Assembly (NCBI GenBank): GCA_041659785.1
Contig: JBAZXO010000003.1
Coordinates: forward strand, 1,099-65,098
Direction of reading: 5' to 3'
From: Minisyncoccota bacterium
GTDB taxonomy: Bacteria > Patescibacteriota > Minisyncoccia > Phycocordibacterales > UBA9973
DNA length: 64,000 nt
The notes beneath the pieces are model-generated. The model saw only the letters and a list, made by a program, of their open reading frames with translations. It was not told the DNA's origin and did not search any database. This document shows, piece by piece, positions 1-64,000 of this stretch. Positions within the stretch are counted from its first letter, which is position 1. The number at the start of each line of letters is the position of its first letter. Made by a program: the position numbers and the translations under genes.

Positions 1-191
1 CCCATAGTAGATTTTTGAAATTTGTAATATCATACATGCTTTATGGCGACAAGCTTACAGCATCACAATATAACAATCTGAGTTATTTCAATAAAATAAA
101 TAATGCTGGTATGGCTATCTGTTTATACACTCATCATTGGTTCAAAAAAGACGAATGGAAGCTCTTGGTCTGGAATGATTTAGATTAAATT

Positions 192-464
192 TTAAATTTC
201 AACTATTAAAAGTTTGCTAGGGTGATGATGCCCGTTCACAATCCGAACTTTATTTTTAGATATTTTGTAATGCTCTCTTATAATTTCTAGGATACGGTTA
301 TTCGCCATATTATTCTCTGCTTTTTCTTTTACTGAAATATCAAAATGGTCTGGTTTTTTTGCTTGCCCCGCTGGGCGGGGTGAAAAAATTTCTTTTTTAG
401 CCCCTGCTGTGACCTTCACATAGATATAAAAACTTTTCTGTATTTTATTTATTTTACCTGACAT
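192..464 (-). CDS. DUF167 (YggU-like) small protein
   Basis: 90-aa ORF with a KVTAGAKK...G-rich core typical of the UPF0235/DUF167 family. Overlaps the stop of the upstream protease gene by 16 nt. Contains GC-rich palindrome 366-380. Confidence 0.5.
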   Translation of the reverse strand: MSGKINKIQKSFYIYVKVTAGAKKEIFSPRPAGQAKKPDHFDISVKEKAENNMANNRILEIIREHYKISKNKVRIVNGHHHPSKLLIVEI

Positions 465-1426
465 TTTGTTTTTAACTCTGTAATATCAGCGTTAGTTAGA
501 ACTTCGTTATTACCCTGGTTGAGTTCATACATAATCGCTTTTGGATCTTTCACATGATCCAGACCTAAAGCATGGCCGAGCTCATGGGCGAACACCCGCA
601 CGAGCTTGGCCCTGGAGCTGAATTCATAAATATCTATTTCCCTATTTGATCCATCAGATGAATAAACTCCCTCTTCAAAGGATTCCCCGCGAGATACATT
701 TGTCGTATTATATTTCTCAACAGACAAATTTAACGTCGATACCAGGCGATTGAGTGCGACAACAAATGCATTTATGTCATCTGCCATTTTATTTATATTA
801 TTTTGCATATCTTGCAATGTTTTAGACTGAGACTCCAAAGCTAAGTTCTCCGCCTGAAGCCTGTCATATTCTGCCTGTGGTGCTCCGCCTTGTTCATTCC
901 AATACTTTACATCTGTTTCATAAGCCAGCTTCCTTTGATTAAAAATCTGTATTCGTGAGTTGAAATTATTTTTTGCTGTATCGTATGCCACATTAAGTGT
1001 TTCATATTTTATTTTTAGCATATCGTATGAAGCGCGGTTATCTTTTACCACAATACCAAGATCTGCCAACTTACTAGTAGCTTGTTGTCTGTAGTCATAT
1101 ACTAAATTAATTTTCAAAACACTACTATTCGTATCTGTGGGAGCATAGATAAAAAGATTTTTACCGTAAGGTTTTTCCCAGACAGCTTCTGCATCAATAA
1201 GAGCACTTAAAAAATAGCTTTTTGAAATATTGAATTGTGTGTTAAAAGTTCCGAGATTGTATGATATAGGTTCCGCACAAGGAATTTGTGTTACAAAAAT
1301 TCCTGTAATATTATTTTTTAAATTATCTAAAAGAGGTAAAAATTGCGGACCAAGTGAAGACCGAAATTGATACACAATTACTCCGACAAAAAAGACGACT
1401 ATCAAAAATTTTAAAACCTTTTTCAT
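449..1426 (-). CDS. secreted or membrane-anchored zinc metalloprotease (metzincin/matrixin-like)
   Basis: N-terminal hydrophobic signal/anchor (MKKVLKFLIVVFFVGVIVY). C-terminal HELGHALGLDH motif (HExxHxxGxxH) followed by a Met-turn-like IMY. Central coiled-coil segment. Confidence 0.7.
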   Translation of the reverse strand: MKKVLKFLIVVFFVGVIVYQFRSSLGPQFLPLLDNLKNNITGIFVTQIPCAEPISYNLGTFNTQFNISKSYFLSALIDAEAVWEKPYGKNLFIYAPTDTNSSVLKINLVYDYRQQATSKLADLGIVVKDNRASYDMLKIKYETLNVAYDTAKNNFNSRIQIFNQRKLAYETDVKYWNEQGGAPQAEYDRLQAENLALESQSKTLQDMQNNINKMADDINAFVVALNRLVSTLNLSVEKYNTTNVSRGESFEEGVYSSDGSNREIDIYEFSSRAKLVRVFAHELGHALGLDHVKDPKAIMYELNQGNNEVLTNADITELKTKCQVK

Positions 1427-1455
1427 GTTATATAAATAGTACCATAAATAAAAAT

Positions 1456-1474
1456 GGGAGGCCTGTGGCCTCCC
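1456..1474 (-). terminator. rho-independent terminator candidate for the small-paralog operon
   Basis: Perfect GC hairpin gggaggcc-tgt-ggcctccc. On the minus strand it is followed by ATTTTTATTTAT, directly 3' of the ORF ending at 1492. Confidence 0.5.
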
Positions 1475-1491
1475 GATCGTCTTGTTTGGGA

Positions 1492-1734
1492 TTAAATTAT
1501 CCCCTGCCTTGCAGATGCTCGTAGTTCATCTCTTTCTTTAAGGAAATTTATTGCCGCCTCAACCTCATTGGCACCCCTACCTTCAATTTGGCAAGGTTTT
1601 CCTTCGTATACAGAGAGTGTAAAACAGCATCGGCCTTCTCCGTCACGAGAAAACCCAGACCCGCTTACTTGTATGGCCTCTTTTGCAGGCCCGGACAGAA
1701 AAGGATTAACCCTTACTTTTTCGTCTGGTTCCAT
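1492..1734 (-). CDS. small conserved hypothetical protein, paralog A of tandem triplet
   Basis: 80-aa ORF with AGGAG RBS 7 nt upstream of ATG at 1734. Paralogous to the two upstream ORFs (shared GxG-[S/A]xxE-AAxxA C-terminal core). Confidence 0.5.
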   Translation of the reverse strand: MEPDEKVRVNPFLSGPAKEAIQVSGSGFSRDGEGRCCFTLSVYEGKPCQIEGRGANEVEAAINFLKERDELRASARQGII

Positions 1735-1984
1735 TGGGAACTCCTTTCGTTTGGAAAAAACTTTGCCATCGGACTCTATCCTTCAAGGCATTTTCGGCTG
1801 CTTCGTTCGCAGAGAGACCTTGTCCTCCTGCAAAACAAATTACTTTCCTTCCCTTTATTACTGGGATAAGAAAAAAATCAACAGCACCTATCCCGAGGTA
1901 GATTGCCCCCTCTATTTTCATGGCCTCTTGAGCGGGCCCCTCTGGAAAACGGTTAAAGCTTTCCGTCTTGCTTGGTTCCGGCAT
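1706..1984 (-). CDS. small conserved hypothetical protein, paralog B of tandem triplet
   Basis: Start set at internal MPEPSK (ATG 1984), which has an AAACGAAAGGAGTTCC 5'UTR nearly identical to that of paralog A. The longer ORF-track start at 2014 lacks an RBS. Confidence 0.5.
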   Translation of the reverse strand: MPEPSKTESFNRFPEGPAQEAMKIEGAIYLGIGAVDFFLIPVIKGRKVICFAGGQGLSANEAAENALKDRVRWQSFFQTKGVPNGTRRKSKG

Positions 1985-2112
1985 AAGGAACTCCTTTCGT
2001 TTCAAACTATACAACTATTTAAAATAAAATCAAGAATATCATATTTTTTATAAAACAGATTTAAATAAATACGGCCGAGGCAAGCTTTTGGCTCACCCCG
2101 GCACGTCGTCGA

Positions 2113-2364
2113 TTAGACTCTAGGATCTTGTCCCAGTCTTTCCAGGAAGTCCCTCAGTCTTTCCCTCGACTTACGGGCATCAGCAGCGGCAGATTCTTTC
2201 GAATCACCAATACCGATTAGCGTCGCGAGTAGAGGATTTCTCTTGTAGAGAGGAAGTAAACAGATATGTTTATCCCCCCTTGAGACAAAAACACCTTCTG
2301 TGTCTGAGGCCTCTTCTCGAGACCTTTCTAATGATGGGTCGGGCCCACCTGCTTCTTGGCTCAT
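2113..2364 (-). CDS. small conserved hypothetical protein, paralog C of tandem triplet
   Basis: Start set at MSQEAGGPD (ATG 2364) preceded by GGAAAGGAGCTCC RBS. Shares the LIGIGDSKESAAADA core with paralogs A and B. Confidence 0.45.
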   Translation of the reverse strand: MSQEAGGPDPSLERSREEASDTEGVFVSRGDKHICLLPLYKRNPLLATLIGIGDSKESAAADARKSRERLRDFLERLGQDPRV

Positions 2365-2427
2365 AAGGAGCTCCTTTCCAAAATAGAAGATAGCAAGAAT
2401 TAAAAATAAAATCAAGAAAAAATATTT

Positions 2428-3459
2428 TTATTTCTCGCTCAAGGTATATCTGTCTAAAATTGCTTCAAACATTAGTGGGGCTACGATGGTAGCGTCGGAC
2501 TCTATTACGAACATTGGAGTTTCTTTTGTGAGTTTATCCCAAGTAATTTTTTCATTTGGAGTTGCACCAGAATATGAACCATAAGATGTAGTACTGTCTG
2601 AAATCTGACAGAAATATCCCCAGGGTCGTACGGGCTTCTTTAAGTCATATTTTATAGAAGGCACTACGCATATAGGGAAATCTCCAGAGATACCTCCACC
2701 TATTTGGAAGAATCCAAGCCCAGGGCCACCAGCTGCGAGCCTTGTGTATTCATCATACAAATACATCATGTATTCCACGCCTGTCTTCATTACATTAGGC
2801 TTAATTTCTCCTGCTTTACAGTAGCCAGCGAAAATATTTCCTAATGTAGAATCTTCCCAACCTGGCACAACGATAGGCAAATTCTTTTTCGCTGCTTCAA
2901 GGAGCCAGCAATGTTCAGGATTACCTTCATATTTATCTTTCAATTCATCCGAAAGAAGTATCTGGTAAAAATACTCATGAGGAAAATATCTCTCCCCTTT
3001 TTCTTGCGCTTCACGCCACCTTTTTAAAATAATTGGTTCAACGACACGGAATGCTTCTTCTTCAGGGATAGATGTGTCAGTCACTCTTCTCTCCCCTCTG
3101 TTTAAAATGGCTTCATCATCTTCTTTTGTGAAATATCTATAATCTGGATAATCTTTATAACTATTATGTGCAACTAACCTAAACACAGATTCTTCTAAAT
3201 TTGCTCCGGTGCAAGACACTGCATGTATTTTATTTTCTTTTATCATTGAAGCCAGAGTCACACCCATCTGAGCAGAAGACATCGCTCCACCCATTGCAAG
3301 GAACATCTTCCCTCCATCGTCTAAGTGTTTCTTATATGCCAAAGTGGCATCCTTCATCGCACGAGCATTAAAATTATGGAATAATTTTTGAAATAAACCT
3401 AGAATTGAAATTTCATTTTTCATATAATTATTTAAGTTGTGCCTCAAGACGCTCAACAC
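2428..3459 (-). CDS. deoxyhypusine synthase-like (DHS/homospermidine synthase family) protein
   Basis: 343 aa. Motifs match DHS family: MGGAMSSAQMGVTLA...SCTGANLEE, QIGGGISGDF, ISDSTTSYGSYSGATPNEKITWDKL, and a C-terminal ATIVAPLMF segment. Confidence 0.7.
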   Translation of the reverse strand: MLSVLRHNLNNYMKNEISILGLFQKLFHNFNARAMKDATLAYKKHLDDGGKMFLAMGGAMSSAQMGVTLASMIKENKIHAVSCTGANLEESVFRLVAHNSYKDYPDYRYFTKEDDEAILNRGERRVTDTSIPEEEAFRVVEPIILKRWREAQEKGERYFPHEYFYQILLSDELKDKYEGNPEHCWLLEAAKKNLPIVVPGWEDSTLGNIFAGYCKAGEIKPNVMKTGVEYMMYLYDEYTRLAAGGPGLGFFQIGGGISGDFPICVVPSIKYDLKKPVRPWGYFCQISDSTTSYGSYSGATPNEKITWDKLTKETPMFVIESDATIVAPLMFEAILDRYTLSEK

Positions 3460-3751
3460 GAATTTTTAAATCTTCAACATCTCTTTCTTGTCTAATGTCT
3501 GTGTGTATTAGACTAGCCATAGTTTGTCTGTGTTCTCTAGCTTCTTCTGCATAAATCTGCATTTGTTTAAAGATCAACTCAAAAGCTTTATCATGTCGGA
3601 TCAATCTTTGATCTATTTTATCAAATCTTTCATCCATCTTATCAAATCTTTCATCCATCTTAGAAAAAGACTTGGCAATAGAAGTCATAGCCTTTTCAAA
3701 AATAGGTATAGTTACATATTTTTCAGTTGTTTTTTTAACAATCTTTTTCAT
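3428..3751 (-). CDS. small coiled-coil protein with internal 7-aa tandem repeat (MDERFDK x2)
   Basis: ORF trimmed to MKKIVKK start (ATG at 3751). The longer reading from 3859 would translate the GC-rich hairpin repeats (GEGKERGEGI). 21-nt tandem DNA repeat around 3600-3660. Confidence 0.4.
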   Translation of the reverse strand: MKKIVKKTTEKYVTIPIFEKAMTSIAKSFSKMDERFDKMDERFDKIDQRLIRHDKAFELIFKQMQIYAEEAREHRQTMASLIHTDIRQERDVEDLKIRVERLEAQLK

Positions 3752-3780
3752 AATTCGTATTATATCATAGCAAAAAAATA

Positions 3781-4040
3781 AAGTGCAAATCCCCTCACCC
3801 CTTTCTTTCCCCTCTCCATAATTAAAATTATGGAGAGGGGTTGAGAGAAAATGCAACACAATCCCCTCACCCCTTTCTTTCCCCTCTCCATAATTAAAAT
3901 TATGGAGAGGGGTTGGGGAGAGGAGAATTAATTAAGAACCCTCTCTCCTTTAACCCCCTTACTCCCCCTTGTCAGGGGGAAACCATTTGCCTCCCCTGAT
4001 AAGGGGAGGTCGGGAGGGGTTGGAGAGAGGAGAGGAGAAT
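3781..4040. repeat. cluster of GC-rich hairpin repeats (two copies of a ~60-bp unit plus further palindromes)
   Basis: Unit aatcccctcacccctttctttcccctctccataattaaaattatggagaggggttg occurs twice (about 3781-3836 and 3856-3911). Each carries a 15-bp perfect inverted repeat cccctctccataatt/aattatggagagggg. Further hairpins: cccccttgtcaggggg and cctcccctgataaggggagg. Strongly GC-rich relative to surroundings. Confidence 0.8.
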
Positions 4041-7000
4041 TTAGGGAGTCGTTGGAGAAGGAGCTGGTACGGGATTAGGTGCTGGAGTAGGTACAGGATC
4101 AGGAACTGGGACTGGAGTTGGTGTAGGTACAGGAGCTGGTACTGGATCAACTACTGGTACTGGTGCGGGATCTGGAGTTGGGGTTGGGGCAGGAACAGGT
4201 GCTGGGGTAGGCGTAGGTGTGGGAGTTGGTGTGGGAGTTGGTAAAGAACCTGCGGGGTGTGCAAGCAAGAGCAATGCACGGACATCATCTTTCGTTAGAC
4301 ATTCGCCATCTATACAAATCTTTTCTTTTGCATTAAATACATTTGCAAACACATCCCCTATCCCATTTGTGGCATCTGCGAGCCAAGTGCCGACTTTCGC
4401 ATAAACATTATTAAAGAAGGCTGTTACGAAAGATTCAGTAGCGGGTGAAATAGTTTGTCCCGAACTTAGCTGAAGGGTGCCAGAAACTCCTTCAATATTT
4501 AAATTCATTTCTTGAATTGCTTTGACCGTGGTAGACAATATAGCATTCGTGTCTAATCCATAAGGCTTACCTTCTGCATCGTGGGTGGCAAATTCTGGAG
4601 TAACAGCAGCGACTTCTTCAGAGATGAATCCGAAATGGATTGCATTGCCTAAATTCATATCTCCGTTGAAAATATAAGAAACAGGACGAAGGGCCATGAC
4701 ACTAGGAAGCCCAGATGCAAGATCCGTTATAGTGTTTTTAAACTCTCTCCTCGATGGAGCACAAATTATATTTCCTGAAGCGTCAGCATTCAATCCTCCC
4801 GCCGTCGTACAACCTTTCTGCTGGACAACACCTGTATTGGTTACACTAAATTTACTTACCCCTCCCACCTGTGCATCAATCAAATATTGAACACCAGAAC
4901 CGACAGATGTTTCAGTCCTATTTATAAGCAAATCTATGTTGGCAGCAGTTGAAGTAACCTGGTTGTAAACTGGGGCGATTACAAGAGGAGATGTTGTGCC
5001 AGCTGTGTTGGTAAACGTTGGCAAAAGTTGAAATGGAACTTTACCAGCCGCTCCCGAAAATGTCTCATTTATGACAGATAAAATTCCACCAGTTAAAGGT
5101 GACAGATATGGTATTCTCAATGCACCAAGAGTACTTATAGTTGCTTTACTTACTCCGCCAAACTGAGCATCTAAAATTAAACCTGTTGAACCTGCATTAG
5201 CTTGATTTACAGTAAGAGCTGAATTTGCATCGGCAATATTTCTGGAAATTATAGTGCCAGTTGTAGATGAAAGAATAGTTGAATTATTTCCAGTAGCATT
5301 GTTAGATAATCCTAATGCATAAACTTTATCAGTAAGAGCTACATAATTGGCAGTTACAGCCCCCGTATTATCCACCTTAAATTTACTAACACTCCCCACC
5401 TGTGCATCAATCAAGAGCTGAGCACCAGAGCCGACGGCAGTTTCTACGCGGTTAATGAGCAAGTCTGTATTGGCGGCTGTACTTGCGACTTGATTATATG
5501 GTGCGTAAATTTGTACGATTGCCTGAGTGCCAGATGTGTTAGTTCGAGTAACACCTGACCCAATTCCAAGCAACGAACCTGAAGTAGTTCCGGAAGCGGA
5601 ATAGTTTGAATACAATCCTGAATTTGGCACTGATGATGGAGCTGCTGTAGAAGTGTAATAACTTGTTGTTGATATTATACCTCCAGCAATTATTCCACTA
5701 TTCATTGTCAATACTCCCGTTTTATTTACTGATATTAGATTTGTAGTTCCTGTTGCTCCACCGAGAATTTGAAGGGGTAATGCAGTAGCCGCAGAAGCTG
5801 TGTCAGTAATGGTGTATTTAATACCAACAGGTGCTCCTGTCGTATTCCAAGTCTGAGCAATATTTAATGCTGAGCCTGCAAGTGAACCCGAGCCAGCGAG
5901 AGTGGTGTCTAGGATGTCGAGTTTTGCAGTAGGTGTTGTTTGCCCTATCCCCACGTTGCCACCAATTCGCGTTATGGTTAGTGCGTTGCTATCAACAGAA
6001 GAATTACGAGCTGTAATATTTAAGTTACCCGTTGAACCTGAATAGAAAAAACCAAACCCATTAGCAGCACTGCTCCACGTAGTTGCCAAAGATTGAAATG
6101 ATAACGCTGGGATAATATCACTGTTGCCACTATTTATTTGGGTGGAAGCACCAGAGCTATTAGACAAAATAGACAAGAGACTTTGCGGTGTCGTCGTTCC
6201 TATCCCTACATTCCCCGTACTCCCTACTTGAAGTCCAGTATAAGCAATATTGTAAGCTTGGGAGGTAACAGTTTGAGAAGTGGAAACAGTGAGGCTTGTG
6301 GTTGAACCAAATGCAGTAATTGTTCCTGCACTTGTTCCGTTTGCAAATACGAATTGTGAACCCACCATAGCGGAAGTCCATACAGTACCCACACCTGTTA
6401 TTGTGGTCAGAGATTGTGAGGCTGTGCCTGTGCTGTACTGCGTAGGGGTTACAGAGAGGATACCACTGGGTGCTATCGTGCCAATGCCGACGTTGCCTGT
6501 ACTGTCTATCCTTAGACGATTTACTCCAGCAATTTGTAAATCCAAATTAAGAGGAGTGCTAATAATCGCTCTATCAGTATCCCAAGTTAATACACCTCGA
6601 CTGTTACCAGTTAAAGCTTGTCCCCATTGAAATACTCCGTCGCTACCCATTCCTCCTCTTTCACCAACTTGAAACAATAATGTAGGGTTCGTCGTCCCGA
6701 TACCGACGTTGCCGGTCGTGAGTACAGTTAATTTAGAATCAGATAAATTAATACCCGTACCAATCGAATACGCAGAATTACCTGCACCGCCGTTATAAGC
6801 CGTACCAGTCATCCAATCTGTCGTCCCGTTAGTAGCGTAGTTCGTAAGAGCAAAACGGGCAGTCGAAACACGGTTAAGCTCAACATTAGTGAAGCCTGCG
6901 GCATTCGTATTCTCAAATATCGCAGTTGGAAGCGTATCTGCAGAATTGCGTACGACATGCAAGTTTGCCGTCGGCCCCGTCGTCCCGATACCGACATTTC

Positions 7001-10000
7001 CTCCTCCTTGTTGTAAAACTAAATTTCCATAATTTACTCCTCCTCCAATAATATTATCAATCACTCCATAGGTATCTCCAGTTGCAGCACCATGTCCAAA
7101 TCTAAGAAGTGAACCAGCTGAACCGAATGTAAAAGTACTTGTAGTTGTATAAATTCCATTATTGGGGCTTGTTGGTACTTCTCTTACCTCAAACGCTGCA
7201 TTTGGTGTTGATGTTCCAACTCCTATCTTCCCATTCCCTAAAACTACCATTCTTGTCCCACCAACCAATGTGTATGAAAGTCCTGAAGCAGTTGTAGAAA
7301 ATGCTACAGAAACAGTTAATACTGTATCACTTGAGATTGTTGCAATTGTTCGAACAGTTTCCCCTGATACTGTTATGGTGTCACCCACCTTAAACATATT
7401 TATAAATTTGGTACTTGTACCAGTTAATGTAGTAGTTCCATTTGTAGCAACAGTTCCCACTCCAGCAGTTCCCTGGGCGACAGAGAAATTTGATGAACTA
7501 TTTCCTAAGCCCGTTACAGCAAGAGTCGTGCTAACACTCACATTCCCCGTGTTGGTTGCTAAAGATATATTTCCTGAACCTGCTCCATGTCCTATAAAGA
7601 TACTAGCATTAGGCCCAATATTTAAATCATTACTTGCATCAATGTCTGCCAATCTAAGATTGGCTGTATTTGCCGCATTCCTTACATAAAGACCACTAGT
7701 ATTACTGAGCAGAATATTTCCAGCCACTTCCAATTTCTGCACTGGGGCTGTTACACCTACCCCTAAATTACCACTAATTATCATATTTCCTGCTCCAGGG
7801 TCTGTTGCGACATAACTATTTCCAAGAGATAAACCACCCGTGGTGGTCAATCTCATTTTTTCTGTAGCAACTGCGAGGTTACTAGCTGAAGTATAAAATT
7901 GTTGTGTGTATCCTACCGTTCTAAAATGTAAAGCTCCACTATTGCTAGAATCAAAAGCATTCAAACTTATTGTATTTGCAACAGGTTTAGCACTGTATAA
8001 CGTAGCATCTGTTGCTTCACTTATTTCTAATTTACCCCTAGGCCCCGTTGTGCCAATGCCGACGTTTCCATTGCCTCCAATTGTTATTCCACCTATACCA
8101 TCATAAGCACTAGTTGGAGTTTCTATTCTTATGGCATTCACAGGATTTCCAGAAGTGACTTGTCTTCCTTGTAAAATTAATCCAACACCATTTACAGAAT
8201 TTCCTTGTCCTGCTACCAAATATCCATAAGGTGTGCCTGCACCGTATCTGCCCAAATAATATTTTCCAGATGAATCATCAAGAATTTCCGATGAACCATT
8301 CACACTCAATTTCTGTCCCGGCGTCACTGTTCCGATACCGACGTTGCCAGAAGTTGTCGCCATATTTACACCACCAAGAAAAGCAGAGGAGTTAACTGTG
8401 TCATCTATTAAAATTCTTTTAAGAGCATGTAAACCGTAATCACCTGAAGTAACATAAATACCATTTGCAGCTGAATTTACGCTTAAAGCGTAGTTAACAT
8501 TCCCAGCACCTCCCACACTTAATAAAGAAACCGGTGCCGTTGTCCCAATCCCGACATTCCCATTTGTATCAATCCTCATTTTTTCTGCACTGTTAATAGA
8601 AAATATATATTTTCCTAGAGTAGCAGAGGGTAAATCAAACGCCATTTGTGGAGAAGATGCTCCATATCCAGCAATAATATTTGCGTATTCTGTAGATGCT
8701 GCAAAAAATCCTACTTTAGCTAATGTATTTGCTCCAGTCCCATTGTTTGATAATCTAAGAACTTCAGTAGTTGTCCCTGAAGAAGAACTCACTACATCTA
8801 ATTTAGCAGATGGCCCCGTCGTTCCTATCCCGACACGTCCGTTCGTCGTATCAACATTCAAAACATTGGTCGTCCCATCTGCTTTGTTGATTTGAATTGC
8901 AGTAATGGAATCTACGGAAGGATAAATTTTATTTCCTATTAAAGATGCAATTGTCGGAGTCACTATTGTTGGACTCGTATCCACCACAAACTTTGTTCCT
9001 GTTCCTGTTTGTGAAGCGATAGATGTGGCATTACCGACGGAAGTTATAGGACCAGTTAAGTTTGCATTTGTAGTTGCAGAGTCTGCAAGAACTGCTCGTG
9101 CAACATAAAGATTCGGAACGAGCGTTGTAGAAGTGACAACAAGTGGAGCTGTACCAATAGCTAAAGTAGAAATGAATTGATTATCTGTACGAACAGATCC
9201 ACCGGAAACATCCAACTTCGCTCCTGGCGCCTTCGTCCCGATGCCAATATTTCCTGTTGAAATAGTTGCACCTGTTCCATCAAGTGCCGTACCGTAAATC
9301 AAGTTACCGATGTTAAGCTGATTTGAGGCAGTTGCACTTGCTACGGCTACGTCATTACCGATCGAAATGTTGTTAGAACCTGTGGTGACTTGGTTACGAG
9401 AAGCAGCAAGGGTCGAATTACCGAGAAATACATTGCGAGCACCAGTGGTGACACCATAGCCAGACTGATAACCGACGAAAGTGTTGTAGTCGGAGCCATT
9501 AGCCGCGCTAACTCCAGCAGTAAAGCCAACATATACGCCCCCTTGGTTGGTATATAAAGCTAGACCTTGCGCGGCAGAACGACCAATTGCAGTGACCGAA
9601 GTAGCTGCTGTATTATAAACGAGAGCATCTGTACCAGTGGCAGTACTGCCACTACCTGTAGTGTTGTATTTTAAAGAATCCGCACCAGTCGCAACATTGC
9701 CACCACCAGTAGTATTGTATTGAAGAGACCCTGCACCAGTCGCAGTACTCTGATATCCTGTAGTATTGGTATTTAAACTGTTGTAACCATAAGCGGTATT
9801 TTGAGTAGCGGTCGTGCTATTTTGAAGAGATCCTGAACCACTCGCGGTATTTTGAATACCAGTTGTATTTGAAAAAAGAGCTTGGTAGCCATTTGCAGTA
9901 TTTTGATAACCGATATCGTTTTGACTAAGAGCTAGAGCGCCACTTGCGGTGTTGTAATAACCGGTGGTATTTGCACCAAGAGAGTTCGCGCCACTTGCAG

Positions 10001-11495
10001 TGTTGTAATAACCTGTTGTATTAGGAGCAAGAGCGCTCTCACCTATTGCAGTGTTGGAAGAACCAGTAGTATTGGCATACAGAGCAACTAAACCGTATGC
10101 AGTATTTGAATTACCTACAGTATTAGAATAAAGAGCATTCTTACCACTTGCAGTATTGGAAGAACCTGAAGTGTTTGAATAAAGAGTGTTCTCACCAATA
10201 GCAGTATTGCTTTCACCTGTGGTGTTAGAATAAAGGGATTGATAACCAACTCCAACATTAAATCTACCAGTGGTGTTAGAAAAACCGCTTTGATAACCAA
10301 GGAAAGTATTTTGATATCCCGCATTCACGTTTCCCGCTTGATAACCAAGAGAAGTTCCTAGAGTTGTATTGTCAAAATTAATAAGATTTGCTACTTGAAT
10401 GGTATTGTTCGGTGTTACTGTACCTAATCCTAATCGATGACTCGTCGCATTATAAAATAAATTTGCATTGTCTTCTAAAATACCGCTCGCTCCTTGAAAA
10501 AAGACTGAACCGAGGGTGAGAGCAGGATTCATTGATCCAGTAACACTTCCAGTGATAGTTCCTGTGACATTCAAATTCCCGGTGAGAGTAGAATTACCTG
10601 TAACACTTAGACCTCCTCCCAAGACAGAGGTACCAGTAACGGTTAATTCTCCAATCTTCGCAGTGTTGGTAGTGAAATGATTTGAAGATAATTCAGTCGC
10701 AGAGAACATGCTTCCACCAGCAAAGTTAATAGCTGGATTGGGTTGAATAATACCAACGTTTCCGTAAGTTACAGGAATAGGAGCATAACCTCCACCCCCA
10801 GAAGATCCGCCCGCACTACCTGCAGGGCCAGCTGGACCTTGGGGCCCCACCGGTCCTGCAGGACCGGCGGGGCCTTGGATAGTGACAATTTTTGTCACAA
10901 CTGTTTGTGAAGGTGTAGCAGCAGACGTAGTAGTAGATAAAGTGGTGGGTGCTGGAGTTGGAGTATTTGCTTGAGTAAGAATAACACTAGTAGGAGCATG
11001 TACGGGCGGTACTACCTTACCCACAGACGTCGAAGTTTTATAACCTAAATTTTTTATACTTCCAGATAAGATTGAAGTGTAATTTTCATAAGTAGTATTT
11101 ACATATGTGGAATAATTATTATAAGTATTTGATATATTTTTAGATAAATCTTGTGATACACCTCTAAATATCTTGGATATATCCCCGACTGATTTCGCAA
11201 CATACTTTTTATAATCATTAAAAAATGAAGAAGTATTGTTTAAAATATTTGAAGCAATAACTTGTGCAGAAAGAGAAACTTTTACGGGTTGACGTTTTAT
11301 GACTGTTAAAGTTTTTTTAACTGGTTCCTTGGCTGGAGTAATAAAATTTTTGTATATGGTATTTAAACCAGAAATACTAAGATTATCAAAAGCAAAAATG
11401 GGAGTGGAGAAAGAAAAAATAAAAGCAAATAAAATAGCAAAAACAGCAAAAAACCTCAAAAAGGCTATTTTTCTATTAGGGAGTTTTTTTGCCAT
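4041..11495 (-). CDS. giant surface protein: collagen-like GPA repeat, beta-helix tail-fibre-like repeats, S74-type intramolecular-chaperone domain, C-terminal Pro/Thr-rich tail
   Basis: 2484 aa. N-terminal signal/anchor (FLRFFAVFAILFAFIFSFSTPIFAF). GPAGPAGPVGPQGPAGPAG repeat. Dozens of NTAxGxxAL/YSNTTGxxNTA repeats and GNVGIGTTxPxxKLxV motifs. Near the C-terminus, NIICAPSRREFKNTITDL...LDTNAILSTTVKAIQEMN resembles the phage tail-spike/endosialidase self-cleaving chaperone domain. Ends in a (PT)n / PVPAPTP tail. TAA stop. Confidence 0.8.
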   Translation of the reverse strand: MAKKLPNRKIAFLRFFAVFAILFAFIFSFSTPIFAFDNLSISGLNTIYKNFITPAKEPVKKTLTVIKRQPVKVSLSAQVIASNILNNTSSFFNDYKKYVAKSVGDISKIFRGVSQDLSKNISNTYNNYSTYVNTTYENYTSILSGSIKNLGYKTSTSVGKVVPPVHAPTSVILTQANTPTPAPTTLSTTTSAATPSQTVVTKIVTIQGPAGPAGPVGPQGPAGPAGSAGGSSGGGGYAPIPVTYGNVGIIQPNPAINFAGGSMFSATELSSNHFTTNTAKIGELTVTGTSVLGGGLSVTGNSTLTGNLNVTGTITGSVTGSMNPALTLGSVFFQGASGILEDNANLFYNATSHRLGLGTVTPNNTIQVANLINFDNTTLGTSLGYQAGNVNAGYQNTFLGYQSGFSNTTGRFNVGVGYQSLYSNTTGESNTAIGENTLYSNTSGSSNTASGKNALYSNTVGNSNTAYGLVALYANTTGSSNTAIGESALAPNTTGYYNTASGANSLGANTTGYYNTASGALALSQNDIGYQNTANGYQALFSNTTGIQNTASGSGSLQNSTTATQNTAYGYNSLNTNTTGYQSTATGAGSLQYNTTGGGNVATGADSLKYNTTGSGSTATGTDALVYNTAATSVTAIGRSAAQGLALYTNQGGVYVGFTAGVSAANGSDYNTFVGYQSGYGVTTGARNVFLGNSTLAASRNQVTTGSNNISIGNDVAVASATASNQLNIGNLIYGTALDGTGATISTGNIGIGTKAPGAKLDVSGGSVRTDNQFISTLAIGTAPLVVTSTTLVPNLYVARAVLADSATTNANLTGPITSVGNATSIASQTGTGTKFVVDTSPTIVTPTIASLIGNKIYPSVDSITAIQINKADGTTNVLNVDTTNGRVGIGTTGPSAKLDVVSSSSGTTTEVLRLSNNGTGANTLAKVGFFAASTEYANIIAGYGASSPQMAFDLPSATLGKYIFSINSAEKMRIDTNGNVGIGTTAPVSLLSVGGAGNVNYALSVNSAANGIYVTSGDYGLHALKRILIDDTVNSSAFLGGVNMATTSGNVGIGTVTPGQKLSVNGSSEILDDSSGKYYLGRYGAGTPYGYLVAGQGNSVNGVGLILQGRQVTSGNPVNAIRIETPTSAYDGIGGITIGGNGNVGIGTTGPRGKLEISEATDATLYSAKPVANTISLNAFDSSNSGALHFRTVGYTQQFYTSASNLAVATEKMRLTTTGGLSLGNSYVATDPGAGNMIISGNLGVGVTAPVQKLEVAGNILLSNTSGLYVRNAANTANLRLADIDASNDLNIGPNASIFIGHGAGSGNISLATNTGNVSVSTTLAVTGLGNSSSNFSVAQGTAGVGTVATNGTTTLTGTSTKFINMFKVGDTITVSGETVRTIATISSDTVLTVSVAFSTTASGLSYTLVGGTRMVVLGNGKIGVGTSTPNAAFEVREVPTSPNNGIYTTTSTFTFGSAGSLLRFGHGAATGDTYGVIDNIIGGGVNYGNLVLQQGGGNVGIGTTGPTANLHVVRNSADTLPTAIFENTNAAGFTNVELNRVSTARFALTNYATNGTTDWMTGTAYNGGAGNSAYSIGTGINLSDSKLTVLTTGNVGIGTTNPTLLFQVGERGGMGSDGVFQWGQALTGNSRGVLTWDTDRAIISTPLNLDLQIAGVNRLRIDSTGNVGIGTIAPSGILSVTPTQYSTGTASQSLTTITGVGTVWTSAMVGSQFVFANGTSAGTITAFGSTTSLTVSTSQTVTSQAYNIAYTGLQVGSTGNVGIGTTTPQSLLSILSNSSGASTQINSGNSDIIPALSFQSLATTWSSAANGFGFFYSGSTGNLNITARNSSVDSNALTITRIGGNVGIGQTTPTAKLDILDTTLAGSGSLAGSALNIAQTWNTTGAPVGIKYTITDTASAATALPLQILGGATGTTNLISVNKTGVLTMNSGIIAGGIISTTSYYTSTAAPSSVPNSGLYSNYSASGTTSGSLLGIGSGVTRTNTSGTQAIVQIYAPYNQVASTAANTDLLINRVETAVGSGAQLLIDAQVGSVSKFKVDNTGAVTANYVALTDKVYALGLSNNATGNNSTILSSTTGTIISRNIADANSALTVNQANAGSTGLILDAQFGGVSKATISTLGALRIPYLSPLTGGILSVINETFSGAAGKVPFQLLPTFTNTAGTTSPLVIAPVYNQVTSTAANIDLLINRTETSVGSGVQYLIDAQVGGVSKFSVTNTGVVQQKGCTTAGGLNADASGNIICAPSRREFKNTITDLASGLPSVMALRPVSYIFNGDMNLGNAIHFGFISEEVAAVTPEFATHDAEGKPYGLDTNAILSTTVKAIQEMNLNIEGVSGTLQLSSGQTISPATESFVTAFFNNVYAKVGTWLADATNGIGDVFANVFNAKEKICIDGECLTKDDVRALLLLAHPAGSLPTPTPTPTPTPTPAPVPAPTPTPDPAPVPVVDPVPAPVPTPTPVPVPDPVPTPAPNPVPAPSPTTP

Positions 11496-11541
11496 TTTTA
11501 TATATTTTTTACTTGCCTAAAAATCAAACTAAGGCTTATAA

Positions 11542-11569
11542 ATTATAACAAATAAATCCTTTTTGCAAA
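11542..11569 (-). promoter_or_regulatory. candidate extended -10 promoter for the giant surface-protein gene
   Basis: Minus-strand reading TTGCAA...TGTTATAAT (TGnTATAAT extended -10), about 45 nt upstream of the ATG at 11495. Confidence 0.3.
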
Positions 11570-11622
11570 AGGGAAAAAGAGAGAAAATATTGTGGATAAC
11601 TAGTACCTCTAATTTCTGAAAT

Positions 11623-13302
11623 TTAGAGTTCTTCTTGAGAAGGAGCGATGACTTTCGCCCGCCAGAACTTGGTTCTGAGGGTTTGTATCAAATCTTTCAA
11701 TTCTTCACTCTTAAGAAGATATAAAACTACGATAGCAGCGATAATACCCAAAATTCCAGAAATAAAACCTTGAAGGAATACACCCCAGAATGTGGTTGTG
11801 CCAAAGACTGGAGAAAGAATATTTAAACTCAAGTAAGCGATAAGTCCTAGGAAAAATGAAGCGCCCAAACTTTGAAAAAAAGTTTTGGTAATAAAAGATT
11901 CATCTGGCATAAAATCTTTCTTTACAAAAATCCAATGCAAAACAAAATTTAAAATAGTCCCAATGGAGTACGCAAGTGGAAGCATTAATACAGATGTACC
12001 AGGAATATCATTTACCTTAAGTAGGGACTCTATAAAAAAGCGGAAAAATAATACATTGTCAAAAAGATGAATAAGTACGTAAGACAAAATTATAATTAAA
12101 AAGGAACAAGAAAAATTAACTAAAAGCGGACGCTTGGTATTCCCTGTCGCATAGTATGAGCGAGAAAGCAAAGTAGTCATACCTTGAGCAAGTATTGAAA
12201 GAGAGAAAATTGCAAGAGCTGCTGCGACGAGACGAGTGTTCTCCCAGGAAAAAGTTCCAGAGCCTAGAATCACACGCACAATTTGTGCACGAACTACAAT
12301 AAAAAGAAATATTACTGGGAGAGACCAGAAGACGATAGCTCGTGAAGCCTGCTTTAAATGTTTTTTAAATTCTTCAGTTTTTCCCCCACTGAAAGATTTT
12401 GCTAGTGTTGGAAAGGCTGCCACCGCATAAGATATACCAATAATGTTAAGCGGTACAGACTGAAGATTGTAAGCAAAATTAAATACTGAGATAGATCCAC
12501 TCTTTAAGAAAGAGGCCATCGCAATAATGAAGATAAGAGCAATATTGTTGAAAGCAAGTCCGAGAGTTCTAGGCAGGGACGTGAGCGCTACATTTTTAAT
12601 ATCTTTAAAATTAACATTGAAGGAAAATCTCGGAGTAAAACCACAATCGTGCGAAGCATAAGCCTGTACTCCAAAATGCATCAATGCTCCCAGAGCTACT
12701 CCAATGGCTAAACCATAAATTCCGAAAATTGGATAGAGGAAAATAACACCAATAATAATTCCAATATTATAAAAAATAGGACTTAGAGAGTAAATAAAGA
12801 ATTTGCGGAAAAGCTGAGTAACTGTACCGAAAAGATTTGATAAACCCATAAGTATTGGCGAAAGCAACATGATACGAGAAAGCACAACCACTTTTGCCTG
12901 ATAGAAAGGAGTGAAACCTGGAGCAATATAATTCGCTAAATATGGCATTAAGAAGAAAGCAATAACAGCTACAGTTATCATCAGAGAAAAGAAAACAGTG
13001 AAAACGTCATTTAAATATTTGCGTGCTTCCTCTGTTACCTTTTCCCCATCCATTTTTGCCACAATAAAAGGAATGAGAACAGTAATGGAGGCAAGAGAAG
13101 CAATGCAAATAAAAATAAGATCCGGCACGCGAAAAGCCGCATAATAAGAGTCGAGTGCCGGAGAAGGTCCGATGAAGTGCGCAAAGGAACGATCACGGAA
13201 AAGAGCCAAGATCTGAGAAAGTAAAGTAAGGATGCCCAAAAGAAGTGCCGCCTGATTTATGCTTCCAGACTCTTTAGTAAAAATTTTCAGAATCTTCTCC
13301 AT
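11623..13302 (-). CDS. murJ: lipid II flippase MurJ (MviN family)
   Basis: 559-aa polytopic membrane protein. N-terminus LLGILTLLSQILALFRDRSFAHFIGPSPALDSYYAAFRVPDLIF matches the MurJ signature (R/D pair, AF.IP). Confidence 0.75.
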   Translation of the reverse strand: MEKILKIFTKESGSINQAALLLGILTLLSQILALFRDRSFAHFIGPSPALDSYYAAFRVPDLIFICIASLASITVLIPFIVAKMDGEKVTEEARKYLNDVFTVFFSLMITVAVIAFFLMPYLANYIAPGFTPFYQAKVVVLSRIMLLSPILMGLSNLFGTVTQLFRKFFIYSLSPIFYNIGIIIGVIFLYPIFGIYGLAIGVALGALMHFGVQAYASHDCGFTPRFSFNVNFKDIKNVALTSLPRTLGLAFNNIALIFIIAMASFLKSGSISVFNFAYNLQSVPLNIIGISYAVAAFPTLAKSFSGGKTEEFKKHLKQASRAIVFWSLPVIFLFIVVRAQIVRVILGSGTFSWENTRLVAAALAIFSLSILAQGMTTLLSRSYYATGNTKRPLLVNFSCSFLIIILSYVLIHLFDNVLFFRFFIESLLKVNDIPGTSVLMLPLAYSIGTILNFVLHWIFVKKDFMPDESFITKTFFQSLGASFFLGLIAYLSLNILSPVFGTTTFWGVFLQGFISGILGIIAAIVVLYLLKSEELKDLIQTLRTKFWRAKVIAPSQEEL

Positions 13303-13313
13303 CCTTTATAAGT

Positions 13314-15410
13314 TTATTTCTTCTTAGGAGCTGGAGTAGTAATGACGGGTGCTGGAGCTGAAGTAGAACTACTTAATGAATTAACATATTGTATTAAGTT
13401 CTTGTCTTCGGGTGATAAACTCAATGCCGCCTGTGCATAAGAAAGTGCCATGCTGTTATTGCCTTCGCTCTTTGCTATTTGTGAAAGAGTAACTAGGGCA
13501 TCAAGATAATCTTGTTTAAGAGAAAGAGCGCTATTTGCATAATCTTTTGCTTCTTTAACCTTACCATCCACAAATGAAGCGCCAGCCATAGCAAGCTTTA
13601 AGCCTGGATTTAGTGGATTTAAATTCGAAGCTGCTTGATAAGCGAGCACTGCCTTGGCGTAAGAATCCTTGACTCCAAGTGAACCAACAGCTTGATAAGT
13701 AGAGCCAAGCAATTGGAAATTTAAATAATTTGAGGGATCATATGTAGTTGCTAACTGAGCACTGTTTATAGCCTGATCGAAGCTAGCTTGTAGATCAGCC
13801 TTTTCTGTATCAGATAGAGAAGAGCCCTTTTTAGCTATAGCATTTAACTTAACAAGATAAATTTGTGAATAGGTGCGCAGATATAAATCATTTGAATATA
13901 AAGAAAGCGCTTTGCTAATATAATCTTCAGCGCTCGGAACAGTCGTGGCAGAAAGCGCTTTACCGAAATAAGAGACAGAAACAAAACGCTGTATATATTT
14001 GAATGAAATTGCAGCGGAAAAGATCATCAAAATAATAAGTAAAAGAATGGAGAAGAAACTTTTCCTATGATCGTTCAAGAACGATACGGATATTTCTTTA
14101 CCTGAATTAGAGGAAGCTAAACCAATAAATACTCCAGTAAATGCAAGCGCTAACAGAAAGATCACTGCTCCTGTAAAGTAAAAGAATGAAGCAACAAATA
14201 AATACAGAGACAATACAAAGAATGCCATCATCTCCCAATTTACACCATTTTTTATACTAGAAAATACTGATTTTACTCCAATAAATAAAAACAAAACAAA
14301 AAACACAAGCCAAGCTAAAATACCCAAACCTCCAGTAGTAGCAACTAATGTGGGTAATAATCCAGAACCTGAATCAAAAGAAACATCCCAAAATTGAGTA
14401 TTGTTTATTGACCCTGGTTTAAACATTGACCACGCTTCTCCGAATCTATTTGGTCCGACACCTACTAAAGGATTTTTCATTAAGACTCCTTTGGTGATAG
14501 ACATGGTTGCACTCAAAGAAGGATTTATCTCAGTGTTTGATATTTGTAAACGATTTGGAATGATTCCACCAATGAATTGTCCAGAGATGAAAAACAATAA
14601 AGATATCATTACTACAACAAAAGAAATTACTGGAAAATGTTTTTTCTCACCTACTTCTTGGTTTTCCATATTTTCTCCGTTCTTCTGAAAAGTGATTGAA
14701 GCTTTGTAAACAAATATTATTAGACTAGAAATTCCAAGAAGTATCCAAACTAACTGAAAATTAACAGCAGCGATAAGCAAAACAGAAAGTAGAATTAATA
14801 TCTCTAAAAAAAGTTTTTCTATTTTAGAAATTGGGAAAAATTCAATAACTAAAAGAAACATCAAACCAGCGAAACCAGCGAAAAGACCGAGGGCATTCCA
14901 TGAACCTAATATATTACCTGTTTTCCCTGCTAAAATCCCAAGAGATAAGGCTGTAGGAGCAAACAAATGAATAGTTTGAAAAATTAAGACAAAAGCAGAA
15001 GATAATATGGCTCCAAGTAAAACTATTTTTGCTTGTTTGGTATTTTTAAAGATAACAGAAGACATCAGCATTAAAACAAAACCGGCAAAAATGAAGTAAA
15101 AGGACCCGATATCAAACATTGTTCCGAATAAGGAAACTTGAGAATTCCCAGATAAAAGAGAAGACAAAAGAAAAACCAAAACTATCCCCAATCCAGACAA
15201 GAGGAGTCGTGATTTAGGAAAAACTATTTTACCGTCAGAAAATCTAGCTATTGCCCAAAAGATCACACATGCCGCAAGACCCACGACTAAAAGTAATCCC
15301 TTAGAAGTTTCAATCGGAATGTTGGTAAAAGGCAAACAGAAAAGAGGCAACAACACAACAACTAAAAACAACACCCAAAATGAAAGTCTATCAAATATAT
15401 TTGAAAACAT
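13314..15410 (-). CDS. polytopic membrane protein, O-antigen ligase/Wzy_C-like domain with C-terminal TPR-like repeats
   Basis: At least 10 predicted TM helices. Periplasmic loop with NPLVGVGPNRFGEAW (the G-x-G-x-F of the WaaL/Wzy family). C-terminal about 250 aa of Ala/Leu-rich TPR-like repeats. Confidence 0.45.
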   Translation of the reverse strand: MFSNIFDRLSFWVLFLVVVLLPLFCLPFTNIPIETSKGLLLVVGLAACVIFWAIARFSDGKIVFPKSRLLLSGLGIVLVFLLSSLLSGNSQVSLFGTMFDIGSFYFIFAGFVLMLMSSVIFKNTKQAKIVLLGAILSSAFVLIFQTIHLFAPTALSLGILAGKTGNILGSWNALGLFAGFAGLMFLLVIEFFPISKIEKLFLEILILLSVLLIAAVNFQLVWILLGISSLIIFVYKASITFQKNGENMENQEVGEKKHFPVISFVVVMISLLFFISGQFIGGIIPNRLQISNTEINPSLSATMSITKGVLMKNPLVGVGPNRFGEAWSMFKPGSINNTQFWDVSFDSGSGLLPTLVATTGGLGILAWLVFFVLFLFIGVKSVFSSIKNGVNWEMMAFFVLSLYLFVASFFYFTGAVIFLLALAFTGVFIGLASSNSGKEISVSFLNDHRKSFFSILLLIILMIFSAAISFKYIQRFVSVSYFGKALSATTVPSAEDYISKALSLYSNDLYLRTYSQIYLVKLNAIAKKGSSLSDTEKADLQASFDQAINSAQLATTYDPSNYLNFQLLGSTYQAVGSLGVKDSYAKAVLAYQAASNLNPLNPGLKLAMAGASFVDGKVKEAKDYANSALSLKQDYLDALVTLSQIAKSEGNNSMALSYAQAALSLSPEDKNLIQYVNSLSSSTSAPAPVITTPAPKKK

Positions 15411-15476
15411 AATATTTTTTTAAAATTAATAAGATAACGACTATGTTAATTATATAGAGTTTAGCACAAAAAACAA

Positions 15477-17867
15477 CTAGACAACTATGTTGATAAGTCT
15501 GTTTTTCACATAGATTACCTTTTTCACCGTCTTGCCCAATATGTGCTTCAAAACAGTCTCGTCTGATAATGCTTCCTTTTTTATTTTCTCTTCATCATCA
15601 TCCGCTCTTATCATGATCTCCGTTCTGAATTTGCCGTTTATTTGCACTACTATTTTTATCTCTTCATCTTCCATTAGACTTTTGTCTTCTTTGGGCCAGC
15701 TAGAAAGGTTGATTGATTTCTTTTCTCCTAACATACTCCACAATTCTTCTGTGACGTGTGGCGCAAATGGTGAAAGAATTTGCAAAAACTTTTTATAATC
15801 TTCGAGTTCAATATTTTCTGTCGTGCCAGAGGACAGGCAGGCCTTTTCCATCTCTGTCGCTAATATCATCATTGAAGAAATTGCGGTGTTGAAATACATA
15901 CCTTCAATGTCTTCTGTGACTTTTTTGATTGTTTTATTTAGTAATTTCGAAAGTTTCGGCACAGAAAAATTTGGGCCGTGTCGGAGCCCGCTTGCGGGTA
16001 AAGCGGACGAATTTTTTTGTGTCGAAACTTTTACACCTATTCTCCAAACTTTTTCAATGAATCTTCTTGAGCCAATGATACTTTCTGTAGACCAAGCGAC
16101 AGATTGACTAAATGGTCCCATAAACATCTCATAGACACGCAGAGTGTCAGCCCCGTATATTTTCACCATTTCGTCAGGATTGATAACATTTCCAAGCGAT
16201 TTTGACATCTTTACACCCCCTTCCCCCAAGATCATTCCATGAGAAGTGCGTTTTTTATACGGTTCAGCTGTAGGAACAAGCTTTAAATCAAATAAGAATT
16301 TATGCCAAAAACGTGAATACAAGAGATGGAGAGTAGTGTGCTCGTTACCTCCATTATACCAATTTACCCCGCCCGTGGCTGGGTCGCTTCCAAGCCAATA
16401 TTTTAAATTCTTTTTATTAGCAAATGTTTTTTTATTTTTTGGATCTGTATAACGAAGATAATACCAGCTAGACCCTGCCCAGTTTGGCATCGTATCTGTT
16501 TCCCTCAAGGCCCTCCCTTTACACTTGGGGCATTTTGTATTGACCCATTTTGTAATATTTGCTAAAGGTGACTCACCACTATCTGTGGGTTCATAATTTT
16601 TAACTTTTGGAAGTTCTACGGGTAAATCACGCTCCGGTACTGGAACAATGCCACACTTCTTACAATGTACGACAGGTATCGGCTCTCCCCAATATCGCTG
16701 ACGAGAAAATACCCAATCACGAAGCTTGAATTTTGTAATTTTTTTTCCAAAATCTTCAAAACCTGCTTTTTGATAATTTTCCACAATAGGCAATTTAAAT
16801 TTTTCTGCGAATTCTTTATCTCGTATATCATCAGCCGGCACGGCCATTATTGCTCCTGTGCCATAGTGTGGAAGGACATAGTCAGCTATCCATATTGAAA
16901 TCTCTTCTTTGTTTGCGGGATTAATTGCTTTAATACCCTTAAGCTCTATCCCCGTCTTTACTTTGTCTGTAGAGGTGCGTTCTATGTCTGTTTTGTTTTT
17001 TACTTCTTTAATATATTTCTCAACTTCACTCCAGTTTTTTATTTTATCTTTTAATTCTTTTACCAACTCATGTTCTGGTGCAAGGACTAAATAAGTCGCC
17101 CCGAAAATGGTATCTGGACGTGTTGTAAACACCCGGACACCAGGTGTCCGGGTGGGGATAACTATTTTAAAATCTATTTCAGCACCTTCGCTTCTTCCTA
17201 TCCAGTTTCTCTGAGCTAATTTTATTTGTGGTAAATAGTCTACAGTATCTAAATCCTTATCGAGCCTGTCAGCATATTTTGTAATAGCGAGCATCCATTG
17301 TTCTTTTTCCCTTTTCTCTACAGGAGTTCCACACCTTTCACAAAGGCCACCGACGACTTCTTCATTTGCAAGCCCCGTCTTATCCTTCGGACACCAATTA
17401 ATCGTCATTTTAGCCTTATAAGCTAAGCCTTTTTTCAAAAACTGAAGAAATATCCACTGAGTCCATTTATAATACTTTGGGTCAGTTGTGTTTATTTCTC
17501 GTGACCAGTCAAAAGAAATGCCCAAAGACTTTATTTGTCTTCGAAAATTATCGGTATTTTTTTTAGTTACCACCCTTGGATCCTTGCCTGTTTTTATGGC
17601 AAAGTTTTCTGTCGGTAAACCAAAGGCATCCCAACCAATTGGGTATAAAACATTAAAACCTTGCAATCTTCTTTTCCTAGAAATAATATCCATGCCTACA
17701 TACGAACGAGGGTGTCCGACATGAAGCCCATCTCCTGATGGGTATGGAAATTCTATCAAGCTAAAATATTTAGGTTTTTTCGAAAAATCCTTGGCTTGGT
17801 ATGTTTTATTCTTATCCCAAACATTTTGCCACTTTTTTTCTATTTTTTTATGGTCGTATTCTTTCAT
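15477..17867 (-). CDS. leuS: leucyl-tRNA synthetase
   Basis: 796 aa. HVGH (HIGH-class) motif, PIGWDAFGLPTEN, VFTTRPDTIFGATYLVLAPEH, LHLLYSRFWHKF, KMSKSLGN motif. Contains GC-rich palindromes at 15987-15998, 16364-16385 and 17132-17152. Confidence 0.95.
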   Translation of the reverse strand: MKEYDHKKIEKKWQNVWDKNKTYQAKDFSKKPKYFSLIEFPYPSGDGLHVGHPRSYVGMDIISRKRRLQGFNVLYPIGWDAFGLPTENFAIKTGKDPRVVTKKNTDNFRRQIKSLGISFDWSREINTTDPKYYKWTQWIFLQFLKKGLAYKAKMTINWCPKDKTGLANEEVVGGLCERCGTPVEKREKEQWMLAITKYADRLDKDLDTVDYLPQIKLAQRNWIGRSEGAEIDFKIVIPTRTPGVRVFTTRPDTIFGATYLVLAPEHELVKELKDKIKNWSEVEKYIKEVKNKTDIERTSTDKVKTGIELKGIKAINPANKEEISIWIADYVLPHYGTGAIMAVPADDIRDKEFAEKFKLPIVENYQKAGFEDFGKKITKFKLRDWVFSRQRYWGEPIPVVHCKKCGIVPVPERDLPVELPKVKNYEPTDSGESPLANITKWVNTKCPKCKGRALRETDTMPNWAGSSWYYLRYTDPKNKKTFANKKNLKYWLGSDPATGGVNWYNGGNEHTTLHLLYSRFWHKFLFDLKLVPTAEPYKKRTSHGMILGEGGVKMSKSLGNVINPDEMVKIYGADTLRVYEMFMGPFSQSVAWSTESIIGSRRFIEKVWRIGVKVSTQKNSSALPASGLRHGPNFSVPKLSKLLNKTIKKVTEDIEGMYFNTAISSMMILATEMEKACLSSGTTENIELEDYKKFLQILSPFAPHVTEELWSMLGEKKSINLSSWPKEDKSLMEDEEIKIVVQINGKFRTEIMIRADDDEEKIKKEALSDETVLKHILGKTVKKVIYVKNRLINIVV

Positions 17868-17873
17868 TATCTA

Positions 17874-18476
17874 CTAATTATTTTTAAACTTTTTTACCGC
17901 TACCCAGAATAAAAGACTGAGGGCAATCACTAAAATAATTACTTTAATTAAATCATCTGCAGAACTCCAATATCTCATAGAGGCAATAATAAATGATAAA
18001 ACTCCAGCAAAAGAAAGGGCGATGCTAACTACTAGATTTCCACCGAAAAAGCTTCCTATTGCAACACATATAGCACCCAAGATAACTAAGGTGATAAATA
18101 CATTTCTATCATAAATTTTCTGCGCAGCATCATAGTTGTTTCGACAAGTAAATTGTTGATCACAATATCCTAGCGGCTGAGCAGGTTGTTTTATGTCCAC
18201 GGGTGCTGATTTTACATAATTGTTGTTATTCGTCCACTGTCCACCAGCATCCACGCATGACTTTTGTGTATCTGGAATATTGACCACCTGAGAAGTATTA
18301 GAACAAAATGTTTCATATTTGGGATTTTTATAAATTAAAGAAAGAGCATAGTTAAAGAACAAATTAAGCACAATAACGATACCAATAATAAGAGACCATT
18401 TCAAAACTTTTGATTGTGTTTGCATAATATATATTATATCATGAAATAAAGAGGTAATAAATATACTTTTATGCAT
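17874..18476 (-). CDS. hypothetical membrane protein (N- and C-terminal TM segments, Cys-containing extracytoplasmic middle)
   Basis: 200-aa ORF, hydrophobic helices at both ends. No recognisable family. Confidence 0.35.
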   Translation of the reverse strand: MHKSIFITSLFHDIIYIMQTQSKVLKWSLIIGIVIVLNLFFNYALSLIYKNPKYETFCSNTSQVVNIPDTQKSCVDAGGQWTNNNNYVKSAPVDIKQPAQPLGYCDQQFTCRNNYDAAQKIYDRNVFITLVILGAICVAIGSFFGGNLVVSIALSFAGVLSFIIASMRYWSSADDLIKVIILVIALSLLFWVAVKKFKNN

Positions 18477-18941
18477 AAAAAATTTGAAGAATTCTCAAAA
18501 AAATTAACTTATTGGATTGGCTCACCGCAGTCCATCTTACTTCATACCGTCTTTTTTGGAGGTATTTTTATTTTGAGATTTTTTGGAGTTGCATCTTCTG
18601 AAATATTGCTTATTTTGACTACGATTGTATCATTAGAAGCTATCTACCTCTCCATCTTCATTCAAATGACCGTAAATAAACATGCTGAAGAGCTTGAAGA
18701 AGTTTCCGAAGATATCGACGAGATTCAAAAAGACGTCGATGAGATTCAGGAAGATGTGGAAGGTATTGAAAAAGATGTGGATGAGATTCAAAAAGACGTG
18801 GATGAGATTCAGGAAGATGTGGAAGACATTGAAGAAGTAAAACCGAAACTCATTTTTGAAAAAATAGAAAAAAATCTACAAGATTTAATGGTAGAAATAT
18901 CTGAACTTAAAAAGAAAAGTGAAAATAAGTCTAAAGAGTAG
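18471..18941 (+). CDS. small membrane protein with acidic coiled-coil tail built from a 66-nt tandem DNA repeat
   Basis: Two N-terminal TM helices, then (DEIQKDVDEIQEDVEGIEKDV)x2 encoded by a near-perfect 66-nt direct repeat about 18719-18850. Divergent from the 17874-18476 gene. Confidence 0.45.
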   Translation: MHKKFEEFSKKLTYWIGSPQSILLHTVFFGGIFILRFFGVASSEILLILTTIVSLEAIYLSIFIQMTVNKHAEELEEVSEDIDEIQKDVDEIQEDVEGIEKDVDEIQKDVDEIQEDVEDIEEVKPKLIFEKIEKNLQDLMVEISELKKKSENKSKE

Positions 18942-19881
18942 CCCACACAGCAGTATTAGCAAGAGATACGATACGATTGTTCGATTTTTCTAAGACACAA
19001 AGTTCACCTTGTTCTATATGTCCCTTGAAATCCCCGCCTAGGCGGGCAGGCTTCAGGGCATTATCTAATGCATAGCCCAAAGAAAGAGAGGAGGAGTCCA
19101 CTGCATAAGAGGTTAAAATAACAAAAAGTGGTTTATCGCTCAAAACTTTCTGCACCTGTAAAAGAAGCTTCGGCAACATTTCTTCTAGCTTCCATATCTC
19201 TCCCTTAGGTCCCCTGCCAAACTTCGGCGGGTCCATAATCACACAGTCATATTTATTCCCTCTTTTTTCTTCCCTCTCTAGAAATTTAATAGCATCATCT
19301 TCTATAATACGCATTGGTAAATCTTTTAGGTCACCATTCATTTCTTGGTTTTCTTTAGCCCATTTTAAAGTTTGCTTAGATGCATCCAGATGTGTAACTT
19401 CTGCACCTGCACGAAGAGCAAAAAGGCTTGCGACTCCAGTATATCCAAAAAGATTTAGAAACTTTATAGGTTTCTTTGCATTTTTAATTTTCTCCTCTAT
19501 AAAATCCCAATGGCTCGCTTGTTCAGGAAAAAATCCCAAATGTCTAAAGGGTGTAGGTGAAGCTAAAAACTTTACCCCTTTATAAGACATCTCCCATTTT
19601 TTATCCTTGTCAAACATCGGGTGTTTGACAAAAGTCCAGCCAGCTTTTGCCCCAGTTTTAGAGCTCCAAAATTTACCATCTGCCTTTTTCCACATTTGTT
19701 GAACACTCGGTGTTGAACATTTGGGCCAGACGGCATCTTCGTATGGACGCACGAAAGTATATTTACCAAATTTTTCTAACTTCTCTCCCTCTCCTGTATC
19801 TAGAAGCTGATAGTCATTTTCACCCGCCGACGAGGAGGGCCAATCTTTTGCACAAAAAATGCTTATATCTTTTTTTATCAT
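18931..19881 (-). CDS. class I SAM-dependent rRNA methyltransferase (RlmI/RlmK-like)
   Basis: NLFGYTGVASLFALRAGAEVTHLD (SAM-binding motif I) and IMDPPKFGRG (DPPxF motif IV) typical of RlmI-type 23S rRNA m5C methyltransferases. Contains palindrome cccgcctaggcggg at 19032-19046. Confidence 0.6.
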   Translation of the reverse strand: MIKKDISIFCAKDWPSSSAGENDYQLLDTGEGEKLEKFGKYTFVRPYEDAVWPKCSTPSVQQMWKKADGKFWSSKTGAKAGWTFVKHPMFDKDKKWEMSYKGVKFLASPTPFRHLGFFPEQASHWDFIEEKIKNAKKPIKFLNLFGYTGVASLFALRAGAEVTHLDASKQTLKWAKENQEMNGDLKDLPMRIIEDDAIKFLEREEKRGNKYDCVIMDPPKFGRGPKGEIWKLEEMLPKLLLQVQKVLSDKPLFVILTSYAVDSSSLSLGYALDNALKPARLGGDFKGHIEQGELCVLEKSNNRIVSLANTAVWATL

Positions 19882-20699
19882 ATTAAAAATTCAATTACGT
19901 CGCCATCTTGTACGATATATTCTTTACCCTCAGTTCGGACCCAACCTTTTTCACGGGCTTTAGCGAAACTCCCTGCTTCAATCAACTGATCATATGATAC
20001 CACTTCTGCACGAATAAACTTCTGCTCGAAATCTGTATGTATCGAACGGCCAGCAAAAGGTGCTGTCGCCCCACGCAAAGTGGTCCAAGCCCTGGATTCA
20101 TCTTCGCCTGTCGTAAAAAAAGTAATCAAATTTAATAAATTATATCCGGCCTTAATAAGGTTATCTAAACCTGTACCAAAAATCGGATCAACTTCTAGGT
20201 ATGGCCCAGGGAGCTTAGATATGAAATCTTTTTTTACATTCTCTGCTGCTTCTGAAGTGTTTAAAACATAAAGCGTGGGTTTTTTAATTCCCGCTTGTTC
20301 TAATTCAAAATTTATAACCTCTATATCAAAAAGTGGATCAATATGATCGTGAACATGAATCATATCTTTATCTTCAAAAATTCGCACAACTTCGATAATC
20401 GCATCCACCTCACGTATATGTGAAAGAAATTTATTACCGAGTCCTGCCCCTGTAGATGCGCCCTTTACAAGCCCGGCGATATCTACAAACTCCACCACTG
20501 CTGGAATAGTTTTCTTTGATTTAGATATAGCAGATAATTTAAGAAGTCTATCATCTGGCACAGGTACGATACCGACAGAAGGATCAATAGTACAAAAAGG
20601 ATAATTCTCTGCCGGCACACCCTTCTTAGTAAGAGCATTAAAAAGCGTGGATTTTCCCACGTTTGGCAGACCTACGATTCCGATTGATAGTGAAGACAT
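19878..20699 (-). CDS. ychF: Obg-family ATPase YchF (short form)
   Basis: N-terminus IGIVGLPNVGKSTLFNALT (G1), DIAGLVKGAS (G3), C-terminal TGS-like DGDVIEFLI. 273 aa. Start overlaps the 3' end of the upstream recombinase ORF by about 60 nt. Confidence 0.8.
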   Translation of the reverse strand: MSSLSIGIVGLPNVGKSTLFNALTKKGVPAENYPFCTIDPSVGIVPVPDDRLLKLSAISKSKKTIPAVVEFVDIAGLVKGASTGAGLGNKFLSHIREVDAIIEVVRIFEDKDMIHVHDHIDPLFDIEVINFELEQAGIKKPTLYVLNTSEAAENVKKDFISKLPGPYLEVDPIFGTGLDNLIKAGYNLLNLITFFTTGEDESRAWTTLRGATAPFAGRSIHTDFEQKFIRAEVVSYDQLIEAGSFAKAREKGWVRTEGKEYIVQDGDVIEFLI

Positions 20700-22284
20700 T
20701 GATATTTGATTCTATTGGAATATATCCATAAACTTGTAATTTTTCCCTTGTTCCGACCACCCTATCTATAACTGTTCTGATTATGTCTTTTTTTGAGCTA
20801 AAGTTCAAGTTATTACTTAATGCTTTTGATACTTTTTGAGTGAAGGTTTTTATCTCAGATAATTTCGGTAGTGTTTTTTCTCCAATTTTCTGATTTTCTA
20901 AATCAGCATTAGCTATTTGATTTTCGAATAAAGATATCTTCTCTTTAACAGGAGCAAGATATTCTTTTAATTGTTCAATTGTAATTACACCAGAGCCATA
21001 AGCCTTAGCGTAACGACCTTCCTGGTCTTTAAGTTTAGATATTTCTTTTCTAGTCTCTTCTGTATTTATAACAGAAGTACAATTTCCATTATTTTGATTA
21101 TTGATCCAACGTTCCACTTGCTTGGTTAATAATTCTGGTGAACTCATAAGTTCTGTAGTTTTTTCCCACACTAACGGATCTAATATCTTGGCATTTAGGC
21201 CCTTCTCTTTACAACTAGGCTGTAAAGGAAAACTTTTTATTCTATCAGTGCAACGATAATACAAATGTTTACCACGCTGTGGTCCTTCCCCTGCTCGTCT
21301 TTTACCACAATTGCACCATATTTTACCAGCCAAAAGATACTCATTTTTAGTATTTCTTTCAGACATTTCAAAATTTGATCTTAATATCTGTCCGACTCTA
21401 TTAAATAATTCTTCATCTATAATTTTAGGAGTAGGGATTTTTATCCATTCACTTTCTGGTTTCATTCGTCTACTGGTTTTCTTAATTTTTTTATATCCCT
21501 CTTTCTTCGTTGGATTAACTGGTATCGTAGCGTAAGAAGCTCCATAATGGCCTTCACCTATATATGTCCTATTCCTTAATAACGTACTCAACGTGCTAGT
21601 GTTCCAAACACCTCTTTTACTTTTACGAGGAGGTATGCCTAACTCTTGAAGTCTTCTGACAATACCTCTTAATCTTAATCCATCATTATCTACCCAAGAA
21701 AAAATACTTTTTACAATTTGAGTTTCTCTTTCATTTATTTCATAGTGACCTTGAAGAAAATCGGCATCTCCTCTCTTCCCTTTCTTTACTATAAAATTAT
21801 ATCCGTAAGGAGCTTCACTAACAATGATATGTCCCTCTTTTGCCTTTCGTACTTTACCTAGTCTAAATCGTTCTTTTATTTTCATTCTTTCGTATTCAGT
21901 AAATACTCCTCTCATTTTATACATAATAATATCCTCGTCTGTTTTTGGTTGTGGAATCGTAACGAAAAGAACCTCAATTTCTAATTCTTTTAATTCCTCT
22001 ATCACCACTTCCTGCCATGCACCTCGTCTTGCTAATCTATCTGGATCATAAATTAAAACTGCGTTCCATTTTTTTAGTTTTGCATCCATGCGAAGTTGAT
22101 CTAATGCTGGACGTGCAAGAGAATCACCACTCCAACCATTATCAATATATTGCTTGACTATGATATAGCCATTCTTTTCAGCGAATTGATTAACAGCAGA
22201 AAGTTGCGTTTCAATAGTTCCCTCGTTTTCTTGGTTTGAAGTTGAAACTCTTCCGTATGTTGCGATTAATTTTATTTTTTCCAT
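20638..22284 (-). CDS. large serine recombinase (phage-integrase type)
   Basis: N-terminal resolvase catalytic domain with YGRVSTSNQ (catalytic Ser) and DRLAR. Recombinase domain, Cys-rich zinc ribbon (CNCGKRR...YYRCTDR) and C-terminal coiled coil. 548 aa. Confidence 0.9.
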   Translation of the reverse strand: MEKIKLIATYGRVSTSNQENEGTIETQLSAVNQFAEKNGYIIVKQYIDNGWSGDSLARPALDQLRMDAKLKKWNAVLIYDPDRLARRGAWQEVVIEELKELEIEVLFVTIPQPKTDEDIIMYKMRGVFTEYERMKIKERFRLGKVRKAKEGHIIVSEAPYGYNFIVKKGKRGDADFLQGHYEINERETQIVKSIFSWVDNDGLRLRGIVRRLQELGIPPRKSKRGVWNTSTLSTLLRNRTYIGEGHYGASYATIPVNPTKKEGYKKIKKTSRRMKPESEWIKIPTPKIIDEELFNRVGQILRSNFEMSERNTKNEYLLAGKIWCNCGKRRAGEGPQRGKHLYYRCTDRIKSFPLQPSCKEKGLNAKILDPLVWEKTTELMSSPELLTKQVERWINNQNNGNCTSVINTEETRKEISKLKDQEGRYAKAYGSGVITIEQLKEYLAPVKEKISLFENQIANADLENQKIGEKTLPKLSEIKTFTQKVSKALSNNLNFSSKKDIIRTVIDRVVGTREKLQVYGYIPIESNINVFTINRNRRSAKRGKIHAF

Positions 22285-22289
22285 ATTTT

Positions 22290-22481
22290 TTATTTAATTT
22301 TTATCACTTCTTCAAAAAGCAAATCAAATGCTTTATTAATTTTTTCTTCTGAAGAAACAATATAGTTGTAATCCAAAGAGGGACAACGAAGTGAGTTCTT
22401 ACTGCTACGCAAAAGCTCTCGTTGCCCCTCTTTAGGTTCAAGGTTTTTCTCACTTATTAAGCTTTGACGTAGCTCATTCAT
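22290..22481 (-). CDS. small hypothetical protein immediately upstream of recombinase (possible directionality factor; speculative)
   Basis: 63-aa ORF, 5 nt upstream of the recombinase start, same strand. Confidence 0.3.
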   Translation of the reverse strand: MNELRQSLISEKNLEPKEGQRELLRSSKNSLRCPSLDYNYIVSSEEKINKAFDLLFEEVIKIK

Positions 22482-22627
22482 TATAACATTCTTTGGCTAA
22501 TTTCTAATAATAATTTGACTCCTGACTAATTCTTCGTTCTTTTAGTGTTGGTACGAGTAATTGATTTTGAACCCTTGTAAAATATGGCTTATTTTAGGAC
22601 GGGTTTTACATAGAGGGACCCTGGGAC

Positions 22628-22876
22628 TTATATCGACAATATCTCAAGATCTCTTGCTGTGTATGGAGTATCAAGATTTTTGAATTCTCCTTTAGCAACC
22701 AATTTATTGATTGTTATTTGTCTTCTTTGAAATCTTTGGAAGGGCTTTCTCTTACAGATTCTTTCTCCTGGATACCAAACCACTTCAATCTTGAAGTTAG
22801 GATTTGGGTCGCCTGCACAAATTGGCGCTTCACAATTTAAGTTATGGTTAATTTCTCTCATGTTGTGTTCCCCCAA
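22628..22876 (-). CDS. hypothetical protein
   Basis: 82-aa ORF with a Cys-containing N-terminus. No family recognised. Confidence 0.3.
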   Translation of the reverse strand: MGEHNMREINHNLNCEAPICAGDPNPNFKIEVVWYPGERICKRKPFQRFQRRQITINKLVAKGEFKNLDTPYTARDLEILSI

Positions 22877-22918
22877 AAGGGGGAGTTAGTGGTTAATAAA
22901 TAATTCTTAACGTTTCTT

Positions 22919-23200
22919 CTACTTAACTTTTTTATTATGTTTCAAGAACTCTTCCTCGCTTGCGAAGAAAGTTTTAGTTACAAATGTTAAGTAATCTTTT
23001 GACAACCTAAAAGCAGCTTTCAAGTCTTTTTTATTAAACATGAGACGTTTTACTGCTTTGACGGTGTCTTTTGGTAAGATTAATTTTGATGATAGAGCTA
23101 ACATTAACCCTATTAAAATCTCTTCTTTTGAGAATCCATCTGCACAACCAAAGAGCTTTTCATCCATTTCAATTACTTTTATTTCTATTTCTTTTTTCAT
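22919..23200 (-). CDS. hypothetical protein
   Basis: 93-aa ORF, Lys-rich. No family recognised. Confidence 0.3.
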   Translation of the reverse strand: MKKEIEIKVIEMDEKLFGCADGFSKEEILIGLMLALSSKLILPKDTVKAVKRLMFNKKDLKAAFRLSKDYLTFVTKTFFASEEEFLKHNKKVK

Positions 23201-23369
23201 TGCATAATTTTTAATTATTTATAATCTGATGTTCGACTTTTAATTAACCATCATTAATCAGATAATATGAAAAATAGAAAGCTTAAAAAATCCTTAAAAA
23301 TAAAGGCAGGAAAGAAAAAAGCCCTCTAAAATAGAGAGTCTTACAGGTTATTCACAATTTTAAGTAAAG

Positions 23370-24065
23370 TTAAGCAGATTTAAGCTGTCGTGTTGTTTTG
23401 TTTTTTGTAATTAATTTAATTTGTATGTTCGGTACAATATATCCATCTTCTTCTCTTAAAATTTTCGTTACTTGAAATCCTTTCGTGTAGAGTGGATTTG
23501 TTTGTTGATAATTAAAATAATCATAAAGATTTTTATCAAAAGGCACTTCTTCTTTTTTAGCTAATTTATATATTAATCCCCACCTGTTATTTCTAGAAAG
23601 ATTCATTGGTTCGTCTTTATAATTACCATTTATGTAGATTTTAACTCTACCTCGTTCTGTCTCATCTTTAAGAACTTCAATTTTCTTTATGAAATTTCCA
23701 TTAGTAGCAGTACTACCTTTAACATCTAGTTTATCTTTTAGATATGTTTTTATAAGGTCGTCTGTAAAATCACAAAATACAGCGACATCATTGCTTGAAT
23801 ACGTACGACTATAATCAAAAGAATAACTGGGTTTATAATTTAACATATTATGTTTCCTGTAAAAGTCCTTATCGTTTATTACTTCATCAAGTATGGAAAA
23901 ACACTCAGCTTGATCGCTATCATCTAAGTGAGGTGCTACTTGAAGTTTGTCTAATTCAACCATGGAACAACTGCCTGAGTATGGTAAAGATACCTGCTCT
24001 TTTAAAATAGTTTGAAGAAGCCAGATTAATCTTTCATCATGATTTAGCCCTTGCATGATTAGCAT
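23370..24065 (-). CDS. hypothetical protein
   Basis: 231-aa ORF, island cargo. No family recognised. Confidence 0.4.
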   Translation of the reverse strand: MLIMQGLNHDERLIWLLQTILKEQVSLPYSGSCSMVELDKLQVAPHLDDSDQAECFSILDEVINDKDFYRKHNMLNYKPSYSFDYSRTYSSNDVAVFCDFTDDLIKTYLKDKLDVKGSTATNGNFIKKIEVLKDETERGRVKIYINGNYKDEPMNLSRNNRWGLIYKLAKKEEVPFDKNLYDYFNYQQTNPLYTKGFQVTKILREEDGYIVPNIQIKLITKNKTTRQLKSA

Positions 24066-24173
24066 AGTAAATAATATTATAGCAGATATTTACAGTATTA
24101 TTAATTTCTAGAAAATCCTTCGCCACACAGACAGCTTCAAAAAGAATTGAAAAAGTACTGTATTTGTCTAAGG

Positions 24174-24779
24174 CTATTGAGATTGATATTCTTTTATCAT
24201 TTCTATGGTTTTTTGTGCATCTCTTACTTGATTAAACAATCCCGATTGATTGCAGAGTTTCAAGAAACGTTGAAAGCGCTTGGTCCATTTAGATCTATAT
24301 AGAGGTCGTGGAATGCTTTCTCTCATATCAAGAAGGGCTAATCTCTTGCTTTGCTGGTAGAGCATTCTGCCATGGTCACTTCTGCTATTAATAGTAGTAG
24401 ATTTATAACGAAGACAATGGCATTTAAAACAGGCAAAGAACGTGCTTCCTGGGATGTTCTTGAGATATAAAGCATTGGTTTTATGTCCACAACCACAAGT
24501 TAAATAGGTTCTAGTGCCATAGGTTAATTCTCGTTCGAATAAAAGAATTTTTTGTGGTTCTCCGTTAAAATCAACGACAAGATAGGTGTTCCCATCACAA
24601 CTTTCCTCTGTGGAATAGAAAAGGACTGAGGGCTTACCATTATGTATAAAATTTAGGTATTCTCCCTGCACTACTTCTTTGTTTCTAGCTTTCTGTAGAT
24701 TCTTTCTCAATAGTTTTGTGCTTAACGCAAAACATGATTCTTTTAATATCTTCATTATTAAATGATAACAAAGTACCAA
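24174..24779 (-). CDS. hypothetical protein with Cys4 zinc-ribbon-like motif
   Basis: CGCGH...ACFKCHC cluster. 201 aa. Confidence 0.4.
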   Translation of the reverse strand: MVLCYHLIMKILKESCFALSTKLLRKNLQKARNKEVVQGEYLNFIHNGKPSVLFYSTEESCDGNTYLVVDFNGEPQKILLFERELTYGTRTYLTCGCGHKTNALYLKNIPGSTFFACFKCHCLRYKSTTINSRSDHGRMLYQQSKRLALLDMRESIPRPLYRSKWTKRFQRFLKLCNQSGLFNQVRDAQKTIEMIKEYQSQ

Positions 24780-24809
24780 AAACTATTGAGTTTAGTGAAA
24801 ATATTTTAT

Positions 24810-25757
24810 TTACTGCCAACAAATATCAGATTCCCCTCCTGTCGTTTCTTCTAAGTATTGTTCTACTTCACTAATCCCACCTATGGCATCAATTAAACCT
24901 AATTCTTTAGCTTTGGATCCTAGGACTGTTGAACCATCAGCAATGCTTCTAACTTTCTCTATGGGTATATTACGATTCTTAGATATCGCCTCAACAAAAT
25001 TGCCAAATACGATATTTACATCTCTTAGCATTAGTAGTCTTTCTTCGTTTGTAAGAGGTTTATCTGGGGATCCAGAATCCTTAAATTTACCTGAATTAAT
25101 TTCTTCAAAAATATATCCATCTTTCTTGTTCTTCTCAGCTACACTCACATAAGAGGCTGTTATACCAATAGCTCCTACATTAGAGTTTTTAGATGCGAAT
25201 ATCTTGTCAGCACTACTTATGGCCCAATAAGCGGAAGATGCCCCTACCTCTCTTATAAATGCCACGACAGGCTTCTCACTTCCCTTTATGGCATTAGCGA
25301 CCTCTTCACCTCCTGTCGGTGAACCCCCTCCTGAATCTACCTCAATTACAATTGCCTTTATTTTTTCATCCTCATTTGCTTGTTTAATTGCCCAAATAAT
25401 ATTTTGACTTGCTACTGTATTATAATCAAAAAGAGAGTCATTCTCACTGTGGTTTGGAATGTAAGTTAATAGCGTTCCGTGTAGTTCTATTCCCATGATA
25501 GAGCAATTATCATTTGTTGTGTCGCTAGAATCACTAATAGAAGAATCTGGGGATGAGTTATCTTTAAATGGGCCGACTATAAAAAGAGAATAAAAAAGAA
25601 TAGTAAATACGGTGACGATTAAGATAATTTTAACTATGCTTCCAATTAAATAGCCAAAGATATTAACATCACTCCATTTTCTAAAGCTTAACCATAATTC
25701 ATTTGTTTTGTTAAAAAGTTTTTTCATTTTTAAGTGCTTAGTTAAATAATAACACAT
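24810..25757 (-). CDS. sppA: signal peptide peptidase SppA-like (S49 family, 36K type)
   Basis: N-terminal TM anchor, then GGSPTGGEEVANAI...KPVVAFIREVGASSAYWAISSADKIFASKNSNVGAIGITASY matching S49 catalytic-region motifs. Confidence 0.65.
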   Translation of the reverse strand: MCYYLTKHLKMKKLFNKTNELWLSFRKWSDVNIFGYLIGSIVKIILIVTVFTILFYSLFIVGPFKDNSSPDSSISDSSDTTNDNCSIMGIELHGTLLTYIPNHSENDSLFDYNTVASQNIIWAIKQANEDEKIKAIVIEVDSGGGSPTGGEEVANAIKGSEKPVVAFIREVGASSAYWAISSADKIFASKNSNVGAIGITASYVSVAEKNKKDGYIFEEINSGKFKDSGSPDKPLTNEERLLMLRDVNIVFGNFVEAISKNRNIPIEKVRSIADGSTVLGSKAKELGLIDAIGGISEVEQYLEETTGGESDICWQ

Positions 25758-26177
25758 TTATTTATATCTCTTATAACATTCTTCTCTGTCTGTCTTTGCC
25801 TTAGCACGTATTTGGTCTGCCTCTATTTGTAGCTCTTGAAATGAAGGAGGCTTACAGTATTCTTGGAGTGTCATTTTGCCAGAAGTGATAAGATTATTTA
25901 CATTACTACCATGATCAGAATTAAGACAATCATTTTGTGATTCTGGTGAACTTAAATCTATGGCCAATTCACGATTCCTTTTTATTTCACTTTCAGCATT
26001 ATCGTTGATTTCATCAATACATTGATTCAATGGTTCCTTTGCCAGTTGATCCAACTGAGCCCTTTCTTCTAAAATTGCTTTCTCTTTATTTTCTTGAATA
26101 CTAGAAGAAATTATTTTATATCCGACTAAGGCAAGAAATACAACTCCTATTAAAACAATGATTTTTTTATTGTCCAT
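25758..26177 (-). CDS. membrane-anchored coiled-coil hypothetical protein
   Basis: 139 aa, N-terminal TM helix (IIVLIGVVFLALVGY), charged helical remainder with several Cys. Confidence 0.35.
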   Translation of the reverse strand: MDNKKIIVLIGVVFLALVGYKIISSSIQENKEKAILEERAQLDQLAKEPLNQCIDEINDNAESEIKRNRELAIDLSSPESQNDCLNSDHGSNVNNLITSGKMTLQEYCKPPSFQELQIEADQIRAKAKTDREECYKRYK

Positions 26178-26184
26178 AAAAATA

Positions 26185-26345
26185 AAAACTAGCTGATAAT
26201 AAGCTAGCGTAATGTTCTACTAGAAGCACAGAACACCATGCTAGCTGGACCTTTCGATCCCGTACCCTTTCGGATACGACCCAACGAAGAGTGCTAAACA
26301 TGGTGTTCAGTGACTTCGTTGGGTATTTTCGACCATATCCTAAAG
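26185..26345 (-). ncRNA. candidate structured RNA / 5'UTR element (GNRA-capped hairpins, 11-bp inverted repeat)
   Basis: Minus-strand reading shows CCCAACGAAG...CTTCGTTGGG (10-11 bp stem) and two adjacent GAAA-tetraloop hairpins (CGTATCC-GAAA-GGGTACG and GGATC-GAAA-GGTCC). No ORF. Lies 5' of the 25758-26177 gene in a 630-bp divergent spacer. Confidence 0.25.
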
Positions 26346-26810
26346 AAAATCTCTAAAGGGGTTAGGTCATCTCTATTAAATTGTATAGAAATTATACACC
26401 AAAAAAAGAGTTAAACAAAGAAGACAAAAAGGCTGGGGAAAATTAGAAATTTTTTTAGCCTTTTGAATTCATACATTGGAATTGGTTCGAGACAACCCCT
26501 ATCATGCTCTGTACGAAATACAATTCCAAATAGCCCTTATAAAACAAGATCTCAAAACTCGTTACTCGTACCAACACTTCAAGGTGGTATATTATTACCT
26601 TTTTCAATTTTGGAGTCGCAGACACGTGTCAGTATGTTAACCCCATCAGGCACAACGGACAGGAATTATTAATTGCGACAACACCCCTACCACCCCATCT
26701 AAATATAATTAATAAAATATCAAAACTAAGCTAGTGAAGATAAGGTCGATATTAAATCTTCAGAATACGAGCTAGTCTCTCGTGTAAATTTAATCTATTA
26801 AATTAATAAT

Positions 26811-27137
26811 ATGAAAACATTAAGTATTAACGAAATCTTAGAAGATAATCCATTTACTTCTAATTACCAAGGTTCAACCAAAACAAAAGAAATGTTAGAA
26901 CAACAGATAAAAAAAATTTGGGGTGAACAAGAGGTAAAGAATTATAATCCATATAAAAATGCATTAACTTTTGCATCGTGGATTAAGTTAGGTTACCGTC
27001 CTAAAAAAGGAAGTAAGGCATTAAAAAGTATTACCTTTGTCGAACGCAAAAACGAGAAAGGAGAAGTCATTAGTAAATATCCACGCACGATAAATTTATT
27101 CTATTATAGGTCCGTGGAACCTATAGCTAACAATTAA
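26811..27137 (+). CDS. small protein with possible ArdC-N-like ssDNA-binding region
   Basis: 108 aa. NPYKNALTFASWIKLGYRPKKGSKALKSITF resembles the W.TF.QA..LG..V.KGEK motif of the ArdC N-terminal / DUF1738 family (from memory, weak). Confidence 0.3.
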   Translation: MKTLSINEILEDNPFTSNYQGSTKTKEMLEQQIKKIWGEQEVKNYNPYKNALTFASWIKLGYRPKKGSKALKSITFVERKNEKGEVISKYPRTINLFYYRSVEPIANN

Positions 27138-27141
27138 CATT

Positions 27142-27720
27142 ATGAACACATATAAAAACGAGGTCCCTTCTTACAAAAGAGAAAAAATAAATCCTATTCA
27201 AGAAGAGATAGCAAAGAATGTTGGAACTTATAATCTCACTGCGATTATTGAAGAAGACAAAGAAACAGTTTCAAAGCTTAAAAATATTCCAAATTTAATC
27301 TGCTTCCTTTGCACGTTAAAAATTGGAAATGAAATTATAGGGGTAGGTCGTGGTAGTGCAAACTTAAATCGTATGAACCGTGGAATAGAAAGAGGTGTGA
27401 GGTATAGTTTTGGCAATTCTATAGTTGATGCAGTTGTTAGGGGTATAAAAAATCTCGATGCTCTATATTTTAAAACAACAAATCAACCAGAAACTAAAAT
27501 TCAGAATGAAGTTGATCTTGAGGGTCGTGACAAACAATCATTCTTTAATGATGAGGACATGCCACAAGAAGCCACAGACAAACAGCGAAACTTTTTAACT
27601 AAGTTAGTTGAAAAATGTGATGAAGAAGATAAGGAAGAATATCTGGATGCCTTGGCCTCTCCGTACCTATCAAAATTTCAATGCAGTGAGCTTATCCAAA
27701 AGCTTATGCCAATGAAATAA
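27142..27720 (+). CDS. hypothetical protein
   Basis: 192-aa ORF with acidic C-terminus. No family recognised. Confidence 0.4.
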   Translation: MNTYKNEVPSYKREKINPIQEEIAKNVGTYNLTAIIEEDKETVSKLKNIPNLICFLCTLKIGNEIIGVGRGSANLNRMNRGIERGVRYSFGNSIVDAVVRGIKNLDALYFKTTNQPETKIQNEVDLEGRDKQSFFNDEDMPQEATDKQRNFLTKLVEKCDEEDKEEYLDALASPYLSKFQCSELIQKLMPMK

Positions 27721-27740
27721 TTATTAACTTAATATAAAAA

Positions 27741-27977
27741 ATGATTACAAATACAATATCAGCTTTTGAAGCACCTCGACAAAGGAGTAGCTTCTTTTTA
27801 GAGGATAGCGACGAGCCAGGGATGGCAACAAGCTACCAAAAAAGAACTATCTACCGTCTTCTGTGTGAAAGAATGGAAGATGGTCAAGGTAGAGAAGAAA
27901 ATATAAATCAAATTTCTTATGTTTCAGAAGATGAAGCCAGAAATTGGATTGCCGAATTGGAGAATTCAATTTGGTAG
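27741..27977 (+). CDS. hypothetical protein
   Basis: 78-aa ORF directly followed by a terminator hairpin. Confidence 0.3.
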   Translation: MITNTISAFEAPRQRSSFFLEDSDEPGMATSYQKRTIYRLLCERMEDGQGREENINQISYVSEDEARNWIAELENSIW

Positions 27978-27992
27978 AATATATAAACATTA

Positions 27993-28027
27993 AATGGTGA
28001 GGTCCTTTGGGCTTCACCATTTTTTGT
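27993..28027 (+). terminator. rho-independent terminator between convergent genes, possibly bidirectional
   Basis: aatggtga-ggtcctttgggct-tcaccatt stem-loop followed by TTTTTG. Sits between the + strand 27741-27977 ORF and the - strand gene ending at 28039. Confidence 0.55.
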
Positions 28028-28038
28028 GCTACTTTATA

Positions 28039-29391
28039 TTATTTTTTTATTCTTACTGTCACTAGATATTTAATAGGATCTATCGTTACACCTGGTATCT
28101 TGTTTGCAAATGGATTTGGCATTTTATATATAAATGGTGTTTCAGATAGATAATCAAAGACAATATATAAATGATAATTTGGGTCCTTCCGAGCAATTGT
28201 TATTTCATTCTCAGAGATAAAAAATCTAAAGGCAATAGATGGAATGTTTCTAACAGCTTTAACTTCTATGTGTTTTTCTGACCCGTCAAAATCAAAAGAT
28301 AATACATCATAGCCTAAAGTATCATCCTTGAGAGAAACTTGTTCAACTTTATTTACCATCTTAGAATAATTTTTATTTAACTCCCCTATTTCATGTTTTA
28401 TAACAATTTTTTCAGCGAAATCTCCAGCTGTTCTGTTATTGCTATCTCGGAGTTCAAAATCAATTTTTTGTAGCCTAGGAGATGTTTTTCTTCTTGTTTT
28501 TACACCTAGATCAGCATCTTCATCAATTTCCATTTCAATTATTTGGGGCTTTATGTTTGAGATATCAGGGAGTTTTAATCCTCCAGTTATAGTATTAACT
28601 ATTTCTTCTTGTTCTTCCGTCGTTTTTTTCTCTAAGCTTTCAATAACCCTTAGATAGTTAGGGTTAATGGTATAAATCTGCCATCCATTGTTTGTATTTA
28701 AATAATTAAAATATCCACTATCACTAAAATCTCGTAGAGAAAAACTCTCTAAAATAATCTCAATATCTTTTTTTGATAGATTAGATGTAATTTTTTCACC
28801 TTCCTTTTTAATATAAGAAGAAATTAGGAGCATGTCAAAAAATCTCTTAACATTATCTGAGAAATCATCAATACTTAATTCTTTGCTTTTTTTATCTAAA
28901 ATATCTGCATAAGTAGTTTTGTTTTTAGAATTTCTGTATTCGTGTATTAAATCTACAACAAAAGGGACTTCATTTTTATCATTTATCCAGCACACAAATA
29001 ACTTATATTCATCAAAAGATATATATTCTAAAGAGTGTAAAAGAGTTAATAACACCTCCATCGGAGCAATTTTAATTGACAAATTATCGTTTAATTTTGG
29101 ACAATCTAAATATACTTTCATTATCTGCTCATCTAAAATCTTTTGTTTATAAAGAGAATTTAAAAAAGTTTCTCCAGCGTTTGAAATTTGTAAATTGTCC
29201 CCACCAAGATTAACTATCAATCCAAGATATCTCAAAGTAATACTATTACGTGTCGTAAGTTCGTGAAAATCATTAGTCAAATCATTATAGATTTTATTTA
29301 CGATATCACTTGTATATTCTTTCTGTTTCGCTTTCTTCCAGAAATTCTTGGTTCCTTTATTGTCTAAATATTTTTTATATTCTTCAATCAT
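28039..29391 (-). CDS. DUF3883-domain restriction-endonuclease-like protein (last gene of RM-like operon)
   Basis: C-terminal GYDVLSFDFDGSEKHIEVKA...FFISENEITIARKDPNYHLYIVFD matches the DUF3883 (NO VEIN C-terminal, PD-(D/E)xK-like E-V-K) signature. N-terminal roughly 300 aa unassigned. Overlaps the C5-MTase stop by 4 nt. Confidence 0.6.
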   Translation of the reverse strand: MIEEYKKYLDNKGTKNFWKKAKQKEYTSDIVNKIYNDLTNDFHELTTRNSITLRYLGLIVNLGGDNLQISNAGETFLNSLYKQKILDEQIMKVYLDCPKLNDNLSIKIAPMEVLLTLLHSLEYISFDEYKLFVCWINDKNEVPFVVDLIHEYRNSKNKTTYADILDKKSKELSIDDFSDNVKRFFDMLLISSYIKKEGEKITSNLSKKDIEIILESFSLRDFSDSGYFNYLNTNNGWQIYTINPNYLRVIESLEKKTTEEQEEIVNTITGGLKLPDISNIKPQIIEMEIDEDADLGVKTRRKTSPRLQKIDFELRDSNNRTAGDFAEKIVIKHEIGELNKNYSKMVNKVEQVSLKDDTLGYDVLSFDFDGSEKHIEVKAVRNIPSIAFRFFISENEITIARKDPNYHLYIVFDYLSETPFIYKMPNPFANKIPGVTIDPIKYLVTVRIKK

Positions 29392-30500
29392 AGTTTTAAA
29401 ACTTTGCGAATCTTTAACGCAATAGATTGTGCTAATAATGGAGGTACTGAATTTCCAATTTGTATACCAACTGAACCCCTACTACCATAAAAGACAAAAT
29501 CATCATCAAAAGATTGTATCCGAGCTGCTTCACGGGGTGTTAGCGCTCGATGTTGTAGTGGATGAGTTACACGACCCACAGAAGGAGTATCGAATCTTGT
29601 GGTTATTGTATATGCAGGTTTGTTCCTGTTAATTCTTCCGAATGCCCCACTGTGTATAGATTTTGTTTGTAGTGCTAATGGTAAACTTGACCTTCCTTCA
29701 CCTTCTTTAATGCTTTTAAGTATCTTAATTATTCTAGGGTCATGTTTAGTCGCTTGGTGGTTATATATCTTTTTACTTTTTCCACGTCTTTCTTTTTGAT
29801 ATTGAGTAAGATTTTTATTAAAAGCATACTCAGATTCAAACTGTCCTGAGCCTGCTGATACCTTTGGTAAATCTAAAATCGTTTCTGCCACAGTTACGTA
29901 TGGTCTTTGTTTTTGAGGACCATGTGTCTTGTCTGGAAAAAAATCTTCAGGATCTATACCTATCCTATTACCTATAAACACTGCCCTTCTTCTTAATTGA
30001 GGAACACCATAATCTGCAGCAAGTAAAACATGAACCTTGGTTTCATATCCAATTTCTTTAAACTTTTTTATTATTTCATTTTTTACAGCTCCTCCGTGGA
30101 TATTTAGCATTGCTGCTACATTTTCCATAACAAATATTTTGGGCTTAACGTCTTTTACTACACGAATAAATTCCTTAAAAAGTTCATTGCGTGGATCATT
30201 TAAAAACGCACCATCATTACGTATTCTGCGACCTGCCATACTAAAACCCTGGCAAGGTGGCCCCCCAACAACAACACAAATATCTTTTTCTCCATTTAGT
30301 AATTCTTTTGAATCTACTTTAGTTATGTCTTCAACGATCATTTTTGTTCCAGGATGATTTTTTATGTAGGTATTAGCAATTTCTGCATTATATTCATTCG
30401 CAGACACTACATCAAAACCAGCCTTCTTAAAACCCACAGAAATACCACCCACTCCTGCGAATAAATCTATTATTTTTAGTTTACTTTTCTTGCCAGCCAT
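29388..30500 (-). CDS. DNA (cytosine-5)-methyltransferase
   Basis: Motif I DLFAGVGGISVGF, motif IV GGPPCQGFS, motif VI ENV, motif X QIGNSVPPLLA. 370 aa. TGA stop. Confidence 0.9.
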   Translation of the reverse strand: MAGKKSKLKIIDLFAGVGGISVGFKKAGFDVVSANEYNAEIANTYIKNHPGTKMIVEDITKVDSKELLNGEKDICVVVGGPPCQGFSMAGRRIRNDGAFLNDPRNELFKEFIRVVKDVKPKIFVMENVAAMLNIHGGAVKNEIIKKFKEIGYETKVHVLLAADYGVPQLRRRAVFIGNRIGIDPEDFFPDKTHGPQKQRPYVTVAETILDLPKVSAGSGQFESEYAFNKNLTQYQKERRGKSKKIYNHQATKHDPRIIKILKSIKEGEGRSSLPLALQTKSIHSGAFGRINRNKPAYTITTRFDTPSVGRVTHPLQHRALTPREAARIQSFDDDFVFYGSRGSVGIQIGNSVPPLLAQSIALKIRKVLKL

Positions 30501-32070
30501 ACTCTTGTAATTTATTTTTTTTATAATTAAAGTTGTTTTTTAATAAGTTTTCTATATTTGTAACTTCACCTTCTTTGTTAGTATACAAATTATTTTCCAC
30601 AATGAAAGGTATTAGTTTCTCATATAAAGAATCAGAAGTCAGATAACCATTATTTTTTTCTATCCAAGATTGAACCTTTCTTACAATATTCTTTTCACCA
30701 TCCTCGTTGTTTAACTTCTTTTCCTTAGCTTTTACTTTCGTATCTTTTATAAAATTATAAACAAAATCACCCCTCAATGTATTGTTTCTATTGAGTCCCT
30801 GCGTACCAGAGGCAACAGCCTGTTCTTGATAAACAACGTTTATAAGATGAAAACCAGCACTAGTCACAGCATCCATTACAGCCTTCCAAATATTTAGATT
30901 TCTATTGTGGAAAGTAAATGAGAGATACTTTTCATCCTTTAAAACTCTATATAATTCAGCATAGACCTTTTTCATTCTTGATGAATAATCTTCGTATTTT
31001 TTATTACGATACGGATCATATATAATTTCACTTTCATAATTTACTTTATTTCTAAGCCACCCATTCCAAAACATACTTAACCCTAAATAAGCAATACTAT
31101 CACCGTAGGGTGGATCAGTAAATATATATGAAACAGATTCTGATTTAATATTTTTTAGATTAGTAGCATCAATATTAAAGATTTGAGCATCCTTTGAGTT
31201 AAATATTCCTGCTACTTCTTGTTTGCCTTTTTTGATTTTATGGAATCGATGCTTAAAACTATTAAAAATATTTTTTTCTGTATGAATTTTTGGAGCCCAT
31301 AATTTACTAATAACCCACCCCGACTTGCCATTAACTGATTCGGGATTACCAGGTATCATTTTAGAAACGTTTGGCAACATGGAAGTAAAACATAAAAGTA
31401 TTAGATTTTTAACTTTTTGGTCCTTAATTTCATCTATGTCTTTAATTATTGAACCAAGCACCACTAATGCACGATCTGTAAAAAATTCATTCAGCTTACT
31501 TTTCCCATTTCTCTTAACAAATTTTAAAATTTCGTCTTTCGGATAGAAGATTTTATTTTCCTTATCTAATTTATGGAAAACCTCTGTTGCTTTTTTAAAA
31601 ACTTTCTGGTCATACGAGTCTACATTTTTTATGAACTTACCACAGCTATGGCATAATGCTCTAATTTTCGAGAATTCTTCGTGATCCCAAATTGAATTTT
31701 CAAAGGCTGTAATTCCACCACACTTAGGACATTTAGTATTATATAATTCAATAAACTTTTTATAGTTCTTTTCGTATATATAATCAAATGCTTTTTCAAA
31801 TTCTTCTAAGTTAACGTTATTTATTGTATTTTCAGTAATAAAACAAGCCATAGGATTTAAATCTATTCCTATCGCCTTACGATTATTTTTAATTGATTCA
31901 ATAATAACGACCCCACTTCCCATAAAGGGATCAAGAACCGTTTCCCCTGGCTTTGAAAAATTCAAAATATAGTCACTCACTACATTGTGTGGTTTTCTCC
32001 CCCAATACTTATGCATCATGTAGTGAGTTGGGTGAGTTTTTGCGGTAATGTTTTTATTTATTTTATTCAT
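30481..32070 (-). CDS. amino-DNA methyltransferase (N6-adenine type, DPPY; alpha-like motif order) with zinc-ribbon insert
   Basis: N-terminal FMGSGVVIIE (AdoMet motif I) and later IFTDPPYG (motif IV). CPKCGG...CHSCGK zinc ribbon. Overlaps the C5-MTase start by 20 nt. Confidence 0.8.
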   Translation of the reverse strand: MNKINKNITAKTHPTHYMMHKYWGRKPHNVVSDYILNFSKPGETVLDPFMGSGVVIIESIKNNRKAIGIDLNPMACFITENTINNVNLEEFEKAFDYIYEKNYKKFIELYNTKCPKCGGITAFENSIWDHEEFSKIRALCHSCGKFIKNVDSYDQKVFKKATEVFHKLDKENKIFYPKDEILKFVKRNGKSKLNEFFTDRALVVLGSIIKDIDEIKDQKVKNLILLCFTSMLPNVSKMIPGNPESVNGKSGWVISKLWAPKIHTEKNIFNSFKHRFHKIKKGKQEVAGIFNSKDAQIFNIDATNLKNIKSESVSYIFTDPPYGDSIAYLGLSMFWNGWLRNKVNYESEIIYDPYRNKKYEDYSSRMKKVYAELYRVLKDEKYLSFTFHNRNLNIWKAVMDAVTSAGFHLINVVYQEQAVASGTQGLNRNNTLRGDFVYNFIKDTKVKAKEKKLNNEDGEKNIVRKVQSWIEKNNGYLTSDSLYEKLIPFIVENNLYTNKEGEVTNIENLLKNNFNYKKNKLQEYGWQEK

Positions 32071-32131
32071 ACGAATTAAACGTCATAATATTTGTTATCA
32101 CACAATAGATAAAAAATTGATTCAATATCAA

Positions 32132-34606
32132 TTACCGCCCTTGTTCATGATAACTTAAAATATCCTTATCTGAGTATAACATATTTAAATACAATTCTGG
32201 AGCATTTTCTGTATACATAATGAGTTTTCCTGAATAATAAAGCTCCTTAAACTTTTTCACCCTTTCCCTAACTTCAGTTATATATTCTGGCCTAATTTTT
32301 ATGCCGTTTTTGTCTTTTTCGAGATATTTATTGTAATGAACAATCCCATAAAATCTTGGATCAATATGATTCTTTGTTTCAAGAAGTTTTTGTATCTGAT
32401 GTCTTTCTTCGTCTTCTCTAAATCGTAATATTCTTTCTACAACCTCCTTTGATTCAGTGTGCTCTTTTGTGATTGCTAAAAAAGTATTAAATTCAAATTT
32501 GCTAATAAATGGGTCCGAACCATAATCATCTAGTAATTGTATTAAAACATCATATATAAATAAAAATGGATAGATTTTAAAATCTTTAAAAGAAACACGT
32601 TTTGTTGATTCAATATATTTATTATAAGAACCATAAATTGGATTCCAATATAATATTTTTTCAAGTTGTAAAGTAAGAATGTCTTGATAAATATCCACAT
32701 TTGAGAAATCTTTTGTCTTTTTACAAATTTCTTCAAATGAAATTGTCGGTTTGAGTGGAGATTCAGCTGATATAAAACCACTGATCTTGCTTAACATTAA
32801 AGCACGGAAACCTGCTGTCATATTTTTACCAGGATATTTATCATTAACAATCTTTTGTATTTTTTTTATAAATTCTTTTTCATCTATATTTGGATTATCT
32901 TTGATAATTTTAATCCCCTCAAAGTTAACTTGAAAATACTGATTCTGTTGCCCACGTTTCCAATATAAATTATCTTTTGTCCACTTGTCTAAGTATATTG
33001 AATACTCTCTCCATTCTTTTGCAATTACGTCATTTCTTATATCTTTCGAATATACAACTTCATTGCTTTTGAATATCTCAACAACTTCAGCATCAAAAAT
33101 AACTTCACATCCATTTAAGTCATAGATAAAAAGATCTTTTCCATCTTTATGGATTTTTTTAAGTCCTCTAACCCCATTTTTTATATCAAGTCCTTCAAGA
33201 ATTAAATTTGCAGTACGATAATTCCCTATGAAATCAAGAATCAAAACATTTTCTTTTTTAGGAGCAACACGTAAACCACGACCCATATGTTGAATAAATA
33301 TTGTTTTTGATTCTGTGGGCCTTAAAAATAACAAACAAGAAACATCAGGAATATCGACACCTTCGTTGAACATATCTACAACAAAAGCCACCTGACATTT
33401 ACCATCTCTAAAGTGTTTTATTAATAAAGTTTTATCTTTATCTTCAACTCCTTCAAGCCCTAGGCTACGAGAATGTACGGCAATCGCATTAATACCTGCA
33501 GATTTAAATTTAGTAGCACATCTTTCAGCATGTTCTATGGATGCACAAAAACCTATAGTTTTTCTATCACCAACAACTTCTTTAAATTTTTTTAAAATAG
33601 CTTGATCTCTTTCATCAATCAAAAGATGCTTATTAAGGTCCTTAGTATCATACTTAAATCCATTAAAATATATGTCGGAATAATCAATACTATCTTTAAA
33701 TCAAAAATATTGGAAAGGTACTAAATAACCTTGCTCTATGGCCTGTTCCTGCCCCATCTCAAATACAACATTGTTGTTATAAAATCCTAATATATCTTTT
33801 CGATCCATTCGATCTGGTGTTGCTGTTAATCCTAGAAAAAATTTCGGTTTAAAATAAGAAAATATTAATCCATAGGTAGGTGCAGCAGTATGATGTGTCT
33901 CGTCTATAATTATATAATCGAAATAGTCTGGAGAAAAACTTTCAATATGTTTCTTTTTACCTAATGTTTGTATAGACGCAAATAATATTTTTTTATCTTT
34001 CTCTTTCTGTTTTCCATTATAAAAACCAAGGTCATTTTTTCTACCAGGAAAGACTCGCTCGAATGATTCTTTGGTTTGCTTAAGAATTTCATTAATATGA
34101 ACAACAAAAAGTATTTTCGAGGCTTTAGTGTCTTTTGCATCTAAAGCAGACAATATTGTTTTACCTAAACCTGTTGCAAGTATTACGACAGCCCTATCTG
34201 ATCCGTTTTCCCTTGTTGTATTAAGATTAACAAGTGCCTTTTCTTGAGCTTCGTGTGGTTTAATTTCTTTTCCTCTCTTTAGATAAAGATTAAAAAGTTC
34301 TTCGTCTGCTATAAATTGTCTTCGTAAAAAGTATTTTACTTTTTCTCTATCTTTTGTAATCAAGTCACTACCAATAGTTATTGTTTTAAGTAATAATTGA
34401 TTTGTACTTACTAACTGGCTAGTTCCCTCTTTACTTTCATTGAAATTTATTAAATAACTAGCATAATCTGTTTTTATCTCTAACAGAGCAACATCACCAT
34501 CGGTGATGTTTGTAATGTGTTTTTTAAAATTTGTACTTAAATCATCAAAAAGAATCTCGAGGAGATTTTTTAAATCTATATTTTTAATATCAGAAAGTAA
34601 ATTCAT
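32132..34606 (-). pseudogene. SF2 DEAH-type helicase/restriction-subunit-like gene split by a single in-frame TGA (N-half 33701-34606, C-half 32132-33622)
   Basis: N-half: ILATGLGKT (motif I), IIDETHH (motif II), LGLTATP (motif III). C-half: FNEGVDIPDV (motif V), QHMGRGLR (motif VI). Both halves share one reading frame, separated only by TGA at 33701-33703, then 26 sense codons to a TTG start. Confidence 0.65.
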
Positions 34607-34609
34607 GGA

Positions 34610-36802
34610 TTATTTATTATCCAGGGTCTCACTAGCAAAAATTGCAGTGTGCATATTTTTAGGAGTAAGAATTACTGGCCACCAGAATGGTGAACCCATC
34701 CAGCCTTGTTCTTCTTTGCCATTTACTCTAATTAACATTAATACTGGAATGTCATCTGCTATCCTTTTAGCAATAGTAAGGGCCACTTCTCCAGTACCAG
34801 ATCCAGCATCGTCTGTAAATCTGCCATCTGATTTACAACGAGATAAATTACTATCAGTTCTCACCACAACTCCAACTTTTCCGTTTTGTGAAATACTGAC
34901 CGAGTTTTTTGATAAATGTTCTATACTTGCTTTAAAAGCCTTAACATCCCATTCATACCCATTTTGTTCAGAAATAAAAGTCTTTTTTATTTTATCTAAA
35001 ATAGAAAGGGATTGCTCAACTGGAATTAAAAAATGATCTGATGTTGTTTCAGCTTGTAACCCTAAAATTTCTTTATCTAAATCCTCTATATCTTTTTTTA
35101 TGTTACTTTTATAACCCGTCTGGAAACCAATAGGTAAAAGTCTTTTGTGGGGTTTAAGAGTAGTTATACTAGAAAGCATTATTTTGTTAGGCGAACAAGG
35201 TACAAGTTTATCACTCGTGTCTTTGCGTATAAAATAAATACCATTATTATGTGAACCATTTAGAAAAGCCTCCCTTAATGCATTATCAAATTCATGTATG
35301 CGTTTCATTACTTCATAGATACTACGAGTCGTATATAAACGAGTTACTGCTAAGTCCTCTTTAGATCTAGCACCATACATGCGACAGTGCTGTAAGACAG
35401 TGTCTTGCTGAAATTTTTTAGGATTTCTACCATAGTAAAAACCTATCATGTTTTTAATCGTAATCCCACGATCCAAAATTTGACCTCCTATAAAAATATT
35501 TAGTGGAGTTCTTAATCTAAGCTGTCCCTTGCTGTCCAAGAGCGCTTTTACATCTTTATCTGAATTAACTTTTTCTACTACAAGCATCCCTTTTGTTAAA
35601 ACATCTGATACTTCATGCAAAACAACAGAAAAAATTGGTAACTGCAACCCAGAAAGTTCCACAGATGGTTTTAAATCATTGTATGCTTCCTCAACTAGAA
35701 CATTAAATAATGCTTGGTCCTCTTTTGCAATCCTAACTAGTTCTTCGTTAAGTTTATTCACAACTTCTTCTTGCCAATTATGAGAATTTCTAGATTGTTC
35801 AGTGTGAATTAGAAAACTATAATTTTCTTGTTTTTCTCCTTTATTTTCTTGCTGAATGCGACGTATACTACCACCAACAATAAAATTCATTATTGAATTT
35901 CTAATTGTTCTTGTAGATGGACTTGTAAAAACTTCTTCTATCTTGAAAGATCTACGATCGGCCCTTTTAAGAGTCTTCCTTACTTTCAAAATTTCTAATT
36001 CCTCAATTGGAACCTCTTTGTAAACATGAAATGCTGTCGTTCCCTCTTCCTCGCTTTCAATAAAATAGTAATCACCTCCCACATAATCTTTATGGATAGG
36101 AACTAACACAGTGAAAGCTGGTCGTTTGGGTAAAAAAAGTGATTCTGAATCTTCGCTATCATCCGATTGTAAATATAACGAATATGGTGTTGCTGTGACT
36201 TGTAATAAATCTGATTGTTTAACCGTGTTTCGTATATCGTCTATTTGTTGAGCAATTTTTCCTTGTTCAATTGAACCACTTTCTTTTTCTTTATGAAAGC
36301 TAATGCTTGCAAAATCTGCTTCGTCGTCAATTATGAGAATCTTTTTATTTTTTAAATCAGGATAAGTGGTAGTAAGTGTGCTTAACACATGTCTAAGATT
36401 ATTAGTTTCTTTCTTTGCAACAATAATCAACTTTTGACTTAACTCATATGGCACCATATTTTTAGGGAAAAGCATGATGTCATGTATTTGAACTTTACTA
36501 TCCTCCTCGAATACCTGAAAATCCTCATGTAATCTTTTTAATGTCTGTTCAGTAAGTGGCTTAGTACCTTTTGTAAGTATTATCGTAATATCGTAATCAT
36601 TATCAAATGCCAAAGCCATTACACCCAAAAAAGCACGAGTTTTTCCACTCTGCACCTTACCAAGTAAAATACCAGGCTTTTTCAAGTTTGTGTCAGAATC
36701 AATCAGTTTAACAACAGTTTCTTCTATACAACTTTTTAAAGAGTCATCATCTTTTCGTTTATTGGTTAGAGTATTATAAAAATATCCTTTTTTCATATTC
36801 AT
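34610..36802 (-). CDS. P-loop SF2-like NTPase resembling Z1-domain proteins (first gene of RM-like operon)
   Basis: 730 aa. LLGKVQSGKT Walker A near the N-terminus, LIIDDEADFAS (DEAD-like Walker B), LLQVTATP (motif III), C-terminal LQHCRMYGAR (motif VI-like Q..R..G.R). Z1 assignment is from memory of the GxVQSGKT signature. Confidence 0.5.
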   Translation of the reverse strand: MNMKKGYFYNTLTNKRKDDDSLKSCIEETVVKLIDSDTNLKKPGILLGKVQSGKTRAFLGVMALAFDNDYDITIILTKGTKPLTEQTLKRLHEDFQVFEEDSKVQIHDIMLFPKNMVPYELSQKLIIVAKKETNNLRHVLSTLTTTYPDLKNKKILIIDDEADFASISFHKEKESGSIEQGKIAQQIDDIRNTVKQSDLLQVTATPYSLYLQSDDSEDSESLFLPKRPAFTVLVPIHKDYVGGDYYFIESEEEGTTAFHVYKEVPIEELEILKVRKTLKRADRRSFKIEEVFTSPSTRTIRNSIMNFIVGGSIRRIQQENKGEKQENYSFLIHTEQSRNSHNWQEEVVNKLNEELVRIAKEDQALFNVLVEEAYNDLKPSVELSGLQLPIFSVVLHEVSDVLTKGMLVVEKVNSDKDVKALLDSKGQLRLRTPLNIFIGGQILDRGITIKNMIGFYYGRNPKKFQQDTVLQHCRMYGARSKEDLAVTRLYTTRSIYEVMKRIHEFDNALREAFLNGSHNNGIYFIRKDTSDKLVPCSPNKIMLSSITTLKPHKRLLPIGFQTGYKSNIKKDIEDLDKEILGLQAETTSDHFLIPVEQSLSILDKIKKTFISEQNGYEWDVKAFKASIEHLSKNSVSISQNGKVGVVVRTDSNLSRCKSDGRFTDDAGSGTGEVALTIAKRIADDIPVLMLIRVNGKEEQGWMGSPFWWPVILTPKNMHTAIFASETLDNK

Positions 36803-37718
36803 ATCATAATTAATTAAATCTCAATACTAACTAAGATTTTTATATTTCAAAACACTCTAAAAAGTATAGCACTTTCAGCTTAATTTTTAAAGGGTTTTTA
36901 GGTAAATTTCGAAATAGACATTTAATAGAACTGTAGTAAAACTAATTTGTTTTTATTTATTTTTTATGTTATAATATATTCATACGATTGAAAAAGTTAG
37001 CTGTTAAAAGACAACAAACTTCACCCCCGAGCATAAAGATTTAAGATATAAGGTTAAGTTGAGTTATGTATAAAGATTTAAGATTAAAGATAAAGTTATG
37101 TTATGGAAAACATTAACAAATCTTTGTTTTTGGGGAACTCAAATAAAAAAAACTCCAATAAAACCTTGTATTACGATTGATATCCGAATATGAGGCAAAC
37201 CACTAATGAGAGATTCAGGTGTTGATGAAAGAGAGCTGGGAAAATGGTGTTCGACTTCCACCCAGCCTTGTGATCAGCATCGGAGTCTCACTGATTGATA
37301 TAGGAATAATTAAGTAAAGTAACGACATATCACCGATATTACTTTATGAAGGGGGTTCGCTATTTAAATCACACTGTTAATTGCATATCTATTATTTTTG
37401 AGCAAATTTTATTTAACACCTATACGTATTATAAATATTCTAAGTTACGGTGTTTCGAATAACGAGAAGCTAAAAAACACATCCAAATCTCTATCAAGGG
37501 GTAAGTCGAGCTCGTACCCTAAAGAGTATTTATTTAGCTCGCCTAAACCCATAATCAACCCCACTCTTTAATGGAGGTGGTATTTTAATAGTAAACTCAA
37601 AAGGAATAAATTTATCAGTTATAGAATGTCGTGGTGTGCCTGCTCCATTCCAATTGATAGTGACATAAGAAAACTGTAGCAAATTACAAGCTAAAAATAA
37701 AGAATATATTTAAAAAAT

Positions 37719-38090
37719 TTATTTTGCTTTTAAAATATATTCTTTAACTTTCTCTATCAATTCATTTATAGGATGCTGAGTCTTAACCATATAGTCTACT
37801 GCACCTAGCTGAAGTGCTTCTTTTATTTTACTATCTTCACCTAAATTAGACATAACTATCACTGGTATATTACGTAAATCTTCATCTGCTTTCAACTGTG
37901 ACAATACCTCCATGCCGTTTACTTTAGGTAAAAGAATATCCAAGAGGATAGCATCAGGTCTATTTTTCTTTACTAGAGGCAAGACTACACTACCATCTTT
38001 CGCGAGAATAACTTTGAAATTTTTTTCTTCAAATTTTTCTTGAAGGACACTACTCAATATATCTTCATCTTCAACTATAAGTATTGTCAT
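37719..38090 (-). CDS. single-domain response regulator (CheY-like receiver)
   Basis: ILIVEDE...LLDILLP receiver-domain signature with Asp pocket. 123 aa. Confidence 0.8.
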   Translation of the reverse strand: MTILIVEDEDILSSVLQEKFEEKNFKVILAKDGSVVLPLVKKNRPDAILLDILLPKVNGMEVLSQLKADEDLRNIPVIVMSNLGEDSKIKEALQLGAVDYMVKTQHPINELIEKVKEYILKAK

Positions 38091-38103
38091 AATATTTTAT
38101 AAA

Positions 38104-38502
38104 TTAATTTTTAATATTTAAAATCTCTTTAATCTTTTCAATAATCTCCTCTAGACTCTTTTCTGTCTTCATAAAATAATAAGATGGCTCTAATTTTGTG
38201 ATGTCTCTGTTGCGCTCCTCATCACCAGCAGTAAGATTTGTTAAAATAATCACAGGCACATTTTTCCCCCAATCATCTTTGCGTAATTCTTTCAACATAC
38301 TCATCCCATCCATTTTAGGCATGAGTAAATCAAGTAAAATCAAATTTGGATGTTCACTCAATGCTAAAGTAAAACCATCAATCCCATTATAAGCCTTCAA
38401 TACTTCAAAACCTTCCGCAAGTAATTTTTCTTCCAAGGTATTAACTAAGATCTTTTCATCCTCAACCACTAAAATTAAAACTTTTTTCTTTGCTGTAATC
38501 AT
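38104..38502 (-). CDS. single-domain response regulator (CheY-like receiver)
   Basis: VLILVVEDE...ILLDLLMPKMDG receiver signature. 132 aa. Confidence 0.8.
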   Translation of the reverse strand: MITAKKKVLILVVEDEKILVNTLEEKLLAEGFEVLKAYNGIDGFTLALSEHPNLILLDLLMPKMDGMSMLKELRKDDWGKNVPVIILTNLTAGDEERNRDITKLEPSYYFMKTEKSLEEIIEKIKEILNIKN

Positions 38503-38534
38503 AAATTTATTTATATCTATATTATATAATAATA

Positions 38535-41297
38535 TTATCTTTTCGTCTTTTCTTTAATTATCGTTAAATAAAAAGTCGTACCTGATTTGATGTTCGACTC
38601 ACACCAAAGTTTACCACCACTTGATTCTATAATACTTTTTGCTAGATATAACCCGAGCCCGCTACCTTCAGGCTTAATCTTTGGTGAATTATCTCCACGC
38701 ACAAATTTCCCAAATTTTTTAATCTTTTCTAGGGTAGCACTATCAATAAATCCATCATTGTGTATAGAAATTAAATAATCTTTTTCTCTTTCACTAATTT
38801 TTAAATCTATATCCTTAGAATTCTCCTCGGAATAAACAATTGCATTATGTAATAAGTTTGATAAAGCTTCACTTAAAAAAAGCGGGTCACAATAAATATT
38901 TTTTATTTGTGATGGTATTGTAATTTTAATATTTTTTTTCTTTTTTTCAGTTAAATTTTTTAATGCCAAAACTAATTTATTAAATAGTTCATTTACATTA
39001 ATAATACTTTTATTCATTATTAACTTACCTGATTCAATCTTCGTAACGTTTAATAGATAATTAACTAAATTTATAATTCTTTTATTAGAAATTATTAAAT
39101 TATCTATTTTATCTTTTTGTTGAGGGGTAAAGTTTGAAGCATCCTTTAGGGTTTCTAGAATCCACTTGATTGCCGACAATGGGGTACGCAATTGATGAGA
39201 AGCCATAGAAAGAAAATCGTCCTTTGCCTGCTCAAGCTTCTTTAGAGAACTTATGTCTTGTGTATGGGTAACAAAATAAAGTGGCTTACCCAGAGCATCT
39301 CTTACTAAAGCAGTACTTATACTAACCCAAATAATATGTCCGTTTTTGTGTATATATCTCTTATCAAACTGCGCATAATCAATTTCACCCGACATCATTT
39401 TCTTAATAAATTCTGGACCTTTAGCTTTGTCGTCTATAAAAGTAATATCGCTAAAATTTTCATTTAATAATTCTTTTCTAGAATAACCAGTAATCTTACA
39501 CAAAGCATCATTAACCTCTAACCAACGACCACTAGTAGATACCACAGAAACACCAACAGCAGAATAATTAAAAATATTTCTAAAACGTTCTTCACTCTCA
39601 ATCAATTTATCTTCTGTTTTTTTACGTTCAGTAATATCACTTTGAATAGCTAAAAATCCAATAATTTTTTTATTTTCACCAAAGATTGGACTCATCATAC
39701 TTTCTACCATAATTAAACGTCCATTTTTTGCTTTATTCCAATGTTCATCTTTTACCACTTTTCCAGTAAGCAGATCTTTCCAAAGATTAACATATTCCTG
39801 ATGCTTTCTTAGCCCACTTTTTAAAACACGTGGAGTAACCTTTCCGACAATTTCAGCATAAGTATATCCGTAAGTTTTAGTAAACTCTGAATTAATGTAT
39901 GAAATTACACCATCTGTATTAGTTATATACATTACTTCACCAGAAGTTTGTACTGCTTTTTTAAACTTAGATACATCCTCACGAATACCATAAGTATTAA
40001 TACCAAAAGCAAGATCATCCGCTAACTCTTTCAAAATTTTTACTTCTTCAATGTTAAAAGAGTCTATTTTGTTTGAGTATATAGCGATCATCCCAAATGC
40101 TTTTTTGTTATTTATGAGCGGTAATGCAATACTTGATTGATAACCATATTTTAAAGCATTCTTTCTCCACGGAGTCATTGTTTTGTCTTTTGAAATTAAA
40201 CGCGAGATGTGGAATTTCATTGTTTTAATTGCCATTCCACTTGGTCCATTACCGTGTTTATTGTTTGCCCATGTCAATTTTGCTTTTTTAATATAATCAG
40301 ATCCAATCCCTGCATGAGCTACTGGCCGTATGGTCTTCATTTTATCGTGTTCTGCAAAACCAACCCATGCTAAAGAATAACCTCCAACTTCAACAGCAAT
40401 ACGACATGCTTCATTTAATAGTTCTTTGAGATCATTAAAATGAATTAATACTTGATTAATACTACTGACCATTTTTATTGCACGATTAATTCTTAAGATA
40501 TTTTCTTCTGCCTTTTTATTTTCAGATATGTCTCTTCCAATTGCTTGAAGATATGTATTCCCTTGTAAAACAAGCCTATTAAGAGCTATCTCTGCGTCAA
40601 AAAGACTACCGTCTTTTCTCTTGTGTTGCCAATAAAACCTCTGTGGCTGACCATTCAATGCTTTTTTTATATACATCAATGCTTTATCTTTTGAATATTG
40701 ACCATCTGGCTGTTTAATCGGAGAAAATTGTATCGGAGTATGGTTAACCATATCTGCCTTATCATCACAATTAAACATCTCTACGGCCTTAAGATTACAA
40801 TCCACAAAAGTACTTTTATCCATCAACCAAATAGCGTCATTGGCACTTTCAAAAAGACCATGAAATCTCTCTTCGTTGTCTCTTAAAATATTCTCAAATT
40901 TAACTATGTCAGTTATATCTCTAAAGACTCCCTGAAGATAACTTTTATTTTCAACTTTAATTAATTTGGCATTTACAGAAACTGGAATTCTTTTTTTATT
41001 TTTTGTTAAAATCTCTGTGCGTAAAACTCCTCCTTTTTTTATTTGATTCACAAACCCCATCATTGTCTCTTTCACCTTATCCTTTGGATGAAGTTCTAGA
41101 GCCTTCATGGAAAGAATCTTCTCTCTAGAATACCCTGTAAGCTTTTCAGCTTTCTTGTTGCATTCCACTATTTTTTTTGTTTTTGAGTCAGCAATAAAAA
41201 TAGCATCTGCGACATTTTCAAAAAAGAATTTATGTTGTTCTACTCCATGAGAATTTATCAAACTACTTTTTGAATTTTTTACTTTATTTTTAACCAT
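38535..41297 (-). CDS. multi-PAS/GAF sensor histidine kinase (cytoplasmic)
   Basis: Several PAS-like segments, GAF-like middle, H-box SHQLRTPLSAIKW, C-terminal HATPase (NLLHNAIVYS...GSGLGLYLAKSII). 920 aa. Confidence 0.85.
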   Translation of the reverse strand: MVKNKVKNSKSSLINSHGVEQHKFFFENVADAIFIADSKTKKIVECNKKAEKLTGYSREKILSMKALELHPKDKVKETMMGFVNQIKKGGVLRTEILTKNKKRIPVSVNAKLIKVENKSYLQGVFRDITDIVKFENILRDNEERFHGLFESANDAIWLMDKSTFVDCNLKAVEMFNCDDKADMVNHTPIQFSPIKQPDGQYSKDKALMYIKKALNGQPQRFYWQHKRKDGSLFDAEIALNRLVLQGNTYLQAIGRDISENKKAEENILRINRAIKMVSSINQVLIHFNDLKELLNEACRIAVEVGGYSLAWVGFAEHDKMKTIRPVAHAGIGSDYIKKAKLTWANNKHGNGPSGMAIKTMKFHISRLISKDKTMTPWRKNALKYGYQSSIALPLINNKKAFGMIAIYSNKIDSFNIEEVKILKELADDLAFGINTYGIREDVSKFKKAVQTSGEVMYITNTDGVISYINSEFTKTYGYTYAEIVGKVTPRVLKSGLRKHQEYVNLWKDLLTGKVVKDEHWNKAKNGRLIMVESMMSPIFGENKKIIGFLAIQSDITERKKTEDKLIESEERFRNIFNYSAVGVSVVSTSGRWLEVNDALCKITGYSRKELLNENFSDITFIDDKAKGPEFIKKMMSGEIDYAQFDKRYIHKNGHIIWVSISTALVRDALGKPLYFVTHTQDISSLKKLEQAKDDFLSMASHQLRTPLSAIKWILETLKDASNFTPQQKDKIDNLIISNKRIINLVNYLLNVTKIESGKLIMNKSIINVNELFNKLVLALKNLTEKKKKNIKITIPSQIKNIYCDPLFLSEALSNLLHNAIVYSEENSKDIDLKISEREKDYLISIHNDGFIDSATLEKIKKFGKFVRGDNSPKIKPEGSGLGLYLAKSIIESSGGKLWCESNIKSGTTFYLTIIKEKTKR

Positions 41298-41307
41298 AAA
41301 ACAAACT

Positions 41308-43032
41308 TTATTTATTTATTTCACTTATATTATCAACAACGTAACGACGTGATTTTTCTAAATTTTCTTTCATCTTTTTAAGAGTGTATTCTGTTTCTGC
41401 TATTTCACTCTCACTAAATTTACAGTCAGCCGTGTCTTTAAGTAATTTATCTAGATCATTCCTTAAACCATCAAAAATATTCAAAACATCCCTTTCTGCT
41501 ATAGTTACTCTTTTTTCTAATTTTCTACGCCATTTATAATAAGTAAAATAACCTGCACCAAAAGCGCCCAATAAAATAACAATCAAATAAATAAAAAACC
41601 ACGTTTCACTTATTTCTAAACTACCCAGAACAAATACCGGCCTTTGTTTAACAGTAATACTCTCTGAGGTAGCAGGAAAACTTGAAGCCATATTTTTATC
41701 CCGAGCTGTCGCAAGTAAATTATATTCCCCAGGATTTTGAAATTTATTTATAAGAATATCCCAATTACCATTACTATCTACTGATGTGGTCTGCTCAGCG
41801 ACAATTTGCTTTTGACTATTTTGAACTTGAGCGATAATTTCTACTCCAAGAGAAGCTGTTCCTCCAGCATGAATTCCCTCTTCGTTGGCAACCATGCTAC
41901 GACTTACATAAGTAATCACTGGTGAAACAATTGGTAGAATTTCTAAAGTTTCAGTATCTGAAGTAGAATTTCCAGCTTTATCTACAGCTGAAACATTAAG
42001 CTGATGCTTCCCCGGAAGAAGTGGAAAAAATTGATATTTGGTTAAATTGGTACTGGCAACAATAACTCCATCTAAACGAACAATATAATTATCAATACCG
42101 GATGTTAGGTCACTACTAGCAAAATTAATAGTTGGCTTTGGCTCAGCAGTTTTAAAACCTTCATTAGAAATAATTTTAAAAGGATTAGGTGGTGTAGCGT
42201 CTATGGCTAAACGATAATGTAAAGTAGGACTCCAGCCAATATTATTTTCTAAACGTATATGAAGATACCACACTCCATCAGATAAGGCTGAGAAAATCTT
42301 ATTACCTAGTAATGCTTCAGCACTTGCTAGTGGTGTAAAAATAGGATTTTTATTTATAACCACAGCAGCACTTATAGTATCAGAGCTTATATTCCAGCTA
42401 GCCTTAAAACTAGCTGAGTGATTATTCCATTTTGTAGGATCTGGATAAAATGGAACACTGAGACCCATCTGGGCTGGTAACTCTTTTGCTATTGTTGCTG
42501 CTTTTTTTATCCTCTCTACATTCACCGCTTGAAAATCAGCAGTAGAAGGAATATTTATATCTAAACCCTTAGCGGTAGTGTAAACATTGCTTCCAGTTCC
42601 ATCACTCGCAGTTATTGCACCGTCAGTAATCCCCAATCTACCTACCCCACTACCTTTTACCCTAAAAGCTATATGCATCAGTTTAAGGCTTGCTCCAGTA
42701 AAACCACTTGTAGATCCTCCGACGAAATTTATTGAACCTTTAACATTATCAAAAACTGGTTCTTGTAACCAAAAAGAAAAAACAGAATTAGTGCGATCAA
42801 TATTTGTAACTTCTAACAAGTTGGCGGGGAAAAAAATCGTAGCTTGAGCAGTATTAACATCTTGACCCTCACTATTTATTGAAACTAATACTACTACATC
42901 ATCCTTGGGTGAAGTAATATTTTTTTCTAATGACAAGTCTAAGGTCGCAGCATGAGCTAGTATCGGCAAATAAAACAAGAAGCCTACTATAAAAACAATA
43001 AGACAAAATTTAATTTTAAAATAAAGTTTCAT
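41308..43032 (-). CDS. membrane-anchored surface protein with N-terminal cohesin-like domain, Ig-like domains, C-terminal TM helix and cytoplasmic coiled coil
   Basis: Signal peptide. Residues roughly 30-170 (DLSLEKNITSPKDDVVVLVSINSEGQDVNTAQATIFFPANLLEVT...LKLMHIAFRVKGSGVGRLGITDG) follow the cohesin beta-sandwich pattern. TM WFFIYLIVILLGAFGAGYFTYY near the C-terminus. Confidence 0.5.
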   Translation of the reverse strand: MKLYFKIKFCLIVFIVGFLFYLPILAHAATLDLSLEKNITSPKDDVVVLVSINSEGQDVNTAQATIFFPANLLEVTNIDRTNSVFSFWLQEPVFDNVKGSINFVGGSTSGFTGASLKLMHIAFRVKGSGVGRLGITDGAITASDGTGSNVYTTAKGLDINIPSTADFQAVNVERIKKAATIAKELPAQMGLSVPFYPDPTKWNNHSASFKASWNISSDTISAAVVINKNPIFTPLASAEALLGNKIFSALSDGVWYLHIRLENNIGWSPTLHYRLAIDATPPNPFKIISNEGFKTAEPKPTINFASSDLTSGIDNYIVRLDGVIVASTNLTKYQFFPLLPGKHQLNVSAVDKAGNSTSDTETLEILPIVSPVITYVSRSMVANEEGIHAGGTASLGVEIIAQVQNSQKQIVAEQTTSVDSNGNWDILINKFQNPGEYNLLATARDKNMASSFPATSESITVKQRPVFVLGSLEISETWFFIYLIVILLGAFGAGYFTYYKWRRKLEKRVTIAERDVLNIFDGLRNDLDKLLKDTADCKFSESEIAETEYTLKKMKENLEKSRRYVVDNISEINK

Positions 43033-43068
43033 TTTTTAAATTTAATAAAATTAATTAATAATAAGTGA

Positions 43069-46000
43069 CTAAAACTGACTATTTAAAGCTCCTATAAAGA
43101 TACTCAAATCCGCAGAATCAACTTTACCATCATTATTCATATCGAGACTTTGACGAAGCTTTGTGTCAGTAGAACTATAACGAGCCATAAAAATACCCCA
43201 ATCTTGAATATCAACCTTAGCATCACCATTCAAATCTGCCTTGGGCACAAAAGTATTAATTATAAGAAATCTTTTCTCTAAAGAATAATCTGATGCATTA
43301 CCTTTAGTATCTACTTGACGAACACGCAATGTATGAGTACCTAAATCAAGATGGAAAGTATTGTATGTAATATTATAATTACCATCATTGTCAGCTGTTA
43401 CCATTTGGCCTGTCTTCACACCATCTATCATTAAACCAATTTTATAACCAGGCATTGCCTGACCTGTTATACCCATAAACGTACCTCGAGTCACAGATGA
43501 CTGGATCAAATCAACAGTAGGAGCCATTAAAATAGTTTTAATTAATTTATCATTAACCCCCAAAGTAAAAACTTTTGTTTGAGCAATATTTTGATTTTTA
43601 TCATAAACGACAAGAGCAAAAGAATTAACACCAGACGGTAGCATACCATTATATTTCACATTAAAATTACCACTTGCTCCGCCCGTAGCACTAGCACTAA
43701 CAGGAACCTTTTCACCTTCCCTAATAGCCATTATCTCTATATCAGCATCTGGGAAAGCTCTACCAGAAAAAGAAACCGTCGGAGTAACCGCCCCTGAAAC
43801 TCCACCTCCCCCACCAAGAGATATAACTGGAGGGATAGCTGAAAAGACAACGTCACTAGTAGCAGAAAAATCAAGAGTTGTTGGTGGTACGACATCACTT
43901 AAACTAAGGTCAACTGTTTCAACCACAGAATCAGTAATATTTTTTGTACCTATGCCGTTTACAATATTTACAAGTCCCGCACCTGTAGCACTGCCTGAAG
44001 TGACTAGATTTATATTTCCATTAAAAGTATCGGCTCTATTGTCCAAATCATCGACTGCTTCAATAGTAACTATTGTTGTTTGTCCGACTTGAACATTAAG
44101 AGGATCTAGGATCTTAAACTTTGTGGCAACTATAGGTGCTGTTGCAACTGTAAAGCTATTAGATATTCCAGTTTCTGTTCCTCCTGTACGAGTTGCCGTA
44201 ATTGTAAACAATCCAACATTTGAAATATTTACTGTTCTAGAAGAAAGTACACCTAGAACAAAAGCTGGAGTTGTGCCACCACCAGACGAAAGTGTTCCAC
44301 TTGATGAGATATCAGCTGTTCCAATGAAACCAGTAGCGATATTCCCGAAGGTGTCTTTCGCAGTGATACTTATATCAAATGATGTACCTACAGTTTTTGT
44401 TGAAATATTTCCACCTCCGCTAGCTTCAACAATAAAACTAGAAACTGATGCGGGATTTATATTAATTAGGGATGTGCCATTCGTAATTATTATTCCAGGA
44501 CCAAATACAGGATTATCAGAGGCATATATATTTAAAGATCCTACGAGGGTTCCAGTAAGATATACATTAGTAGAGTTTGATCCTTCTAAAATAGAAATAG
44601 ATGTAATGGATGCACCACCACTTAAAGAATCATAAAAATTAGCTGTACCGACGGGTGCGTCATTGTATAAATGAATGGTATCAACGCCAGAAGTGACATT
44701 GTTGTCATATTGATCTTTTCGACTAATGGAATATGTAATTCTATCACCAGCTACAGCGCTAGAAGCTCCAGTCATAATAAATTTAGCAGTAGGTCCTGGC
44801 GTGAAAGTGATATTTTTTGTAGAAGAAACATCTAACCCACTTCCCGCCGTGTCTTCTAATGCAAGAGAGACGACTTCTGCTTTTGTATCAACAATATTAA
44901 TTGCGCCGATTCCACTTGTGATGGTAACAATTCCACCCGGAGTAAGACCAGGACCAGTAGGAGATGTGTGCAGTGTTACACTACCATTATAAGAAGTATC
45001 AATATTTCCAGCGCCATCTTGCATTTTTACTTCAATGGAGGCATTTACTCCAACTACCGTTGACACTGGATCACTAATAACAAAACGAGTAGCAGAAATG
45101 GGCGCAGCAGAAACAGATATAGTGTCTGTGATGTCAATAATACCTGTATTACCATCAGCAATCGGTGTACCATCAGAAACAGTAACATTAATATTGTAAT
45201 CACCTGTATCGTTTGAGTATAAATAAAAATTATTAGACGAAGATCCATTTGCAATTACAAGAGATGTGATAACAGCCCCATCAATTGCTGAGTCATAAAA
45301 TGCTGTGGTACTGACAAGTCCAAGATTGTGGTAAAGATAAACAGTTAAGTCGCCACTTGTGACAGCATTATTATGAGCATCAAAACGCGAAACTGTGTAC
45401 ATAGCACGACTTCCTACATGCATACTACCAGGATGATTTAATGTAAAATGATTTGTGAGTCCAGGAATGACTGTAAATGTTTGAGCATTTGATGTGCCGC
45501 CGCCTGGCGTGCCGTTTAAAACAGTTATATCAAAAGTTCCAGCGGTAATTAAATCTGTAGCTGGAATTGTGGCAGTTAATTCTGTCGAACTGACATATGA
45601 AGTAACTCGAGCAGATCCGGCAAAGTTTACAACAGAACTTGAGATGAAATTGGTTCCATTAACGGTCATAGTAAATTCTGCGTCACCAGAAATTTTTGAA
45701 GCTGAAGAAAGAGAAGTAGTGGTCGGAACTGGGTTAACGATAGAAAGTGTTTGAATATTCGATGTGCCACCGCCTGGAGTCGAATTAAAGACAGTAACGT
45801 TTATATTCCCAGTAGAGGATAAATCACTAGTTAAAATTGTTACGGTGAGTTGTGTATTATCAATATATGTAGTGGTCCGAGAAGATCCGTTGAAATTTAC
45901 TACAGAACCAGAGACAAAGTTTGTTCCATTAACTGTTAAAATAAGATTACTATCTCCTACATTTTTCGAAGATGGAGAAAGAAAAGTAATTACTGGAACT

Positions 46001-46815
46001 GGGTTTTCATTGACTGCAAAAGAAGCTACAACAGAAATATTAGCAGTGACATTTACATCAGTACGAATAGCAGTCAAAACTCCATCACTCCAAGAAGTGA
46101 AATGATATCCAAGATCAGGTGAAGCAATAACAGCTGTACCCGAAGCACCATAGTTCACTGTTTGTAGTGTGGTGCCGACAATTACACCATTGGCTCCTGC
46201 AGTATATGAGAGGGTAAAAGTAGGAATTGTATAATTTATCGTTATCCTAATATGATCTACAGAAGCTGTTATAGCATTTCCTTGTGTTGTATTTTTATAT
46301 GCTGATAATGCTAATCCAAAATTAGTATTATTTATATCGGATGGTGTCCATGTTTCTCCCCATAAATCAGAAATACTACCATACGTTGTATATGCATCAG
46401 ATGTTCCCCACCAATTTGCATTTGATTTATCAGTTACACTAATTGTGCCACCTTTTATAATTCTTACTCTGTAATCTTTAATTCGTGATGCGCTGGCAGA
46501 TTTTTTTTCTACTTCCACGGTAATACCATTTATAGTTGCTCCTGATGGAATTGCAAAACCAAAATTTGTTGCTTTCAGATAATGACTTATTTGATTATCA
46601 TTAAGACTAGCTGTCGCATTACTATTATTAGAAGAAATAATGTTACCGGGATTTGACCAAGAAATAGTCCCCACAGAAGAATCATCTGTACCAATTACTG
46701 GATTATTTGGTCCGCTTGTAGTCGCTTCAGCTTTTGAAACAAAACCAAAAATAGAAAAAATGGCAAGTAAAACTAATAAGGCAAAAAATATTTTTTTATT
46801 AAAATATAGAGACAT
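43069..46815 (-). CDS. large secreted multi-Ig/IPT-domain protein with Listeria-Bacteroides repeat and C-terminal type-I dockerin
   Basis: Signal peptide. IPT-like PVITFLSPSSKNVGDSNLILTVNGTNF (x2), LSYTAGANGVIV...GYHFTSWSDG (Flg_new-type repeat). C-terminal DLNGDAKVDIQD...DMNNDGKVDSADLSIFIGAL (two Ca-binding dockerin segments). Confidence 0.75.
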   Translation of the reverse strand: MSLYFNKKIFFALLVLLAIFSIFGFVSKAEATTSGPNNPVIGTDDSSVGTISWSNPGNIISSNNSNATASLNDNQISHYLKATNFGFAIPSGATINGITVEVEKKSASASRIKDYRVRIIKGGTISVTDKSNANWWGTSDAYTTYGSISDLWGETWTPSDINNTNFGLALSAYKNTTQGNAITASVDHIRITINYTIPTFTLSYTAGANGVIVGTTLQTVNYGASGTAVIASPDLGYHFTSWSDGVLTAIRTDVNVTANISVVASFAVNENPVPVITFLSPSSKNVGDSNLILTVNGTNFVSGSVVNFNGSSRTTTYIDNTQLTVTILTSDLSSTGNINVTVFNSTPGGGTSNIQTLSIVNPVPTTTSLSSASKISGDAEFTMTVNGTNFISSSVVNFAGSARVTSYVSSTELTATIPATDLITAGTFDITVLNGTPGGGTSNAQTFTVIPGLTNHFTLNHPGSMHVGSRAMYTVSRFDAHNNAVTSGDLTVYLYHNLGLVSTTAFYDSAIDGAVITSLVIANGSSSNNFYLYSNDTGDYNINVTVSDGTPIADGNTGIIDITDTISVSAAPISATRFVISDPVSTVVGVNASIEVKMQDGAGNIDTSYNGSVTLHTSPTGPGLTPGGIVTITSGIGAINIVDTKAEVVSLALEDTAGSGLDVSSTKNITFTPGPTAKFIMTGASSAVAGDRITYSISRKDQYDNNVTSGVDTIHLYNDAPVGTANFYDSLSGGASITSISILEGSNSTNVYLTGTLVGSLNIYASDNPVFGPGIIITNGTSLININPASVSSFIVEASGGGNISTKTVGTSFDISITAKDTFGNIATGFIGTADISSSGTLSSGGGTTPAFVLGVLSSRTVNISNVGLFTITATRTGGTETGISNSFTVATAPIVATKFKILDPLNVQVGQTTIVTIEAVDDLDNRADTFNGNINLVTSGSATGAGLVNIVNGIGTKNITDSVVETVDLSLSDVVPPTTLDFSATSDVVFSAIPPVISLGGGGGVSGAVTPTVSFSGRAFPDADIEIMAIREGEKVPVSASATGGASGNFNVKYNGMLPSGVNSFALVVYDKNQNIAQTKVFTLGVNDKLIKTILMAPTVDLIQSSVTRGTFMGITGQAMPGYKIGLMIDGVKTGQMVTADNDGNYNITYNTFHLDLGTHTLRVRQVDTKGNASDYSLEKRFLIINTFVPKADLNGDAKVDIQDWGIFMARYSSTDTKLRQSLDMNNDGKVDSADLSIFIGALNSQF

Positions 46816-46956
46816 AAAATTTGGGTTTCAATACATAAACCAAAATCTAAAAATGTCATCAATCTCCGGGAGTTTTGTTACTATTTTATTATACCAAAAT
46901 ATATAGAATTACTAGAAAGTTATCCACAGGAAGAGCCCAATAAGAAGATATTTTTA

Positions 46957-47634
46957 TTAATTCGTCTCTTCTCTCACTATTTTCCCATCATCTAGGTGTA
47001 TTATCCTCTGCGCAAATTTACTAAATTCAACTTCATGAGTAACCATTATTATGGTCTGTCCTTCCTCGGCGTGTAATTTTTTAAAAATATCCATAATGAC
47101 ACGCGAAGACTCATTATCTAGATTCGCAGTTGGCTCATCGGCAAAAAGAATCTTGGGTTCATGGGCTATCGCACGAGCGATACTGACCCTCTGTTGTTCT
47201 CCACCAGAGAGTTGTCCAGGTAAATTGTTTAATCTTTTCTCTAAACCAACCAAGGTTAAATGCTCTATCGCTTTTTCATAAGCTATTTTTTCAGGAAAGT
47301 TTTGCATAAGGAGTGGTAGGGCAACATTTTCAAGTGCAGTTAATTCTGGAAGTAATGCATAATCTTGAAATACGTAACCCAATTCCGAAAGACGAAAAGC
47401 AGTTTTTTCTTCTATGGGAAGTGGCGCCATATTTTTTTCATTTATAAAAATCTCTCCACTCGTCGGTTCATCGAGCAAACTCATTTGATAAAGTAAGGTA
47501 CTTTTTCCAGCTCCGGAACGACCCATGATGGCAATGAATTCTCCACTCTTCGCCTTGAAATCTATTCCTTTTAGAACTTCTGTTGTGCTCTCCCCGTCTA
47601 TGAATGATTTTTTTAAATTTTTTATTTCAATCAT
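46957..47634 (-). CDS. ABC transporter ATP-binding protein (MacB/LolD/FtsE-like)
   Basis: Walker A GRSGAGKST, signature LSGGEQQRVSIARA, Walker B ILFADEPT. 225 aa. Confidence 0.85.
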   Translation of the reverse strand: MIEIKNLKKSFIDGESTTEVLKGIDFKAKSGEFIAIMGRSGAGKSTLLYQMSLLDEPTSGEIFINEKNMAPLPIEEKTAFRLSELGYVFQDYALLPELTALENVALPLLMQNFPEKIAYEKAIEHLTLVGLEKRLNNLPGQLSGGEQQRVSIARAIAHEPKILFADEPTANLDNESSRVIMDIFKKLHAEEGQTIIMVTHEVEFSKFAQRIIHLDDGKIVREETN

Positions 47635-47639
47635 AAAAA

Positions 47640-48896
47640 TTAATTTCTACCTAAAATAGAATCTAAGGTGTTTTTACGAACGACCAAACGCGCAGGAACA
47701 AAACCAGCAATAATTGTCGTAATCATTAGTAATCCTATTCGTAACATCGTTCCACTAAACGGAGCCACAAGTATCCCATCACTGAAAGTAAAATCAATCG
47801 GATGCACTCTCATAAAAGGCTGCAGAAATCCATAGAGAACAATAACCCCTATCACTGAACCACAAAATGCATAAAAGAAGGATTGAAGAATATATGAAAT
47901 CTCAATTGCTGATTCGTTAATACCAATACCTTTCAAAATACCAATAAATTTTCTTCTAGTTATCGCATTAATAAAGATAACAATAAAAATTGTGATCGAA
48001 GCTACGACAAGTCCTATAGAAGAGAGCATATTCCCAAGCAAAGCAAATGTATCTATCATGTCTTTAATAAATTTAGGCTGAGCATCAGCATAGGTTTGAA
48101 CTTTTGCAATCTTATCTACTCCATTTTGTTTTAAAATATCTCGTACAACCGTTGGATCGGCACCCTTTTTTAACTTAATAGATATTTCAGCCACATTATA
48201 ATCATTGCGACCAATCATACTTCTAAATTGAGAATCAATCATAAAAACTCTCATATTCAGTTCATCGACTTTCGCTTTTATGATTCCTTTTATGGTGACT
48301 TCACGCACTATACCATTTACACTCATACGAATTTTTGTACCTGGTGCAATATTTTCTAGTGTTGAAAATCCTGGAGAATCAATTGGTAAATATTTTTTAT
48401 CTAAAAATGACCCAATTAAAACTTGGTCATAATCCCCTGGAGCTAAATATTCTCCTTCAACTATAAACTTTGAAATATTAGTTACATTGTTCTCTGCGAC
48501 TGGATCGATGCCGACGATGGATGCTGCTGCAGTATTGGCTTTATCTTTTTCATTTGTGCGTGTTTTATAATTTGCCTCTAGAGTCCCCCTATCTAAATAT
48601 CTCGGAGTAAATGCTTCTACCTCTGGTATTGATTTTATGATGTTAATGACTTCAGGACTATTCTCTATGTATGTTTTGTTATTTAATGAAGAAATAATTA
48701 CGTCACTTGTGTAATTCGTACGCACTGCATCAACTGCTCCTTGAATGAGCCCAACTAAAATTCCACTCACCACCACAAGGTTAAGGAACGTAAAAAACAT
48801 CACGAAGATAATGAGTATCGTAGTCCATGGACTAGATCTTCTTATTTGGCGTTTTGCCAAAAAAAATCCAATACGAATATTTAATGAAGAAAACAT
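47640..48896 (-). CDS. ABC transporter permease (FtsX/MacB-like)
   Basis: N-terminal TM, large periplasmic domain, C-terminal 3-TM bundle. Start chosen at MFSSLN (ATG 48896) to avoid an 86-nt overlap with the adaptor gene. ORF-track start 48983 is the alternative. Confidence 0.65.
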   Translation of the reverse strand: MFSSLNIRIGFFLAKRQIRRSSPWTTILIIFVMFFTFLNLVVVSGILVGLIQGAVDAVRTNYTSDVIISSLNNKTYIENSPEVINIIKSIPEVEAFTPRYLDRGTLEANYKTRTNEKDKANTAAASIVGIDPVAENNVTNISKFIVEGEYLAPGDYDQVLIGSFLDKKYLPIDSPGFSTLENIAPGTKIRMSVNGIVREVTIKGIIKAKVDELNMRVFMIDSQFRSMIGRNDYNVAEISIKLKKGADPTVVRDILKQNGVDKIAKVQTYADAQPKFIKDMIDTFALLGNMLSSIGLVVASITIFIVIFINAITRRKFIGILKGIGINESAIEISYILQSFFYAFCGSVIGVIVLYGFLQPFMRVHPIDFTFSDGILVAPFSGTMLRIGLLMITTIIAGFVPARLVVRKNTLDSILGRN

Positions 48897-48897
48897 A

Positions 48898-50496
48898 TTA
48901 TTTGACGTTGGACGTCTGAGATTCCTGACGTCCAACGTCTGGTTTAAGGATGACCTGATCCCCGTCTGAGAGTCCTGAAACAATTTCAGCTTGACCTAGA
49001 GAAGAAACACTTCCTATTACCACCTCCCTTTCTTCTATATTTTTACCAACTTTTACTTGTACAAATTTTTTACCAGCTTTATCCAAGATAACACCCCCAG
49101 GAACTACTATGACATTAGGTTTATCGAAGGTTATTATTGAAACGTTCGCCGTCATGCCTGATTTTATACGTTCATCTTTTTCATTAAACTGAAGTTTTAC
49201 TTTATAAGTAGAAACTCCGTCTCTTATTGTTTCTGCTGGATCTATCGAAACTACTTTTGCATTAAATAAAACACTACTACCGTATGCATCCAAGGTAACT
49301 TTTGCTTCATTATTTAATTTTATTACAGCAATATTCACTTCAGGGACGAAGCTCTCTATCTGGAAAGTTCCCACGCTCATCATCTGAACCAAGGGAGCAT
49401 TAATGGAAGCAACTTCTCCGACTTTCGCATCTATTTTTGTTATTATTCCGCTAAAAGGCGCAATAATTAATGTCTTTTGCAAACTGGCCCTCGCATTGTC
49501 GACATTTGCTTGCGCGCTTTTCATTTGAGCAATCTGCATATCAATGTCTTCTTTTGTGGCGCCAGCCTGTTCAAGTTTCAAATTATTTTGTTTAGTCGTT
49601 AATTCAGATTGAGCATTTTTATATGAAGTAAAAGCCCCTGATAAATTTGAAACTGAAGTATCTATGGCAAGTCTAGCTGTCGATGTATCAGACTTCCAAG
49701 AACTTGGAATACTGCTACCATTTGAATACGAAGCACTTGGATTATTTGTAATTAAAGAAACCTCTGCCAAGAAATCTTTTAATTTATTCATATTGTTTCC
49801 TACTTCTAAAACATACCTATCTAGATCTGAACTGGAATCTATTTTAGCAATAGACTGTTTCCATAAATTGAGGATATTTCCAATAATAATTCTATCCTGA
49901 TTGACAGAGCCCAGAAGAGAACTATCGCTAACGAATATAACAATAGATGGATTACTTGAAGACGGATTATTGAAAAATTGATCAATCTTATTTTTTATGG
50001 CATCATCTGATTTTGTATATGCATCATTTATTGAATTAATAACACTTTCTCTTGCTTGATTAAAACTAGTCTGTGCACTCAAGACAGAAGATTCAGTAAT
50101 GGCGATTTGTTCACTCCTAGTTCCTAACTGTAAAGACTTCAAATTAAGTTGTTCTTTTTCAAGAATAGCTTCTTTTTGTGCCAGGTCAGCCTGTAAATCT
50201 CCATTTTCAACACTCGACAAAACTGAACCTGCATTTACGGTGTCACCAACTTTAACTCTAACAGAAGACACTCTTCCTCCCTGGGAAAAACCAAGACTAA
50301 CATCACTCGATGCTATGACATGTCCAGAGATAGAAACTTGATTCACAAAATCAGCATGACGGATAGCAACAATTTCTATTGTGTCTTTTTTGTTATTAAA
50401 AACAAAAATTCCACTAATAATTAAAATTGTGATAATAGCATAAATAACGTATTTTTTATCTTTTAAGAAAGACAAAATCTTATTTAAAAAAGTCAT
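48898..50496 (-). CDS. periplasmic adaptor (HlyD/MacA-like membrane fusion protein)
   Basis: N-terminal TM anchor, biotinyl/lipoyl-like hairpin (VKVGDTVNAGSVL), long coiled coil, C-terminal beta-barrel. 532 aa. Confidence 0.7.
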   Translation of the reverse strand: MTFLNKILSFLKDKKYVIYAIITILIISGIFVFNNKKDTIEIVAIRHADFVNQVSISGHVIASSDVSLGFSQGGRVSSVRVKVGDTVNAGSVLSSVENGDLQADLAQKEAILEKEQLNLKSLQLGTRSEQIAITESSVLSAQTSFNQARESVINSINDAYTKSDDAIKNKIDQFFNNPSSSNPSIVIFVSDSSLLGSVNQDRIIIGNILNLWKQSIAKIDSSSDLDRYVLEVGNNMNKLKDFLAEVSLITNNPSASYSNGSSIPSSWKSDTSTARLAIDTSVSNLSGAFTSYKNAQSELTTKQNNLKLEQAGATKEDIDMQIAQMKSAQANVDNARASLQKTLIIAPFSGIITKIDAKVGEVASINAPLVQMMSVGTFQIESFVPEVNIAVIKLNNEAKVTLDAYGSSVLFNAKVVSIDPAETIRDGVSTYKVKLQFNEKDERIKSGMTANVSIITFDKPNVIVVPGGVILDKAGKKFVQVKVGKNIEEREVVIGSVSSLGQAEIVSGLSDGDQVILKPDVGRQESQTSNVK

Positions 50497-50555
50497 ACAA
50501 TATATATTATACTACAAAAAATTTATTCACAAACATAAGAAATCTTTTTAGAGAC

Positions 50556-50936
50556 TTAATTCTCAAAATTAATTTTGAAACCATACATACCCATACCACA
50601 CACACCAGAAAGAGGCTCACCCACTTTCGGTGTACCTAGATCAATTTCTGTCTCTCCATTTTGAGGTAAAATCTTTTGGAAATTAAGGGAATGAATGACT
50701 AGAGATGCTGAACAATCGAAGGTTCCGCTGGTTTGCATTATAAGCTTTGTCGGAATACCTGCTTTCGCTGTAGTAACTTTCGGAGAATAACCACCTCTGG
50801 CATTTACTCTTATGTATTGAACTCCATCTTTTATTTCTACATTCTGTCCATCACTCGAACCTTCCCCACCCATAAAAATAACACCCATAAAAACTACAAG
50901 GCCTAAGGTAACTATTGTTAAAGCTATTTTGTTCAT
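50556..50936 (-). CDS. small secreted beta-rich Cys/Met protein, possible cupredoxin-like metal binder
   Basis: Signal/anchor, then DCSASLVIHSL...GVCGMGMYGF. Location at the end of the copper cluster. Fold assignment speculative. Confidence 0.3.
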   Translation of the reverse strand: MNKIALTIVTLGLVVFMGVIFMGGEGSSDGQNVEIKDGVQYIRVNARGGYSPKVTTAKAGIPTKLIMQTSGTFDCSASLVIHSLNFQKILPQNGETEIDLGTPKVGEPLSGVCGMGMYGFKINFEN

Positions 50937-50957
50937 AAATAAAAAATTAAATCAAAC

Positions 50958-51980
50958 TTAAATACTGAATAATGGATTAATAATACCTACTCCCGCAAGA
51001 CCAGCAAGAAGTGCAAATATACCAAGACCTATTACGACAATACCCGCGGATTTAAAGAAAAGTGGCGCATGTTTCGAATGCGCAAATGATGCTGAACCAA
51101 ATGACACCAATGCAAGCATTGGTAAAGTTCCCAAGGAAAAAGAAAACATAATTAAACATCCAGAAATAAATGATCCACTAGATAATGCAGCTACTTGCAT
51201 TGATTGTGTAAAACCACAAGGCAAGAAAAAAGTGCCCAATCCAATAAGAAGTGGCGCCCAAAAAGCATGTTCTACTTTTCTAAAAAAAGAAAATAAATTA
51301 CTAGGTAATGTAAATGTATTTTTTTTAAATACTCCGACAAGATTAAGTCCGAGTAGAATCATCACGGTAGAAGCGAGCAATCCAAGTATTGCAGAAAACA
51401 TAAAATTTATTCCAATTGCTTTTCCAAGCAACCCAAGAATACCACCGAGCAAAGCAAAACCAAACAATCTTCCAGCATGAAATAAAATGAATGGTTTCTT
51501 CGTTATCCCTTTATCATCTTGTTCTATTTTCGCTGATAAGGATAAAACAAGCCCACCTACTATAGCGAGACAACTAGAAACTGAAGCGATCAGGCCAATA
51601 ATAAAACTCGCTTGTGGTGTTGTCCTACCCCCGATGCCGAGATTGAGAATTCCTGATTTTTGCAACATAAAAAAGAGAGCTAAAAATGCAAGTCCTATGG
51701 GTAAAGCTTTCCAAATTAAATCATCATTTTTAACCTCTGTTATCACTTTCTCCACCGAAAGAGTATATCCATTCCCTTTTATTTTACTCGTAAGAATAGC
51801 AGCCAATTCTTCCGCGCTCTCTTCGCTTTCAGTTTCAATTTCGACAATTTCTTTCTTTAAATCAACATGTGGATTTTTTACAAAATCTTGCCCACCTAAA
51901 ATATCTTCAATCAAGATTTTACATGACGCACAATGAGTTCCAGCAACATGGAATATGTATTTTTTTTGTTTTATTTCCAT
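50958..51980 (-). CDS. HMA-domain (CxxC) fused to polytopic membrane domain, putative metal permease/carrier
   Basis: N-terminal FHVAGTHCASCKILIED (MxCxxC heavy-metal-associated fold), then about 7 TM helices with LPCGFTQSMQ. Confidence 0.5.
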   Translation of the reverse strand: MEIKQKKYIFHVAGTHCASCKILIEDILGGQDFVKNPHVDLKKEIVEIETESEESAEELAAILTSKIKGNGYTLSVEKVITEVKNDDLIWKALPIGLAFLALFFMLQKSGILNLGIGGRTTPQASFIIGLIASVSSCLAIVGGLVLSLSAKIEQDDKGITKKPFILFHAGRLFGFALLGGILGLLGKAIGINFMFSAILGLLASTVMILLGLNLVGVFKKNTFTLPSNLFSFFRKVEHAFWAPLLIGLGTFFLPCGFTQSMQVAALSSGSFISGCLIMFSFSLGTLPMLALVSFGSASFAHSKHAPLFFKSAGIVVIGLGIFALLAGLAGVGIINPLFSI

Positions 51981-52017
51981 TAATTCATACTAGCACAAAT
52001 TTTGTAAATCAGAAATT

Positions 52018-52917
52018 TTATGCCCCGCAACCCACCCCATCCTTCTGTTCTTGTGGTTTTATTTGTGACATTACCTTTTGAATTCCAGAAACACTAGAAT
52101 ATTCAGGTCCTAAAATTTTCTTGGAATCAACTGTATTGAAGTCGACGCCTTGAGATGTCACAAGAGTTTTAATTGCCGCATATTGATCGGGGAACCAGAA
52201 AGTATTTACTTGTAGTGCAACTTTATACATATCTGCCTCAGACACACCCTCTGAAGCCATAAGCTCTAACAATCCAAGCATTGCCATGCCGTGATTGCAA
52301 TCAGGGAAATAAGTAGAATTATTGCAACATGGCCGATAAATGTTTTTTGCCACTCGCTCCACTAAAGCTTGCTGTTCTAATGTAAGAGTTACAAAAGAAT
52401 GCATACTGTAATGATCCATCGCTTTTCCGTTAGATAATGTCCATCCGCCAGTCGAGGCGAAGTTTCCCGCACCACCATATTTGGAATCCATCATCGGACC
52501 ACTTTCAAGAATAGAATTCTTATTTCCTAAACCAAAAGCCCAAAGCATATTTAACACTACTCCGGAGTTTTCAGAATTTATAACAAGGTTTCCATTATCA
52601 CTATCAGTCAATAATTTCTTGTCCGCTTCAGTTAGACCACCTCTCCCCACATATAGATTCTCAAACTTTGTTTGATCTATAACCCCAGCTTTTATCATTT
52701 TAAGACCAGTATCTCCCCATTTTACCGGCAACTCAATATCATTCTGTAGGGAAATTTTATTTTGTGAATTTAATCTCACGGGGTGCCACAAAATTTCTTG
52801 GTTTTTTGATCTTATCGTATAAATAGTAGCTACTAAAATTAAAGCTATTACAATAATAGCACTCACTATTGGAGACAAGTTATTTTCTTTTATTTCATCA
52901 TTTGTTTCGTTTTCCAT
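52018..52917 (-). CDS. membrane-anchored Cys-rich hypothetical protein
   Basis: TM anchor. YRPCCNNSTYFPDCNHGMAMLG motif and C-terminal GVGCGA. Sits inside the copper/redox cluster. Confidence 0.35.
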   Translation of the reverse strand: MENETNDEIKENNLSPIVSAIIVIALILVATIYTIRSKNQEILWHPVRLNSQNKISLQNDIELPVKWGDTGLKMIKAGVIDQTKFENLYVGRGGLTEADKKLLTDSDNGNLVINSENSGVVLNMLWAFGLGNKNSILESGPMMDSKYGGAGNFASTGGWTLSNGKAMDHYSMHSFVTLTLEQQALVERVAKNIYRPCCNNSTYFPDCNHGMAMLGLLELMASEGVSEADMYKVALQVNTFWFPDQYAAIKTLVTSQGVDFNTVDSKKILGPEYSSVSGIQKVMSQIKPQEQKDGVGCGA

Positions 52918-52924
52918 ATTTTTA

Positions 52925-53575
52925 TTATTTTAATTCTCCAATTTTACCGAAGAGCATATCATTTGCTATCGCCATATTAGGATCATCAAATACGTATCGC
53001 ACCACAGCATTTTTATCGAGAACTACATATGTATGCCCAGGCAAAGCTCCTCTGTGCATCGAAGAAACTGTTGTTAACATACTAAGACTCCTAGAAACGT
53101 TCGCACCTGTGTCGAACATAGTTGTGGCTTTCGCAAGCTGTGGCATTTTAGCTATTGCTGTTTGCCAGTCTGTTGCAGAATCAACTACAATTGATATAGC
53201 CTGTATCTGATCGCTGTTGAACCTATTGTCAGCACCGAATGCTGCCATTTGATTCCAACAAGCTGGATAACACATTAAGCCTTCGTTGAAGAACAAGACT
53301 GTATTTTTTCCTTTCAAATCGGCAATTGTAAATACCTTTCCATCTTTATCTGCCAACTGAAAATCTGGCATAGTTTTTCCTATAAGAGAATTTAATGCAT
53401 CACTATTAGCTGCCATCGGCGAACCTCCATGCATATTATCAACGCCAGCAGTATTTAGAGCCTGTTTTTGTTGTATGTTTTCTGGTGAACTTTTGAATAA
53501 GAAATATCCAAATGCTAACACTACAACTGAAACGATAACTATCGTAACCACCAGTGAATTTTTATTTTTGTTCAT
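52925..53575 (-). CDS. thioredoxin-fold (redoxin/AhpC-TSA-like) exported protein
   Basis: Signal/anchor, then KGKNTVLFFNEGLMCYPACWNQ (Cys-x3-Cys in a redoxin-like context). Confidence 0.5.
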   Translation of the reverse strand: MNKNKNSLVVTIVIVSVVVLAFGYFLFKSSPENIQQKQALNTAGVDNMHGGSPMAANSDALNSLIGKTMPDFQLADKDGKVFTIADLKGKNTVLFFNEGLMCYPACWNQMAAFGADNRFNSDQIQAISIVVDSATDWQTAIAKMPQLAKATTMFDTGANVSRSLSMLTTVSSMHRGALPGHTYVVLDKNAVVRYVFDDPNMAIANDMLFGKIGELK

Positions 53576-54431
53576 TTTTTTGTTTGTTAGATTGTTTAAT
53601 AAATAAGTAAGAAATACCGACGACTATCCCGACGAATATAAGTGCCCAAATGTACTCAGGAATCAAAGTAGTAAAACCATTGATTAAACCTAAAAATTTA
53701 GCATTCCATATATTCATTTCTAATTGATAACTTGAATGGCTAAATAACTTATTGCTAAAAGCCAAATAAGTTATATAACTACCCATCAAAAGAAATATTA
53801 ATCCAGAGATTAATTCTGAAATAATAATCCGCCAACTGTAACTACCAATTCTCATTGAGATAGTTTTATTTGCGTTAGTGAATTTATCGGTAAGATTTAC
53901 CTTATCGAGAAACATTGCAATTATAAATAATGGCAATGTCATACCCACCACATAGGCTAAGGTATAAAGCGCGCCCCAGACGATTGTACCGCTTGTGGCG
54001 GATAGCATTAGCACTCCAGCCAACACCGGAGCACAACAAGTCGTGGCTATCGCAGAGAAAATTCCTAGAACATAGATTGACCAAACATTTCTTTTCATTT
54101 CTCCACCACGAACAGAAAAAGGAAGAGAAAATTTCTTACCCAAGAGCATTGTTATGCCAAGTAAGACAAGAAAGATTCCGCCAACTGTAAATATTGTACT
54201 GTGATACTTACTGAATAATTGCGCCAAGAAAGAAGCGCCAAGTCCTATGGGAAGAAATATGGTCAGAATTCCTAGAAAAAATATAAATGTCATAAAGAAA
54301 ATTTTATATTTTTCTCTAAAAATGTTTCCTAGATAAGACGGGAGAAGTACTGTAATACAACACGGGGCAAATAGTGCAGCCACCCCTGCTACGAATGCCG
54401 CTATTAATGATGTTCCTATTAATGTTTCCAT
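53562..54431 (-). CDS. CcdA/DsbD-like transmembrane thiol-disulfide transporter
   Basis: LFAPCCITVLLPSY Cys pair in TM1 and TTCCAPVLAG Cys pair in a later TM, typical of cytochrome-c-biogenesis CcdA family. 289 aa. Confidence 0.55.
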   Translation of the reverse strand: METLIGTSLIAAFVAGVAALFAPCCITVLLPSYLGNIFREKYKIFFMTFIFFLGILTIFLPIGLGASFLAQLFSKYHSTIFTVGGIFLVLLGITMLLGKKFSLPFSVRGGEMKRNVWSIYVLGIFSAIATTCCAPVLAGVLMLSATSGTIVWGALYTLAYVVGMTLPLFIIAMFLDKVNLTDKFTNANKTISMRIGSYSWRIIISELISGLIFLLMGSYITYLAFSNKLFSHSSYQLEMNIWNAKFLGLINGFTTLIPEYIWALIFVGIVVGISYLFIKQSNKQKNEQK

Positions 54432-54559
54432 ATAATTTTTTTGATATATTCCCCACTAGGCGGGGCAAGTTATTAATTTAAGTAAAAAAATAGTAAAAAA
54501 TATCCCTTTGAGGGATATTTAAATAGCACGAAAAAGCGCATGCTTAATACGTGCCAATA

Positions 54560-54952
54560 TTAGAAAGCTGGACTATTCTCTAAGAGAGATAACCACCCAA
54601 TGATTCTATTTTGATAAGAATAGAATTTCTTATTATCAAGATAATATCTCCATTTATAAAAATACTGTTTTTGATTTAAAAAGTTTTCTTTACTGAAAAA
54701 ATATAAAAATATTCCTAACGCAAGAAAAGATAGTAAAAACAATGAAGGAAAAACTACATTTGAAAATTGGTGCCAATCGTTTATATGATCGATGCTATTG
54801 TCGCATACTGAAGAGCCATTTAGAGCATAAGGACAATTTGCCATAGGGGTAGAATTCATGTGGTTAAATTTAAACAAACCAAAAACTCCTATGCCTATGT
54901 ATGCAAGTAAAATAAAAAGACCTATAAATAATTTTGTTTTACGAAAATTCAT
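54560..54952 (-). CDS. hypothetical membrane protein
   Basis: 130 aa, two TM segments. No family recognised. Confidence 0.3.
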   Translation of the reverse strand: MNFRKTKLFIGLFILLAYIGIGVFGLFKFNHMNSTPMANCPYALNGSSVCDNSIDHINDWHQFSNVVFPSLFLLSFLALGIFLYFFSKENFLNQKQYFYKWRYYLDNKKFYSYQNRIIGWLSLLENSPAF

Positions 54953-54954
54953 AT

Positions 54955-55083
54955 TTATTATTTATTGATTTGTTTGAAAAGCCAGATGCCGAGCAAAATC
55001 AAGTCAACCATCACCACCAAGGCGACGATATAACCAAATCCTCCGCCCATCATCCCGCTATATCCATTTCCATAATATCCCAT
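54955..55083 (-). CDS. unannotated 42-codon small ORF: Met/Gly/Tyr-rich N-terminus plus one TM helix
   Basis: MMGYYGNGYSGMMGGGFGYIVALVVMVDLILLGIWLFKQINK, TAA stop 3 nt before the next gene start, immediately downstream of copA. Below the 60-aa ORF-track cutoff. No clear SD. Confidence 0.25.
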
Positions 55084-55122
55084 CATATAATCATTATATC
55101 ATATTATTTATAAATTCGACTT

Positions 55123-57468
55123 TTATAATTTCTTACTTTTAATACGTAATGAATTTCCGACTACCGACACAGAGGACATTGCCATGGCGAACCCTGCAAA
55201 TACCGGTGAAAGCAACCAACCGAATATCGGATAAAACAATCCTGCGGCAAGAGGAATACCAACAACATTATAAAAGAATGCCCAGAAAAGATTCTGCTTT
55301 ATTCCGAGCATTGTTATCCTCGAAAGTTTTATTGCTTTTACAAGCTTTGAAATATCTCCACCGAGAAGCGTAATGCCTGCTGATTCGATAGCCACATCCG
55401 TACCCGTCGCCATGGCAATACCCACATCTGCTTGCGCAAGAGCAGGAGCATCATTTACTCCGTCCCCTGCCATAGCTACAACCTTTCCTTCCGACTGAAG
55501 TTCTTTTATTTTGTTTAGTTTATCTTCCGGCATTGCCTCCGCTACAATTTCATCAATACCAATAAGTTTTGAAATATAGTTTGCTGTATTTTTATTGTCT
55601 CCAGTAAGCATTACAATTTTTATGCCAAGCTTGTGGAGATTTTTCACCGCTTCAATTGCTTCAGGCTTTATAGCGTCAGCTATCATAAATATCCCTAATA
55701 CCGAACTTTTATCTGTGAGAATAACGGGTGTCTTGCCTTCTAATGTTTCTTTCTCTAATAACTCACGATCAAAATTTAATTTTAGATCTTCAACTAATTT
55801 TGTATTACCGGCAAAATATTCTGTACCATTAAATGTTCCTCTTAATCCTTTGCCTTTTATAATTTCAAAATTTGAGATCTCATCGATTTTTATGTTTTTA
55901 CTTGCCCCGCCGTGGCGTGGGTCTTTTGCGTAATTAATTATTGCATGAGCAATAGGATGTTCTGATTTATTTTCCAACATTGTAAGGATTGAAACAATTT
56001 CATTATCCGTTTTATTTGAAAAATTCTTAATTGAAATGAGTTCTGGGCGCCCGTTAGTTAAGGTTCCAGTTTTGTCTACTACGACGACGTTTACTTTATG
56101 CAATTTCTGAAGTGTTGCTGCATCTTTGATTAAAATTCCTTCTTTCGCTCCTTTACCTACACCCACAATAATAGCTGTAGGAGTCGCGAGTCCAAGTGCA
56201 CACGGACAGGCAATAACAAGTATACCTACGAAGGAAACTAAGCCGAAAGAAAGTGCTTGAGAGAAACCTAAATATTGCGTTCCAAGAATAAGCCATAAAC
56301 CAAGCGTAACAATGGCTATGCCTAAAACGATAGGCACAAAAACACTTGATATTTTATCAGCTAATGCCTGTATCGGCGCCTTGCTGCCTTGCGCTTCTTC
56401 TACCATCTTTACTATATGAGCAAGAAGAGTTTCCCCGCCGACTTTTGTCGCCTTAAAAGTAAAAGAACCCGTAGTATTTATCGTCCCAGACACAACATTA
56501 TCACCTTCTTTTTTTTCTACTGGCATCGGCTCGCCTGTCACCATTGATTCATCTACATAAGATACGCCAGATACAACAACGCCATCTACTGGAATTTTGC
56601 CAGCTGGTTTTACTACAATTAAATCTCCATGAACCACTTCTCCTATGGGTATTTCAATCTCTTTCTCATCTCTAATCACAAGAGCTGTCTTTGCTTGTAA
56701 ATTTAAAAGTTTTTCTATTGCATCTCCAGTTTTTAGTTTTGATCGTGTTTCAAGATATTTACCAAGAGTGATAAAAGCGATGACCACGATAGCCACATCA
56801 TAATAACTTTGATTAACATTTAAAAAGGGTTTAAGGCTTTCTTCGAAAGCGCTAAGGATAAAACTATAAAGCATAGCGACAGAAGTACCGAGGCCAATGA
56901 GTGTATCCATGTTGGCTTTTCCATAACGTAAAAATCTGTACAAACCAAGTAAGTATGGTTTCCCCACTACGAACAGAGTATAGGTAGCGAGTATTGGTAA
57001 AAGATGATGGAAAAATTCACTCCAGAAATAAGACATCTCCGTGACAAGGTTAAACCTTGTCAAAATATCCCAAGTCATTACAAAAATACTAATGATGACA
57101 ATAGGAATAAGGGAAAAGAGTTTATTCCTCATTTCTTTTAATTCTGCAAGTTTTTCTTTTTTTGTTTGATTAAGTCCGAGGTGTTCGGCATGTTCACTTT
57201 CACTCATGCCCATTTCGCTCGCAGTCATCTCACCATGATCCATTTTATTATCATCCTGATTTGCAACTATAGTGTAGCCAAGGTGTTCTAATTTCTTATT
57301 AAATTGATCAAGATTCGTTTTACTCTCATCGAAAGAAATTTTTGCATTTTCGGTACCTGGATTAACAGATATATCCTCTACTCCATCAATTTTTTTGACA
57401 GTTCTTTCTATTATACTGGCACATGAAGCACAGTGCATTCCTTTTACATTGTACGTTTCTTTTTTCAT
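55123..57468 (-). CDS. copA: copper-translocating P1B-type ATPase
   Basis: N-terminal [20 protein letters not shown] motif ([12 protein letters not shown]), DKTGTLT phosphorylation site, [10 protein letters not shown] hinge. 781 aa. Confidence 0.9.
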
Positions 57469-57735
57469 TTATTTACTCTTTAATTTATAAATTTTTAAAA
57501 TTTCATTAACTGGCTTACTTTCATCTCCGTGTTTGATTTGATGGATAACGTGCGTGGATAAATGATTTTCCAAAATTAAATCTTCAACTCCAGAGAGAGC
57601 TTTTCTTACTGCACTAGTTTGAGTGATGATATCAATGCAATATTTTTCTTTATCTACCATATCCTCTAGGCCCCTTATTTGCCCTTCAATAATTTTCAAG
57701 CGCCTTAATGCTTTATCTTTTATTCCATGTTTCAT
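57469..57735 (-). CDS. csoR: CsoR/RcnR-family metal-sensing repressor
   Basis: RLKIIEGQIRGLEDMV...YCIDIITQTSAVRKALSGV...HL with conserved Cys/His. Start trimmed to MKHGIK (ATG 57735) because the longer ORF translates the operator palindrome. Confidence 0.7.
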   Translation of the reverse strand: MKHGIKDKALRRLKIIEGQIRGLEDMVDKEKYCIDIITQTSAVRKALSGVEDLILENHLSTHVIHQIKHGDESKPVNEILKIYKLKSK

Positions 57736-57744
57736 TAACCTAGC

Positions 57745-57765
57745 ATATACCCCCTGGGGGTATAT
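57745..57765. promoter_or_regulatory. CsoR-type operator: perfect 21-bp palindrome ATATACCCCC-T-GGGGGTATAT
   Basis: Perfect inverted repeat 10-30 nt upstream of the csoR start. Matches the GC-core ATACCC...GGGTAT architecture of known CsoR operators. Lies in the 52-nt gap between the glmS stop and csoR. Confidence 0.55.
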
Positions 57766-57787
57766 GTCAAGAAGCCACATCTATGTA

Positions 57788-59623
57788 TTATTCCACTGTC
57801 ACGCTCTTAGCTAAATTACGAGGTTTATCTACATCATTCCCCCTCTCTGTCGCTATGTAATACGCTAGAAGTTGCATTGGAACAAAAGCAAGAATTGGAG
57901 TTAACATTTCAAGAGTCTTTGGAATATAAATCACATCATCAGCAATATTTTTTAATTCTTTATTTCCTTCCGTAGTTAATGCAATAACACGTCCTCCACG
58001 AGCTTTAATTTGTTGAATACTACTTTTATTTTTTTCATACATACTATCTATGGGTGCTATAACAAGAGCTGAGAAGTTTTCATCAACAAGAGAGAGAGGT
58101 CCATGTTTAAGCTCAGTCGCATTAATTCCTTCTGCGTGAATATAAGAACATTCCTTAAGTTTTAAAGCTCCTTCCATTGCAGTACCGGCATTATATTTAC
58201 GCCCCAGATAAAAGAAATTTTTACTATTTTTATATTTCTTAGCAAGTTTTTTTATATCACTTTCATTTTTAAGAATTTTTTCAACAAGTGTTGGAAGTTT
58301 TTGTATTTCTTTTATAATTACCTGCCCTTTTGATTTTGAAAGATCCCTCATTCTACCTAAATAAATTGCAAACATAATTTGAAGCAAAACCTGTGAGGTC
58401 GATGCTTTAGTAGAAGCCACAGCCGTTTCTGGTCCTACATGATTATAAATACCAGCATCTACTTCCCGAGCGATACTTGAACCAATAACATTTACAATAC
58501 CAAATGTCATCATATTTTTGCGTTTAGCTTTTTTAACAGCATTTAAAGTGTCAGCTGTTTCTCCAGATTGAGATATAGCTAACAATCCTCCATTTTTGTT
58601 AATCGCTGAAGTACGATAAGTAAATTCTGAGCCATATTCAACTTTAGTTGGAATTCCGGCTAATTCTTCAAAAGCATATTCTCCAATCATCCCAGTAAAA
58701 CGTGCCGTACCCATCGCTGCAATAGTAAGACTCTGGAGATTTTTAAGTTCCTTTTCAAAAACTTCCAATCCACCAAATTTAATATTCCCTTCACTTGCAA
58801 TAAGGTGCCCAGCAATAGTTCTACGCAAGGATTCTGGTTGTTCAAAAATTTCTTTTAGCATAAAATGCTTATACCCACCCTTCTCTATTTCTTCGATTTT
58901 CATTTCAAGCTTTTGAATATAAGGATTTTTGATTTTATTTTGAATTGTTTTAATTACGAGTTTCTTATTTTTAATTATTGCCATTTCCCCATCCTCTAAA
59001 TACACAACTTTGTCTGTATATTCGATAATCGGAGTCGCATCTGAAGCAATAAAAAACTCATCGTTACCAAGTCCAACGACAACAGGACTGCCTACTTTCG
59101 CCACAACAACGGTATCAGGTTCATCTTTTGATAAAACTAAAATTGCATAAGCCCCCACTACTTCGAGAAGTGCTAGACGTACCGCTTCATCAATATTTAC
59201 TTTTGTATTCTTTTTTATATCTTCAATTAAATTTACTAAAACTTCTGTATCTGTATCGCTTTTAAATTTATAACCCTTCTTTATTAAAATTTCTTTTATC
59301 GCGAGATAATTTTCTATGATTCCATTGTGCACGATTACAATTTCTCCCGAGTTTGATAATTGAGGATGAGCATTTCTATCTGATGGAGCACCATGTGTCG
59401 CCCAGCGTGTATGGGCTATGCCAACCGCTCCCAACATATCTCTATTTTTAACAAAATTTTTCAACTCTGCGACTTTCCCTTTTTTCTTATATACAGAAAG
59501 AACACCAGCACCCAAGAGTGCGACTCCAGCAGAATCATAACCGCGATACTCTAAACGCTCTAACCCTTTTATTAGGATTCCATAAGCTTCTCTTTTTCCA
59601 ATATATCCGACAATGCCACACAT
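57788..59623 (-). CDS. glmS: glutamine--fructose-6-phosphate aminotransferase
   Basis: MCGIVGYIG N-terminal nucleophile Cys, two SIS domains, C-terminal ...KSVTVE. 611 aa. Confidence 0.95.
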   Translation of the reverse strand: MCGIVGYIGKREAYGILIKGLERLEYRGYDSAGVALLGAGVLSVYKKKGKVAELKNFVKNRDMLGAVGIAHTRWATHGAPSDRNAHPQLSNSGEIVIVHNGIIENYLAIKEILIKKGYKFKSDTDTEVLVNLIEDIKKNTKVNIDEAVRLALLEVVGAYAILVLSKDEPDTVVVAKVGSPVVVGLGNDEFFIASDATPIIEYTDKVVYLEDGEMAIIKNKKLVIKTIQNKIKNPYIQKLEMKIEEIEKGGYKHFMLKEIFEQPESLRRTIAGHLIASEGNIKFGGLEVFEKELKNLQSLTIAAMGTARFTGMIGEYAFEELAGIPTKVEYGSEFTYRTSAINKNGGLLAISQSGETADTLNAVKKAKRKNMMTFGIVNVIGSSIAREVDAGIYNHVGPETAVASTKASTSQVLLQIMFAIYLGRMRDLSKSKGQVIIKEIQKLPTLVEKILKNESDIKKLAKKYKNSKNFFYLGRKYNAGTAMEGALKLKECSYIHAEGINATELKHGPLSLVDENFSALVIAPIDSMYEKNKSSIQQIKARGGRVIALTTEGNKELKNIADDVIYIPKTLEMLTPILAFVPMQLLAYYIATERGNDVDKPRNLAKSVTVE

Positions 59624-59650
59624 GAGTCCAATATAACAATATTTTTTAGT

Positions 59651-59866
59651 CTAAGCTAATTTTTTGAGTTCCGTCTCGTATTTCTTCATTATTTCCATAG
59701 ACGCAGTCATCTGATCCATTCCTCCTTTTGTCTTTTCTTGAATCTCCAAAGCAATCTTTTGAAAAAGTTCAGGATTTTTCTCCATCATCGTAATAAACAT
59801 ATCTATCTGCGCTTCAGGCACTCCTTGAGTGCGAAGCATTTTTTTAAGTAAAAAGTTTTTAAACAT
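59651..59866 (-). CDS. small hypothetical helical protein
   Basis: 71-aa ORF. No family recognised. Confidence 0.3.
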   Translation of the reverse strand: MFKNFLLKKMLRTQGVPEAQIDMFITMMEKNPELFQKIALEIQEKTKGGMDQMTASMEIMKKYETELKKLA

Positions 59867-59950
59867 CTAATATATGTACTATAAAAGTTACCAAGTTGCA
59901 ATAGCGGTGGTTTGCATTTTGAGCTCTAATGTGTAATAATCACCTTATCT

Positions 59951-60193
59951 ATGAATTTAGTAACCAAATTTCTGCCATACGCGCAGATTATCCTTTCAGT
60001 AATACTAGTAACAGCGGTTCTATTACAGCAGTCGGCTGCTGGCTTAGGAGGTGCTTTAGGTGGAGGAGATACAGAATCTTTTCATCATACTCGTCGAGGC
60101 TTTGAGAAGTTTCTCTTCTATTTATCCATGGTTTGTGGAATTCTTTTTGCTTTATTCGCTTTACTTAGTATAATACTAAAAGCAAATAGCTAG
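59951..60193 (+). CDS. secG: preprotein translocase subunit SecG
   Basis: Two TM helices flanking the Gly-rich AAGLGGALGGGDTESF loop. 80 aa. Confidence 0.65.
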   Translation: MNLVTKFLPYAQIILSVILVTAVLLQQSAAGLGGALGGGDTESFHHTRRGFEKFLFYLSMVCGILFALFALLSIILKANS

Positions 60194-60213
60194 TTTTATT
60201 TTGTTTCATATCT

Positions 60214-61968
60214 ATGCAAAATTTATACAGTCGCATCCGCAATTTTAAATTGCCTAAAAAAGACGAAATTAATTCAATTTTTAGCACTTTCTCAAAAAAA
60301 GAAAGAATTATTTTTATTGTTTTATTATTGACGTTATTAATAAGTACATTATCGATACTTGAAAGTATAAACAAGTCACTAATGGTCAAGATACCACTTC
60401 ATGGTGGCTCTTTATCTGAAGGGATCATCGGTGCCCCTCGTTTCATAAATCCAATTCTAGCAAATTCTCCTGCTGACCTTGACCTTGTTTCTCTTGTTTA
60501 CTCAGGTCTAATGAGGAAAAATCCTGACGGCACACTGTCTCCAGACTTAGCGGAAAAATACGAAATATCTAAAGATGGTTTAACTTATACATTTGTGCTA
60601 AAAGATAAAATATATTTCCAAAATGGAAATCCTGTAACTGTGAACGATATTCTTTTTACAATAAATAAAATAAAAGATCCTATCATAAAAAGTTTAGGAA
60701 AAATAGAATGGGATGGAGTAACTGCAACAAAAGTAAATGATAAAACTATAGAATTTTCTTTGAAAAAACCCTATCCATCATTTTTAGAAAACGCAACACT
60801 TGGAATAATGCCAGCGTCTTTGTGGAATAACTCTGCAATAGAATTAAACAATGCAAACACTTCCCCCATTGGCTCTGGACCTTATATGATAAAAGATGTT
60901 TCCAAGGAATCATCTGGAGTCATAAATTCTTATGATTTAGTATCTTTTAAAAAATTCATATTAGGTGAACCATATATAAAAGATATAAGTTTACATTTTT
61001 ATTCAAATGAGGATGATCTTGTTCGAGCACTAGAAGATGGAGTTGTGGATCAGATAAGTTCCATCACCCCCCTAAATGCAGACATTTTAAAAGAAAGAAA
61101 TTTTCAAATAACGAATTCTGTATTGCCTAGAGTATTCGGACTTTTCTTTAATCAAAACAAAAACCGTCTTTTTACTGATAAAGTCATAACAAAAGCTATC
61201 GATCAAGCCATAGATAAAGACAAGATAGTCCGTGAGGTTCTTTTTGGTTATGGAATAGCTATAGACGAGCCAATACCACCAAACATGATTGCCTATCAAA
61301 AATTAGCAGGAGAAAATACTTCTTCCCGTGAAGACATTTTACAAAATGTACAAAATAATCTAGCTAAAGACGGATGGTCAAGGGGTCCTGATGGGTTCTT
61401 GCAAAAAACCATAATTGGGAAAAATAAAAAGAAAACTGTTACCACATTAGAATTTTCAATATCTACTGGTAATGCAGGCGAACTCGCAAAAACTGCCGAA
61501 ATAATAAAACAAGATTTAGCTAAAGTCGGAATAAAAGTTGATATAAAAACTTTCGAGGTTGGTAATCTAAATCAAAGTGTAATTCGTCCACGTGATTATG
61601 ATGCTTTACTCTTCGGACAAATCATAAACCACGAATCTGACCTTTTTGCTTTTTGGCACTCAACACAAAGAAAAGATCCAGGTCTTAATGTGGCTGTATA
61701 TACCAATGCAAAAGTAGATAAAATTTTAGAAGATGCATCTGTCACCGTCGATGAACAAGCTAGAATTAAAAAATACGCACAATTCGAGGGTGAAATAAAA
61801 AAAGACATGCCTGCAGTTTTTCTTTATAGTCCTAATTTTATATATGTAGTTTCAAAAAACTTAAAAGGTCTCTCGATTGACCATATCTCGTCATCAACAG
61901 ATCGTCTTTCAAACATATATTCATGGTACACCGAAACAGAAAACGTTTGGAAAATATTTTCTAAATAA
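60214..61968 (+). CDS. ABC transporter substrate-binding protein, family 5 (peptide/nickel type), membrane-anchored
   Basis: N-terminal TM anchor, then SBP_bac_5-like architecture (PDGTLSPDLAEKYEISKDG...GPYMIKD...LLFGQ). 584 aa. Confidence 0.7.
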   Translation: MQNLYSRIRNFKLPKKDEINSIFSTFSKKERIIFIVLLLTLLISTLSILESINKSLMVKIPLHGGSLSEGIIGAPRFINPILANSPADLDLVSLVYSGLMRKNPDGTLSPDLAEKYEISKDGLTYTFVLKDKIYFQNGNPVTVNDILFTINKIKDPIIKSLGKIEWDGVTATKVNDKTIEFSLKKPYPSFLENATLGIMPASLWNNSAIELNNANTSPIGSGPYMIKDVSKESSGVINSYDLVSFKKFILGEPYIKDISLHFYSNEDDLVRALEDGVVDQISSITPLNADILKERNFQITNSVLPRVFGLFFNQNKNRLFTDKVITKAIDQAIDKDKIVREVLFGYGIAIDEPIPPNMIAYQKLAGENTSSREDILQNVQNNLAKDGWSRGPDGFLQKTIIGKNKKKTVTTLEFSISTGNAGELAKTAEIIKQDLAKVGIKVDIKTFEVGNLNQSVIRPRDYDALLFGQIINHESDLFAFWHSTQRKDPGLNVAVYTNAKVDKILEDASVTVDEQARIKKYAQFEGEIKKDMPAVFLYSPNFIYVVSKNLKGLSIDHISSSTDRLSNIYSWYTETENVWKIFSK

Positions 61969-62037
61969 ATCGTCTCGAGGGCGATTTGCCGAAGAGACAG
62001 AAAACTAATATTATTAAAACACTAAAATTAAAAAATA

Positions 62038-64000
62038 ATGAAAAAAACAAGACTATCTTTTTCTTCACTCAAGATTGAGGATAAAAAAGAAAACAAAACA
62101 GAACAACACCCAGACGCTCCTCGTCTGGATCCCAGACGAGGAGCGTCTGGAGAACACAAAAAGGAGGGCGGACATAGAACTCCAGATAAAAAAAGAATGA
62201 CCAAAAGCTCTACTTACCAGTACACCCAAAAAAGATTTGGCAAAAGTTCTAATTCTCGACCTTTTGGAGAAAAAAGCCAGTACAAGATTATGAGTAGTAA
62301 AATCCCCCCTCCAGAACCTGGAGTAATTCGTGTTATCCCACTTGGTGGAGTAGAAGAAATAGGCAAAAATATGACCGCAATAGAAATCGACGATGACATT
62401 ATCGTGATAGATGCTGGTATGCATTTTTCTACTGAAGCAACCCCCGGAGTTGATTATATTATTCCAAATACAACATACCTAGAAGAACGAAAAGACAAAA
62501 TTCGTGCACTACTTATTACACACGGACACTTAGACCATATCGGTGGTGTACCCCTAGTACTCTCACGTATTGGAAATCCTCCCGTATATTCTAGAAATTT
62601 GTCTATCTTAATGATGAAGAAGAGACAAGCAGAATTCCCTCACCTGCCAGCAATGAAAGAAAATGTTGTTGAAAAAGATTCTGTTATTATGTGTGGAAAA
62701 ATAAAAATTAGATTCTTTGGTGTTACTCACACTATCCCAGATTCGATGGGTATAATAATAGAAACAGAACATGGATGGATAGTTACTCCAGGAGACTACA
62801 AACTCGACCAAATAGATGGAGTCGTTTCAAAAGAAGAAGAGAAAGAATATTCAATTTTTGACAAAGCAAAAGTCCTTTTAATGATGACAGATTCTACAAA
62901 CATTGAAAATGAAGGATTTTCTCTTTCAGAAACAAAAGTACATCAAGGGCTAGAGAATTTAATAAAAAAGGTAAATGGCCGAATAATTATTGCTGCTTTC
63001 TCTTCTCATATCACCAGATTGGCACACGTTGTTAAAACAGCTGAAGCTTTGGGTAAAAAGATAGCTACAGATGGACGCTCAATGAAAACAAACATCGAAG
63101 TAGCAATCGAAGCAGGCTTCTTCCAACCTAAAAAAGGCACGATTATTCCGCTTGAAGAAGTAAATAATTATCCGCCAAACAAAATTATTATTTTGATGAC
63201 AGGCGCTCAGGGTGAAGAATTTGCAGCATTAAACCGTGCAGCCAATAAATCAAATGCCAAGTTCTCTCTTCAAAAAGGAGACACTGTAATATTATCTGCT
63301 TCTGTTATTCCAGGAAACGAACTCCAGGTTCAGAAAATGAAAGATAGTCTCACAAGGCAAGGTGTACGCATCATAAGTTACCGCACGCCAGGTGAAGATT
63401 TTGTTCACGCAACGGGCCACGGCAATCAAGAAGATATAAAATGGCTTCATAGAAAAACCCATCCGAAATTCTTCATACCAATCCACGGACATCACTCATT
63501 CCTCGTTAAACACAAAGAATTAGCTGTGGAGCTCGGAATGCCAGAAGAAAATGTGATTGTGCCAGACAACGGTTCAATTATTGAAATCTCTGCTGATGGA
63601 CAAAAAATGGTACTACGAAAAGAGAAGGCTCCTAGTGCAGCCATGATGGTAGATGGTGCTTCTATTTCAGATACTCAAGACGTAGTTATCCGAGATAGAG
63701 TCATGCTTGCCCAGGATGGAATGTTTGTCATTATTGCACTTCTTGATCAAAAAACCGGAAAATTAAAAAAATCACCTGACCTTATTTCTCGTGGCTTCGT
63801 TTACTTGAAAGAAAACCAGGAACTCCTTCGCCAAGTAAGAATAATGATTAAAAAATCAATAGAAGATGCAGCTGCTAAGATTCCCATGAGAAATACTGGG
63901 GAAACAAATCCTTCAGACTTTGACCACATCAAGGTAACTTTAGGTGAAAATATCTCAAAATTCTTGTATCAAAAAACTGGTAAGAGGCCTTTGGTTATTC
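62038..64000 (+). CDS. rnj: ribonuclease J (partial, runs off window end)
   Basis: Open frame with no stop to 64000, absent from the ORF track because unterminated. IRVIPLGGVEEIGKNMTAIEIDDDIIVIDAGMHF and LLITHGHLDHIGG (HxHxDH) metallo-beta-lactamase/beta-CASP motifs. Alternative starts at 62194 or 62290. Confidence 0.85.
   Translation, partial: MKKTRLSFSSLKIEDKKENKTEQHPDAPRLDPRRGASGEHKKEGGHRTPDKKRMTKSSTYQYTQKRFGKSSNSRPFGEKSQYKIMSSKIPPPEPGVIRVIPLGGVEEIGKNMTAIEIDDDIIVIDAGMHFSTEATPGVDYIIPNTTYLEERKDKIRALLITHGHLDHIGGVPLVLSRIGNPPVYSRNLSILMMKKRQAEFPHLPAMKENVVEKDSVIMCGKIKIRFFGVTHTIPDSMGIIIETEHGWIVTPGDYKLDQIDGVVSKEEEKEYSIFDKAKVLLMMTDSTNIENEGFSLSETKVHQGLENLIKKVNGRIIIAAFSSHITRLAHVVKTAEALGKKIATDGRSMKTNIEVAIEAGFFQPKKGTIIPLEEVNNYPPNKIIILMTGAQGEEFAALNRAANKSNAKFSLQKGDTVILSASVIPGNELQVQKMKDSLTRQGVRIISYRTPGEDFVHATGHGNQEDIKWLHRKTHPKFFIPIHGHHSFLVKHKELAVELGMPEENVIVPDNGSIIEISADGQKMVLRKEKAPSAAMMVDGASISDTQDVVIRDRVMLAQDGMFVIIALLDQKTGKLKKSPDLISRGFVYLKENQELLRQVRIMIKKSIEDAAAKIPMRNTGETNPSDFDHIKVTLGENISKFLYQKTGKRPLVI

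Follow-up and report, generated by a model that had tools for sequence, protein, structure and literature searches.

Short CCCCGC hairpins inserted in frame into genes of a CPR bacterium resemble REP elements

The window, that is, the whole 64-kb stretch of DNA analysed here, comes from a CPR bacterium with AT-rich DNA and harbors a family of GC-rich hairpin sequences with at least five copies of 18-28 nt (S1 to S5). In brief, the core of the family is CCCCGC-loop-GCGGGG, usually with CAAG next to it, and the hairpin unit spans 15-21 nt. Four of the five copies are located within open reading frames (S1, S3, S4 and S5) and only S2 is intergenic. All five have stems of 5-7 pairs, with the core hairpin at -9 to -11 kcal/mol; the predicted fold of S4, in which the flanks are also paired, reaches -15.2 kcal/mol. 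The tag, CTTG/CAAG, matches exactly in S1-S3, and relatives have at least 10 copies with the exact tag; it reads CAGG in S4 and TAAA in S5. The genes at these sites are a DUF167 gene (192-464), leuS, a SAM methyltransferase gene (18931-19881), a gene encoding a DsbD_TM/CcdA-like protein (53562-54431) and copA (55123-57468). The original prediction, which had assigned the DUF167, CopA, CcdA-like and methyltransferase genes, was right about all of them.

S1 (362..383, minus strand) lies in the DUF167 gene, with a net gain of 18 nt. The minus strand, which is the sense strand, reads TCA-CCCCGC-CCA-GCGGGG-CAAG and encodes the peptide S-P-R-P-A-G-Q. The hairpin is perfect, with 6 bp (CCCCGC-TGG-GCGGGG) and -11.4 kcal/mol, and in the predicted DUF167 structure it corresponds to a low-confidence loop joining two strands. 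S2 (54451..54469, plus strand) is the intergenic copy, CCCCAC-TAG-GCGGGG-CAAG, and its one mismatch is a G.U pair on the minus strand. The start codon of the CcdA-like gene is located 20 nt downstream of S2, and a terminator-like hairpin of the preceding gene is located upstream. S2 is part of a 3.1-kb block (51966-55092) that is absent from the relative L001. S3 (55901..55921, minus strand) is a 21-nt in-frame insertion in copA. Its minus strand reads CCCACGCC-AC-GGCGGGG-CAAG, encoding P-R-H-G-G-A-S in the nucleotide-binding domain of CopA, and the hairpin is imperfect, with 6-7 pairs and one mismatch.

S4 (19033..19050, plus strand) is an 18-nt in-frame insertion in the methyltransferase gene, to which it is antisense. 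The plus strand reads CCCGCC-TA-GGCGGG-CAGG and the gene reads P-A-R-L-G-G. The 14-bp palindrome CCCGCCTAGGCGGG predicted in this rRNA methyltransferase gene is indeed present, at 19033-19046. The reading contexts of the copies thus differ, with PARLGG here, AGQ in DUF167 and GGAS in CopA. S5 (16367..16394, minus strand) is a diverged copy in leuS that is absent from the original prediction. It reads CTTGGAAGCGA-CCCAGCC-ACG-GGCGGGG(-TAAA), and in LeuRS LGSDPATGG replaces TP, a net gain of 7 residues (21 nt).

The 10-mer CTTGCCCCGC has three exact matches in the 64-kb window, at 362-371 and 55901-55910 on the plus strand and at 54460-54469 on the minus strand. All three sites had been predicted, with the third placed at 54456-54465, off by 4. 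The 10-mer was also said to be part of a ccccgc(c)-nnn-g(c)gggg hairpin each time; this hairpin is perfect in S1, has one mismatch in S2 and is imperfect in S3. Dinucleotide shuffles gave an expected count of about 0.02, and at least three copies were reached in 0 of 100 shuffles. Under a base-composition model, CTTGCCCCGC is the top over-represented 10-mer among those with at least three copies. The pattern CCCCGC-N3-GCGGGG with up to 2 mismatches matches three sites in the window, against 0.08 expected. Some 10-mer with at least 8 G/C reached at least three copies in 8 of 200 windows simulated with an order-1 Markov model, in 14 of 200 at order 3 and in 37 of 200 at order 5. The significance of the triple 10-mer is therefore modest, only marginal after look-elsewhere correction (4-18% of simulated windows). 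The claim that chance recurrence is very unlikely thus holds for this 10-mer taken alone and becomes marginal across all GC-rich 10-mers. It is the ortholog comparison, rather than the 10-mer count, that proves the finding.

All four intragenic copies are 18-21-nt net insertions without counterpart in close relatives. The net insertions are 18, 21, 18 and 21 nt for S1, S3, S4 and S5, respectively, and every host ORF remains open. S1 is missing in 43 of 58 DUF167 orthologs, and the other 15 carry it with variant loops. It is missing in L082 and L085, and the flanking DNA of L082 is approximately 98% identical to that of the window (96.6% over 1,453 aligned nt). For S3, exactly 21 nt are missing in L001 (84% nucleotide identity), L002 and L008. 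S4 is missing in L105, L161 and L174 (approximately 86% identical). S5 is missing in L105, L161 and 66 of 106 LeuRS homologs of the clade, and 25 of the 106 have the same 9-residue form; leuS of L174 carries a perfect-hairpin version, CCCCGCC-ACG-GGCGGGG. When the window is compared with L105, no window-specific insertions of at least 18 nt with a GC fraction of at least 0.67 are found other than S4 and S5, and in the comparison with L001 none other than S3. At the four sites for which an empty site could be compared (S1, S3, S4 and S5), we found no target-site duplication, and the four reconstructed empty sites have no target sequence or consensus in common. The comparison of orthologs with and without the motif, proposed in the original prediction as a check, thus identifies the intragenic copies as insertions missing in relatives, and these clean in-frame gains bear out the suggestion that coding frames tolerate a family of tiny hairpin elements.

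The hairpin with CAAG recurs in other Paceibacteria-type genomes. The 19-mer GACCCACGCCACGGCGGGG of the window copA (S3) is identical to an insertion in leuS of L173. L111 and L138 carry intergenic copies approximately 200 bp upstream of the 16S rRNA, and in L155 a copy precedes another gene. The intergenic copies of the window and L155 are both about 20 nt ahead of a start codon and have an 18-mer in common, the stretch ATTAATAACTTGCCCCGC of S2, at sites that are otherwise unrelated. A second CTTG-tagged family is found in L165, where CTTG-GAAAC-CGA-GTTTC-CAAG occurs in frame in LepA, an aminoacyl-tRNA synthetase (aaRS) and TrxR. The copies are thus insertions that recur at independent sites and in independent genomes and are polymorphic for presence and absence. 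In approximately 0.9 Mb of related DNA, CAAG follows GC-rich hairpins at 2.96 per 1000, compared with an average of about 1. We do not take this enrichment as proof, since several other tetranucleotides are equally high and DUF167 duplicates inflate the rate.

A search against Rfam at the gathering threshold gave only a LOOT RNA elsewhere in the window, and no tRNAs, indicating that the hairpin motif is outside known RNAs. Promoter and terminator scans at S2 gave nothing besides the adjacent terminator-like hairpin. An operator for a metal regulator was considered for S2 and S3, which lie in a copper cluster, and was rejected because S3 was inserted within copA itself and the genes that carry S1, S4 and S5 are unrelated. 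We did not count as copies the collagen-like palindrome (10845-10872) or the near-matches at 2074, 42823, 43673 and 56429, which lack a hairpin plus tag and belong to coding repeats or to conserved sequence of P-type ATPases.

No gene for a RAYT-like or other transposase was found in the 64-kb window, using Pfam on approximately 50 ORFs and tblastn. A Y1_Tnp protein is encoded in the relatives L160 and L128 (Pfam E 1.3e-8). The first lead to this protein was one weak tblastn match with RAYT/IS200 probes, which Pfam then confirmed. We found 7119 homologs; the best 120 are 60-88% identical and all matches with a named source are from CPR. The gene neighbourhood consists of housekeeping genes. 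The model of the protein has a pLDDT of 82, and its best fold match is the RAYT-REP complex of E. coli, 4ER8 (E 4.9e-5), followed by IS200/IS605 transposases. PDB sequence and profile searches with the Y1 protein gave no match, so that only the fold search was informative.

RAYT-like genes with CTTG-bearing flanking hairpins exist in this clade. Short hairpins are found on both sides of the Y1_Tnp gene in relatives, several of them with CTTG/CAAG. The flanking hairpin is CTTG-CTAGG-CAAGA-CCTAG-CAAG in L160, TTGCTAGGC-AAG-GCCTAGCAA, in inverted copies, in L165 and CCGACTAGG-TCTTG-CCTAGTCGG in L171, and L128 has an inverted pair. The stems of these hairpins (CTAGG..., CGGACGCC...) are unlike CCCCGC and none of the hairpins occurs in the window. 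They are extragenic, whereas four of the five window copies are intragenic. Among the papers searched, we found none joining RAYT or REPIN with CPR.

Based on these observations, we suggest as the probable explanation that S1-S5 represent copies of a REP-like palindrome, a miniature element that is non-autonomous and likely moved by a host-encoded HUH/Y1 enzyme of the RAYT type. The element would consist of a GC-rich 6-8-bp hairpin, CCCCGC(C)-loop-(G)GCGGGG, and an unpaired tetranucleotide at one end, CTTG 5' of the hairpin being the same tag as CAAG 3' of it on the opposite strand. RAYT-type enzymes act on single-stranded DNA, where they recognise a hairpin together with the tetranucleotide next to it; their cutting and rejoining of the strand leaves no target duplication. 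We infer that a RAYT-like tyrosine enzyme mobilises the CCCCGC hairpin family in this way, as single-stranded DNA. The lack of target-site duplications is expected of HUH/Y1 enzymes. Copies would enter the chromosome at unrelated places, and those surviving in genes would be only the copies that keep the frame in permissive surface loops, where they would extend the protein by 6-7 residues with a high content of Pro, Arg, Ala and Gly. The fixed copies may then be subject to vertical inheritance, homologous recombination between related lineages, in-frame trimming and eventual decay.

Other origins have to be weighed against this mobile, REP-like element. The hairpin, or the palindromic duplex, may be kept by selection as a recognition or structural site, its spread into genes being secondary; it could be the site of a dimeric DNA-binding protein, or an RNA hairpin for mRNA stability, processing or transcription. 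Stable hairpins (-9 to -11 kcal/mol) fit such a function, as do the comparable intergenic positions before a start codon in the window and L155 and before the 16S rRNA in L111 and L138. The arms CCCCGC and GCGGGGCAAG are unchanged in 9 of 13 distinct filled DUF167 alleles from divergent genomes, in which nearby third codon positions are only 46% identical, a comparison subject to ascertainment bias, and these exact arms could equally reflect selection on function instead of selfish spread. However, the other four filled alleles (L087, L102, L119 and L128) have a decayed hairpin and retain the extra loop, and the changes on both arms in L087 are not compensatory. Close relatives lack S1, S3 and S4, and S2 is without promoter or terminator consensus beyond the neighbouring terminator and without an Rfam match. 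The copies are found on either strand relative to the host gene, with S4 antisense, and an RNA-level role can therefore not be general. A functional site would also still require an insertion mechanism. The selected recognition or structural site, offered in the original prediction beside the family of hairpin elements, is thus the less supported of the two, and with several DUF167 copies decayed we regard it as unlikely.

We also consider it quite unlikely that longer insertions, similar to MITEs or REPINs, were reduced to the present hairpins by internal deletion and that the unit of 18-21 nt was never mobile by itself. Larger palindromic insertions do occur in relatives: L129 has an in-frame 69-nt double hairpin at the identical LeuRS position, and the L105 methyltransferase has an in-frame 93-nt element with 21-bp terminal inverted repeats. 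Hairpin doublets are found in L165, the window DUF167 copy equals the L086 copy minus 6 nt, and REP singlets in Pseudomonas are viewed as decayed REPINs (PMC3116915). Yet the sequences of the larger insertions are unrelated, S3 and S4 are young (missing at 84-86% nucleotide identity) and already minimal and clean, and no long form of the CCCCGC family was found at any site in approximately 1 Mb of related DNA. If template switching or snap-back synthesis made the palindromes de novo, the shared 10-mer would be a coincidence or an effect of composition. Other indels between the window and L001 are indeed small palindromes of unrelated sequences (62126-62150, 48913-48939 and L001:9641), and the triple 10-mer is marginal once corrected for all GC-rich 10-mers. 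An insert made by template switching should be copied from sequence close by, yet the flanking DNA is AT-rich and bears no relation to it, and no local donor is evident; with identical 10- to 19-nt sequences at independent sites and in independent genomes, a local artefact appears highly improbable. A chance repeat or a shared conserved peptide is almost certainly not the explanation for the 10-mer, even if 4-18% of simulated windows hold some such GC-rich 10-mer at three copies. A single homologous protein motif, named in the original prediction as the finding that would speak against it, is refuted by the different frames, both strands, the unrelated genes and the intergenic S2. The alignments already contradict chance and motif alike, as the intragenic copies are all missing in orthologs, and the 10-mer is found in 0 of 80 CopA loci of other genomes.

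Genomes of CPR (Patescibacteria) are usually called streamlined and poor in mobile DNA. In contrast to this view, tiny palindromes have been inserted time and again into essential genes (leuS, copA and a methyltransferase), the hairpin insertions are polymorphic between near-identical strains, and a conserved family of RAYT-like enzymes, whose genes are flanked by hairpins of their own, is found widely across the clade. If the link to the enzyme is true, REP/RAYT biology reaches a major uncultivated radiation, CTTG is a new recognition tag that can be tested biochemically, and there is a simple source for the short lineage-specific loops of CPR proteins. In practice, the insertions can serve as strain markers and are a caveat for alignment-based phylogenomics of CPR proteins. 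More tentatively, and with some doubt on our side, we speculate that Paceibacteria-type CPR hold a third superfamily of tagged palindromes, CTTG/CAAG beside GTAG and CGTC, served by a conserved divergent clade of RAYTs. Among its members would be the smallest mobile units observed so far (a 15-21-nt hairpin). They would mostly persist as in-frame loops in essential genes (LeuRS, CopA, LepA and other aaRS), where function, homing or biased conversion would maintain their DNA sequence well after synonymous sites had saturated. In reduced genomes, such elements would contribute significantly to the innovation of protein loops.

Several known types of short repeat can be set apart from the hairpins described here. 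Intrinsic terminators do not fit, as the scan of the S2 region finds only the neighbouring AT-rich hairpin (54520-54498) and the other copies are within ORFs, with no T run right after the stem. DNA uptake sequences (USS/DUS) are present at about 1 copy per kb and arise by point substitution, whereas the window has three exact copies in 64 kb that arose by insertion. MITEs derived from IS200/IS605 (PATEs), in which distinct left- and right-end hairpins enclose an internal segment and insertion is 3' of a fixed tetra- or pentanucleotide, were rejected because each copy here has a single hairpin and the four empty sites have no common target. The GC clusters of yeast mitochondria are 30-50-bp GC-rich palindromes in AT-rich DNA, polymorphic between strains and sometimes in coding sequence. 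They differ in being elements of a eukaryotic organelle, with another proposed mechanism and no HUH enzyme.

Closer in size are the SDRs of heterocyst-forming cyanobacteria, which Elhai and colleagues reportedly described in 2008 as 21-27-nt hairpin repeats that are seen as insertions when orthologous regions are compared. To our knowledge, SDRs are the smallest elements described that look mobile; they are abundant and for the most part intergenic or nested in each other, and we know of no defined CTTG tag for them. The two groups are alike as very small hairpin-forming repeats that act as insertions and differ in phylum and sequences. The Rickettsia palindromic elements (RPEs) of Ogata and colleagues (from 2000) are said to be palindromic selfish DNA in frame in housekeeping genes of a small AT-rich genome, adding surface segments and leaving the protein intact. 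They are approximately 100-150 bp long, add 30-50 residues and are CGTC-tagged. In-frame insertion into protein genes of a small AT-rich genome is common to both, but the copies described here are 18-28 nt, with a net gain of 18-21 nt or 6-7 residues, and their sequence is unrelated. PMC3733652 includes a discussion of RPE-1.

REPs are hairpins of 20-40 bp that carry a tetranucleotide tag, are linked to RAYTs and are sometimes intragenic (PMC3733652; PMC3116915). A REP/RAYT system typically has many copies per genome and one RAYT gene, in single copy, with the same repeat beside it. The family in the window, with a density of 5 copies in 64 kb that applies to the window only, likewise consists of a short, imperfect, GC-rich palindrome, one end of which carries a conserved tetranucleotide that is left unpaired. 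Dispersed copies, differences in presence and absence among relatives, the lack of target duplication and in-frame intragenic copies, which are occasional in REPs, are also in common, and the clade has hairpin-flanked RAYT-like genes with a predicted fold closest to 4ER8. In contrast, the tag is CTTG/CAAG and not the GTAG or CGTC of REPs, and the text of PMC3733652 contains neither CTTG nor CAAG. The unit is also shorter, a 15-21-nt hairpin that is at or below the lower end of the 20-40 bp range of REPs, and occurs singly, not in doublets of the BIME or REPIN kind. In the window, four of the five copies lie within genes, whereas REPs are mostly extragenic and often downstream of genes. The host, a CPR bacterium, has a small, AT-rich genome and belongs to a clade in which the hairpins beside the RAYT-like genes have other stems. 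Taken together, the family looks like a new relative of the REP elements of other bacteria, very small and located mostly within genes.

The source of the window is a Paceibacteria-type CPR/Patescibacteria genome, and the CopA loci nearest to the window's own belong to Paceibacterota, Nomurabacteria and Zambryskibacteria MAGs. Nearly all genes of the window are on the minus strand. The original prediction assigned the genes correctly: DUF167 (192-464), a SAM-dependent methyltransferase (18931-19881), a DsbD_TM/CcdA-like protein (53562-54431) and CopA (55123-57468). GC-rich hairpins are found in DUF167 (S1), in an intergenic spacer (S2), in copA (S3) and in the methyltransferase gene (S4), and a hairpin scan of the window gave a fifth, diverged copy (S5, 16367-16394) inside the LeuRS gene (15477-17867). 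Written as hairpin then tag, these are TCA-CCCCGC-CCA-GCGGGG-CAAG (S1), CCCCAC-TAG-GCGGGG-CAAG (S2), CCCACGCC-AC-GGCGGGG-CAAG (S3), CCCGCC-TA-GGCGGG-CAGG (S4) and CCCAGCC-ACG-GGCGGGG-TAAA (S5). The tag is an unpaired CTTG 5' of the hairpin, read as CAAG 3' of it on the other strand; conservation is highest in the 3' arm and the tag. Each of the five is predicted to fold into a small hairpin, at about -9 to -11 kcal/mol.

The 10-mer CTTGCCCCGC is present at 362-371 (+) and 55901-55910 (+) as predicted, and at 54460-54469 (-), four nucleotides from the position first proposed. Three exact copies compare with 0.02 expected in a window of 35% G+C, none of 100 dinucleotide shuffles reached three, and under a composition model it is the most over-represented 10-mer among those with at least three copies. 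A window scan for CCCCGC-N3-GCGGGG with at most two mismatches gave 366-380, 19032-19046 and 54451-54465 (0.08 expected). The count alone is weaker evidence when judged against simulated windows in which some 10-mer with at least eight G/C reaches at least three copies: this occurred in 8 of 200 order-1, 14 of 200 order-3 and 37 of 200 order-5 Markov windows, and in 38 of 300 from a block-wise model. The hairpin finding therefore rests on the ortholog comparison and not on statistics. Several repeated GC-rich k-mers that are unrelated to the hairpin family stem from the collagen-like G-P-x repeats (e.g. around 10820-10900) of a 2484-aa protein with a Peptidase_S74 (endosialidase chaperone) domain (4041-11495, minus strand).

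Every intragenic copy is an insertion relative to orthologs. In copA, S3 adds exactly 21 bases (minus strand CCCACGCCACGGCGGGGCAAG, peptide PRHGGAS) that are missing from L001, L002 and L008, with cleanly aligning flanks. S4 is an 18-nt insertion (PARLGG), with the element antisense to the gene, and is missing from L105, L161 and the approximately 86% identical L174. S5 gives LeuRS a net gain of seven residues and is missing from L105 and L161. Window-specific insertions that reach 18 nt and a G+C of 0.67 are limited to S3 in the alignment with L001, which is syntenic with the window at 84% nucleotide identity, and to S4 and S5 in the alignment with L105. For DUF167, 58 orthologous loci had readable DNA. 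The S1 site is empty in 43 of these (TTT^AARCAAAA) and filled in 15, all at the identical position, either with CCCCGC(C)(C)-loop-(G)(G)GCGGGG-CAAG, in which the loop has 2-9 nt, or with a decayed version of it. The inserted length is 3n+1 bases, and one base is lost from the neighbouring A run; the window version equals that of L086 minus six bases, an in-frame trim. In an AlphaFold model of the DUF167 protein, the insertion falls between strands 25-28 and 39-43, in a loop that is modelled with less confidence than any other block. The four sites with comparators show no target-site duplication, and their empty sites have no sequence in common. The frames differ (AGQ, GGAS and antisense PARLGG) and one copy is intergenic, thus a shared protein motif, the outcome that would have refuted the original proposal, is excluded.

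The copies differ in history. S3 and S4 are young, as they are missing at 84-86% identity. S5 is old and has spread widely. Of the 106 clade LeuRS proteins with a readable site, the short form W-TP-VDW is found in 66, a 9-residue form LG[SN]DP..GG in 25, and insertions that are different or longer, and apparently nested, in 15. Within a species-level cluster, S1 is polymorphic. The closest relative, L082, is empty (96.6% identity over 1,453 aligned nt, approximately 98% outside the indel), and L081, more distant at 86%, has a filled site. Around S1, the window differs from L082 at about nine extra positions in 100 nt and is nearly identical to L081, which shows that the S1 allele was exchanged by homologous recombination. 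Filled and empty alleles are interleaved in the weakly resolved DUF167 tree. Both arms are exactly preserved in nine of the 13 distinct filled alleles although third codon positions of the gene are only 46% identical, a partly circular comparison because intact alleles were picked by motif; the other four are decayed. Even so, this bimodality points to recent or recurrent acquisition, conversion, or constraint at the DNA level.

The same element is found at other loci and in other genomes. The leuS insertion of an unrelated MAG, L173, matches exactly the 19-mer GACCCACGCCACGGCGGGG found in the copA insertion; the window leuS copy differs from this 19-mer by a small indel and one substitution, and the near relative L174 has a perfect leuS hairpin, CCCCGCC-ACG-GGCGGGG. 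In L111 and L138, hairpin plus CAAG copies are located upstream of the 16S rRNA gene at a distance of approximately 200 bp. L155 has one upstream of a different gene, and 18 nt of it (ATTAATAACTTGCCCCGC) are common with S2. None of 80 CopA loci from other genomes contains CTTGCCCCGC. The proposal of a family of tiny hairpin elements is thus borne out: the copies are inserted, recurrent and polymorphic.

Other insertions and palindromes were observed. The 3.1-kb block 51966-55092, encoding a protein without Pfam match, a redoxin, the CcdA-like protein and a 130-aa ORF and containing S2, is missing from L001, where 55093 joins straight to 51965. The S5 position is an insertion hot spot in LeuRS, with 13-34-residue segments in other homologs, and many LeuRS proteins of the clade reach 920-1350 aa and contain NUDIX, DUF559 or hydrolase domains as inserts. 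Just past the stop of the 2484-aa gene, an intergenic array (3780-4045) has two ~72-bp repeats holding CCTCTCCATA-attaaaat-TATGGAGAGG (3811-3838 and 3883-3910), followed by TCCCCCT-tgtc-AGGGGGA (3963-3980) and CCTCCCCT-gata-AGGGGAGG (3990-4009); in L171 this final pair of hairpins is found again (4598, 5455), on either side of a DUF559 gene pair. A second palindrome family in the window, built on CAGACG/CGTCTG, comprises a REPIN-like doublet, CCAGACGCTCCTCGTCTGG-GAT-CCAGACGAGGAGCGTCTGG, downstream of an SBP_bac_5 gene (62108-62150; 25 nt missing from L001), and a palindrome that makes up the C-terminal tail of an HlyD-like gene (48909-48942; 27 nt missing from L001). The csoR-like ORF preceding copA (57469-57780) has in its 5' end a perfect palindrome with 10-bp arms, CATATACCCC-ctg-GGGGTATATG (57744-57766), probably a CsoR operator; L001 has a different 26-nt palindromic insertion, CCCCTATCCC-a-GGGATAGGGG, nearby (~9641). 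Further small palindrome families of relatives are a 20-bp CCTGCCTGCCGGCAGGCAGG, which is flanked by TATA, and TCCGCC-N3-GGCGGA, often tandem or after a T run (L097 11341, L161 12057, L002 4964, L103 5944; L002 15989-16018, L008 12440-12469).

By Pfam, no transposase is encoded in the 64-kb window; a serine recombinase is present with a restriction-modification island (20.6-37 kb). This probable integrated island (20638-37000), which has a lower G+C of 0.30-0.33, encodes the large serine recombinase (20638-22284), an S49 peptidase, a NOV_C protein, C5 and N4/N6 DNA methylases, a helicase with an AlwI-like endonuclease domain, and ResIII and Z1-domain proteins. The sole Rfam match in the window is a full-length LOOT RNA (RF03000; 26247-26368, minus strand; 68 bits, gathering score 46). 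In relatives we found a candidate for a RAYT, the Y1/HUH tyrosine enzyme of repetitive extragenic palindromes (REPs). L160 encodes a 224-residue Y1_Tnp protein (6705-7379; Pfam E 1.3e-8) with the HUH motif PNHFHIL, and homologs are encoded in L128 (753-1421), L165, L168 and L171 (10001-10663). The family is large and conserved, with 7119 matches at E ≤1e-10; the best 120 have 60-88% identity, and every one with a named source is CPR. PDB sequence searches gave no match. For the confidently predicted structure (pLDDT 82), the best fold match, and the only one with E ≤0.001, is the E. coli RAYT-REP complex 4ER8, followed by IS200/IS605 transposases.

The Y1_Tnp gene is single, amid housekeeping genes, and bracketed by short hairpins with more copies in nearby intergenic spacers, the same arrangement as in the REPtrons of RAYTs (PMC3733652, PMC3116915). 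These hairpins are CTTG-CTAGG-CAAGA-CCTAG-CAAG (L160), inverted copies of TTGCTAGGC-AAG-GCCTAGCAA (L165-167), CCGACTAGG-TCTTG-CCTAGTCGG (L171/172), GACTAGG-TCCGA-CCTAGTC (L168-170) and an inverted pair of AAAACGGACGCC-TG-GCGTTCGTTTT (L128, with one copy inside the Y1_Tnp gene itself, at 1027). L165, from Zambryskibacteria, has in addition a palindrome family of its own, CTTG-GAAAC-CGA-GTTTC-CAAG, with both singlets and inverted doublets (7511-7556, 13341-13387, 13631-13679, 18788-18812). Its in-frame insertions are in LepA, in thioredoxin reductase and, twice, in an aminoacyl-tRNA synthetase, and give peptides such as LETxFPSALGNxVS. Three hairpin families of the clade thus share the CTTG/CAAG tag and differ in stem.

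The reading with the best support is a miniature hairpin element of REP-like type that carries a CTTG tag. Such an element would insert without target duplication, probably moving as single-stranded DNA by the RAYT-like enzyme of the clade, and intragenic copies would survive only where the frame is kept and a tolerant loop is hit. We infer the role of this enzyme for the CCCCGC hairpins; the RAYT-flanking hairpins of relatives have other stems and are extragenic. Among the rivals, most weight remains with a selected functional site, with which arm conservation and the positions of the intergenic copies agree, but decayed copies speak against it, as do the mixed orientation of the copies and the fact that close relatives do without them.

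Next in weight, the hairpins could be remnants of longer palindromic insertions. These do exist at the LeuRS site of L129 and in the L105 methyltransferase, but they are unrelated in sequence. The former is a 69-nt double hairpin (1642-1710; CCCCCTCCC-gaa-GGGAGGGGG and TCCTCTCC-ttt-GGGGAGGA); the latter is a 93-nt in-frame, MITE- or RPE-like insertion (~1175-1267), not in the window, with perfect ~21-bp terminal inverted repeats, GAGAATTCTGGAAAGAATTTTT...AAAAATTCTTTCCAGAATTCT. Template switching as a source of de novo palindromes is contradicted by identical inserts at unlinked loci, and chance, last in the order, is refuted.

None of the papers searched combines RAYT or REPIN (REP doublet) with CPR terms. 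Cyanobacterial SDRs are in the same size range as the window hairpins, and Rickettsia RPEs have the in-frame habit in common with them but are five to seven times longer. The nearest known systems are REPs and RAYTs, with the same architecture and behaviour, and a CTTG/CAAG tag beside differing stems parallels the GTAG tag of classical REPs. The window elements differ from REPs in their tag, smaller size, singlet organization and mainly intragenic location.

Follow-up and report, generated by a model that had tools for sequence, protein, structure and literature searches.

Several classes of short palindromic repeat have been described that resemble the inserts reported here. The in-frame palindromic elements (RPEs) of Rickettsia, described by Ogata et al. 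(2000) and summarized in PMC10969869, are ~150 bp long and encode a conserved peptide per family. The GC clusters of yeast mitochondria have constrained stems and variable loops, undergo mergers and show flanking co-conversion tracts (PMC4478555); GC clusters or hairpin elements occur in yeast, other fungal, sponge and algal mitochondria (PMC4478555, PMC2800124). These organellar elements are mostly intergenic or intronic, typically 30-60 nt long, and have an AG/TAG target duplication. REP/BIME elements, mobilized by RAYT (Y1/HUH) transposases, are GC-rich imperfect hairpins of 20-40 nt (PMC3733652). They lie outside genes, bear GTAG or CGTC at one end as their tag and are found together with a RAYT gene. 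The Coxiella QMITE is an example of an in-frame intragenic MITE (PMC5896051). MITEs measure 50-500 bp and have IS-related terminal inverted repeats and target duplications. The SDRs of Nostocales cyanobacteria, reportedly described by Elhai et al. in 2008, are said to be ~21-27 nt long, with nested insertions and hairpin potential. SDRs are mainly intergenic, do not stand out as GC islands against an AT-rich background and are not known to have conserved in-frame coding copies.

The inserts analyzed here come from a window (the whole stretch of 64,000 nt under study) of a Minisyncoccota genome, on a Candidatus Paceibacterota (Patescibacteria/CPR) contig with 35% GC. Like RPEs, they are repeated palindromic DNA found in-frame in housekeeping genes that are unrelated to one another, within a reduced genome, are absent from orthologs and belong to several families; they are translated as added peptide segments, at sites that may be compatible with the fold. 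Unlike RPEs, they measure 18-24 nt, are very GC-rich, are read in several frames, reside in a Patescibacterium and have a stem conserved at synonymous sites. The likeness to RPEs drawn in an earlier note on this DNA holds for an in-frame palindromic repeat at probably permissive sites, and fails for size, conserved peptide and phylum. The family is not an RPE member; size, frames and phylum set it apart, and homology is implausible given the length.

The yeast mitochondrial GC clusters are a close precedent. They too are short GC-rich palindromes in an AT-rich genome, sporadic among close relatives, with a constrained stem and a variable loop (here seen as conservation only, with no covariation); moreover, merging or nesting yields new hairpins, and flanking substitutions accompany the insert. 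Our elements, however, are on a bacterial chromosome, are shorter, have 6/7 matches within genes and show no resolved target duplication. With REP/BIME, they share multicopy dispersal of a GC-rich imperfect hairpin and a short conserved tag by the stem, but they are intragenic, carry a CTTG/CAAG tag on a subset of copies and have no RAYT/TnpA in the scanned window ORFs. Like the SDRs, they are very small, mobile-looking repeats with nested insertions and hairpin potential. Finally, they are similar to in-frame MITEs as non-autonomous inverted-repeat elements fused in-frame with host ORFs, whereas their 18-24 nt, the lack of an IS in the scanned window ORFs and of a resolved target duplication are unlike MITEs. 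A search of the searchable literature returned no report of palindromic DNA inserted in-frame in genes of CPR/Patescibacteria.

The inserts in leuS and copA

The leuS gene occupies positions 15477-17867 on the minus strand. Its variable block at site A, LGSDPATGGVN (16362..16394, minus strand), stands in place of TPVD of insert-less orthologs, with a net gain of 7 residues. In 40/65 close LeuRS orthologs the region reads YWTPVD/N-WYNGG and is 7 residues shorter, which bears out the in-frame insert of ~7 residues proposed in the earlier note. On the minus strand, GGA AGC GAC CCA GCC ACG GGC GGG encodes GSDPATGG, and the insert itself reads GAC CCA GCC ACG GGC GGG GTA. The imperfect hairpin ACCCAGCC-ACG-GGCGGGGT spans 16366-16384; the 22-mer singled out earlier spans 16364-16385.

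Relatives carry a perfect hairpin, ACCCCGCC-NNN-GGCGGGGT, in leuS. It was found as ACCCCGCC-GGT-GGCGGGGT in L081, L082, L166 and L168, and in L171, the closest relative, a perfect stem encloses the ACG loop of the window. The window copy is a slightly decayed version of the perfect hairpin, with one stem mismatch (C to A); decayed copies also occur in several other lineages, among them L085, L086, L124 and L001. The extra residues were patchy, within related Paceibacterota, and missing from the more distant LeuRS examined. With the motif excess given below, both refutation tests named in the earlier note came out on the side of its claim. Among the matches listed, a full-length LeuRS scan of genome contigs returned mostly distant Firmicutes, and the metagenome protein search was made with a 69-residue query. 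The insert is probably old; it is shared by a subset of related Paceibacterota. Because the LeuRS tree was star-like, a single gain with vertical descent could account for the leuS site, taken alone.

The second copy, in copA (55901..55923, minus strand), is absent from most orthologs: the site was empty in 112/120 CopA orthologs, and DPRHGGA occurred in only one other (P0178). A bulged A interrupts the stem of the 21-nt insert CCCACGCCACGGCGGGGCAAG (55901-55921), whose translation is (D)PRHGGAS. On the minus strand, GAC CCA CGC CAC GGC GGG GCA gives DPRHGGA, so both translations agree with those reported earlier. The near-identity of the two copies was also confirmed: no window sequence other than the copA copy came as close as 3 edits to the leuS 19-mer, and 0/60 codon-order shuffles gave one that did. 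Aligning the copies requires two compensating 1-nt indels, in consequence of which they encode different peptides. The window copA sequence GACCCACGCCACGGCGGGG matches the leuS sequence GACCCACGCCACAGCGGGG of L087 at 18/19 positions. In the copA of L169 (P0178, 76% identical), the insert is the same as in the window, with the sole difference at the bulged base, and ~11/39 nt of the flanks differ (counted by eye). The copA copy is a frame-shifted variant of the sequence found in leuS and is probably the younger of the two.

A dispersed family in the window

On sequence grounds, the leuS and copA copies are members of a dispersed family, [CTTG]CCCCGCC-loop-GGCGGG(G). Its candidate core is CCCCGCC-loop(2-5)-GGCGGGG, with the CTTG/CAAG tag on a subset of copies (3/7 in the window). 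The CAAG tag could partly be native target sequence instead of element.

A further copy lies in the DUF167/YggU gene (192-464), at 362..380 (minus strand), and reads on the plus strand as CTTG followed by CCCCGC-TGG-GCGGGG, encoding SPRPAGQA. We had predicted beforehand that it is an insert, and 81/120 orthologs indeed lack it. L172 has a longer hairpin form in this gene, CCCCGCCC-ATCTC-GGGCGGGG, and among the DUF167 orthologs the element is read in both frames. The SAM-methyltransferase gene (18931-19881) holds two copies. At site 2 (19033..19050, minus strand), the 18-nt insert CCT GCC CGC CTA GGC GGG (PARLGG), missing from six orthologs, contains a perfect 14-nt palindrome, CCCGCCTAGGCGGG, at 19033-19046. 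Its outer stem is common to L081, L083 and L087, with loops of 17, 7 and 23 nt, respectively. At site 1 (19820..19843, minus strand), a window-specific 21-nt insert, CCC TCC TCG TCG GCG GGT GAA (PSSSAGE), has the stem CCCTCC/GGCGGG with one mismatch and is missing from 8/8 orthologs examined, including that of L171. Motif search also located an intergenic copy (54451..54469, plus strand), CCCCAC-TAG-GCGGGG followed by CAAG, whose minus-strand reading is CTTGCCCCGCC-TA-GTGGGG. We discarded the near-match at 19213-19231 as probable chance; it falls within DPPKFGRG, a conserved motif of that methyltransferase.

These copies far exceed the expectation from codon composition. The pattern CCCGCC-N0-8-GGCGGG, with at most one mismatch, had 6 loci in the window. 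The expectation was 0.19 when synonymous codons were shuffled and 0.03 when codon order was, and 0/300 shuffles reached 6. For CTTGCCCCGC, we counted 3 exact window copies vs 0.02 expected. Five loci (leuS, copA, DUF167 and the two in the methyltransferase) are in-frame inserts, which makes five confirmed among the 6/7 matches within genes; one further copy is intergenic. In relatives, there were 18 family loci in 245 kb vs 0.57 expected, of which ~11 were sites used to choose the loci. The exact pattern CCCCGCC-N-GGCGGGG matched only leuS orthologs in the relatives' loci, so strict patterns undercount the family. A chance origin was rejected by the shuffling tests together with the 19-mer near-match test, and an assembly artefact because the inserts recur in many independent assemblies.

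The inserts are 76-83% GC in a genome of 35% GC. The codons pointed out earlier as rare and GC-rich are so, with shares within their families of 0.11 for CCC, 0.11 for GCC, 0.12 for GGC and 0.15 for GGG; that of CGC is 0.07. The identity between copies is one of DNA and not of peptide: in different frames, family DNA yields DPATGG, DPRHGG, PRPAGQ, PARLGG and PSSSAG, and GCGGGGCAAG is read as AGQA in DUF167 vs GGAS in copA. A protein-level alternative is that LeuRS and CopA gained a Gly/Pro-rich loop by selection, with the palindrome and GC-richness as by-products. The peptide DPAGGG is conserved in ~13/65 LeuRS orthologs, and the inserts are in predicted loops, both of which would suit such selection. 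Nevertheless, the synonymous shuffling above, which preserves the proteins, yields 0.19 loci where 6 are observed; synonymous sites are fixed for rare codons, one DNA encodes unrelated peptides in several frames, and one copy is intergenic. The frame and synonymous-site data effectively refute a protein-level origin, and we regard an adaptive loop as highly improbable.

Stem conservation and hairpin hot spots

The palindromic nature attributed to the motif was clear in relatives, whose leuS hairpin folded with -16.4 kcal/mol (z = -3.2), and weak in the window copies, which gave -10.2 kcal/mol (z = -1.2) for leuS and -9.3 kcal/mol (z = -1.5) for copA when folded alone. The leuS stem is conserved at synonymous sites. 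In the hairpin codons, third-position identity was 0.81 and GC3 0.89; in the flanks (34 four-fold/six-fold degenerate codon columns), the values were 0.36 and 0.42. Across 10 carriers, 95.8% of the stem cells were paired and 6 different loop triplets were present. We looked for compensatory base-pair changes in the leuS stem and saw none, i.e., the signal is one of conservation only. A stem kept despite saturated synonymous divergence is not expected of a decaying selfish insert and would need selection, arm-to-arm correction or re-insertion.

Alternatively, the hairpin may be a functional cis-element, selected or driven by the host and kept for its use to the cell, with its spread and patchiness due to recombination plus selection or drive. 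Possible roles are mRNA structure (stability, processing, translation pausing), an antisense terminator, or a DNA recognition/uptake-type signal. Consistent with a host function, the stem is conserved at synonymous sites of an essential gene even between lineages whose dS is saturated, the loop being free to vary, and C-to-T changes that preserve a G-U wobble in the sense RNA make up 3/6 stem substitutions. The copA copy was flagged as terminator-like on the antisense strand only, where it is followed by a weak tail, TCTTTTG, and GCCCCGCC...GGCGGGGC is a common phage terminator stem. Moreover, Patescibacteria are naturally competent. Against a host function, the hairpin is missing from most close orthologs, copies are decaying in several lineages, including the window, L085, L086, L124 and L001, no compensatory pairs were seen, and unrelated hairpins occupy the same sites. 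The terminator scan flagged the leuS site-A copy on neither strand, and terminator-like matches were in the chance range; a sense-strand intrinsic terminator was rejected because there is no U-tract. As an uptake signal, the family, at ~0.1 per kb, would be roughly ten times sparser than known uptake sequences. Taken together, we find a host cis-element unlikely.

Scans for RNA, phage and transposition links were largely negative. Rfam and tRNA scans did not place the motif in any known RNA; the only Rfam match, LOOT RNA, is elsewhere in the window. Among viral contigs, the matches to the tagged hairpin were all intrinsic terminators (GCCCCGCC...GGCGGGGCTTTTT) from GC-rich phages, and the phage sequences that share the family stem carry T-runs; the copA-type 21-mer had no match there, and a phage origin is unsupported. 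In the ~30/49 window ORFs scanned with Pfam, there were no transposase, RAYT or HUH genes, and the sole recombinase was a large serine recombinase. Neither a target-site duplication nor a consensus target was resolved from 5 junctions, with nothing consistent at copA, DUF167 and the methyltransferase; possible duplications are AAGA at the copA of L169 and TATT at the intergenic copy.

The insert sites are also hot spots for hairpin indels. Of the ortholog indel segments (n = 87), 40% were in the lowest 5% of their own gene's fold energy and 28% in the lowest 1%. Most indels of at least ~7 residues that separate the close relatives under comparison look like hairpin palindromes. The LeuRS and CopA insert sites bear many unrelated hairpins in other lineages. 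LeuRS itself has two additional sites in the window. Site B (15971..15999, minus strand) holds the GC-rich insert ALPASGLRHGPNFS, which includes CCCGC-AA-GCGGG with A/T runs on its flanks and is terminator-like on both strands; the region is hypervariable among orthologs, and the insert appears to belong to a related or separate hairpin family. Site C (17132..17152, minus strand) is a 21-nt perfect palindrome, CCCGGACACC-N-GGTGTCCGGG, that encodes PTRTPGV and folds with -21.1 kcal/mol (z = -4.0). It is a different hairpin family and the third hot spot in LeuRS. In the AlphaFold2 model of LeuRS (mean pLDDT 74), sites A and B lay in segments of pLDDT <50 that lacked regular secondary structure; site C was a turn between two strands. 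The LeuRS inserts are thus predicted to be in coil or low-confidence segments, where low pLDDT is not proof of a surface loop.

A rival reading has the palindromes made in place: at loop-coding sites prone to indels, replication template switching or hairpin-primed repair would create and extend inverted repeats, and the similarity between sites would be convergence of GC-rich stems. In its favor, single hot spots bear many distinct hairpin sequences, and shared outer stems enclose interiors of varying length, as if growing or shrinking from the center. There is also a tandem duplication in L101, and some AT-rich perfect hairpins have no obvious family, e.g., AATAATCGAGG...CCTCGATTATT in L081. 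However, insert-less alleles contain neither arm, which rejects simple template switching; in copA, for instance, GAA AAA offers no GC-rich arm. Furthermore, the GC content of the inserts is alien to the local sequence, and the same 19-21-nt sequence, asymmetric CTTG/CAAG tag and bulged-base variant included, turns up again at unrelated loci and in different genomes. As new arms together with DNA that recurs at unrelated sites count against generation in place, we consider it quite improbable.

Proposed origin and significance

We moderately favor a family of ultra-small (~18-24 nt), GC-rich palindromic elements that are dispersed, tolerated in coding sequence, and mobile or copied between sites. 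The copies are insertions relative to orthologs and are dispersed over non-homologous sites. In addition, the presence patterns at leuS site A and methyltransferase site 2 are mutually incompatible with single gains unless there was loss or recombination. Counting against this reading are a modest copy number (~0.03-0.09 per kb), the lack of a mobilizing enzyme in the scanned ORFs, of a junction signature and of covariation, and the weak hairpins of the window copies. In the mechanism that we propose, the element would be inserted or copied between sites as DNA, with transposition, homing or ectopic conversion as the probable means of spread. Surviving copies would be those with a length that is a multiple of three and that landed in tolerant surface loops, and they would be translated as Gly/Pro/Ala/Arg-rich loop extensions of 6-8 residues. 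After insertion, the stem would be preserved as nucleotides, while the loop may mutate, shrink or take in nested hairpin material. The hot spots would then reflect protein tolerance and not targeting, and the stem would be conserved because the element requires it or because one arm corrects the other, not for a host function.

A broader proposal is possible, although we hold it to be rather doubtful. Paceibacterota, and perhaps Patescibacteria broadly, may harbor an undescribed class of GC-rich hairpin elements of at most 25 nt that spread into coding sequence, where their shortness allows read-through and hence tolerance. Their stems would be actively maintained as nucleotide sequence in essential genes, whether selected for a role in RNA or DNA or kept by self-correction or homing, and their repeated insertion and remodeling at hot spots would be a major source of CPR loop insertions.

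CPR/Patescibacteria have very small genomes, and their conserved proteins are rich in unexplained lineage-specific insertions. Our results suggest a DNA-level source for such insertions, as unrelated genes and genomes have at least one hairpin family in common, whose stem is conserved at synonymous sites of an essential aminoacyl-tRNA synthetase. Should this hold generally, translated selfish palindromes, known from Rickettsia and organelles, would extend to a major uncultivated bacterial radiation, and hairpin inserts could serve as markers to track strains and lineages. Nucleotide-level constraints in CPR coding regions would then affect dN/dS estimates and alignment-based phylogenomics, and the movement of mini-elements, together with the retention of their stems, would become testable in a bacterial system.

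Insertions in leuS and copA

The LeuRS and CopA proteins of the window had Candidatus Nomurabacteria as their nearest named relatives, and each matched at 100% identity a protein whose annotation is Candidatus Paceibacterota, which identifies the host, by sequence, as a CPR/Patescibacteria genome. The GC content of the window is 35%. The GC-rich motif was found where the earlier note had placed it: in leuS (15477-17867, minus strand), the coding strand GGA AGC GAC CCA GCC ACG GGC GGG GTA encodes GSDPATGGV, and in copA (55123-57468, minus strand), GAC CCA CGC CAC GGC GGG GCA AGT encodes DPRHGGAS. Aligned as GACCCA-GCCACGGGCGGGG and GACCCACGCCACGG-CGGGG, the two copies are identical DNA apart from two compensating 1-nt indels, which account for the different middle residues (AT in LeuRS, RH in CopA). 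The copA copy was rightly called near-identical, and no third window sequence lay within three edits of the leuS 19-mer; none of 60 codon-order shuffles gave one. The GC-rich codons are indeed rare, with CCC, GCC, GGC and GGG making up 11-15% of their families in the window and CGC 7%.

Of the close LeuRS orthologs aligned (65 proteins, 68-79% identical), 40 had YWTPVD/N-WYNGG at the motif position (site A, 16364-16385), and ~13 had YWLGxDPA(G/V/T)GGVN/D-WYNGG, which is 7 residues longer. In the remaining orthologs this position was occupied by other insertions, 2-20 residues long. The CopA alignment, proposed as a further check, gave an empty site in 112 of 120 orthologs; DPRHGGA was common only to P0178, and six had different inserts. 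These alignments indicate that both copies are insertions.

We retrieved DNA of close relatives to compare the insert sites. LeuRS site A of four relatives (L081, L082, L166, L168) reads GAC CCC GCC GGT GGC GGG GTA, a perfect 8-bp hairpin ACCCCGCC-GGT-GGCGGGGT (-16.4 kcal/mol, z = -3.2). The palindromic nature of the motif is clear only in the relatives, the window leuS and copA copies being unremarkable when folded alone (z = -1.2 and -1.5). The closest relative, L171, has a perfect stem with the ACG loop of the window, which indicates that the one stem mismatch of the window leuS copy (C-to-A) was gained recently. In nine leuS carriers, third-codon positions of the stem showed pairwise identity of 0.81 and GC3 of 0.89, compared to 0.36 and 0.42 in 34 four-fold/six-fold degenerate codon columns of the flanks. 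The GCC and GGG codons of the hairpin were invariant (9/9), and 95.8% of stem cells were paired, whereas the 3-nt loop had six variants in 10 carriers. No compensatory double changes in the stem were found among carriers. Similarly, when the window was compared with L169, whose CopA is 76% identical, the 21-nt copA insert differed only in its bulged base, A vs G, whereas the flanks had many synonymous differences (~11/39 nt, counted by eye). A stem conserved between variable loop and flanks points to nucleotide-level constraint or else recent renewal, the support being conservation and not covariation. Stem conservation would also accord with a cis-element used by the host, i.e., an RNA structure, an antisense terminator or a DNA signal. 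That explanation is weakened in that most orthologs lack the element, several lineages have it in decayed form, it has no U-tract and its density is low.

A dispersed family of DNA elements

A scan of the window for GC-rich islands and hairpins detected further copies of the form [C]CCCGCC-loop-GGCGGG[G] in the DUF167 gene (CCCCGC-TGG-GCGGGG, 366-380), at two sites of the SAM-methyltransferase gene (site 1, CCCTCC-TCGTC-GGCGGG, 19823-19839; site 2, CCCGCC-TA-GGCGGG, 19033-19046), and in an intergenic region (CCCCAC-TAG-GCGGGG, 54451-54465). With at most one arm mismatch, six family loci were observed, including a likely chance match, against 0.19 expected from a synonymous-codon shuffle keeping the proteins and 0.03 from a codon-order shuffle; six was reached in 0/300 shuffles. 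The probable chance match (19213-19231) lies within DPPKFGRG, a motif conserved in the methyltransferase. The 10-mer CTTGCCCCGC occurs exactly in three window copies (DUF167, copA and intergenic) vs 0.02 expected. Both counts of the motif exceed the shuffled-codon null that the earlier note had suggested. The element is read in all three codon phases, and GCGGGGCAAG encodes AGQA in DUF167 and GGAS in CopA. What is conserved in the family is DNA, not peptide. A purely protein-level origin of the inserts is contradicted by the reading-frame and synonymous-site data and was excluded.

Comparison with syntenic orthologs shows both methyltransferase copies to be inserts, and the site-1 copy is missing even in L171. 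The DUF167 insert was predicted before inspection and then borne out: 81 of 120 orthologs lacked it, and 38 carried SPR(P/L/R)-loop-AGQ(A/G) or frame-shifted forms, e.g., SPRRGGAS and SPSHGGASK. The bulged-base variant of copA recurs in a second genome, at a site not homologous to its position in copA: the leuS site of L087 reads GAC CCA CGC CAC AGC GGG GTG and matches the window copA variant at 18/19 positions; its peptides (SPSHGGASK, SSRHGGVNK) also appear at the DUF167 site of other genomes. In 245 kb of relatives' DNA there were 18 family loci vs 0.57 expected, ~11 of the 18 being sites used to choose the loci. All four presence/absence combinations of the leuS-A and methyltransferase-2 inserts exist among the genomes, which implies repeated gain, precise loss or recombination at one or more of these sites. 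Carriers are scattered on a LeuRS neighbour-joining tree, which is star-like and weak.

Hot spots and other hairpins

In a metagenome scan, LeuRS site A held many unrelated hairpins across different Paceibacterota. The hairpin GACCCCGTTAGAG...CTCTAACGGGGT of L084, L097 and L101 has the same outer GACCCCG/CGGGGT as the small element, L096 has a perfect 18-bp hairpin, and L088, L092 and L153 carry a distinct family encoding SPxPSP..RKG. In L101 the GACCCCGTTAGAG...CTCTAACGGGGT hairpin is duplicated in tandem at site A (10001-10330), the repeated element being ~75 nt long (DPVRERSPQGDRSTASGRAFSN x2). At the CopA site, L170 has CTGCCTGC|GCAGGCAG. The outer stem CCT GCC CGC...GGC GGG of methyltransferase site 2 is common to four genomes, with loops of 2, 17, 7 and 23 nt, and absent in six; the DUF167 copy has an 8-bp stem and 5-nt loop in L172 vs 6 bp and 3 nt in the window. 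We compared 87 indel segments of ≥5 residues, from 20 ortholog groups, with same-length segments of their own genes; 40% fell within the lowest 5% of fold energy and 28% within the lowest 1%.

LeuRS site C is a third hypervariable site, where the window has a perfect 21-nt palindrome, CCCGGACACC-N-GGTGTCCGGG (17132-17152; PTRTPGV; -21.1 kcal/mol, z = -4.0), and relatives have other inserts, e.g., ARQDL.E, or an 85-nt hairpin coding LLSRxSHSNLNVVNE.NIAYVAEST (L081, P0024, P0033). The GC-rich insert at site B (15971-16010), inside the leuS ORF, sits between A-runs and T-runs and was classed as terminator-like on each strand. LeuRS orthologs have at this site the recurring peptides KNSSGLTLPGVPGGTHTVQNSS and NFSGPRFSEAPNPGQAVQNSS, which look like one DNA repeat in several reading frames. 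A ~100-nt hairpin element coding NFLETAPSETKGQGTHTFLKNS occurs in the methyltransferase of L082 (3990-4095) and in LeuRS of P0017, P0022 and P0104. With a 21-bp stem (-25.8 kcal/mol), in frame in two different proteins at three different sites, it is a longer element of the same lineage and clearly dispersed. Local generation of hairpins by template switching would accord with the variety of hairpins at hot spots. GC-rich units that are new in both arms do not fit it, nor does the recurrence of the same tagged sequence at unrelated sites.

A quasi-palindrome, CCTGCCCGCC-AAT(T/C)GG-CAGGCGGG, recurs ~4.7 kb downstream of leuS in L087 (11211), L088 (19184) and L168 (14766), probably at an orthologous position, with half-units CCTGCC and CCCGCC exchanged between arms. 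Intergenic GC-rich hairpins at 1456-1474 (GGGAGGCC-TGT-GGCCTCCC), 3963-4009 (TCCCCC...GGGGGA) and 22869-22884 (CCTCCCC...GGGGAGG) are probably ordinary terminators, and show that GC-rich stems are the usual terminator style of this AT-rich genome. A giant ORF of higher GC (4041-11495, minus strand; 2484 residues; 0.39-0.46) accounts for several GC islands that are unrelated to the hairpin family. Judged from the DNA, a GC-rich run of 86 nt in this ORF (10795-10880) looks like collagen-type Gly-X-Y repeats. A deoxyhypusine-synthase-family homolog (2428-3459, minus strand; PF01916, E = 5e-36) has a counterpart annotated in L172, adjoining the DUF167 gene. At the start of an AT-richer stretch (20638-37000, 27-34% GC) lies the gene of a large serine recombinase (20638-22284), and further genes of this stretch encode a C5 cytosine methylase (29388-30500), an N6/N4 methylase, ResIII/Z1 helicase-nucleases and an AlwI-like endonuclease domain. 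The stretch is probably an island that has integrated and carries restriction-modification or defence genes. The only Rfam match in the window is a LOOT RNA (RF03000; 26247-26368, minus strand; 68 bits, E = 1e-10).

Candidate mechanism and known analogues

The best-supported explanation is that of a palindromic element, ultra-small and non-autonomous, which spreads as DNA by insertion or by copying between sites. Copies would persist only in the reading frame and in tolerant loops, after which the stem would be kept and the loop remodelled. The AlphaFold2 model of LeuRS (mean pLDDT 74) is compatible with tolerant loops, although not strong evidence: site A falls within residues 464-511, where pLDDT is <50, site B in a loop joining two helices (620-635), and site C in a turn joining two strands. 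Many Paceibacterota LeuRS have 920-1350 residues (P0002, P0004, P0060, P0090 and others) because of extra annotated domains within or fused to them, i.e., NUDIX (PF00293), PF04480/PF18741 and alpha/beta hydrolase. A Pfam search of ~30 window ORFs found no transposase domain, and no target duplication was definable at the insert junctions.

The likeness to Rickettsia palindromic elements drawn earlier holds in that both are in-frame, translated palindromes, and these elements are among the closest analogues. So are the GC clusters of yeast mitochondria, GC-rich palindromes in AT-rich DNA whose stems are constrained and loops variable, and which show mergers and co-conversion tracts in their flanks. 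The changes that accompany the insert in the flanks of the leuS site (TP to LGx, VD to VN) look like such tracts. We found no earlier report of such elements in CPR/Patescibacteria in the full-text literature accessible to search. Translated palindromic mini-inserts are already known; the present ones differ in their very small size, GC-island character, conserved stem in essential genes, and host phylum.

Follow-up and report, generated by a model that had tools for sequence, protein, structure and literature searches.

The DNA analysed here is a 64-kb stretch, referred to below as the window, which comes from an uncultured Patescibacteria (Nomurabacteria-like) bacterium. Its most conspicuous feature is a gene for a large serine recombinase (LSR) whose 3′ end overlaps the beginning of ychF by 62 nt (~20.7 codons) in a different frame, in agreement with the ~20 codons given in a preliminary description of this sequence. 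The genes and features of the locus are the following:

19878..20699, minus strand: ychF, the target gene, 273 aa (Pfam MMR_HSR1, from residue 6, and YchF-GTPase_C)
20638..22284, minus strand: LSR gene, integrated form, 548 aa (Pfam; PHROG phrog_95; tail comparison with homologues)
20677..20693, minus strand: LSR-proximal junction core (P arm – GG – B′ arm), TCACTATCAATCGGAAT (17-mer search)
22290..22481, minus strand: gene for a 63-aa protein, lying 5 nt upstream of the LSR gene (by tblastn, conserved in 18 loci of the family)
22628..24779, minus strand: four genes of 82, 93, 231 and 201 aa (no Pfam, PHROG or NCBIfam match)
24810..25757, minus strand: S49 (SppA/head-maturation-protease-like) peptidase, 315 aa (PF01343, E = 3e-33; phrog_53, E = 6.5e-43)
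25758..26177, minus strand: 139-aa protein (only a weak Rz-like spanin match, E = 3e-5)
26811..27977, plus strand: divergently transcribed module of 108-, 192- and 78-aa genes (tblastn)
28039..29391, minus strand: NOV_C (PD-T4-1/PDC-S36-like) protein, 450 aa (PF13020, E = 5e-15; PADLOC matches)
29388..32070, minus strand: C5-cytosine (370 aa) and N6/N4 (529 aa) DNA methyltransferases (PF00145, E = 1.5e-75; PF01555, E = 1.5e-21; PADLOC MTase_II)
32132..34606, minus strand: ResIII helicase/Helicase_C/AlwI-like nuclease gene (Pfam; PADLOC mREase_IV halves)
34610..36802, minus strand: Z1-domain helicase-like protein, 730 aa, first gene of the defence cluster (PF10593, E = 9e-24; PADLOC Helicase_II, E = 4e-66)
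36803..37529, no strand: non-coding element region, 727 bp (no ORF above 57 aa; no Rfam match)
37530..37650, minus strand: displaced 3′ end of the LSR gene (motif search, sequence, 574-aa reconstruction, same tail in intact homologues)
37647..37663, minus strand: distal junction core (B arm – GG – P′ arm), TCACTATCAATTGGAAT (sequence; 17-mer search)
37664..37718, minus strand: native ychF start codon (37664–37666) and its 52-nt upstream region (37667–37718) (sequence)

The recombinase has the Resolvase (PF00239, E = 6.5e-28, residues 8–152), Recombinase (PF07508, E = 3.4e-19) and Zn_ribbon_recom (PF13408, 26.9 bits versus a cutoff of 25.3) domains of Pfam. R12 and S14 of its YGRVSTSNQ motif are invariant in sets of 24 and 50 homologues, and four cysteines (C324, C326, C345 and C358) are invariant as well. 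Among solved structures, the best sequence match spans the catalytic domain of the TP901-1 integrase only. The 63-aa protein encoded next to the LSR matches no family in Pfam, PHROGs or NCBIfam; a HTH_17 protein holds its position in other subgroups (alignment A2), and by this position it is a candidate excision (directionality) factor.

The cargo is made up of a restriction-modification-like cluster (28039–36802) and genes without assigned function. Homologues of the 82-, 231- and 201-aa genes occur in other elements of the family (L081, L105, L164, L168 and L174); none was found for the 93-aa gene. The S49 peptidase is also present in L164 and L112, the 108/192/78-aa module in L081 and its first two genes in L164 and L174. 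The ResIII/AlwI-like gene is broken by one in-frame stop at 33701–33703, as read from its translation. Genes without a family, the SppA-like peptidase and a restriction-modification-like operon had all been anticipated in the preliminary description. Its call of an ArdC-like protein is weak, since the ArdcN match of the 108-aa protein (26811–27137; E = 0.007) reaches 17.0 bits versus a cutoff of 22.6. No recognisable replication gene was found in the window element; relatives carry primase-helicases.

The 0.9-kb AT-rich spacer at the far end (36803–37718) does measure 916 bp with a GC content of 30.4%, and includes two 37-nt tandem repeats (37033–37106) in its non-coding part. It is nonetheless not an empty spacer: the native ychF start lies in it, and so do the distal attachment junction and the 3′ end that was displaced from the LSR gene. 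A compositional deviation was borne out only modestly: the element has 31.7% GC, the left flank 38.7% and the right flank 34.6%, and its right boundary is not marked by GC because the adjoining host two-component genes are equally AT-rich (31.5%). Promoter and terminator scans remained at background level.

Junctions, target site and the split recombinase gene

The region very probably represents a 16,970-bp integrative element (~20,681–37,650) that was inserted into codon 7 of ychF by its own LSR. Both ends carry a 17-bp direct repeat, TCACTATCAAT[C/T]GGAAT, with no other copy in the window. Allowing up to two mismatches, the proximal 17-mer is found twice in the window (20677–20693 and 37647–37663), with zero copies expected from 100 shuffles. 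Comparison of junctions shows the predicted crossover to lie at a GG dinucleotide, positions 20680–20681 at the proximal and 37650–37651 at the distal junction. It is pinned by the related element L175, whose two junctions have only GG in common, and it fits four other copies. This GG supplies bases 1–2 of the Gly codon of YchF ‘...I-G-IVGLPNVGKS’ and, read in the recombinase frame, bases 2–3 of Arg535. Judged by such comparison only, the att sites are short, with a 17-bp imperfect repeat here and GG alone shared in L175.

Joining the two junctions yields an in-frame LSR of 574 aa and an attB that encodes MSLSIGIVGLPNVGK, identical to the YchF N-terminus of L001, the closest genome without the element. 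The predicted attP junction reads ...ACTATCAATCGGAATGGAGCAGGC... (in longer form ...CTTCACTATCAATCGGAATGGAGCAGGCACACC...) and the predicted empty attB junction ...ATGTCACTATCAATTGGAATCGTAGG... (in longer form ...TTCTTATGTCACTATCAATTGGAATCGTAGGTCTGCC...). Ungapped scoring of the window for inverted or direct copies of the proximal junction gave nothing above background. The distal site was reached only via the protein tail motif of the LSR. An element end at 27,987, where the similarity to the L081 element stops, was rejected after the LSR tail had been found at 37.6 kb.

Of the integrated recombinase, residues 1–536 are native and residues 537–548 (RRSAKRGKIHAF) correspond to ychF codons read in another frame. 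The displaced fragment at the distal end continues after the crossover codon as NGAGTPRHSITDKFIPFEFTIKIPPPLKSGVDYGFRRAK followed by a stop, accounting for native residues 536–574. It carries the motif IPFEFTIKIPPPLKSGVDYGF and is in frame with 22284–20681, the part lost on integration being residues 537–574 (38 codons). The reconstruction shows that the predicted attP sits within the coding sequence of the recombinase, towards its 3′ end, so that integration strips a conserved 38-residue C-terminal tail from the enzyme. At the level of sequence, the recombinase trades this tail for 12 residues that come from ychF in another frame, and the tail persists as an apparently silent in-frame fragment at the far end of the element. 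Excision would re-join the displaced fragment to restore the 574-aa enzyme. The ~50-bp attP does not extend to the tail motif IPFxFxIxLPPP, which is conserved among LSRs only 53–73% identical; eight of 37 intact tails end in -AA. An AlphaFold2 model of the intact homologue P0013 has long helices over residues 365–504 ahead of the last strands, a disordered linker (525–544) and then a β-strand at 547–555 with a pLDDT of up to ~80.

In the target gene, the six initial codons plus the first two bases of the seventh (20681–20699) are derived from the element, whose arm imitates a ychF start (ATG TCT TCA CTA TCA ATC GG). Owing to this start mimic YchF is kept intact after the insertion, beginning with MSSLSIG... 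instead of MSLSIG..., while the native start and upstream region are now 17 kb away from the gene. An in-frame ATG is present 18 or 24 nt before the GG in 49 of 53 distinct occupied junctions; in empty Patescibacteria sites it is found 15 nt before the GG in 31 of 40 cases and 12 nt before it in five of 40. Occupied ychF would be expressed from signals on the element side or via read-through from the recombinase gene. Part of the target is the DNA coding for the YchF P-loop (IGIVGLPNVGKS), which is conserved across the bacterial phyla sampled. An exact-sequence look-up of YchF matched no record.

Relatives, mobility and other readings of the region

A near-identical copy of the element resides in a different host, L081, where a LSR 98% identical to that of the window stands beside a YchF of 330 aa that is only 57% identical. 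The DNA of the two is 97–100% identical (about 98%) down to position 20677 and 65–80% identical from there on. As far as sequence identity can show it, the element thus moves between hosts. With junctions defined to the base and the same element in a second host, the earlier suggestion that the region is an integrative element whose integrase lies right at its attachment junction is supported, and the extent then proposed (~20.6–37.7 kb) was essentially right. It had missed the position of the junction at codon 7 within ychF, the other half of the recombinase gene in the spacer and the start codon that ychF receives from the element. In the comparison with element-free relatives that had been recommended, the reconstructed attB matches L001 in the N-terminus that it encodes, and neither L001 (YchF 91% identical) nor L002 has a LSR. 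The genes upstream of ychF in L001 differ from those of the window. More widely, in ~40 representative genomes of Patescibacteria, those whose YchF is most similar, the LSR is missing except for a decayed remnant in L003. The sole other contig with a response regulator identical to the one adjacent to the element (1 kb) carries the occupied allele, so that no empty site of the same host was found.

The same arrangement is seen throughout a LSR family, for which over 1,000 homologues pass E ≤ 1e-20; identities among the top 120 range from 57 to 98%. The LSR is fused to ychF in 51 of 80 metagenomic family loci. An adjacent ychF was not detected in 21 further loci, and in the 19 of these that were examined the LSR ORF extends to a longer C-terminus, in which the IPFxFxI motif is usually present. 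Approximately 24 of the top 120 database homologues are intact and most others appear ychF-fused by eye, a pattern match flagging only 37. Displaced LSR tails were found 7–11 kb upstream of the LSR in L148, L159, L168 and L175. One contig of 15,290 bp (L102), whose ends overlap by 127 bp and whose LSR of 569 aa is intact and 73% identical to that of the window, is read as the circular free form of a related element; such a form was seen for this relative only and not for the element of the window. Intact family members also exist within very long contigs (L161, 933 kb; P0116, 2.25 Mb), and the split-on-integration model alone does not explain these.

Similarity to the L081 element, both at the DNA and the protein level, ends at ~27,987, just past the 78-aa gene, and L081 and L082 have other defence-like genes at this place (ResIII plus DUF2726 or PDDEXK). 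One could therefore imagine two islands, with a recombinase element ending at ~28.0 kb and the restriction-modification cluster (28.0–36.8 kb) being a separate host defence island. We consider this very unlikely. At 37.5–37.7 kb one finds the displaced LSR tail together with the 17-bp repeat and the native ychF start, which places the cluster inside the recombination unit. Moreover, L081 and L082 share 85% identity in the ResIII gene at this position and ~75% in their ychF regions, so that the stretch would move along with the elements and serve as a variable cargo slot. Possibly the cluster entered the element as a nested secondary insertion.

The preliminary description had also considered a degenerate prophage, that is, the remnant of a temperate phage without structural genes. 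The match of the S49 peptidase to a head-maturation protease family (phrog_53, see above) would fit such an origin, as would the weak spanin-like match of the 139-aa protein and the assignment of the LSR to the phage integrase family phrog_95. However, searches of Pfam, PHROGs and NCBIfam gave no capsid, portal, terminase, tail or lysin match for any island ORF. In IMG/VR, searched with the single LSR and with a LSR alignment, no relative exceeds 32% LSR identity, and none is above ~31% in PLSDB plasmids and GenBank phages. Related elements have primase-helicase or RepB/AAA_25-type replication genes along with cargo of the toxin or defence type, and virion genes are absent from them. A prophage origin is thus very improbable. 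Relaxase, coupling-protein and type IV secretion genes are absent from the window island, in which the ArdC-N match stays below threshold; coupling-protein-like genes occur in the distant family members L161 and L115, and a full ArdC in L161. From its gene content, we conclude that the element is neither a prophage nor a conjugative element.

That the recombinase might be a domesticated, immobile host gene always found upstream of ychF can be dismissed almost entirely: the LSR–ychF overlap is indeed present in most family members, and in L099 the LSR and the host genes diverge similarly at the DNA level, but the breakpoint in identity right at the junction refutes conserved host synteny, and the absence of the LSR from genomes with the most similar YchF, the disparity between LSR and YchF identity in L081, the intact LSR forms (one on a contig read as circular) and a cargo that varies between element copies all speak against it.

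Comparison with known systems and a possible switch

The LSRs of phages phiC31, Bxb1, A118 and TP901-1 consist of a resolvase domain, a recombinase domain and a zinc ribbon with a coiled-coil insertion. Their att sites are short, with a 2-bp non-palindromic crossover and little identity between attP and attB, the integrase gene adjoins attP, and excision is controlled by a separate directionality factor. The present element resembles these in enzyme architecture, in att sites of this kind and in having the integrase next to attP, and likewise targets a protein-coding gene. It differs in that attP lies within the recombinase coding region and a 38-residue tail is removed. Among cultured plasmids and phages, the closest LSRs are less than 32% identical to that of the window.

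An attP within the integrase gene is known from the SSV1-type integrases of archaeal viruses, which are tyrosine recombinases that target tRNA genes, and integration consequently splits the gene between the ends of the element (PMC8371274). The split of the recombinase gene described here is similar by analogy, not by membership, since it concerns a serine recombinase of a bacterial non-viral element with a protein-coding target and only a short C-terminal tail is detached. In mycobacteriophages such as BPs, attP is located inside the repressor gene, at its 3′ end, and integration alters the C-terminus of the repressor, which loses a ssrA-like degradation tag; the integrase, a tyrosine recombinase targeting a tRNA gene, carries such a tag too (Broussard et al. 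2013; PMC9262239). The likeness to this integration-dependent immunity consists in a protein that is C-terminally altered by integration; in our case the split gene is that of the recombinase and no repressor is involved.

LSR-encoding pipolins have been described to integrate at ychF in Gram-positive bacteria; in the part of that preprint available, the site is deduced from gene context only, and neither an exact site nor a split recombinase is mentioned (bioRxiv 10.1101/2024.05.22.595293). Pipolins share with the present element the LSR, the carriage of defence genes and ychF as integration site, and differ in host phylum and in having a family B DNA polymerase, the pipolin hallmark. No such polymerase (piPolB) was found in any scanned island ORF of at least 60 aa. 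Our literature search found no paper describing, for serine recombinases, a layout with attP in the LSR gene, a start mimic and a detached tail.

The exchange of C-terminal tails might constitute a built-in state switch of the recombinase, an idea we put forward tentatively and regard as rather doubtful. In the free element, a full-length LSR would be made whose tail (the β-strand IPFxFxIxLPPP, often with a ssrA-like -AA end) could set stability or integration preference. The integrated element would produce a tail-less LSR with a different stability or directionality, such that the activity or stability of the enzyme would change between the free and the integrated state. If this were true, integration itself would reprogramme the recombinase, making it the serine-recombinase counterpart of integration-dependent immunity, and the switch would be used by a large Patescibacteria-specific family whose target is the beginning of ychF, where the P-loop is encoded.

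The mobile elements of the Candidate Phyla Radiation have been characterised poorly, and few genetic tools exist for these bacteria. A base-resolved att site, together with a contig read as a free circle, provides concrete substrates for an integration system in Patescibacteria, and since the P-loop DNA is conserved across the sampled phyla, tests of host range and off-target use are feasible. The layout is compact, with attP inside the LSR gene, a start mimic that preserves the target gene and a conserved tail that is shed on integration. The element also shows that a defence cluster can travel within such an element in Patescibacteria, where relatives hold different defence-like genes at the same position, and a multi-gene restriction-modification-like cargo of this kind would benefit the host.

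The recombinase–ychF overlap and the limits of the element

The genes of this region lie on the minus strand, the two of immediate concern being:

20638-22284, minus: large serine recombinase (LSR) ORF, 548 aa, with Resolvase, Recombinase and Zn_ribbon_recom domains and a match to the phage integrase family phrog_95
19878-20699, minus: ychF ORF, encoding a 273-aa YchF

Since the GTPase domain of YchF begins at residue 6, position 20699 marks the true start codon. The ORFs share 62 nt, read in different frames, as the preliminary description had claimed for the 3′ end of the recombinase gene and the start of ychF. The recombinase is a bona fide LSR.

A metagenome scan with the LSR-family alignment returned 80 loci, in 51 of which ychF is fused to the LSR 3′ end; eight are cut by a contig end and 21 have no detected adjacent ychF. 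In the 19 of these 21 that were examined, the LSR ORF continues for ~20-95 residues, mostly ~25-50, usually with the conserved motif IPFxFxIxLPPP, which is followed by L(K/Q)(S/R)G(V/I)DYGF in about half of 37 aligned tails. The window contains a single copy of this tail motif, on the minus strand (...YVTINW NGAGTPRHSITDKFIPFEFTIKIPPPLKSGVDYGFRRAK stop, ending at 37530), in a stretch previously taken for a gene-free spacer. It is indeed a spacer but not an empty one, because the displaced LSR tail and the original ychF start are found inside it. Directly upstream of the tail stands ATG TCA CTA TCA ATT GG, separated by a 52-nt spacer from the response-regulator gene, and on sequence grounds this is the original start of ychF. 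Both junctions have in common the 17-mer TCACTATCAAT[C/T]GGAAT, of which the window holds no further copy at up to 2 mismatches, with none expected by chance. Joining the junctions gives an in-frame 574-aa LSR and the empty host site attB, ATGTCACTATCAATTGGAATCGTAGGTCTGCCAAACGTGGG, coding for MSLSIGIVGLPNVGK, exactly the YchF N-terminus of the Candidatus Nomurabacteria genome L001. As the junctions join cleanly, the element measures 16,970 bp, from 20,681 to 37,650; with both junctions found, the island boundaries proposed earlier prove right.

Displaced tails also occur 7-11 kb upstream of the LSR in four other integrated copies (L148, L159, L168 and L175). The junctions of L175 (ATT-GG-TAT versus ATC-GG-AAT) have only GG in common; in the window, L148 and L159 the two junctions disagree at the base left of GG, and in L168 at the base right of it. 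A crossover at GG is consistent with all five copies. In ychF this GG makes up bases 1 and 2 of the Gly codon before IVGLPNVGKS, so that the host-side arm is P-loop-coding DNA, which is conserved across diverse bacterial phyla (78 ychF loci compared).

Consequences of integration for ychF and the recombinase

An in-frame ATG lies 18 or 24 nt before GG in 49 of 53 distinct occupied junctions, giving MSSLSIG or MSSxKLxIG, whereas in empty Patescibacteria sites it is found at 15 nt (31/40) or 12 nt (5/40), mostly giving MSLSIG. In the occupied state ychF therefore has its start codon and first codons from the element. The YchF of the window gains one serine through the insertion.

The integrated LSR keeps residues 1-536, while native residues 537-574 are swapped for 12 residues, RRSAKRGKIHAF, derived from ychF in another frame. 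Database searches gave more than 1,000 LSR homologues, the best 120 being 57-98% identical; judged by eye, most of these 120 have ychF-derived tail ends and ~24 have an intact tail. For the intact homologue P0013, an AlphaFold2 model (50-sequence alignment, mean pLDDT 75.8) predicts a disordered linker at 525-544, encoded by attP, the element's own site, and a beta-strand at 547-555, with a pLDDT of up to ~80 in the 551-560 block. The tail motif lies outside the ~50 bp expected for attP and is nevertheless conserved in proteins only 53-73% identical, from which we infer conservation at the protein level and a function. The activity of the truncated LSR, the role of the tail and the expression of ychF in the occupied state are likewise matters that we infer. 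Eight of 37 intact tails end in -AA (KAA, RAA, MAA, EAA or AAA; P0038, P0044, P0045, P0059, P0082, P0108, L154 and L171), like ssrA-type degradation tags and far above the expectation from residue frequencies; the tail of the window LSR ends in RRAK.

Host, movement and free form

Species-representative genomes were scanned with YchF, which places the host among the Patescibacteria. L001 has the closest YchF (91% identical), followed by L002 (78%). In neither genome does a recombinase gene precede ychF, and their similarity to the window ends at the ychF start codon. L001 and the window have in common the genes downstream of ychF and an ABC-transporter block (window 46.9-52.7 kb), with four unrelated genes lying between the two in L001. 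L001 shows absence of the element, yet it is not a clean empty site; an empty allele of the window's own strain was not found. YchF has 272-273 aa in the host lineage (window 19878-20699; L001 9998-10816) versus 330-371 aa in relatives, the ~57 missing middle residues being a helical insertion between the G-domain halves (alignment gap against L081 11586-12578).

Two further loci concern the site itself. In L099 (559-2938), a close host relative with a 95% identical YchF and the same downstream genes, it holds a different family member (LSR 77% identical); in this lineage, occupation of the ychF site is either of independent origin or of long standing. In the Patescibacteria locus L003 (9734-10065), the ychF start has occupied-type spacing (ATG 24 nt before GG), and immediately upstream of the gene is a decayed LSR C-terminal remnant, 39-42% identical to residues 440-548, which appears to be the fossil of an old insertion.

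Named LSR homologues are mostly from Patescibacteria. Locus L081 has a 98% identical LSR at the same position, overlapping a 330-aa YchF only 57% identical to that of the window. The DNA of the two is 97-100% identical from 22480 down to 20677 and 65-80% identical beyond. This breakpoint is 23 nt inside ychF, which places one junction within the first ychF codons, and it proves horizontal movement of the element.

L102, a complete 15,290-bp contig with a 127-bp terminal overlap, can be read as a circle. Its LSR is intact (569 aa, 73% identical), and its sequence ...ATGTCTTCACTATCAATCGGCATGGAGTGAAC... matches the reconstructed attP of the window element; its other genes encode an RHS toxin, an AAA_25/RepB-primase-like protein and a KAP NTPase. 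The circular reading is limited to this relative, no circle of the exact window element having been found. In other integrated relatives there is a Prim-Pol/D5 primase-helicase or an AAA_25 ATPase; in L086 a tyrosine integrase adjoins the LSR, and metal-resistance genes further upstream are putative members of the element.

More distant members with 53-56% identity have an intact LSR in chromosome-sized or long contigs. Its neighbours in L161 (933-kb contig, 6441-21231) are a full ArdC, a coupling-protein-like ATPase, a SNF2 helicase, a methyltransferase and a ResIII/TnsA-like protein; L115 encodes an RHS protein as well as a coupling-protein-like ATPase. Of the 80 metagenomic contigs (L098-L177), about 20 stop no more than ~200 bp from where the LSR match ends, three of them being cut inside the LSR gene. 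Such a pattern is expected if assemblies break at places where occupied sites coexist with empty ones, or where one element is present in several hosts.

Cargo and relation to known systems

Besides the LSR gene, the window element carries:

5 nt upstream of the LSR gene: 63-aa gene, conserved in 18 loci, by position a candidate directionality factor
beyond it: four genes with no assigned role, three of which recur in other family elements
S49 peptidase gene and gene for a 139-aa protein
divergent module of 108-, 192- and 78-aa genes
defence cluster: NOV_C protein, C5 and N6/N4 methyltransferases, helicase-nuclease with one in-frame stop, Z1-domain helicase

The window and L081 are similar as far as 27,987, past which L081 and L082 have other defence-like genes; the stretch from the 78-aa gene to the tail is therefore a variable cargo slot. 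The in-frame stop (33701-33703) divides a ResIII/Helicase_C/AlwI-like gene into two ORFs of 301 and 496 aa that share one frame; recent mutational inactivation, a sequencing error and a tolerated split are all possible explanations. The non-coding DNA that separates the LSR tail from the Z1 gene contains two 37-nt repeats in tandem (37033-37106, 81% identical), to which a replication or regulatory protein could bind. Nested inverted repeats at 26202-26324, in a 630-bp divergent intergenic region, have arms of 17 nt (82% complementarity), 14 nt (93%) and 11 nt (100%) and may represent a structured RNA or operator region. Outside the element, the window has a 2,484-aa ORF (4041-11495) and two large surface-type proteins of 574 and 1,248 aa with Ig-like and InlB B-repeat domains (41308-46815), the longer with a C-terminal dockerin; such large surface-type proteins seem unusual for a small-genome bacterium.

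The island had been thought to be an integrative element or a degenerate prophage. The first of these holds: the island is an integrative element with defence genes, not a prophage. No replication, conjugation or virion genes were recognised in it. A preprint reports ychF, by gene context only, as integration site of LSR-bearing pipolins (bioRxiv 10.1101/2024.05.22.595293); these have piPolB, which the window element lacks. The hallmark of the SSV1-type tyrosine integrases of archaeal viruses is that attP splits the recombinase gene in which it lies (PMC8371274); the window LSR has the same arrangement but is a serine recombinase. It also resembles mycobacteriophage repressors, in which attP lies inside the gene and integration yields a C-terminally altered product (PMC9262239). 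In the literature we found no description of either arrangement for serine recombinases, nor of this LSR family in Patescibacteria, and among cultured plasmids and phages even the nearest LSR is <32% identical. The element shows an undescribed layout of a known mechanism, and its family looks like one of small integrative, plasmid-like elements with variable cargo.

Follow-up and report, generated by a model that had tools for sequence, protein, structure and literature searches.

How does a helicase gene that lies beside two intact DNA methyltransferase genes come to carry a TGA in the middle of its reading frame, and what has become of its product? Our analysis of this locus, within the 64,000-nt stretch of DNA that we call the window, indicates that the helicase gene has very probably suffered a real and very recent loss-of-function nonsense mutation. 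In the mechanism we propose, a single G>T transversion would have turned the conserved Gly302 codon GGA into TGA, at a site that follows motif III and lies near the boundary of the two RecA-like lobes of the SF2 ATPase. Truncation at this point would leave a 301-aa RecA1 piece and, to judge from the domain architecture, abolish function. A translocase/recognition subunit would thus be lost while both methyltransferases and the other genes of the cluster stay intact. The event is an ordinary gene knockout, not a recoding event.

A single reading frame with one internal TGA

On the minus strand, window positions 34606..32132 translate as one frame of 825 codons with one internal stop, and we treat the whole interval (32132..34606, minus strand; 824 sense codons plus the internal TGA) as a helicase pseudogene. 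The premature stop is codon 302, at 33701..33703 on the minus strand (plus-strand letters tca), and the translation across it runs ...AIEQGYLVPFQYF, stop, FKDSIDYSDIYFNGFKYDTKDLNKHLLIDERD..., or in short ...GYLVPFQYF, stop, FKDSIDY.... Upstream of the break, the N-terminal fragment (33701..34606, minus strand) is 301 aa long and holds the RecA1 lobe only (Pfam ResIII, 3.3e-39). The in-frame remainder (32132..33700, minus strand) holds the RecA2 lobe (Helicase_C) and a C-terminal helical/winged-helix domain of about 300 aa, and has no start codon of its own adjoining the stop. Exactly 26 sense codons (33700..33623) separate the TGA from a TTG (33620..33622, minus strand) at which the ORF caller starts a C-half of 496 aa (Pfam Helicase_C, 4.7e-13). 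This TTG corresponds to an internal Leu329 in intact relatives, and starting there would lose FKDSIDYSDIYFNGFKYDTKDLNKHL, which the alignment of homologs marks as a highly conserved segment of the family. The earlier note had described two helicase halves in the same frame, split by one TGA, with 26 sense codons before the TTG start of the C-half; translation reproduces both the coordinates and the description exactly.

That the two halves share a frame is not a matter of chance, since single, full-length proteins align with 99-100% of the joined sequence, with E-values reported as 0. In public records they are annotated as two separate genes: the N-half is MFA5932247.1, a "DEAD/DEAH box helicase family protein", and the C-half ORF (32132-33622) is MFA5932246.1, an "AlwI family type II restriction endonuclease". 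Read through the stop, the translation has the SF2 ATPase motifs ATGLGKT (I), DETHH (II), TATP (III) and QHMGRGLR (VI), all of them present.

Native form of the gene and age of the allele

Is the gene perhaps two genes by nature? We searched for homologs with the joined sequence, placing an X at the stop, and obtained 7266 matches, the best 120 of which were aligned with MAFFT. Each of these 120 is a single protein that spans 88-100% of the query; their length is nearly always 800-870 aa, and a few are shorter, for example P0020, which is ended by a contig edge. The column of the stop holds Gly in 112 of the 120 sequences and Ala in the other 8, and the same Gly is found in SauUSI (PDB 7clg), where PFHYFGVTD aligns with PFQYF, stop, FKD. 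At the level of DNA we assembled 82 loci with both halves, 79 from a scan of one genome per species and 3 contigs from an exact protein look-up. The frame is single and uninterrupted at 81 of them; the one exception, L081, matches the window with 100% identity. Among the loci that allowed a direct reading of the junction codon, nine have GGA, one GGC and one GGT. A natively split gene is ruled out by these unsplit homologs and uninterrupted loci, and the comparison with orthologous loci that the earlier note had proposed thus comes down on the side of a one-piece gene with GGA in the closest relatives; homologs that are natively two genes, which the note had named as evidence to the contrary, do not occur among the best 120. 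In the window the two RecA-like lobes do not lie in one uninterrupted polypeptide, codon 302 falling between motif III and the Helicase_C region, and since the related loci are uninterrupted, we regard the window helicase as a pseudogene of the SF2 family.

The nearest alleles locate the change to the base. Two of them, one from a Rifle groundwater metagenome (L001) and one from the Candidatus Nomurabacteria MAG RIFOXYB1_FULL_39_16 (L002, MFWB01000008.1), have the entire five-gene cluster in common with the window at 95.7% nucleotide identity over 8776 bp with one gap, and encode an intact helicase of 824 aa. A third, in the Logan assembly of SRR14932545 (L082), is closer still, with 98.5% identity over 5357 bp (80 substitutions, 0 indels), and its helicase is again intact at 824 aa; this allele and that of the window disagree at 8 codons, and at 6 of these L082 has the derived state. 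At the decisive position all three read CAATATTTTGGATTTAAAG and the window reads CAATATTTTTGATTTAAAG, that is TTT GGA TTT as opposed to TTT TGA TTT, a G>T change that leaves the length unchanged. The base that makes the stop is window 33703 (A on the plus strand, C in the relatives), so that on the minus strand G>T converts GGA (Gly) into TGA. With homologs unsplit among the best 120 and GGA in relatives at 95.7% and 98.5% identity, the earlier proposal, that a nonsense mutation recently broke a gene which is normally one piece, is supported.

How recent is the lesion? We polarised the 36 differences between the helicase genes of the window and L082, using L002 as outgroup. The window lineage accounts for fifteen of them (13 synonymous changes, the missense change K130T and the nonsense change), and the changes on this lineage downstream of the stop, four in number, are all synonymous, a pattern that leads us to a very young lesion. 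The gene offers about 487 synonymous and 1982 non-synonymous sites, and roughly 50 non-synonymous changes would be expected had the whole branch been neutral, as compared with 1 observed. By these counts the stop would date from about the last tenth of a short branch, unless selection is still acting on the gene. The C-half shows no relaxed selection, either in the post-stop changes or in the helicase dN/dS, which is 0.078 upstream of the stop and 0.086 downstream. The undecayed state of the C-half would fit a very young lesion, and would equally fit continued expression of the C-half under selection. The four neighbouring genes, both methyltransferases included, are intact and have dN/dS values of 0.017-0.059.

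Readings of the TGA

Could the TGA be an error of sequencing, consensus or assembly, or a minority variant, in an organism whose true codon is GGA and whose 824-aa helicase is intact? The sequence comes from a metagenome-assembled genome, and the change is of one base beside a T run (TTTT-G to TTTTT). Moreover the allele is known from one population: a scan of JGI metagenome contigs in which both alleles were allowed gave two contigs, both GGA and identical to L002, with no further sighting of TGA. Set against this is the recurrence of the exact 301-aa truncated product, which is present in NCBI (MFA5932247.1, from a MAG of a Candidatus Paceibacterota bacterium), in JGI on a contig of 85,481 bp, and in an independent Logan assembly of run SRR18595301, whose contig corresponds to window 27952-37136, is 100% identical over 9185 bp and is unbroken at the stop. 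The recurrence of TGA in a second assembly argues against an assembler artefact; the two assemblies may share reads. A literature search for the run and protein accessions found nothing. The change is also a substitution, whereas homopolymer errors typically give indels, and consensus-level substitution errors are rare in short-read assemblies. We therefore regard an artefact as improbable, if the most serious of the competing readings. Less probable again, and in our judgment quite unlikely, is a helicase that carries the stop and still functions, whether by low-level UGA readthrough, which would yield a throttled supply of full-length enzyme, or as a split helicase made from separate halves. 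The lack of further damage, in the synonymous post-stop changes and the C-half dN/dS given above, is what such a helicase would lead one to expect, although a very young mutation explains the undecayed sequence equally well. The stop also lies near the RecA-lobe boundary, where splitting is structurally least damaging, yet no sampled homolog is split at that site. Start-site rules, too, appear loose in a genome that has no Shine-Dalgarno motifs: upstream of the 41 window genes we found no Shine-Dalgarno-like motif, the leaders being merely AT-rich, and ATG is the start codon in 38 of the 41. Since no window gene has such a motif, analysis of ribosome binding or reinitiation at the C-half is uninformative; the only nearby in-frame start, however, is the TTG 26 codons on, with its loss of a highly conserved segment. 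Near-cognate readthrough of UGA inserts Trp, and here it would do so in place of a nearly invariant Gly; the base directly after the helicase stop is U, which in E. coli favours efficient termination, and no stimulatory hairpin was found after the stop.

What if the codon is not a stop at all? The candidate phyla radiation, to which the organism belongs, includes code-25 lineages, TGA reassignment having been completed in Gracilibacteria and Absconditabacteria, and here the TGA occupies a conserved Gly codon, so that one may ask whether it encodes Gly (code 25), Trp (code 4) or selenocysteine. TGA is also rare as a stop, the 43 ORFs of at least 100 aa in the window ending in TAA 33 times, in TAG 6 times and in TGA 4 times including the premature one. 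Each of the three other genes ended by TGA has another stop within 0-7 codons, and for that reason these genes are no strict proof that TGA means stop. On the other hand, when ORFs were listed with TGA as a sense codon, the helicase stop was the only mid-gene TGA in real genes of the window and no other real gene pair was fused, which rejects codes 25 and 4; two ORFs free of in-frame TGA are as long as 2484 and 1248 aa. In YchF and in the C5 methyltransferase the Pfam profile runs to its end just before the TGA stop, close relatives use GGA at the helicase codon, and no tRNA gene was found in the 64,000-nt window. The location of the stop on a Gly codon is itself unremarkable, as 97 single-base changes in the helicase gene could give TGA, and 15 of them are GGA>TGA. 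Selenocysteine and stimulated readthrough were likewise rejected: no SECIS-like hairpin follows the UGA, the 86 nt around and after it fold more weakly than shuffled sequence (z = +1.24), and Cys occurs at the stop column in 0 of the best 120 homologs, which have Gly or Ala only. A frameshift bypass at TTTTTGA was rejected by reasoning, since the N-half and the C-half are already in the same frame and a frameshift would leave that frame, not restore it. An altered code or recoding is accordingly, in our estimate, extremely improbable, and the arguments by which the earlier note had discounted code 25, namely that long genes lack in-frame TGA and that the C5 methyltransferase uses TGA as a genuine stop, stand up, the second of them short of strict proof. 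We attach just as slight a probability to a subtler variant, in which a Paceibacteria-type lineage reads UGA inefficiently as Gly or Trp, either as a nascent reassignment or as a readthrough throttle on a potentially self-toxic translocase. What keeps this idea alive is the combination of no post-stop decay, the rarity of TGA as a stop and a stop that sits on a Gly codon; were it true, the helicase gene would not be dead.

The helicase module and its relation to known systems

We return to the reading that we prefer, a recent nonsense mutation in the helicase gene, and ask what kind of system has been struck. Downstream on the same strand lie an N6/N4 DNA methyltransferase of 529 aa (30481..32070, minus strand), a C5 cytosine DNA methyltransferase of 370 aa (29388..30500, minus strand), whose terminal TGA overlaps the start of the next gene as ATGA, and a NOV_C/DUF3883 protein of 450 aa (28039..29391, minus strand; Pfam NOV_C, 4.9e-15; PADLOC matches PDC-S36 and PD-T4-1), all three intact. 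Neither methyltransferase is shortened, and both are colinear with the corresponding genes of L002 and L082; with the purifying selection seen on them the earlier statement that they are intact holds. The association is a recurrent one: the subfamily of about 820 aa to which the helicase belongs travels with N6/N4 and C5 methyltransferases and a NOV_C/DUF3883 protein, all three being present at L003, L004 and L005, and at L007 a contig end falls within the C5 methyltransferase gene.

The restriction-modification-like five-gene cassette as a whole (28038..36892) has about 95.7% nucleotide identity with Candidatus Nomurabacteria RIFOXYB1_FULL_39_16, where it occupies L002 positions 7734-16569, bordered by the same two flanks but inverted relative to the window. 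The flanks themselves (window 24810-28027 corresponding to L002 3395-7393, and window 36950-37523 to L002 17597-18159) are only 67-82% identical, and homology at the cassette border stops exactly at the NOV_C stop codon. The contrast in identity between cassette and flanks, together with the reversed orientation between the same flanks, suggests a recent horizontal exchange or an independent insertion at a hotspot. We looked at the cassette borders for terminal repeats that might explain the inversion and found no convincing inverted or direct ones.

Several features of the surroundings may be recorded here. Beside the cassette, at window 37095-37523, some 430 nt of non-coding sequence without an ORF of at least 100 aa are about 82% conserved with the Nomurabacteria genome, and an Rfam search of this conserved non-coding flank (36800-37750) gave no match even at E <= 1; just upstream of the stretch, at 37033-37106, is a 37-nt tandem pair. 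The sole Rfam family to reach threshold in the window is the LOOT RNA (RF03000), at 26247-26368 on the minus strand (68.1 bits; gathering score 46.4). A large serine recombinase of 548 aa (20638-22284, minus strand; Resolvase, Recombinase and Zn_ribbon_recom) lies some 6 kb from the cassette and overlaps the 3' end of ychF; the cassette may be part of a larger integrated element marked by this gene.

What would the intact helicase have done? For its ATPase core the closest solved structure is SauUSI (7clg; E 3.7e-77, query residues 78-473), and its best PADLOC match is mREase_IV (3.5e-79). Modelled with AlphaFold (mean pLDDT 84.9), the C-half has the RecA2 lobe followed by the helical/winged-helix domain of about 300 aa, and the best non-helicase fold matches of this half are the AlwI-family nickase Nt.BspD6I and the DNA-binding domain of BpuJI. 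In Foldseek, the C-terminal domain matches Nt.BspD6I (5liq) with E 6e-06 over 307 columns at a modest query-normalised TM of 0.36; the binding domain of BpuJI (5hlt) is another match, again with modest TM-scores. At the sequence level the Pfam profile RE_AlwI matches the C-half weakly (1.2e-06) and in its N-terminal, recognition part (profile positions 45-130 of 441), no C-half match reaches the catalytic part of that profile, and a 70-sequence alignment holds no invariant acidic pair or residues in the C-terminal 300 aa or so. With the FokI-like catalytic domain unmatched and no invariant acidic residues, the C-half is not supported as an AlwI-family Type II endonuclease; in the model the C-terminal domain looks like a sequence-recognition domain and not a nuclease, and the public name overstates the identity of the C-half.

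Where, then, might a nuclease reside? Distant relatives of about 850 aa have a clear N-terminal PD-(D/E)XK-type motif (IDF...KYAIExDG; Pfam PF18741); a deletion and substitutions have removed this motif from the subfamily of about 820 aa to which the window helicase belongs (helicase codons 1-105, window 34606-34290). The helicase's own N-terminal nuclease motif is degenerate, and the broken protein was probably not itself a nuclease. In the earlier designation of this protein as a presumed restriction/translocase subunit, "restriction" is too specific for a protein with a degenerate nuclease motif and a recognition-like C-terminal domain. DUF3883 has been placed in the PD-(D/E)XK superfamily (PMC3424549), and in the nuclease YenY4I it forms the catalytic domain (PMC6765204); the neighbouring DUF3883/NOV_C protein is the likelier nuclease of the module, a candidate of PD-(D/E)XK type. 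We infer a division of labour in which the helicase would provide translocation and target recognition and the DUF3883 protein cleavage.

For annotation, the practical consequence is that two public gene records represent one freshly broken gene, and that the AlwI name is misleading. More broadly, the locus records, cleanly and with a date, how restriction-modification decay begins in an uncultured bacterium of groundwater type from the candidate phyla radiation, and intact sister alleles are available for comparison. The module itself may also merit characterisation: it combines a SauUSI-like ATPase, which has a degenerate nuclease motif and a probable Type IIS-like recognition domain, with two methyltransferases and a DUF3883 protein.

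Among known systems, SauUSI, an ATP-dependent Type IV restriction enzyme (PDB 7clg), has the ATPase core and the mutated Gly in common with the window helicase. The resemblance ends at both termini: the N-terminal PLD nuclease of SauUSI is absent from the window helicase by Pfam, the match to 7clg beginning at chain residue 181, past the nuclease, and the C-terminal DUF3427 of SauUSI, the modification-sensing/specificity domain, has no Pfam match in the window helicase. Unlike SauUSI, moreover, the window helicase shares an operon-like cluster with two methyltransferases, an arrangement that suggests a system protected by modification rather than dependent on it. The C-terminal 300 aa or so would seem instead to resemble, in fold, the recognition domains of the Type IIS enzymes Nt.BspD6I (with the AlwI family) and BpuJI; from the AlwI family proper the C-half differs in having neither a match to the catalytic part nor the invariant acidic pair. 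As to the lesion, there is nothing unusual in the window when it is set beside the decay of restriction-modification systems by point mutation, although the loss of restriction is here something we infer: in those systems a restriction or translocase gene is inactivated and the methyltransferases are retained, and here one nonsense mutation falls in the ATP-dependent subunit while both methyltransferases and the other genes stay intact under purifying selection.
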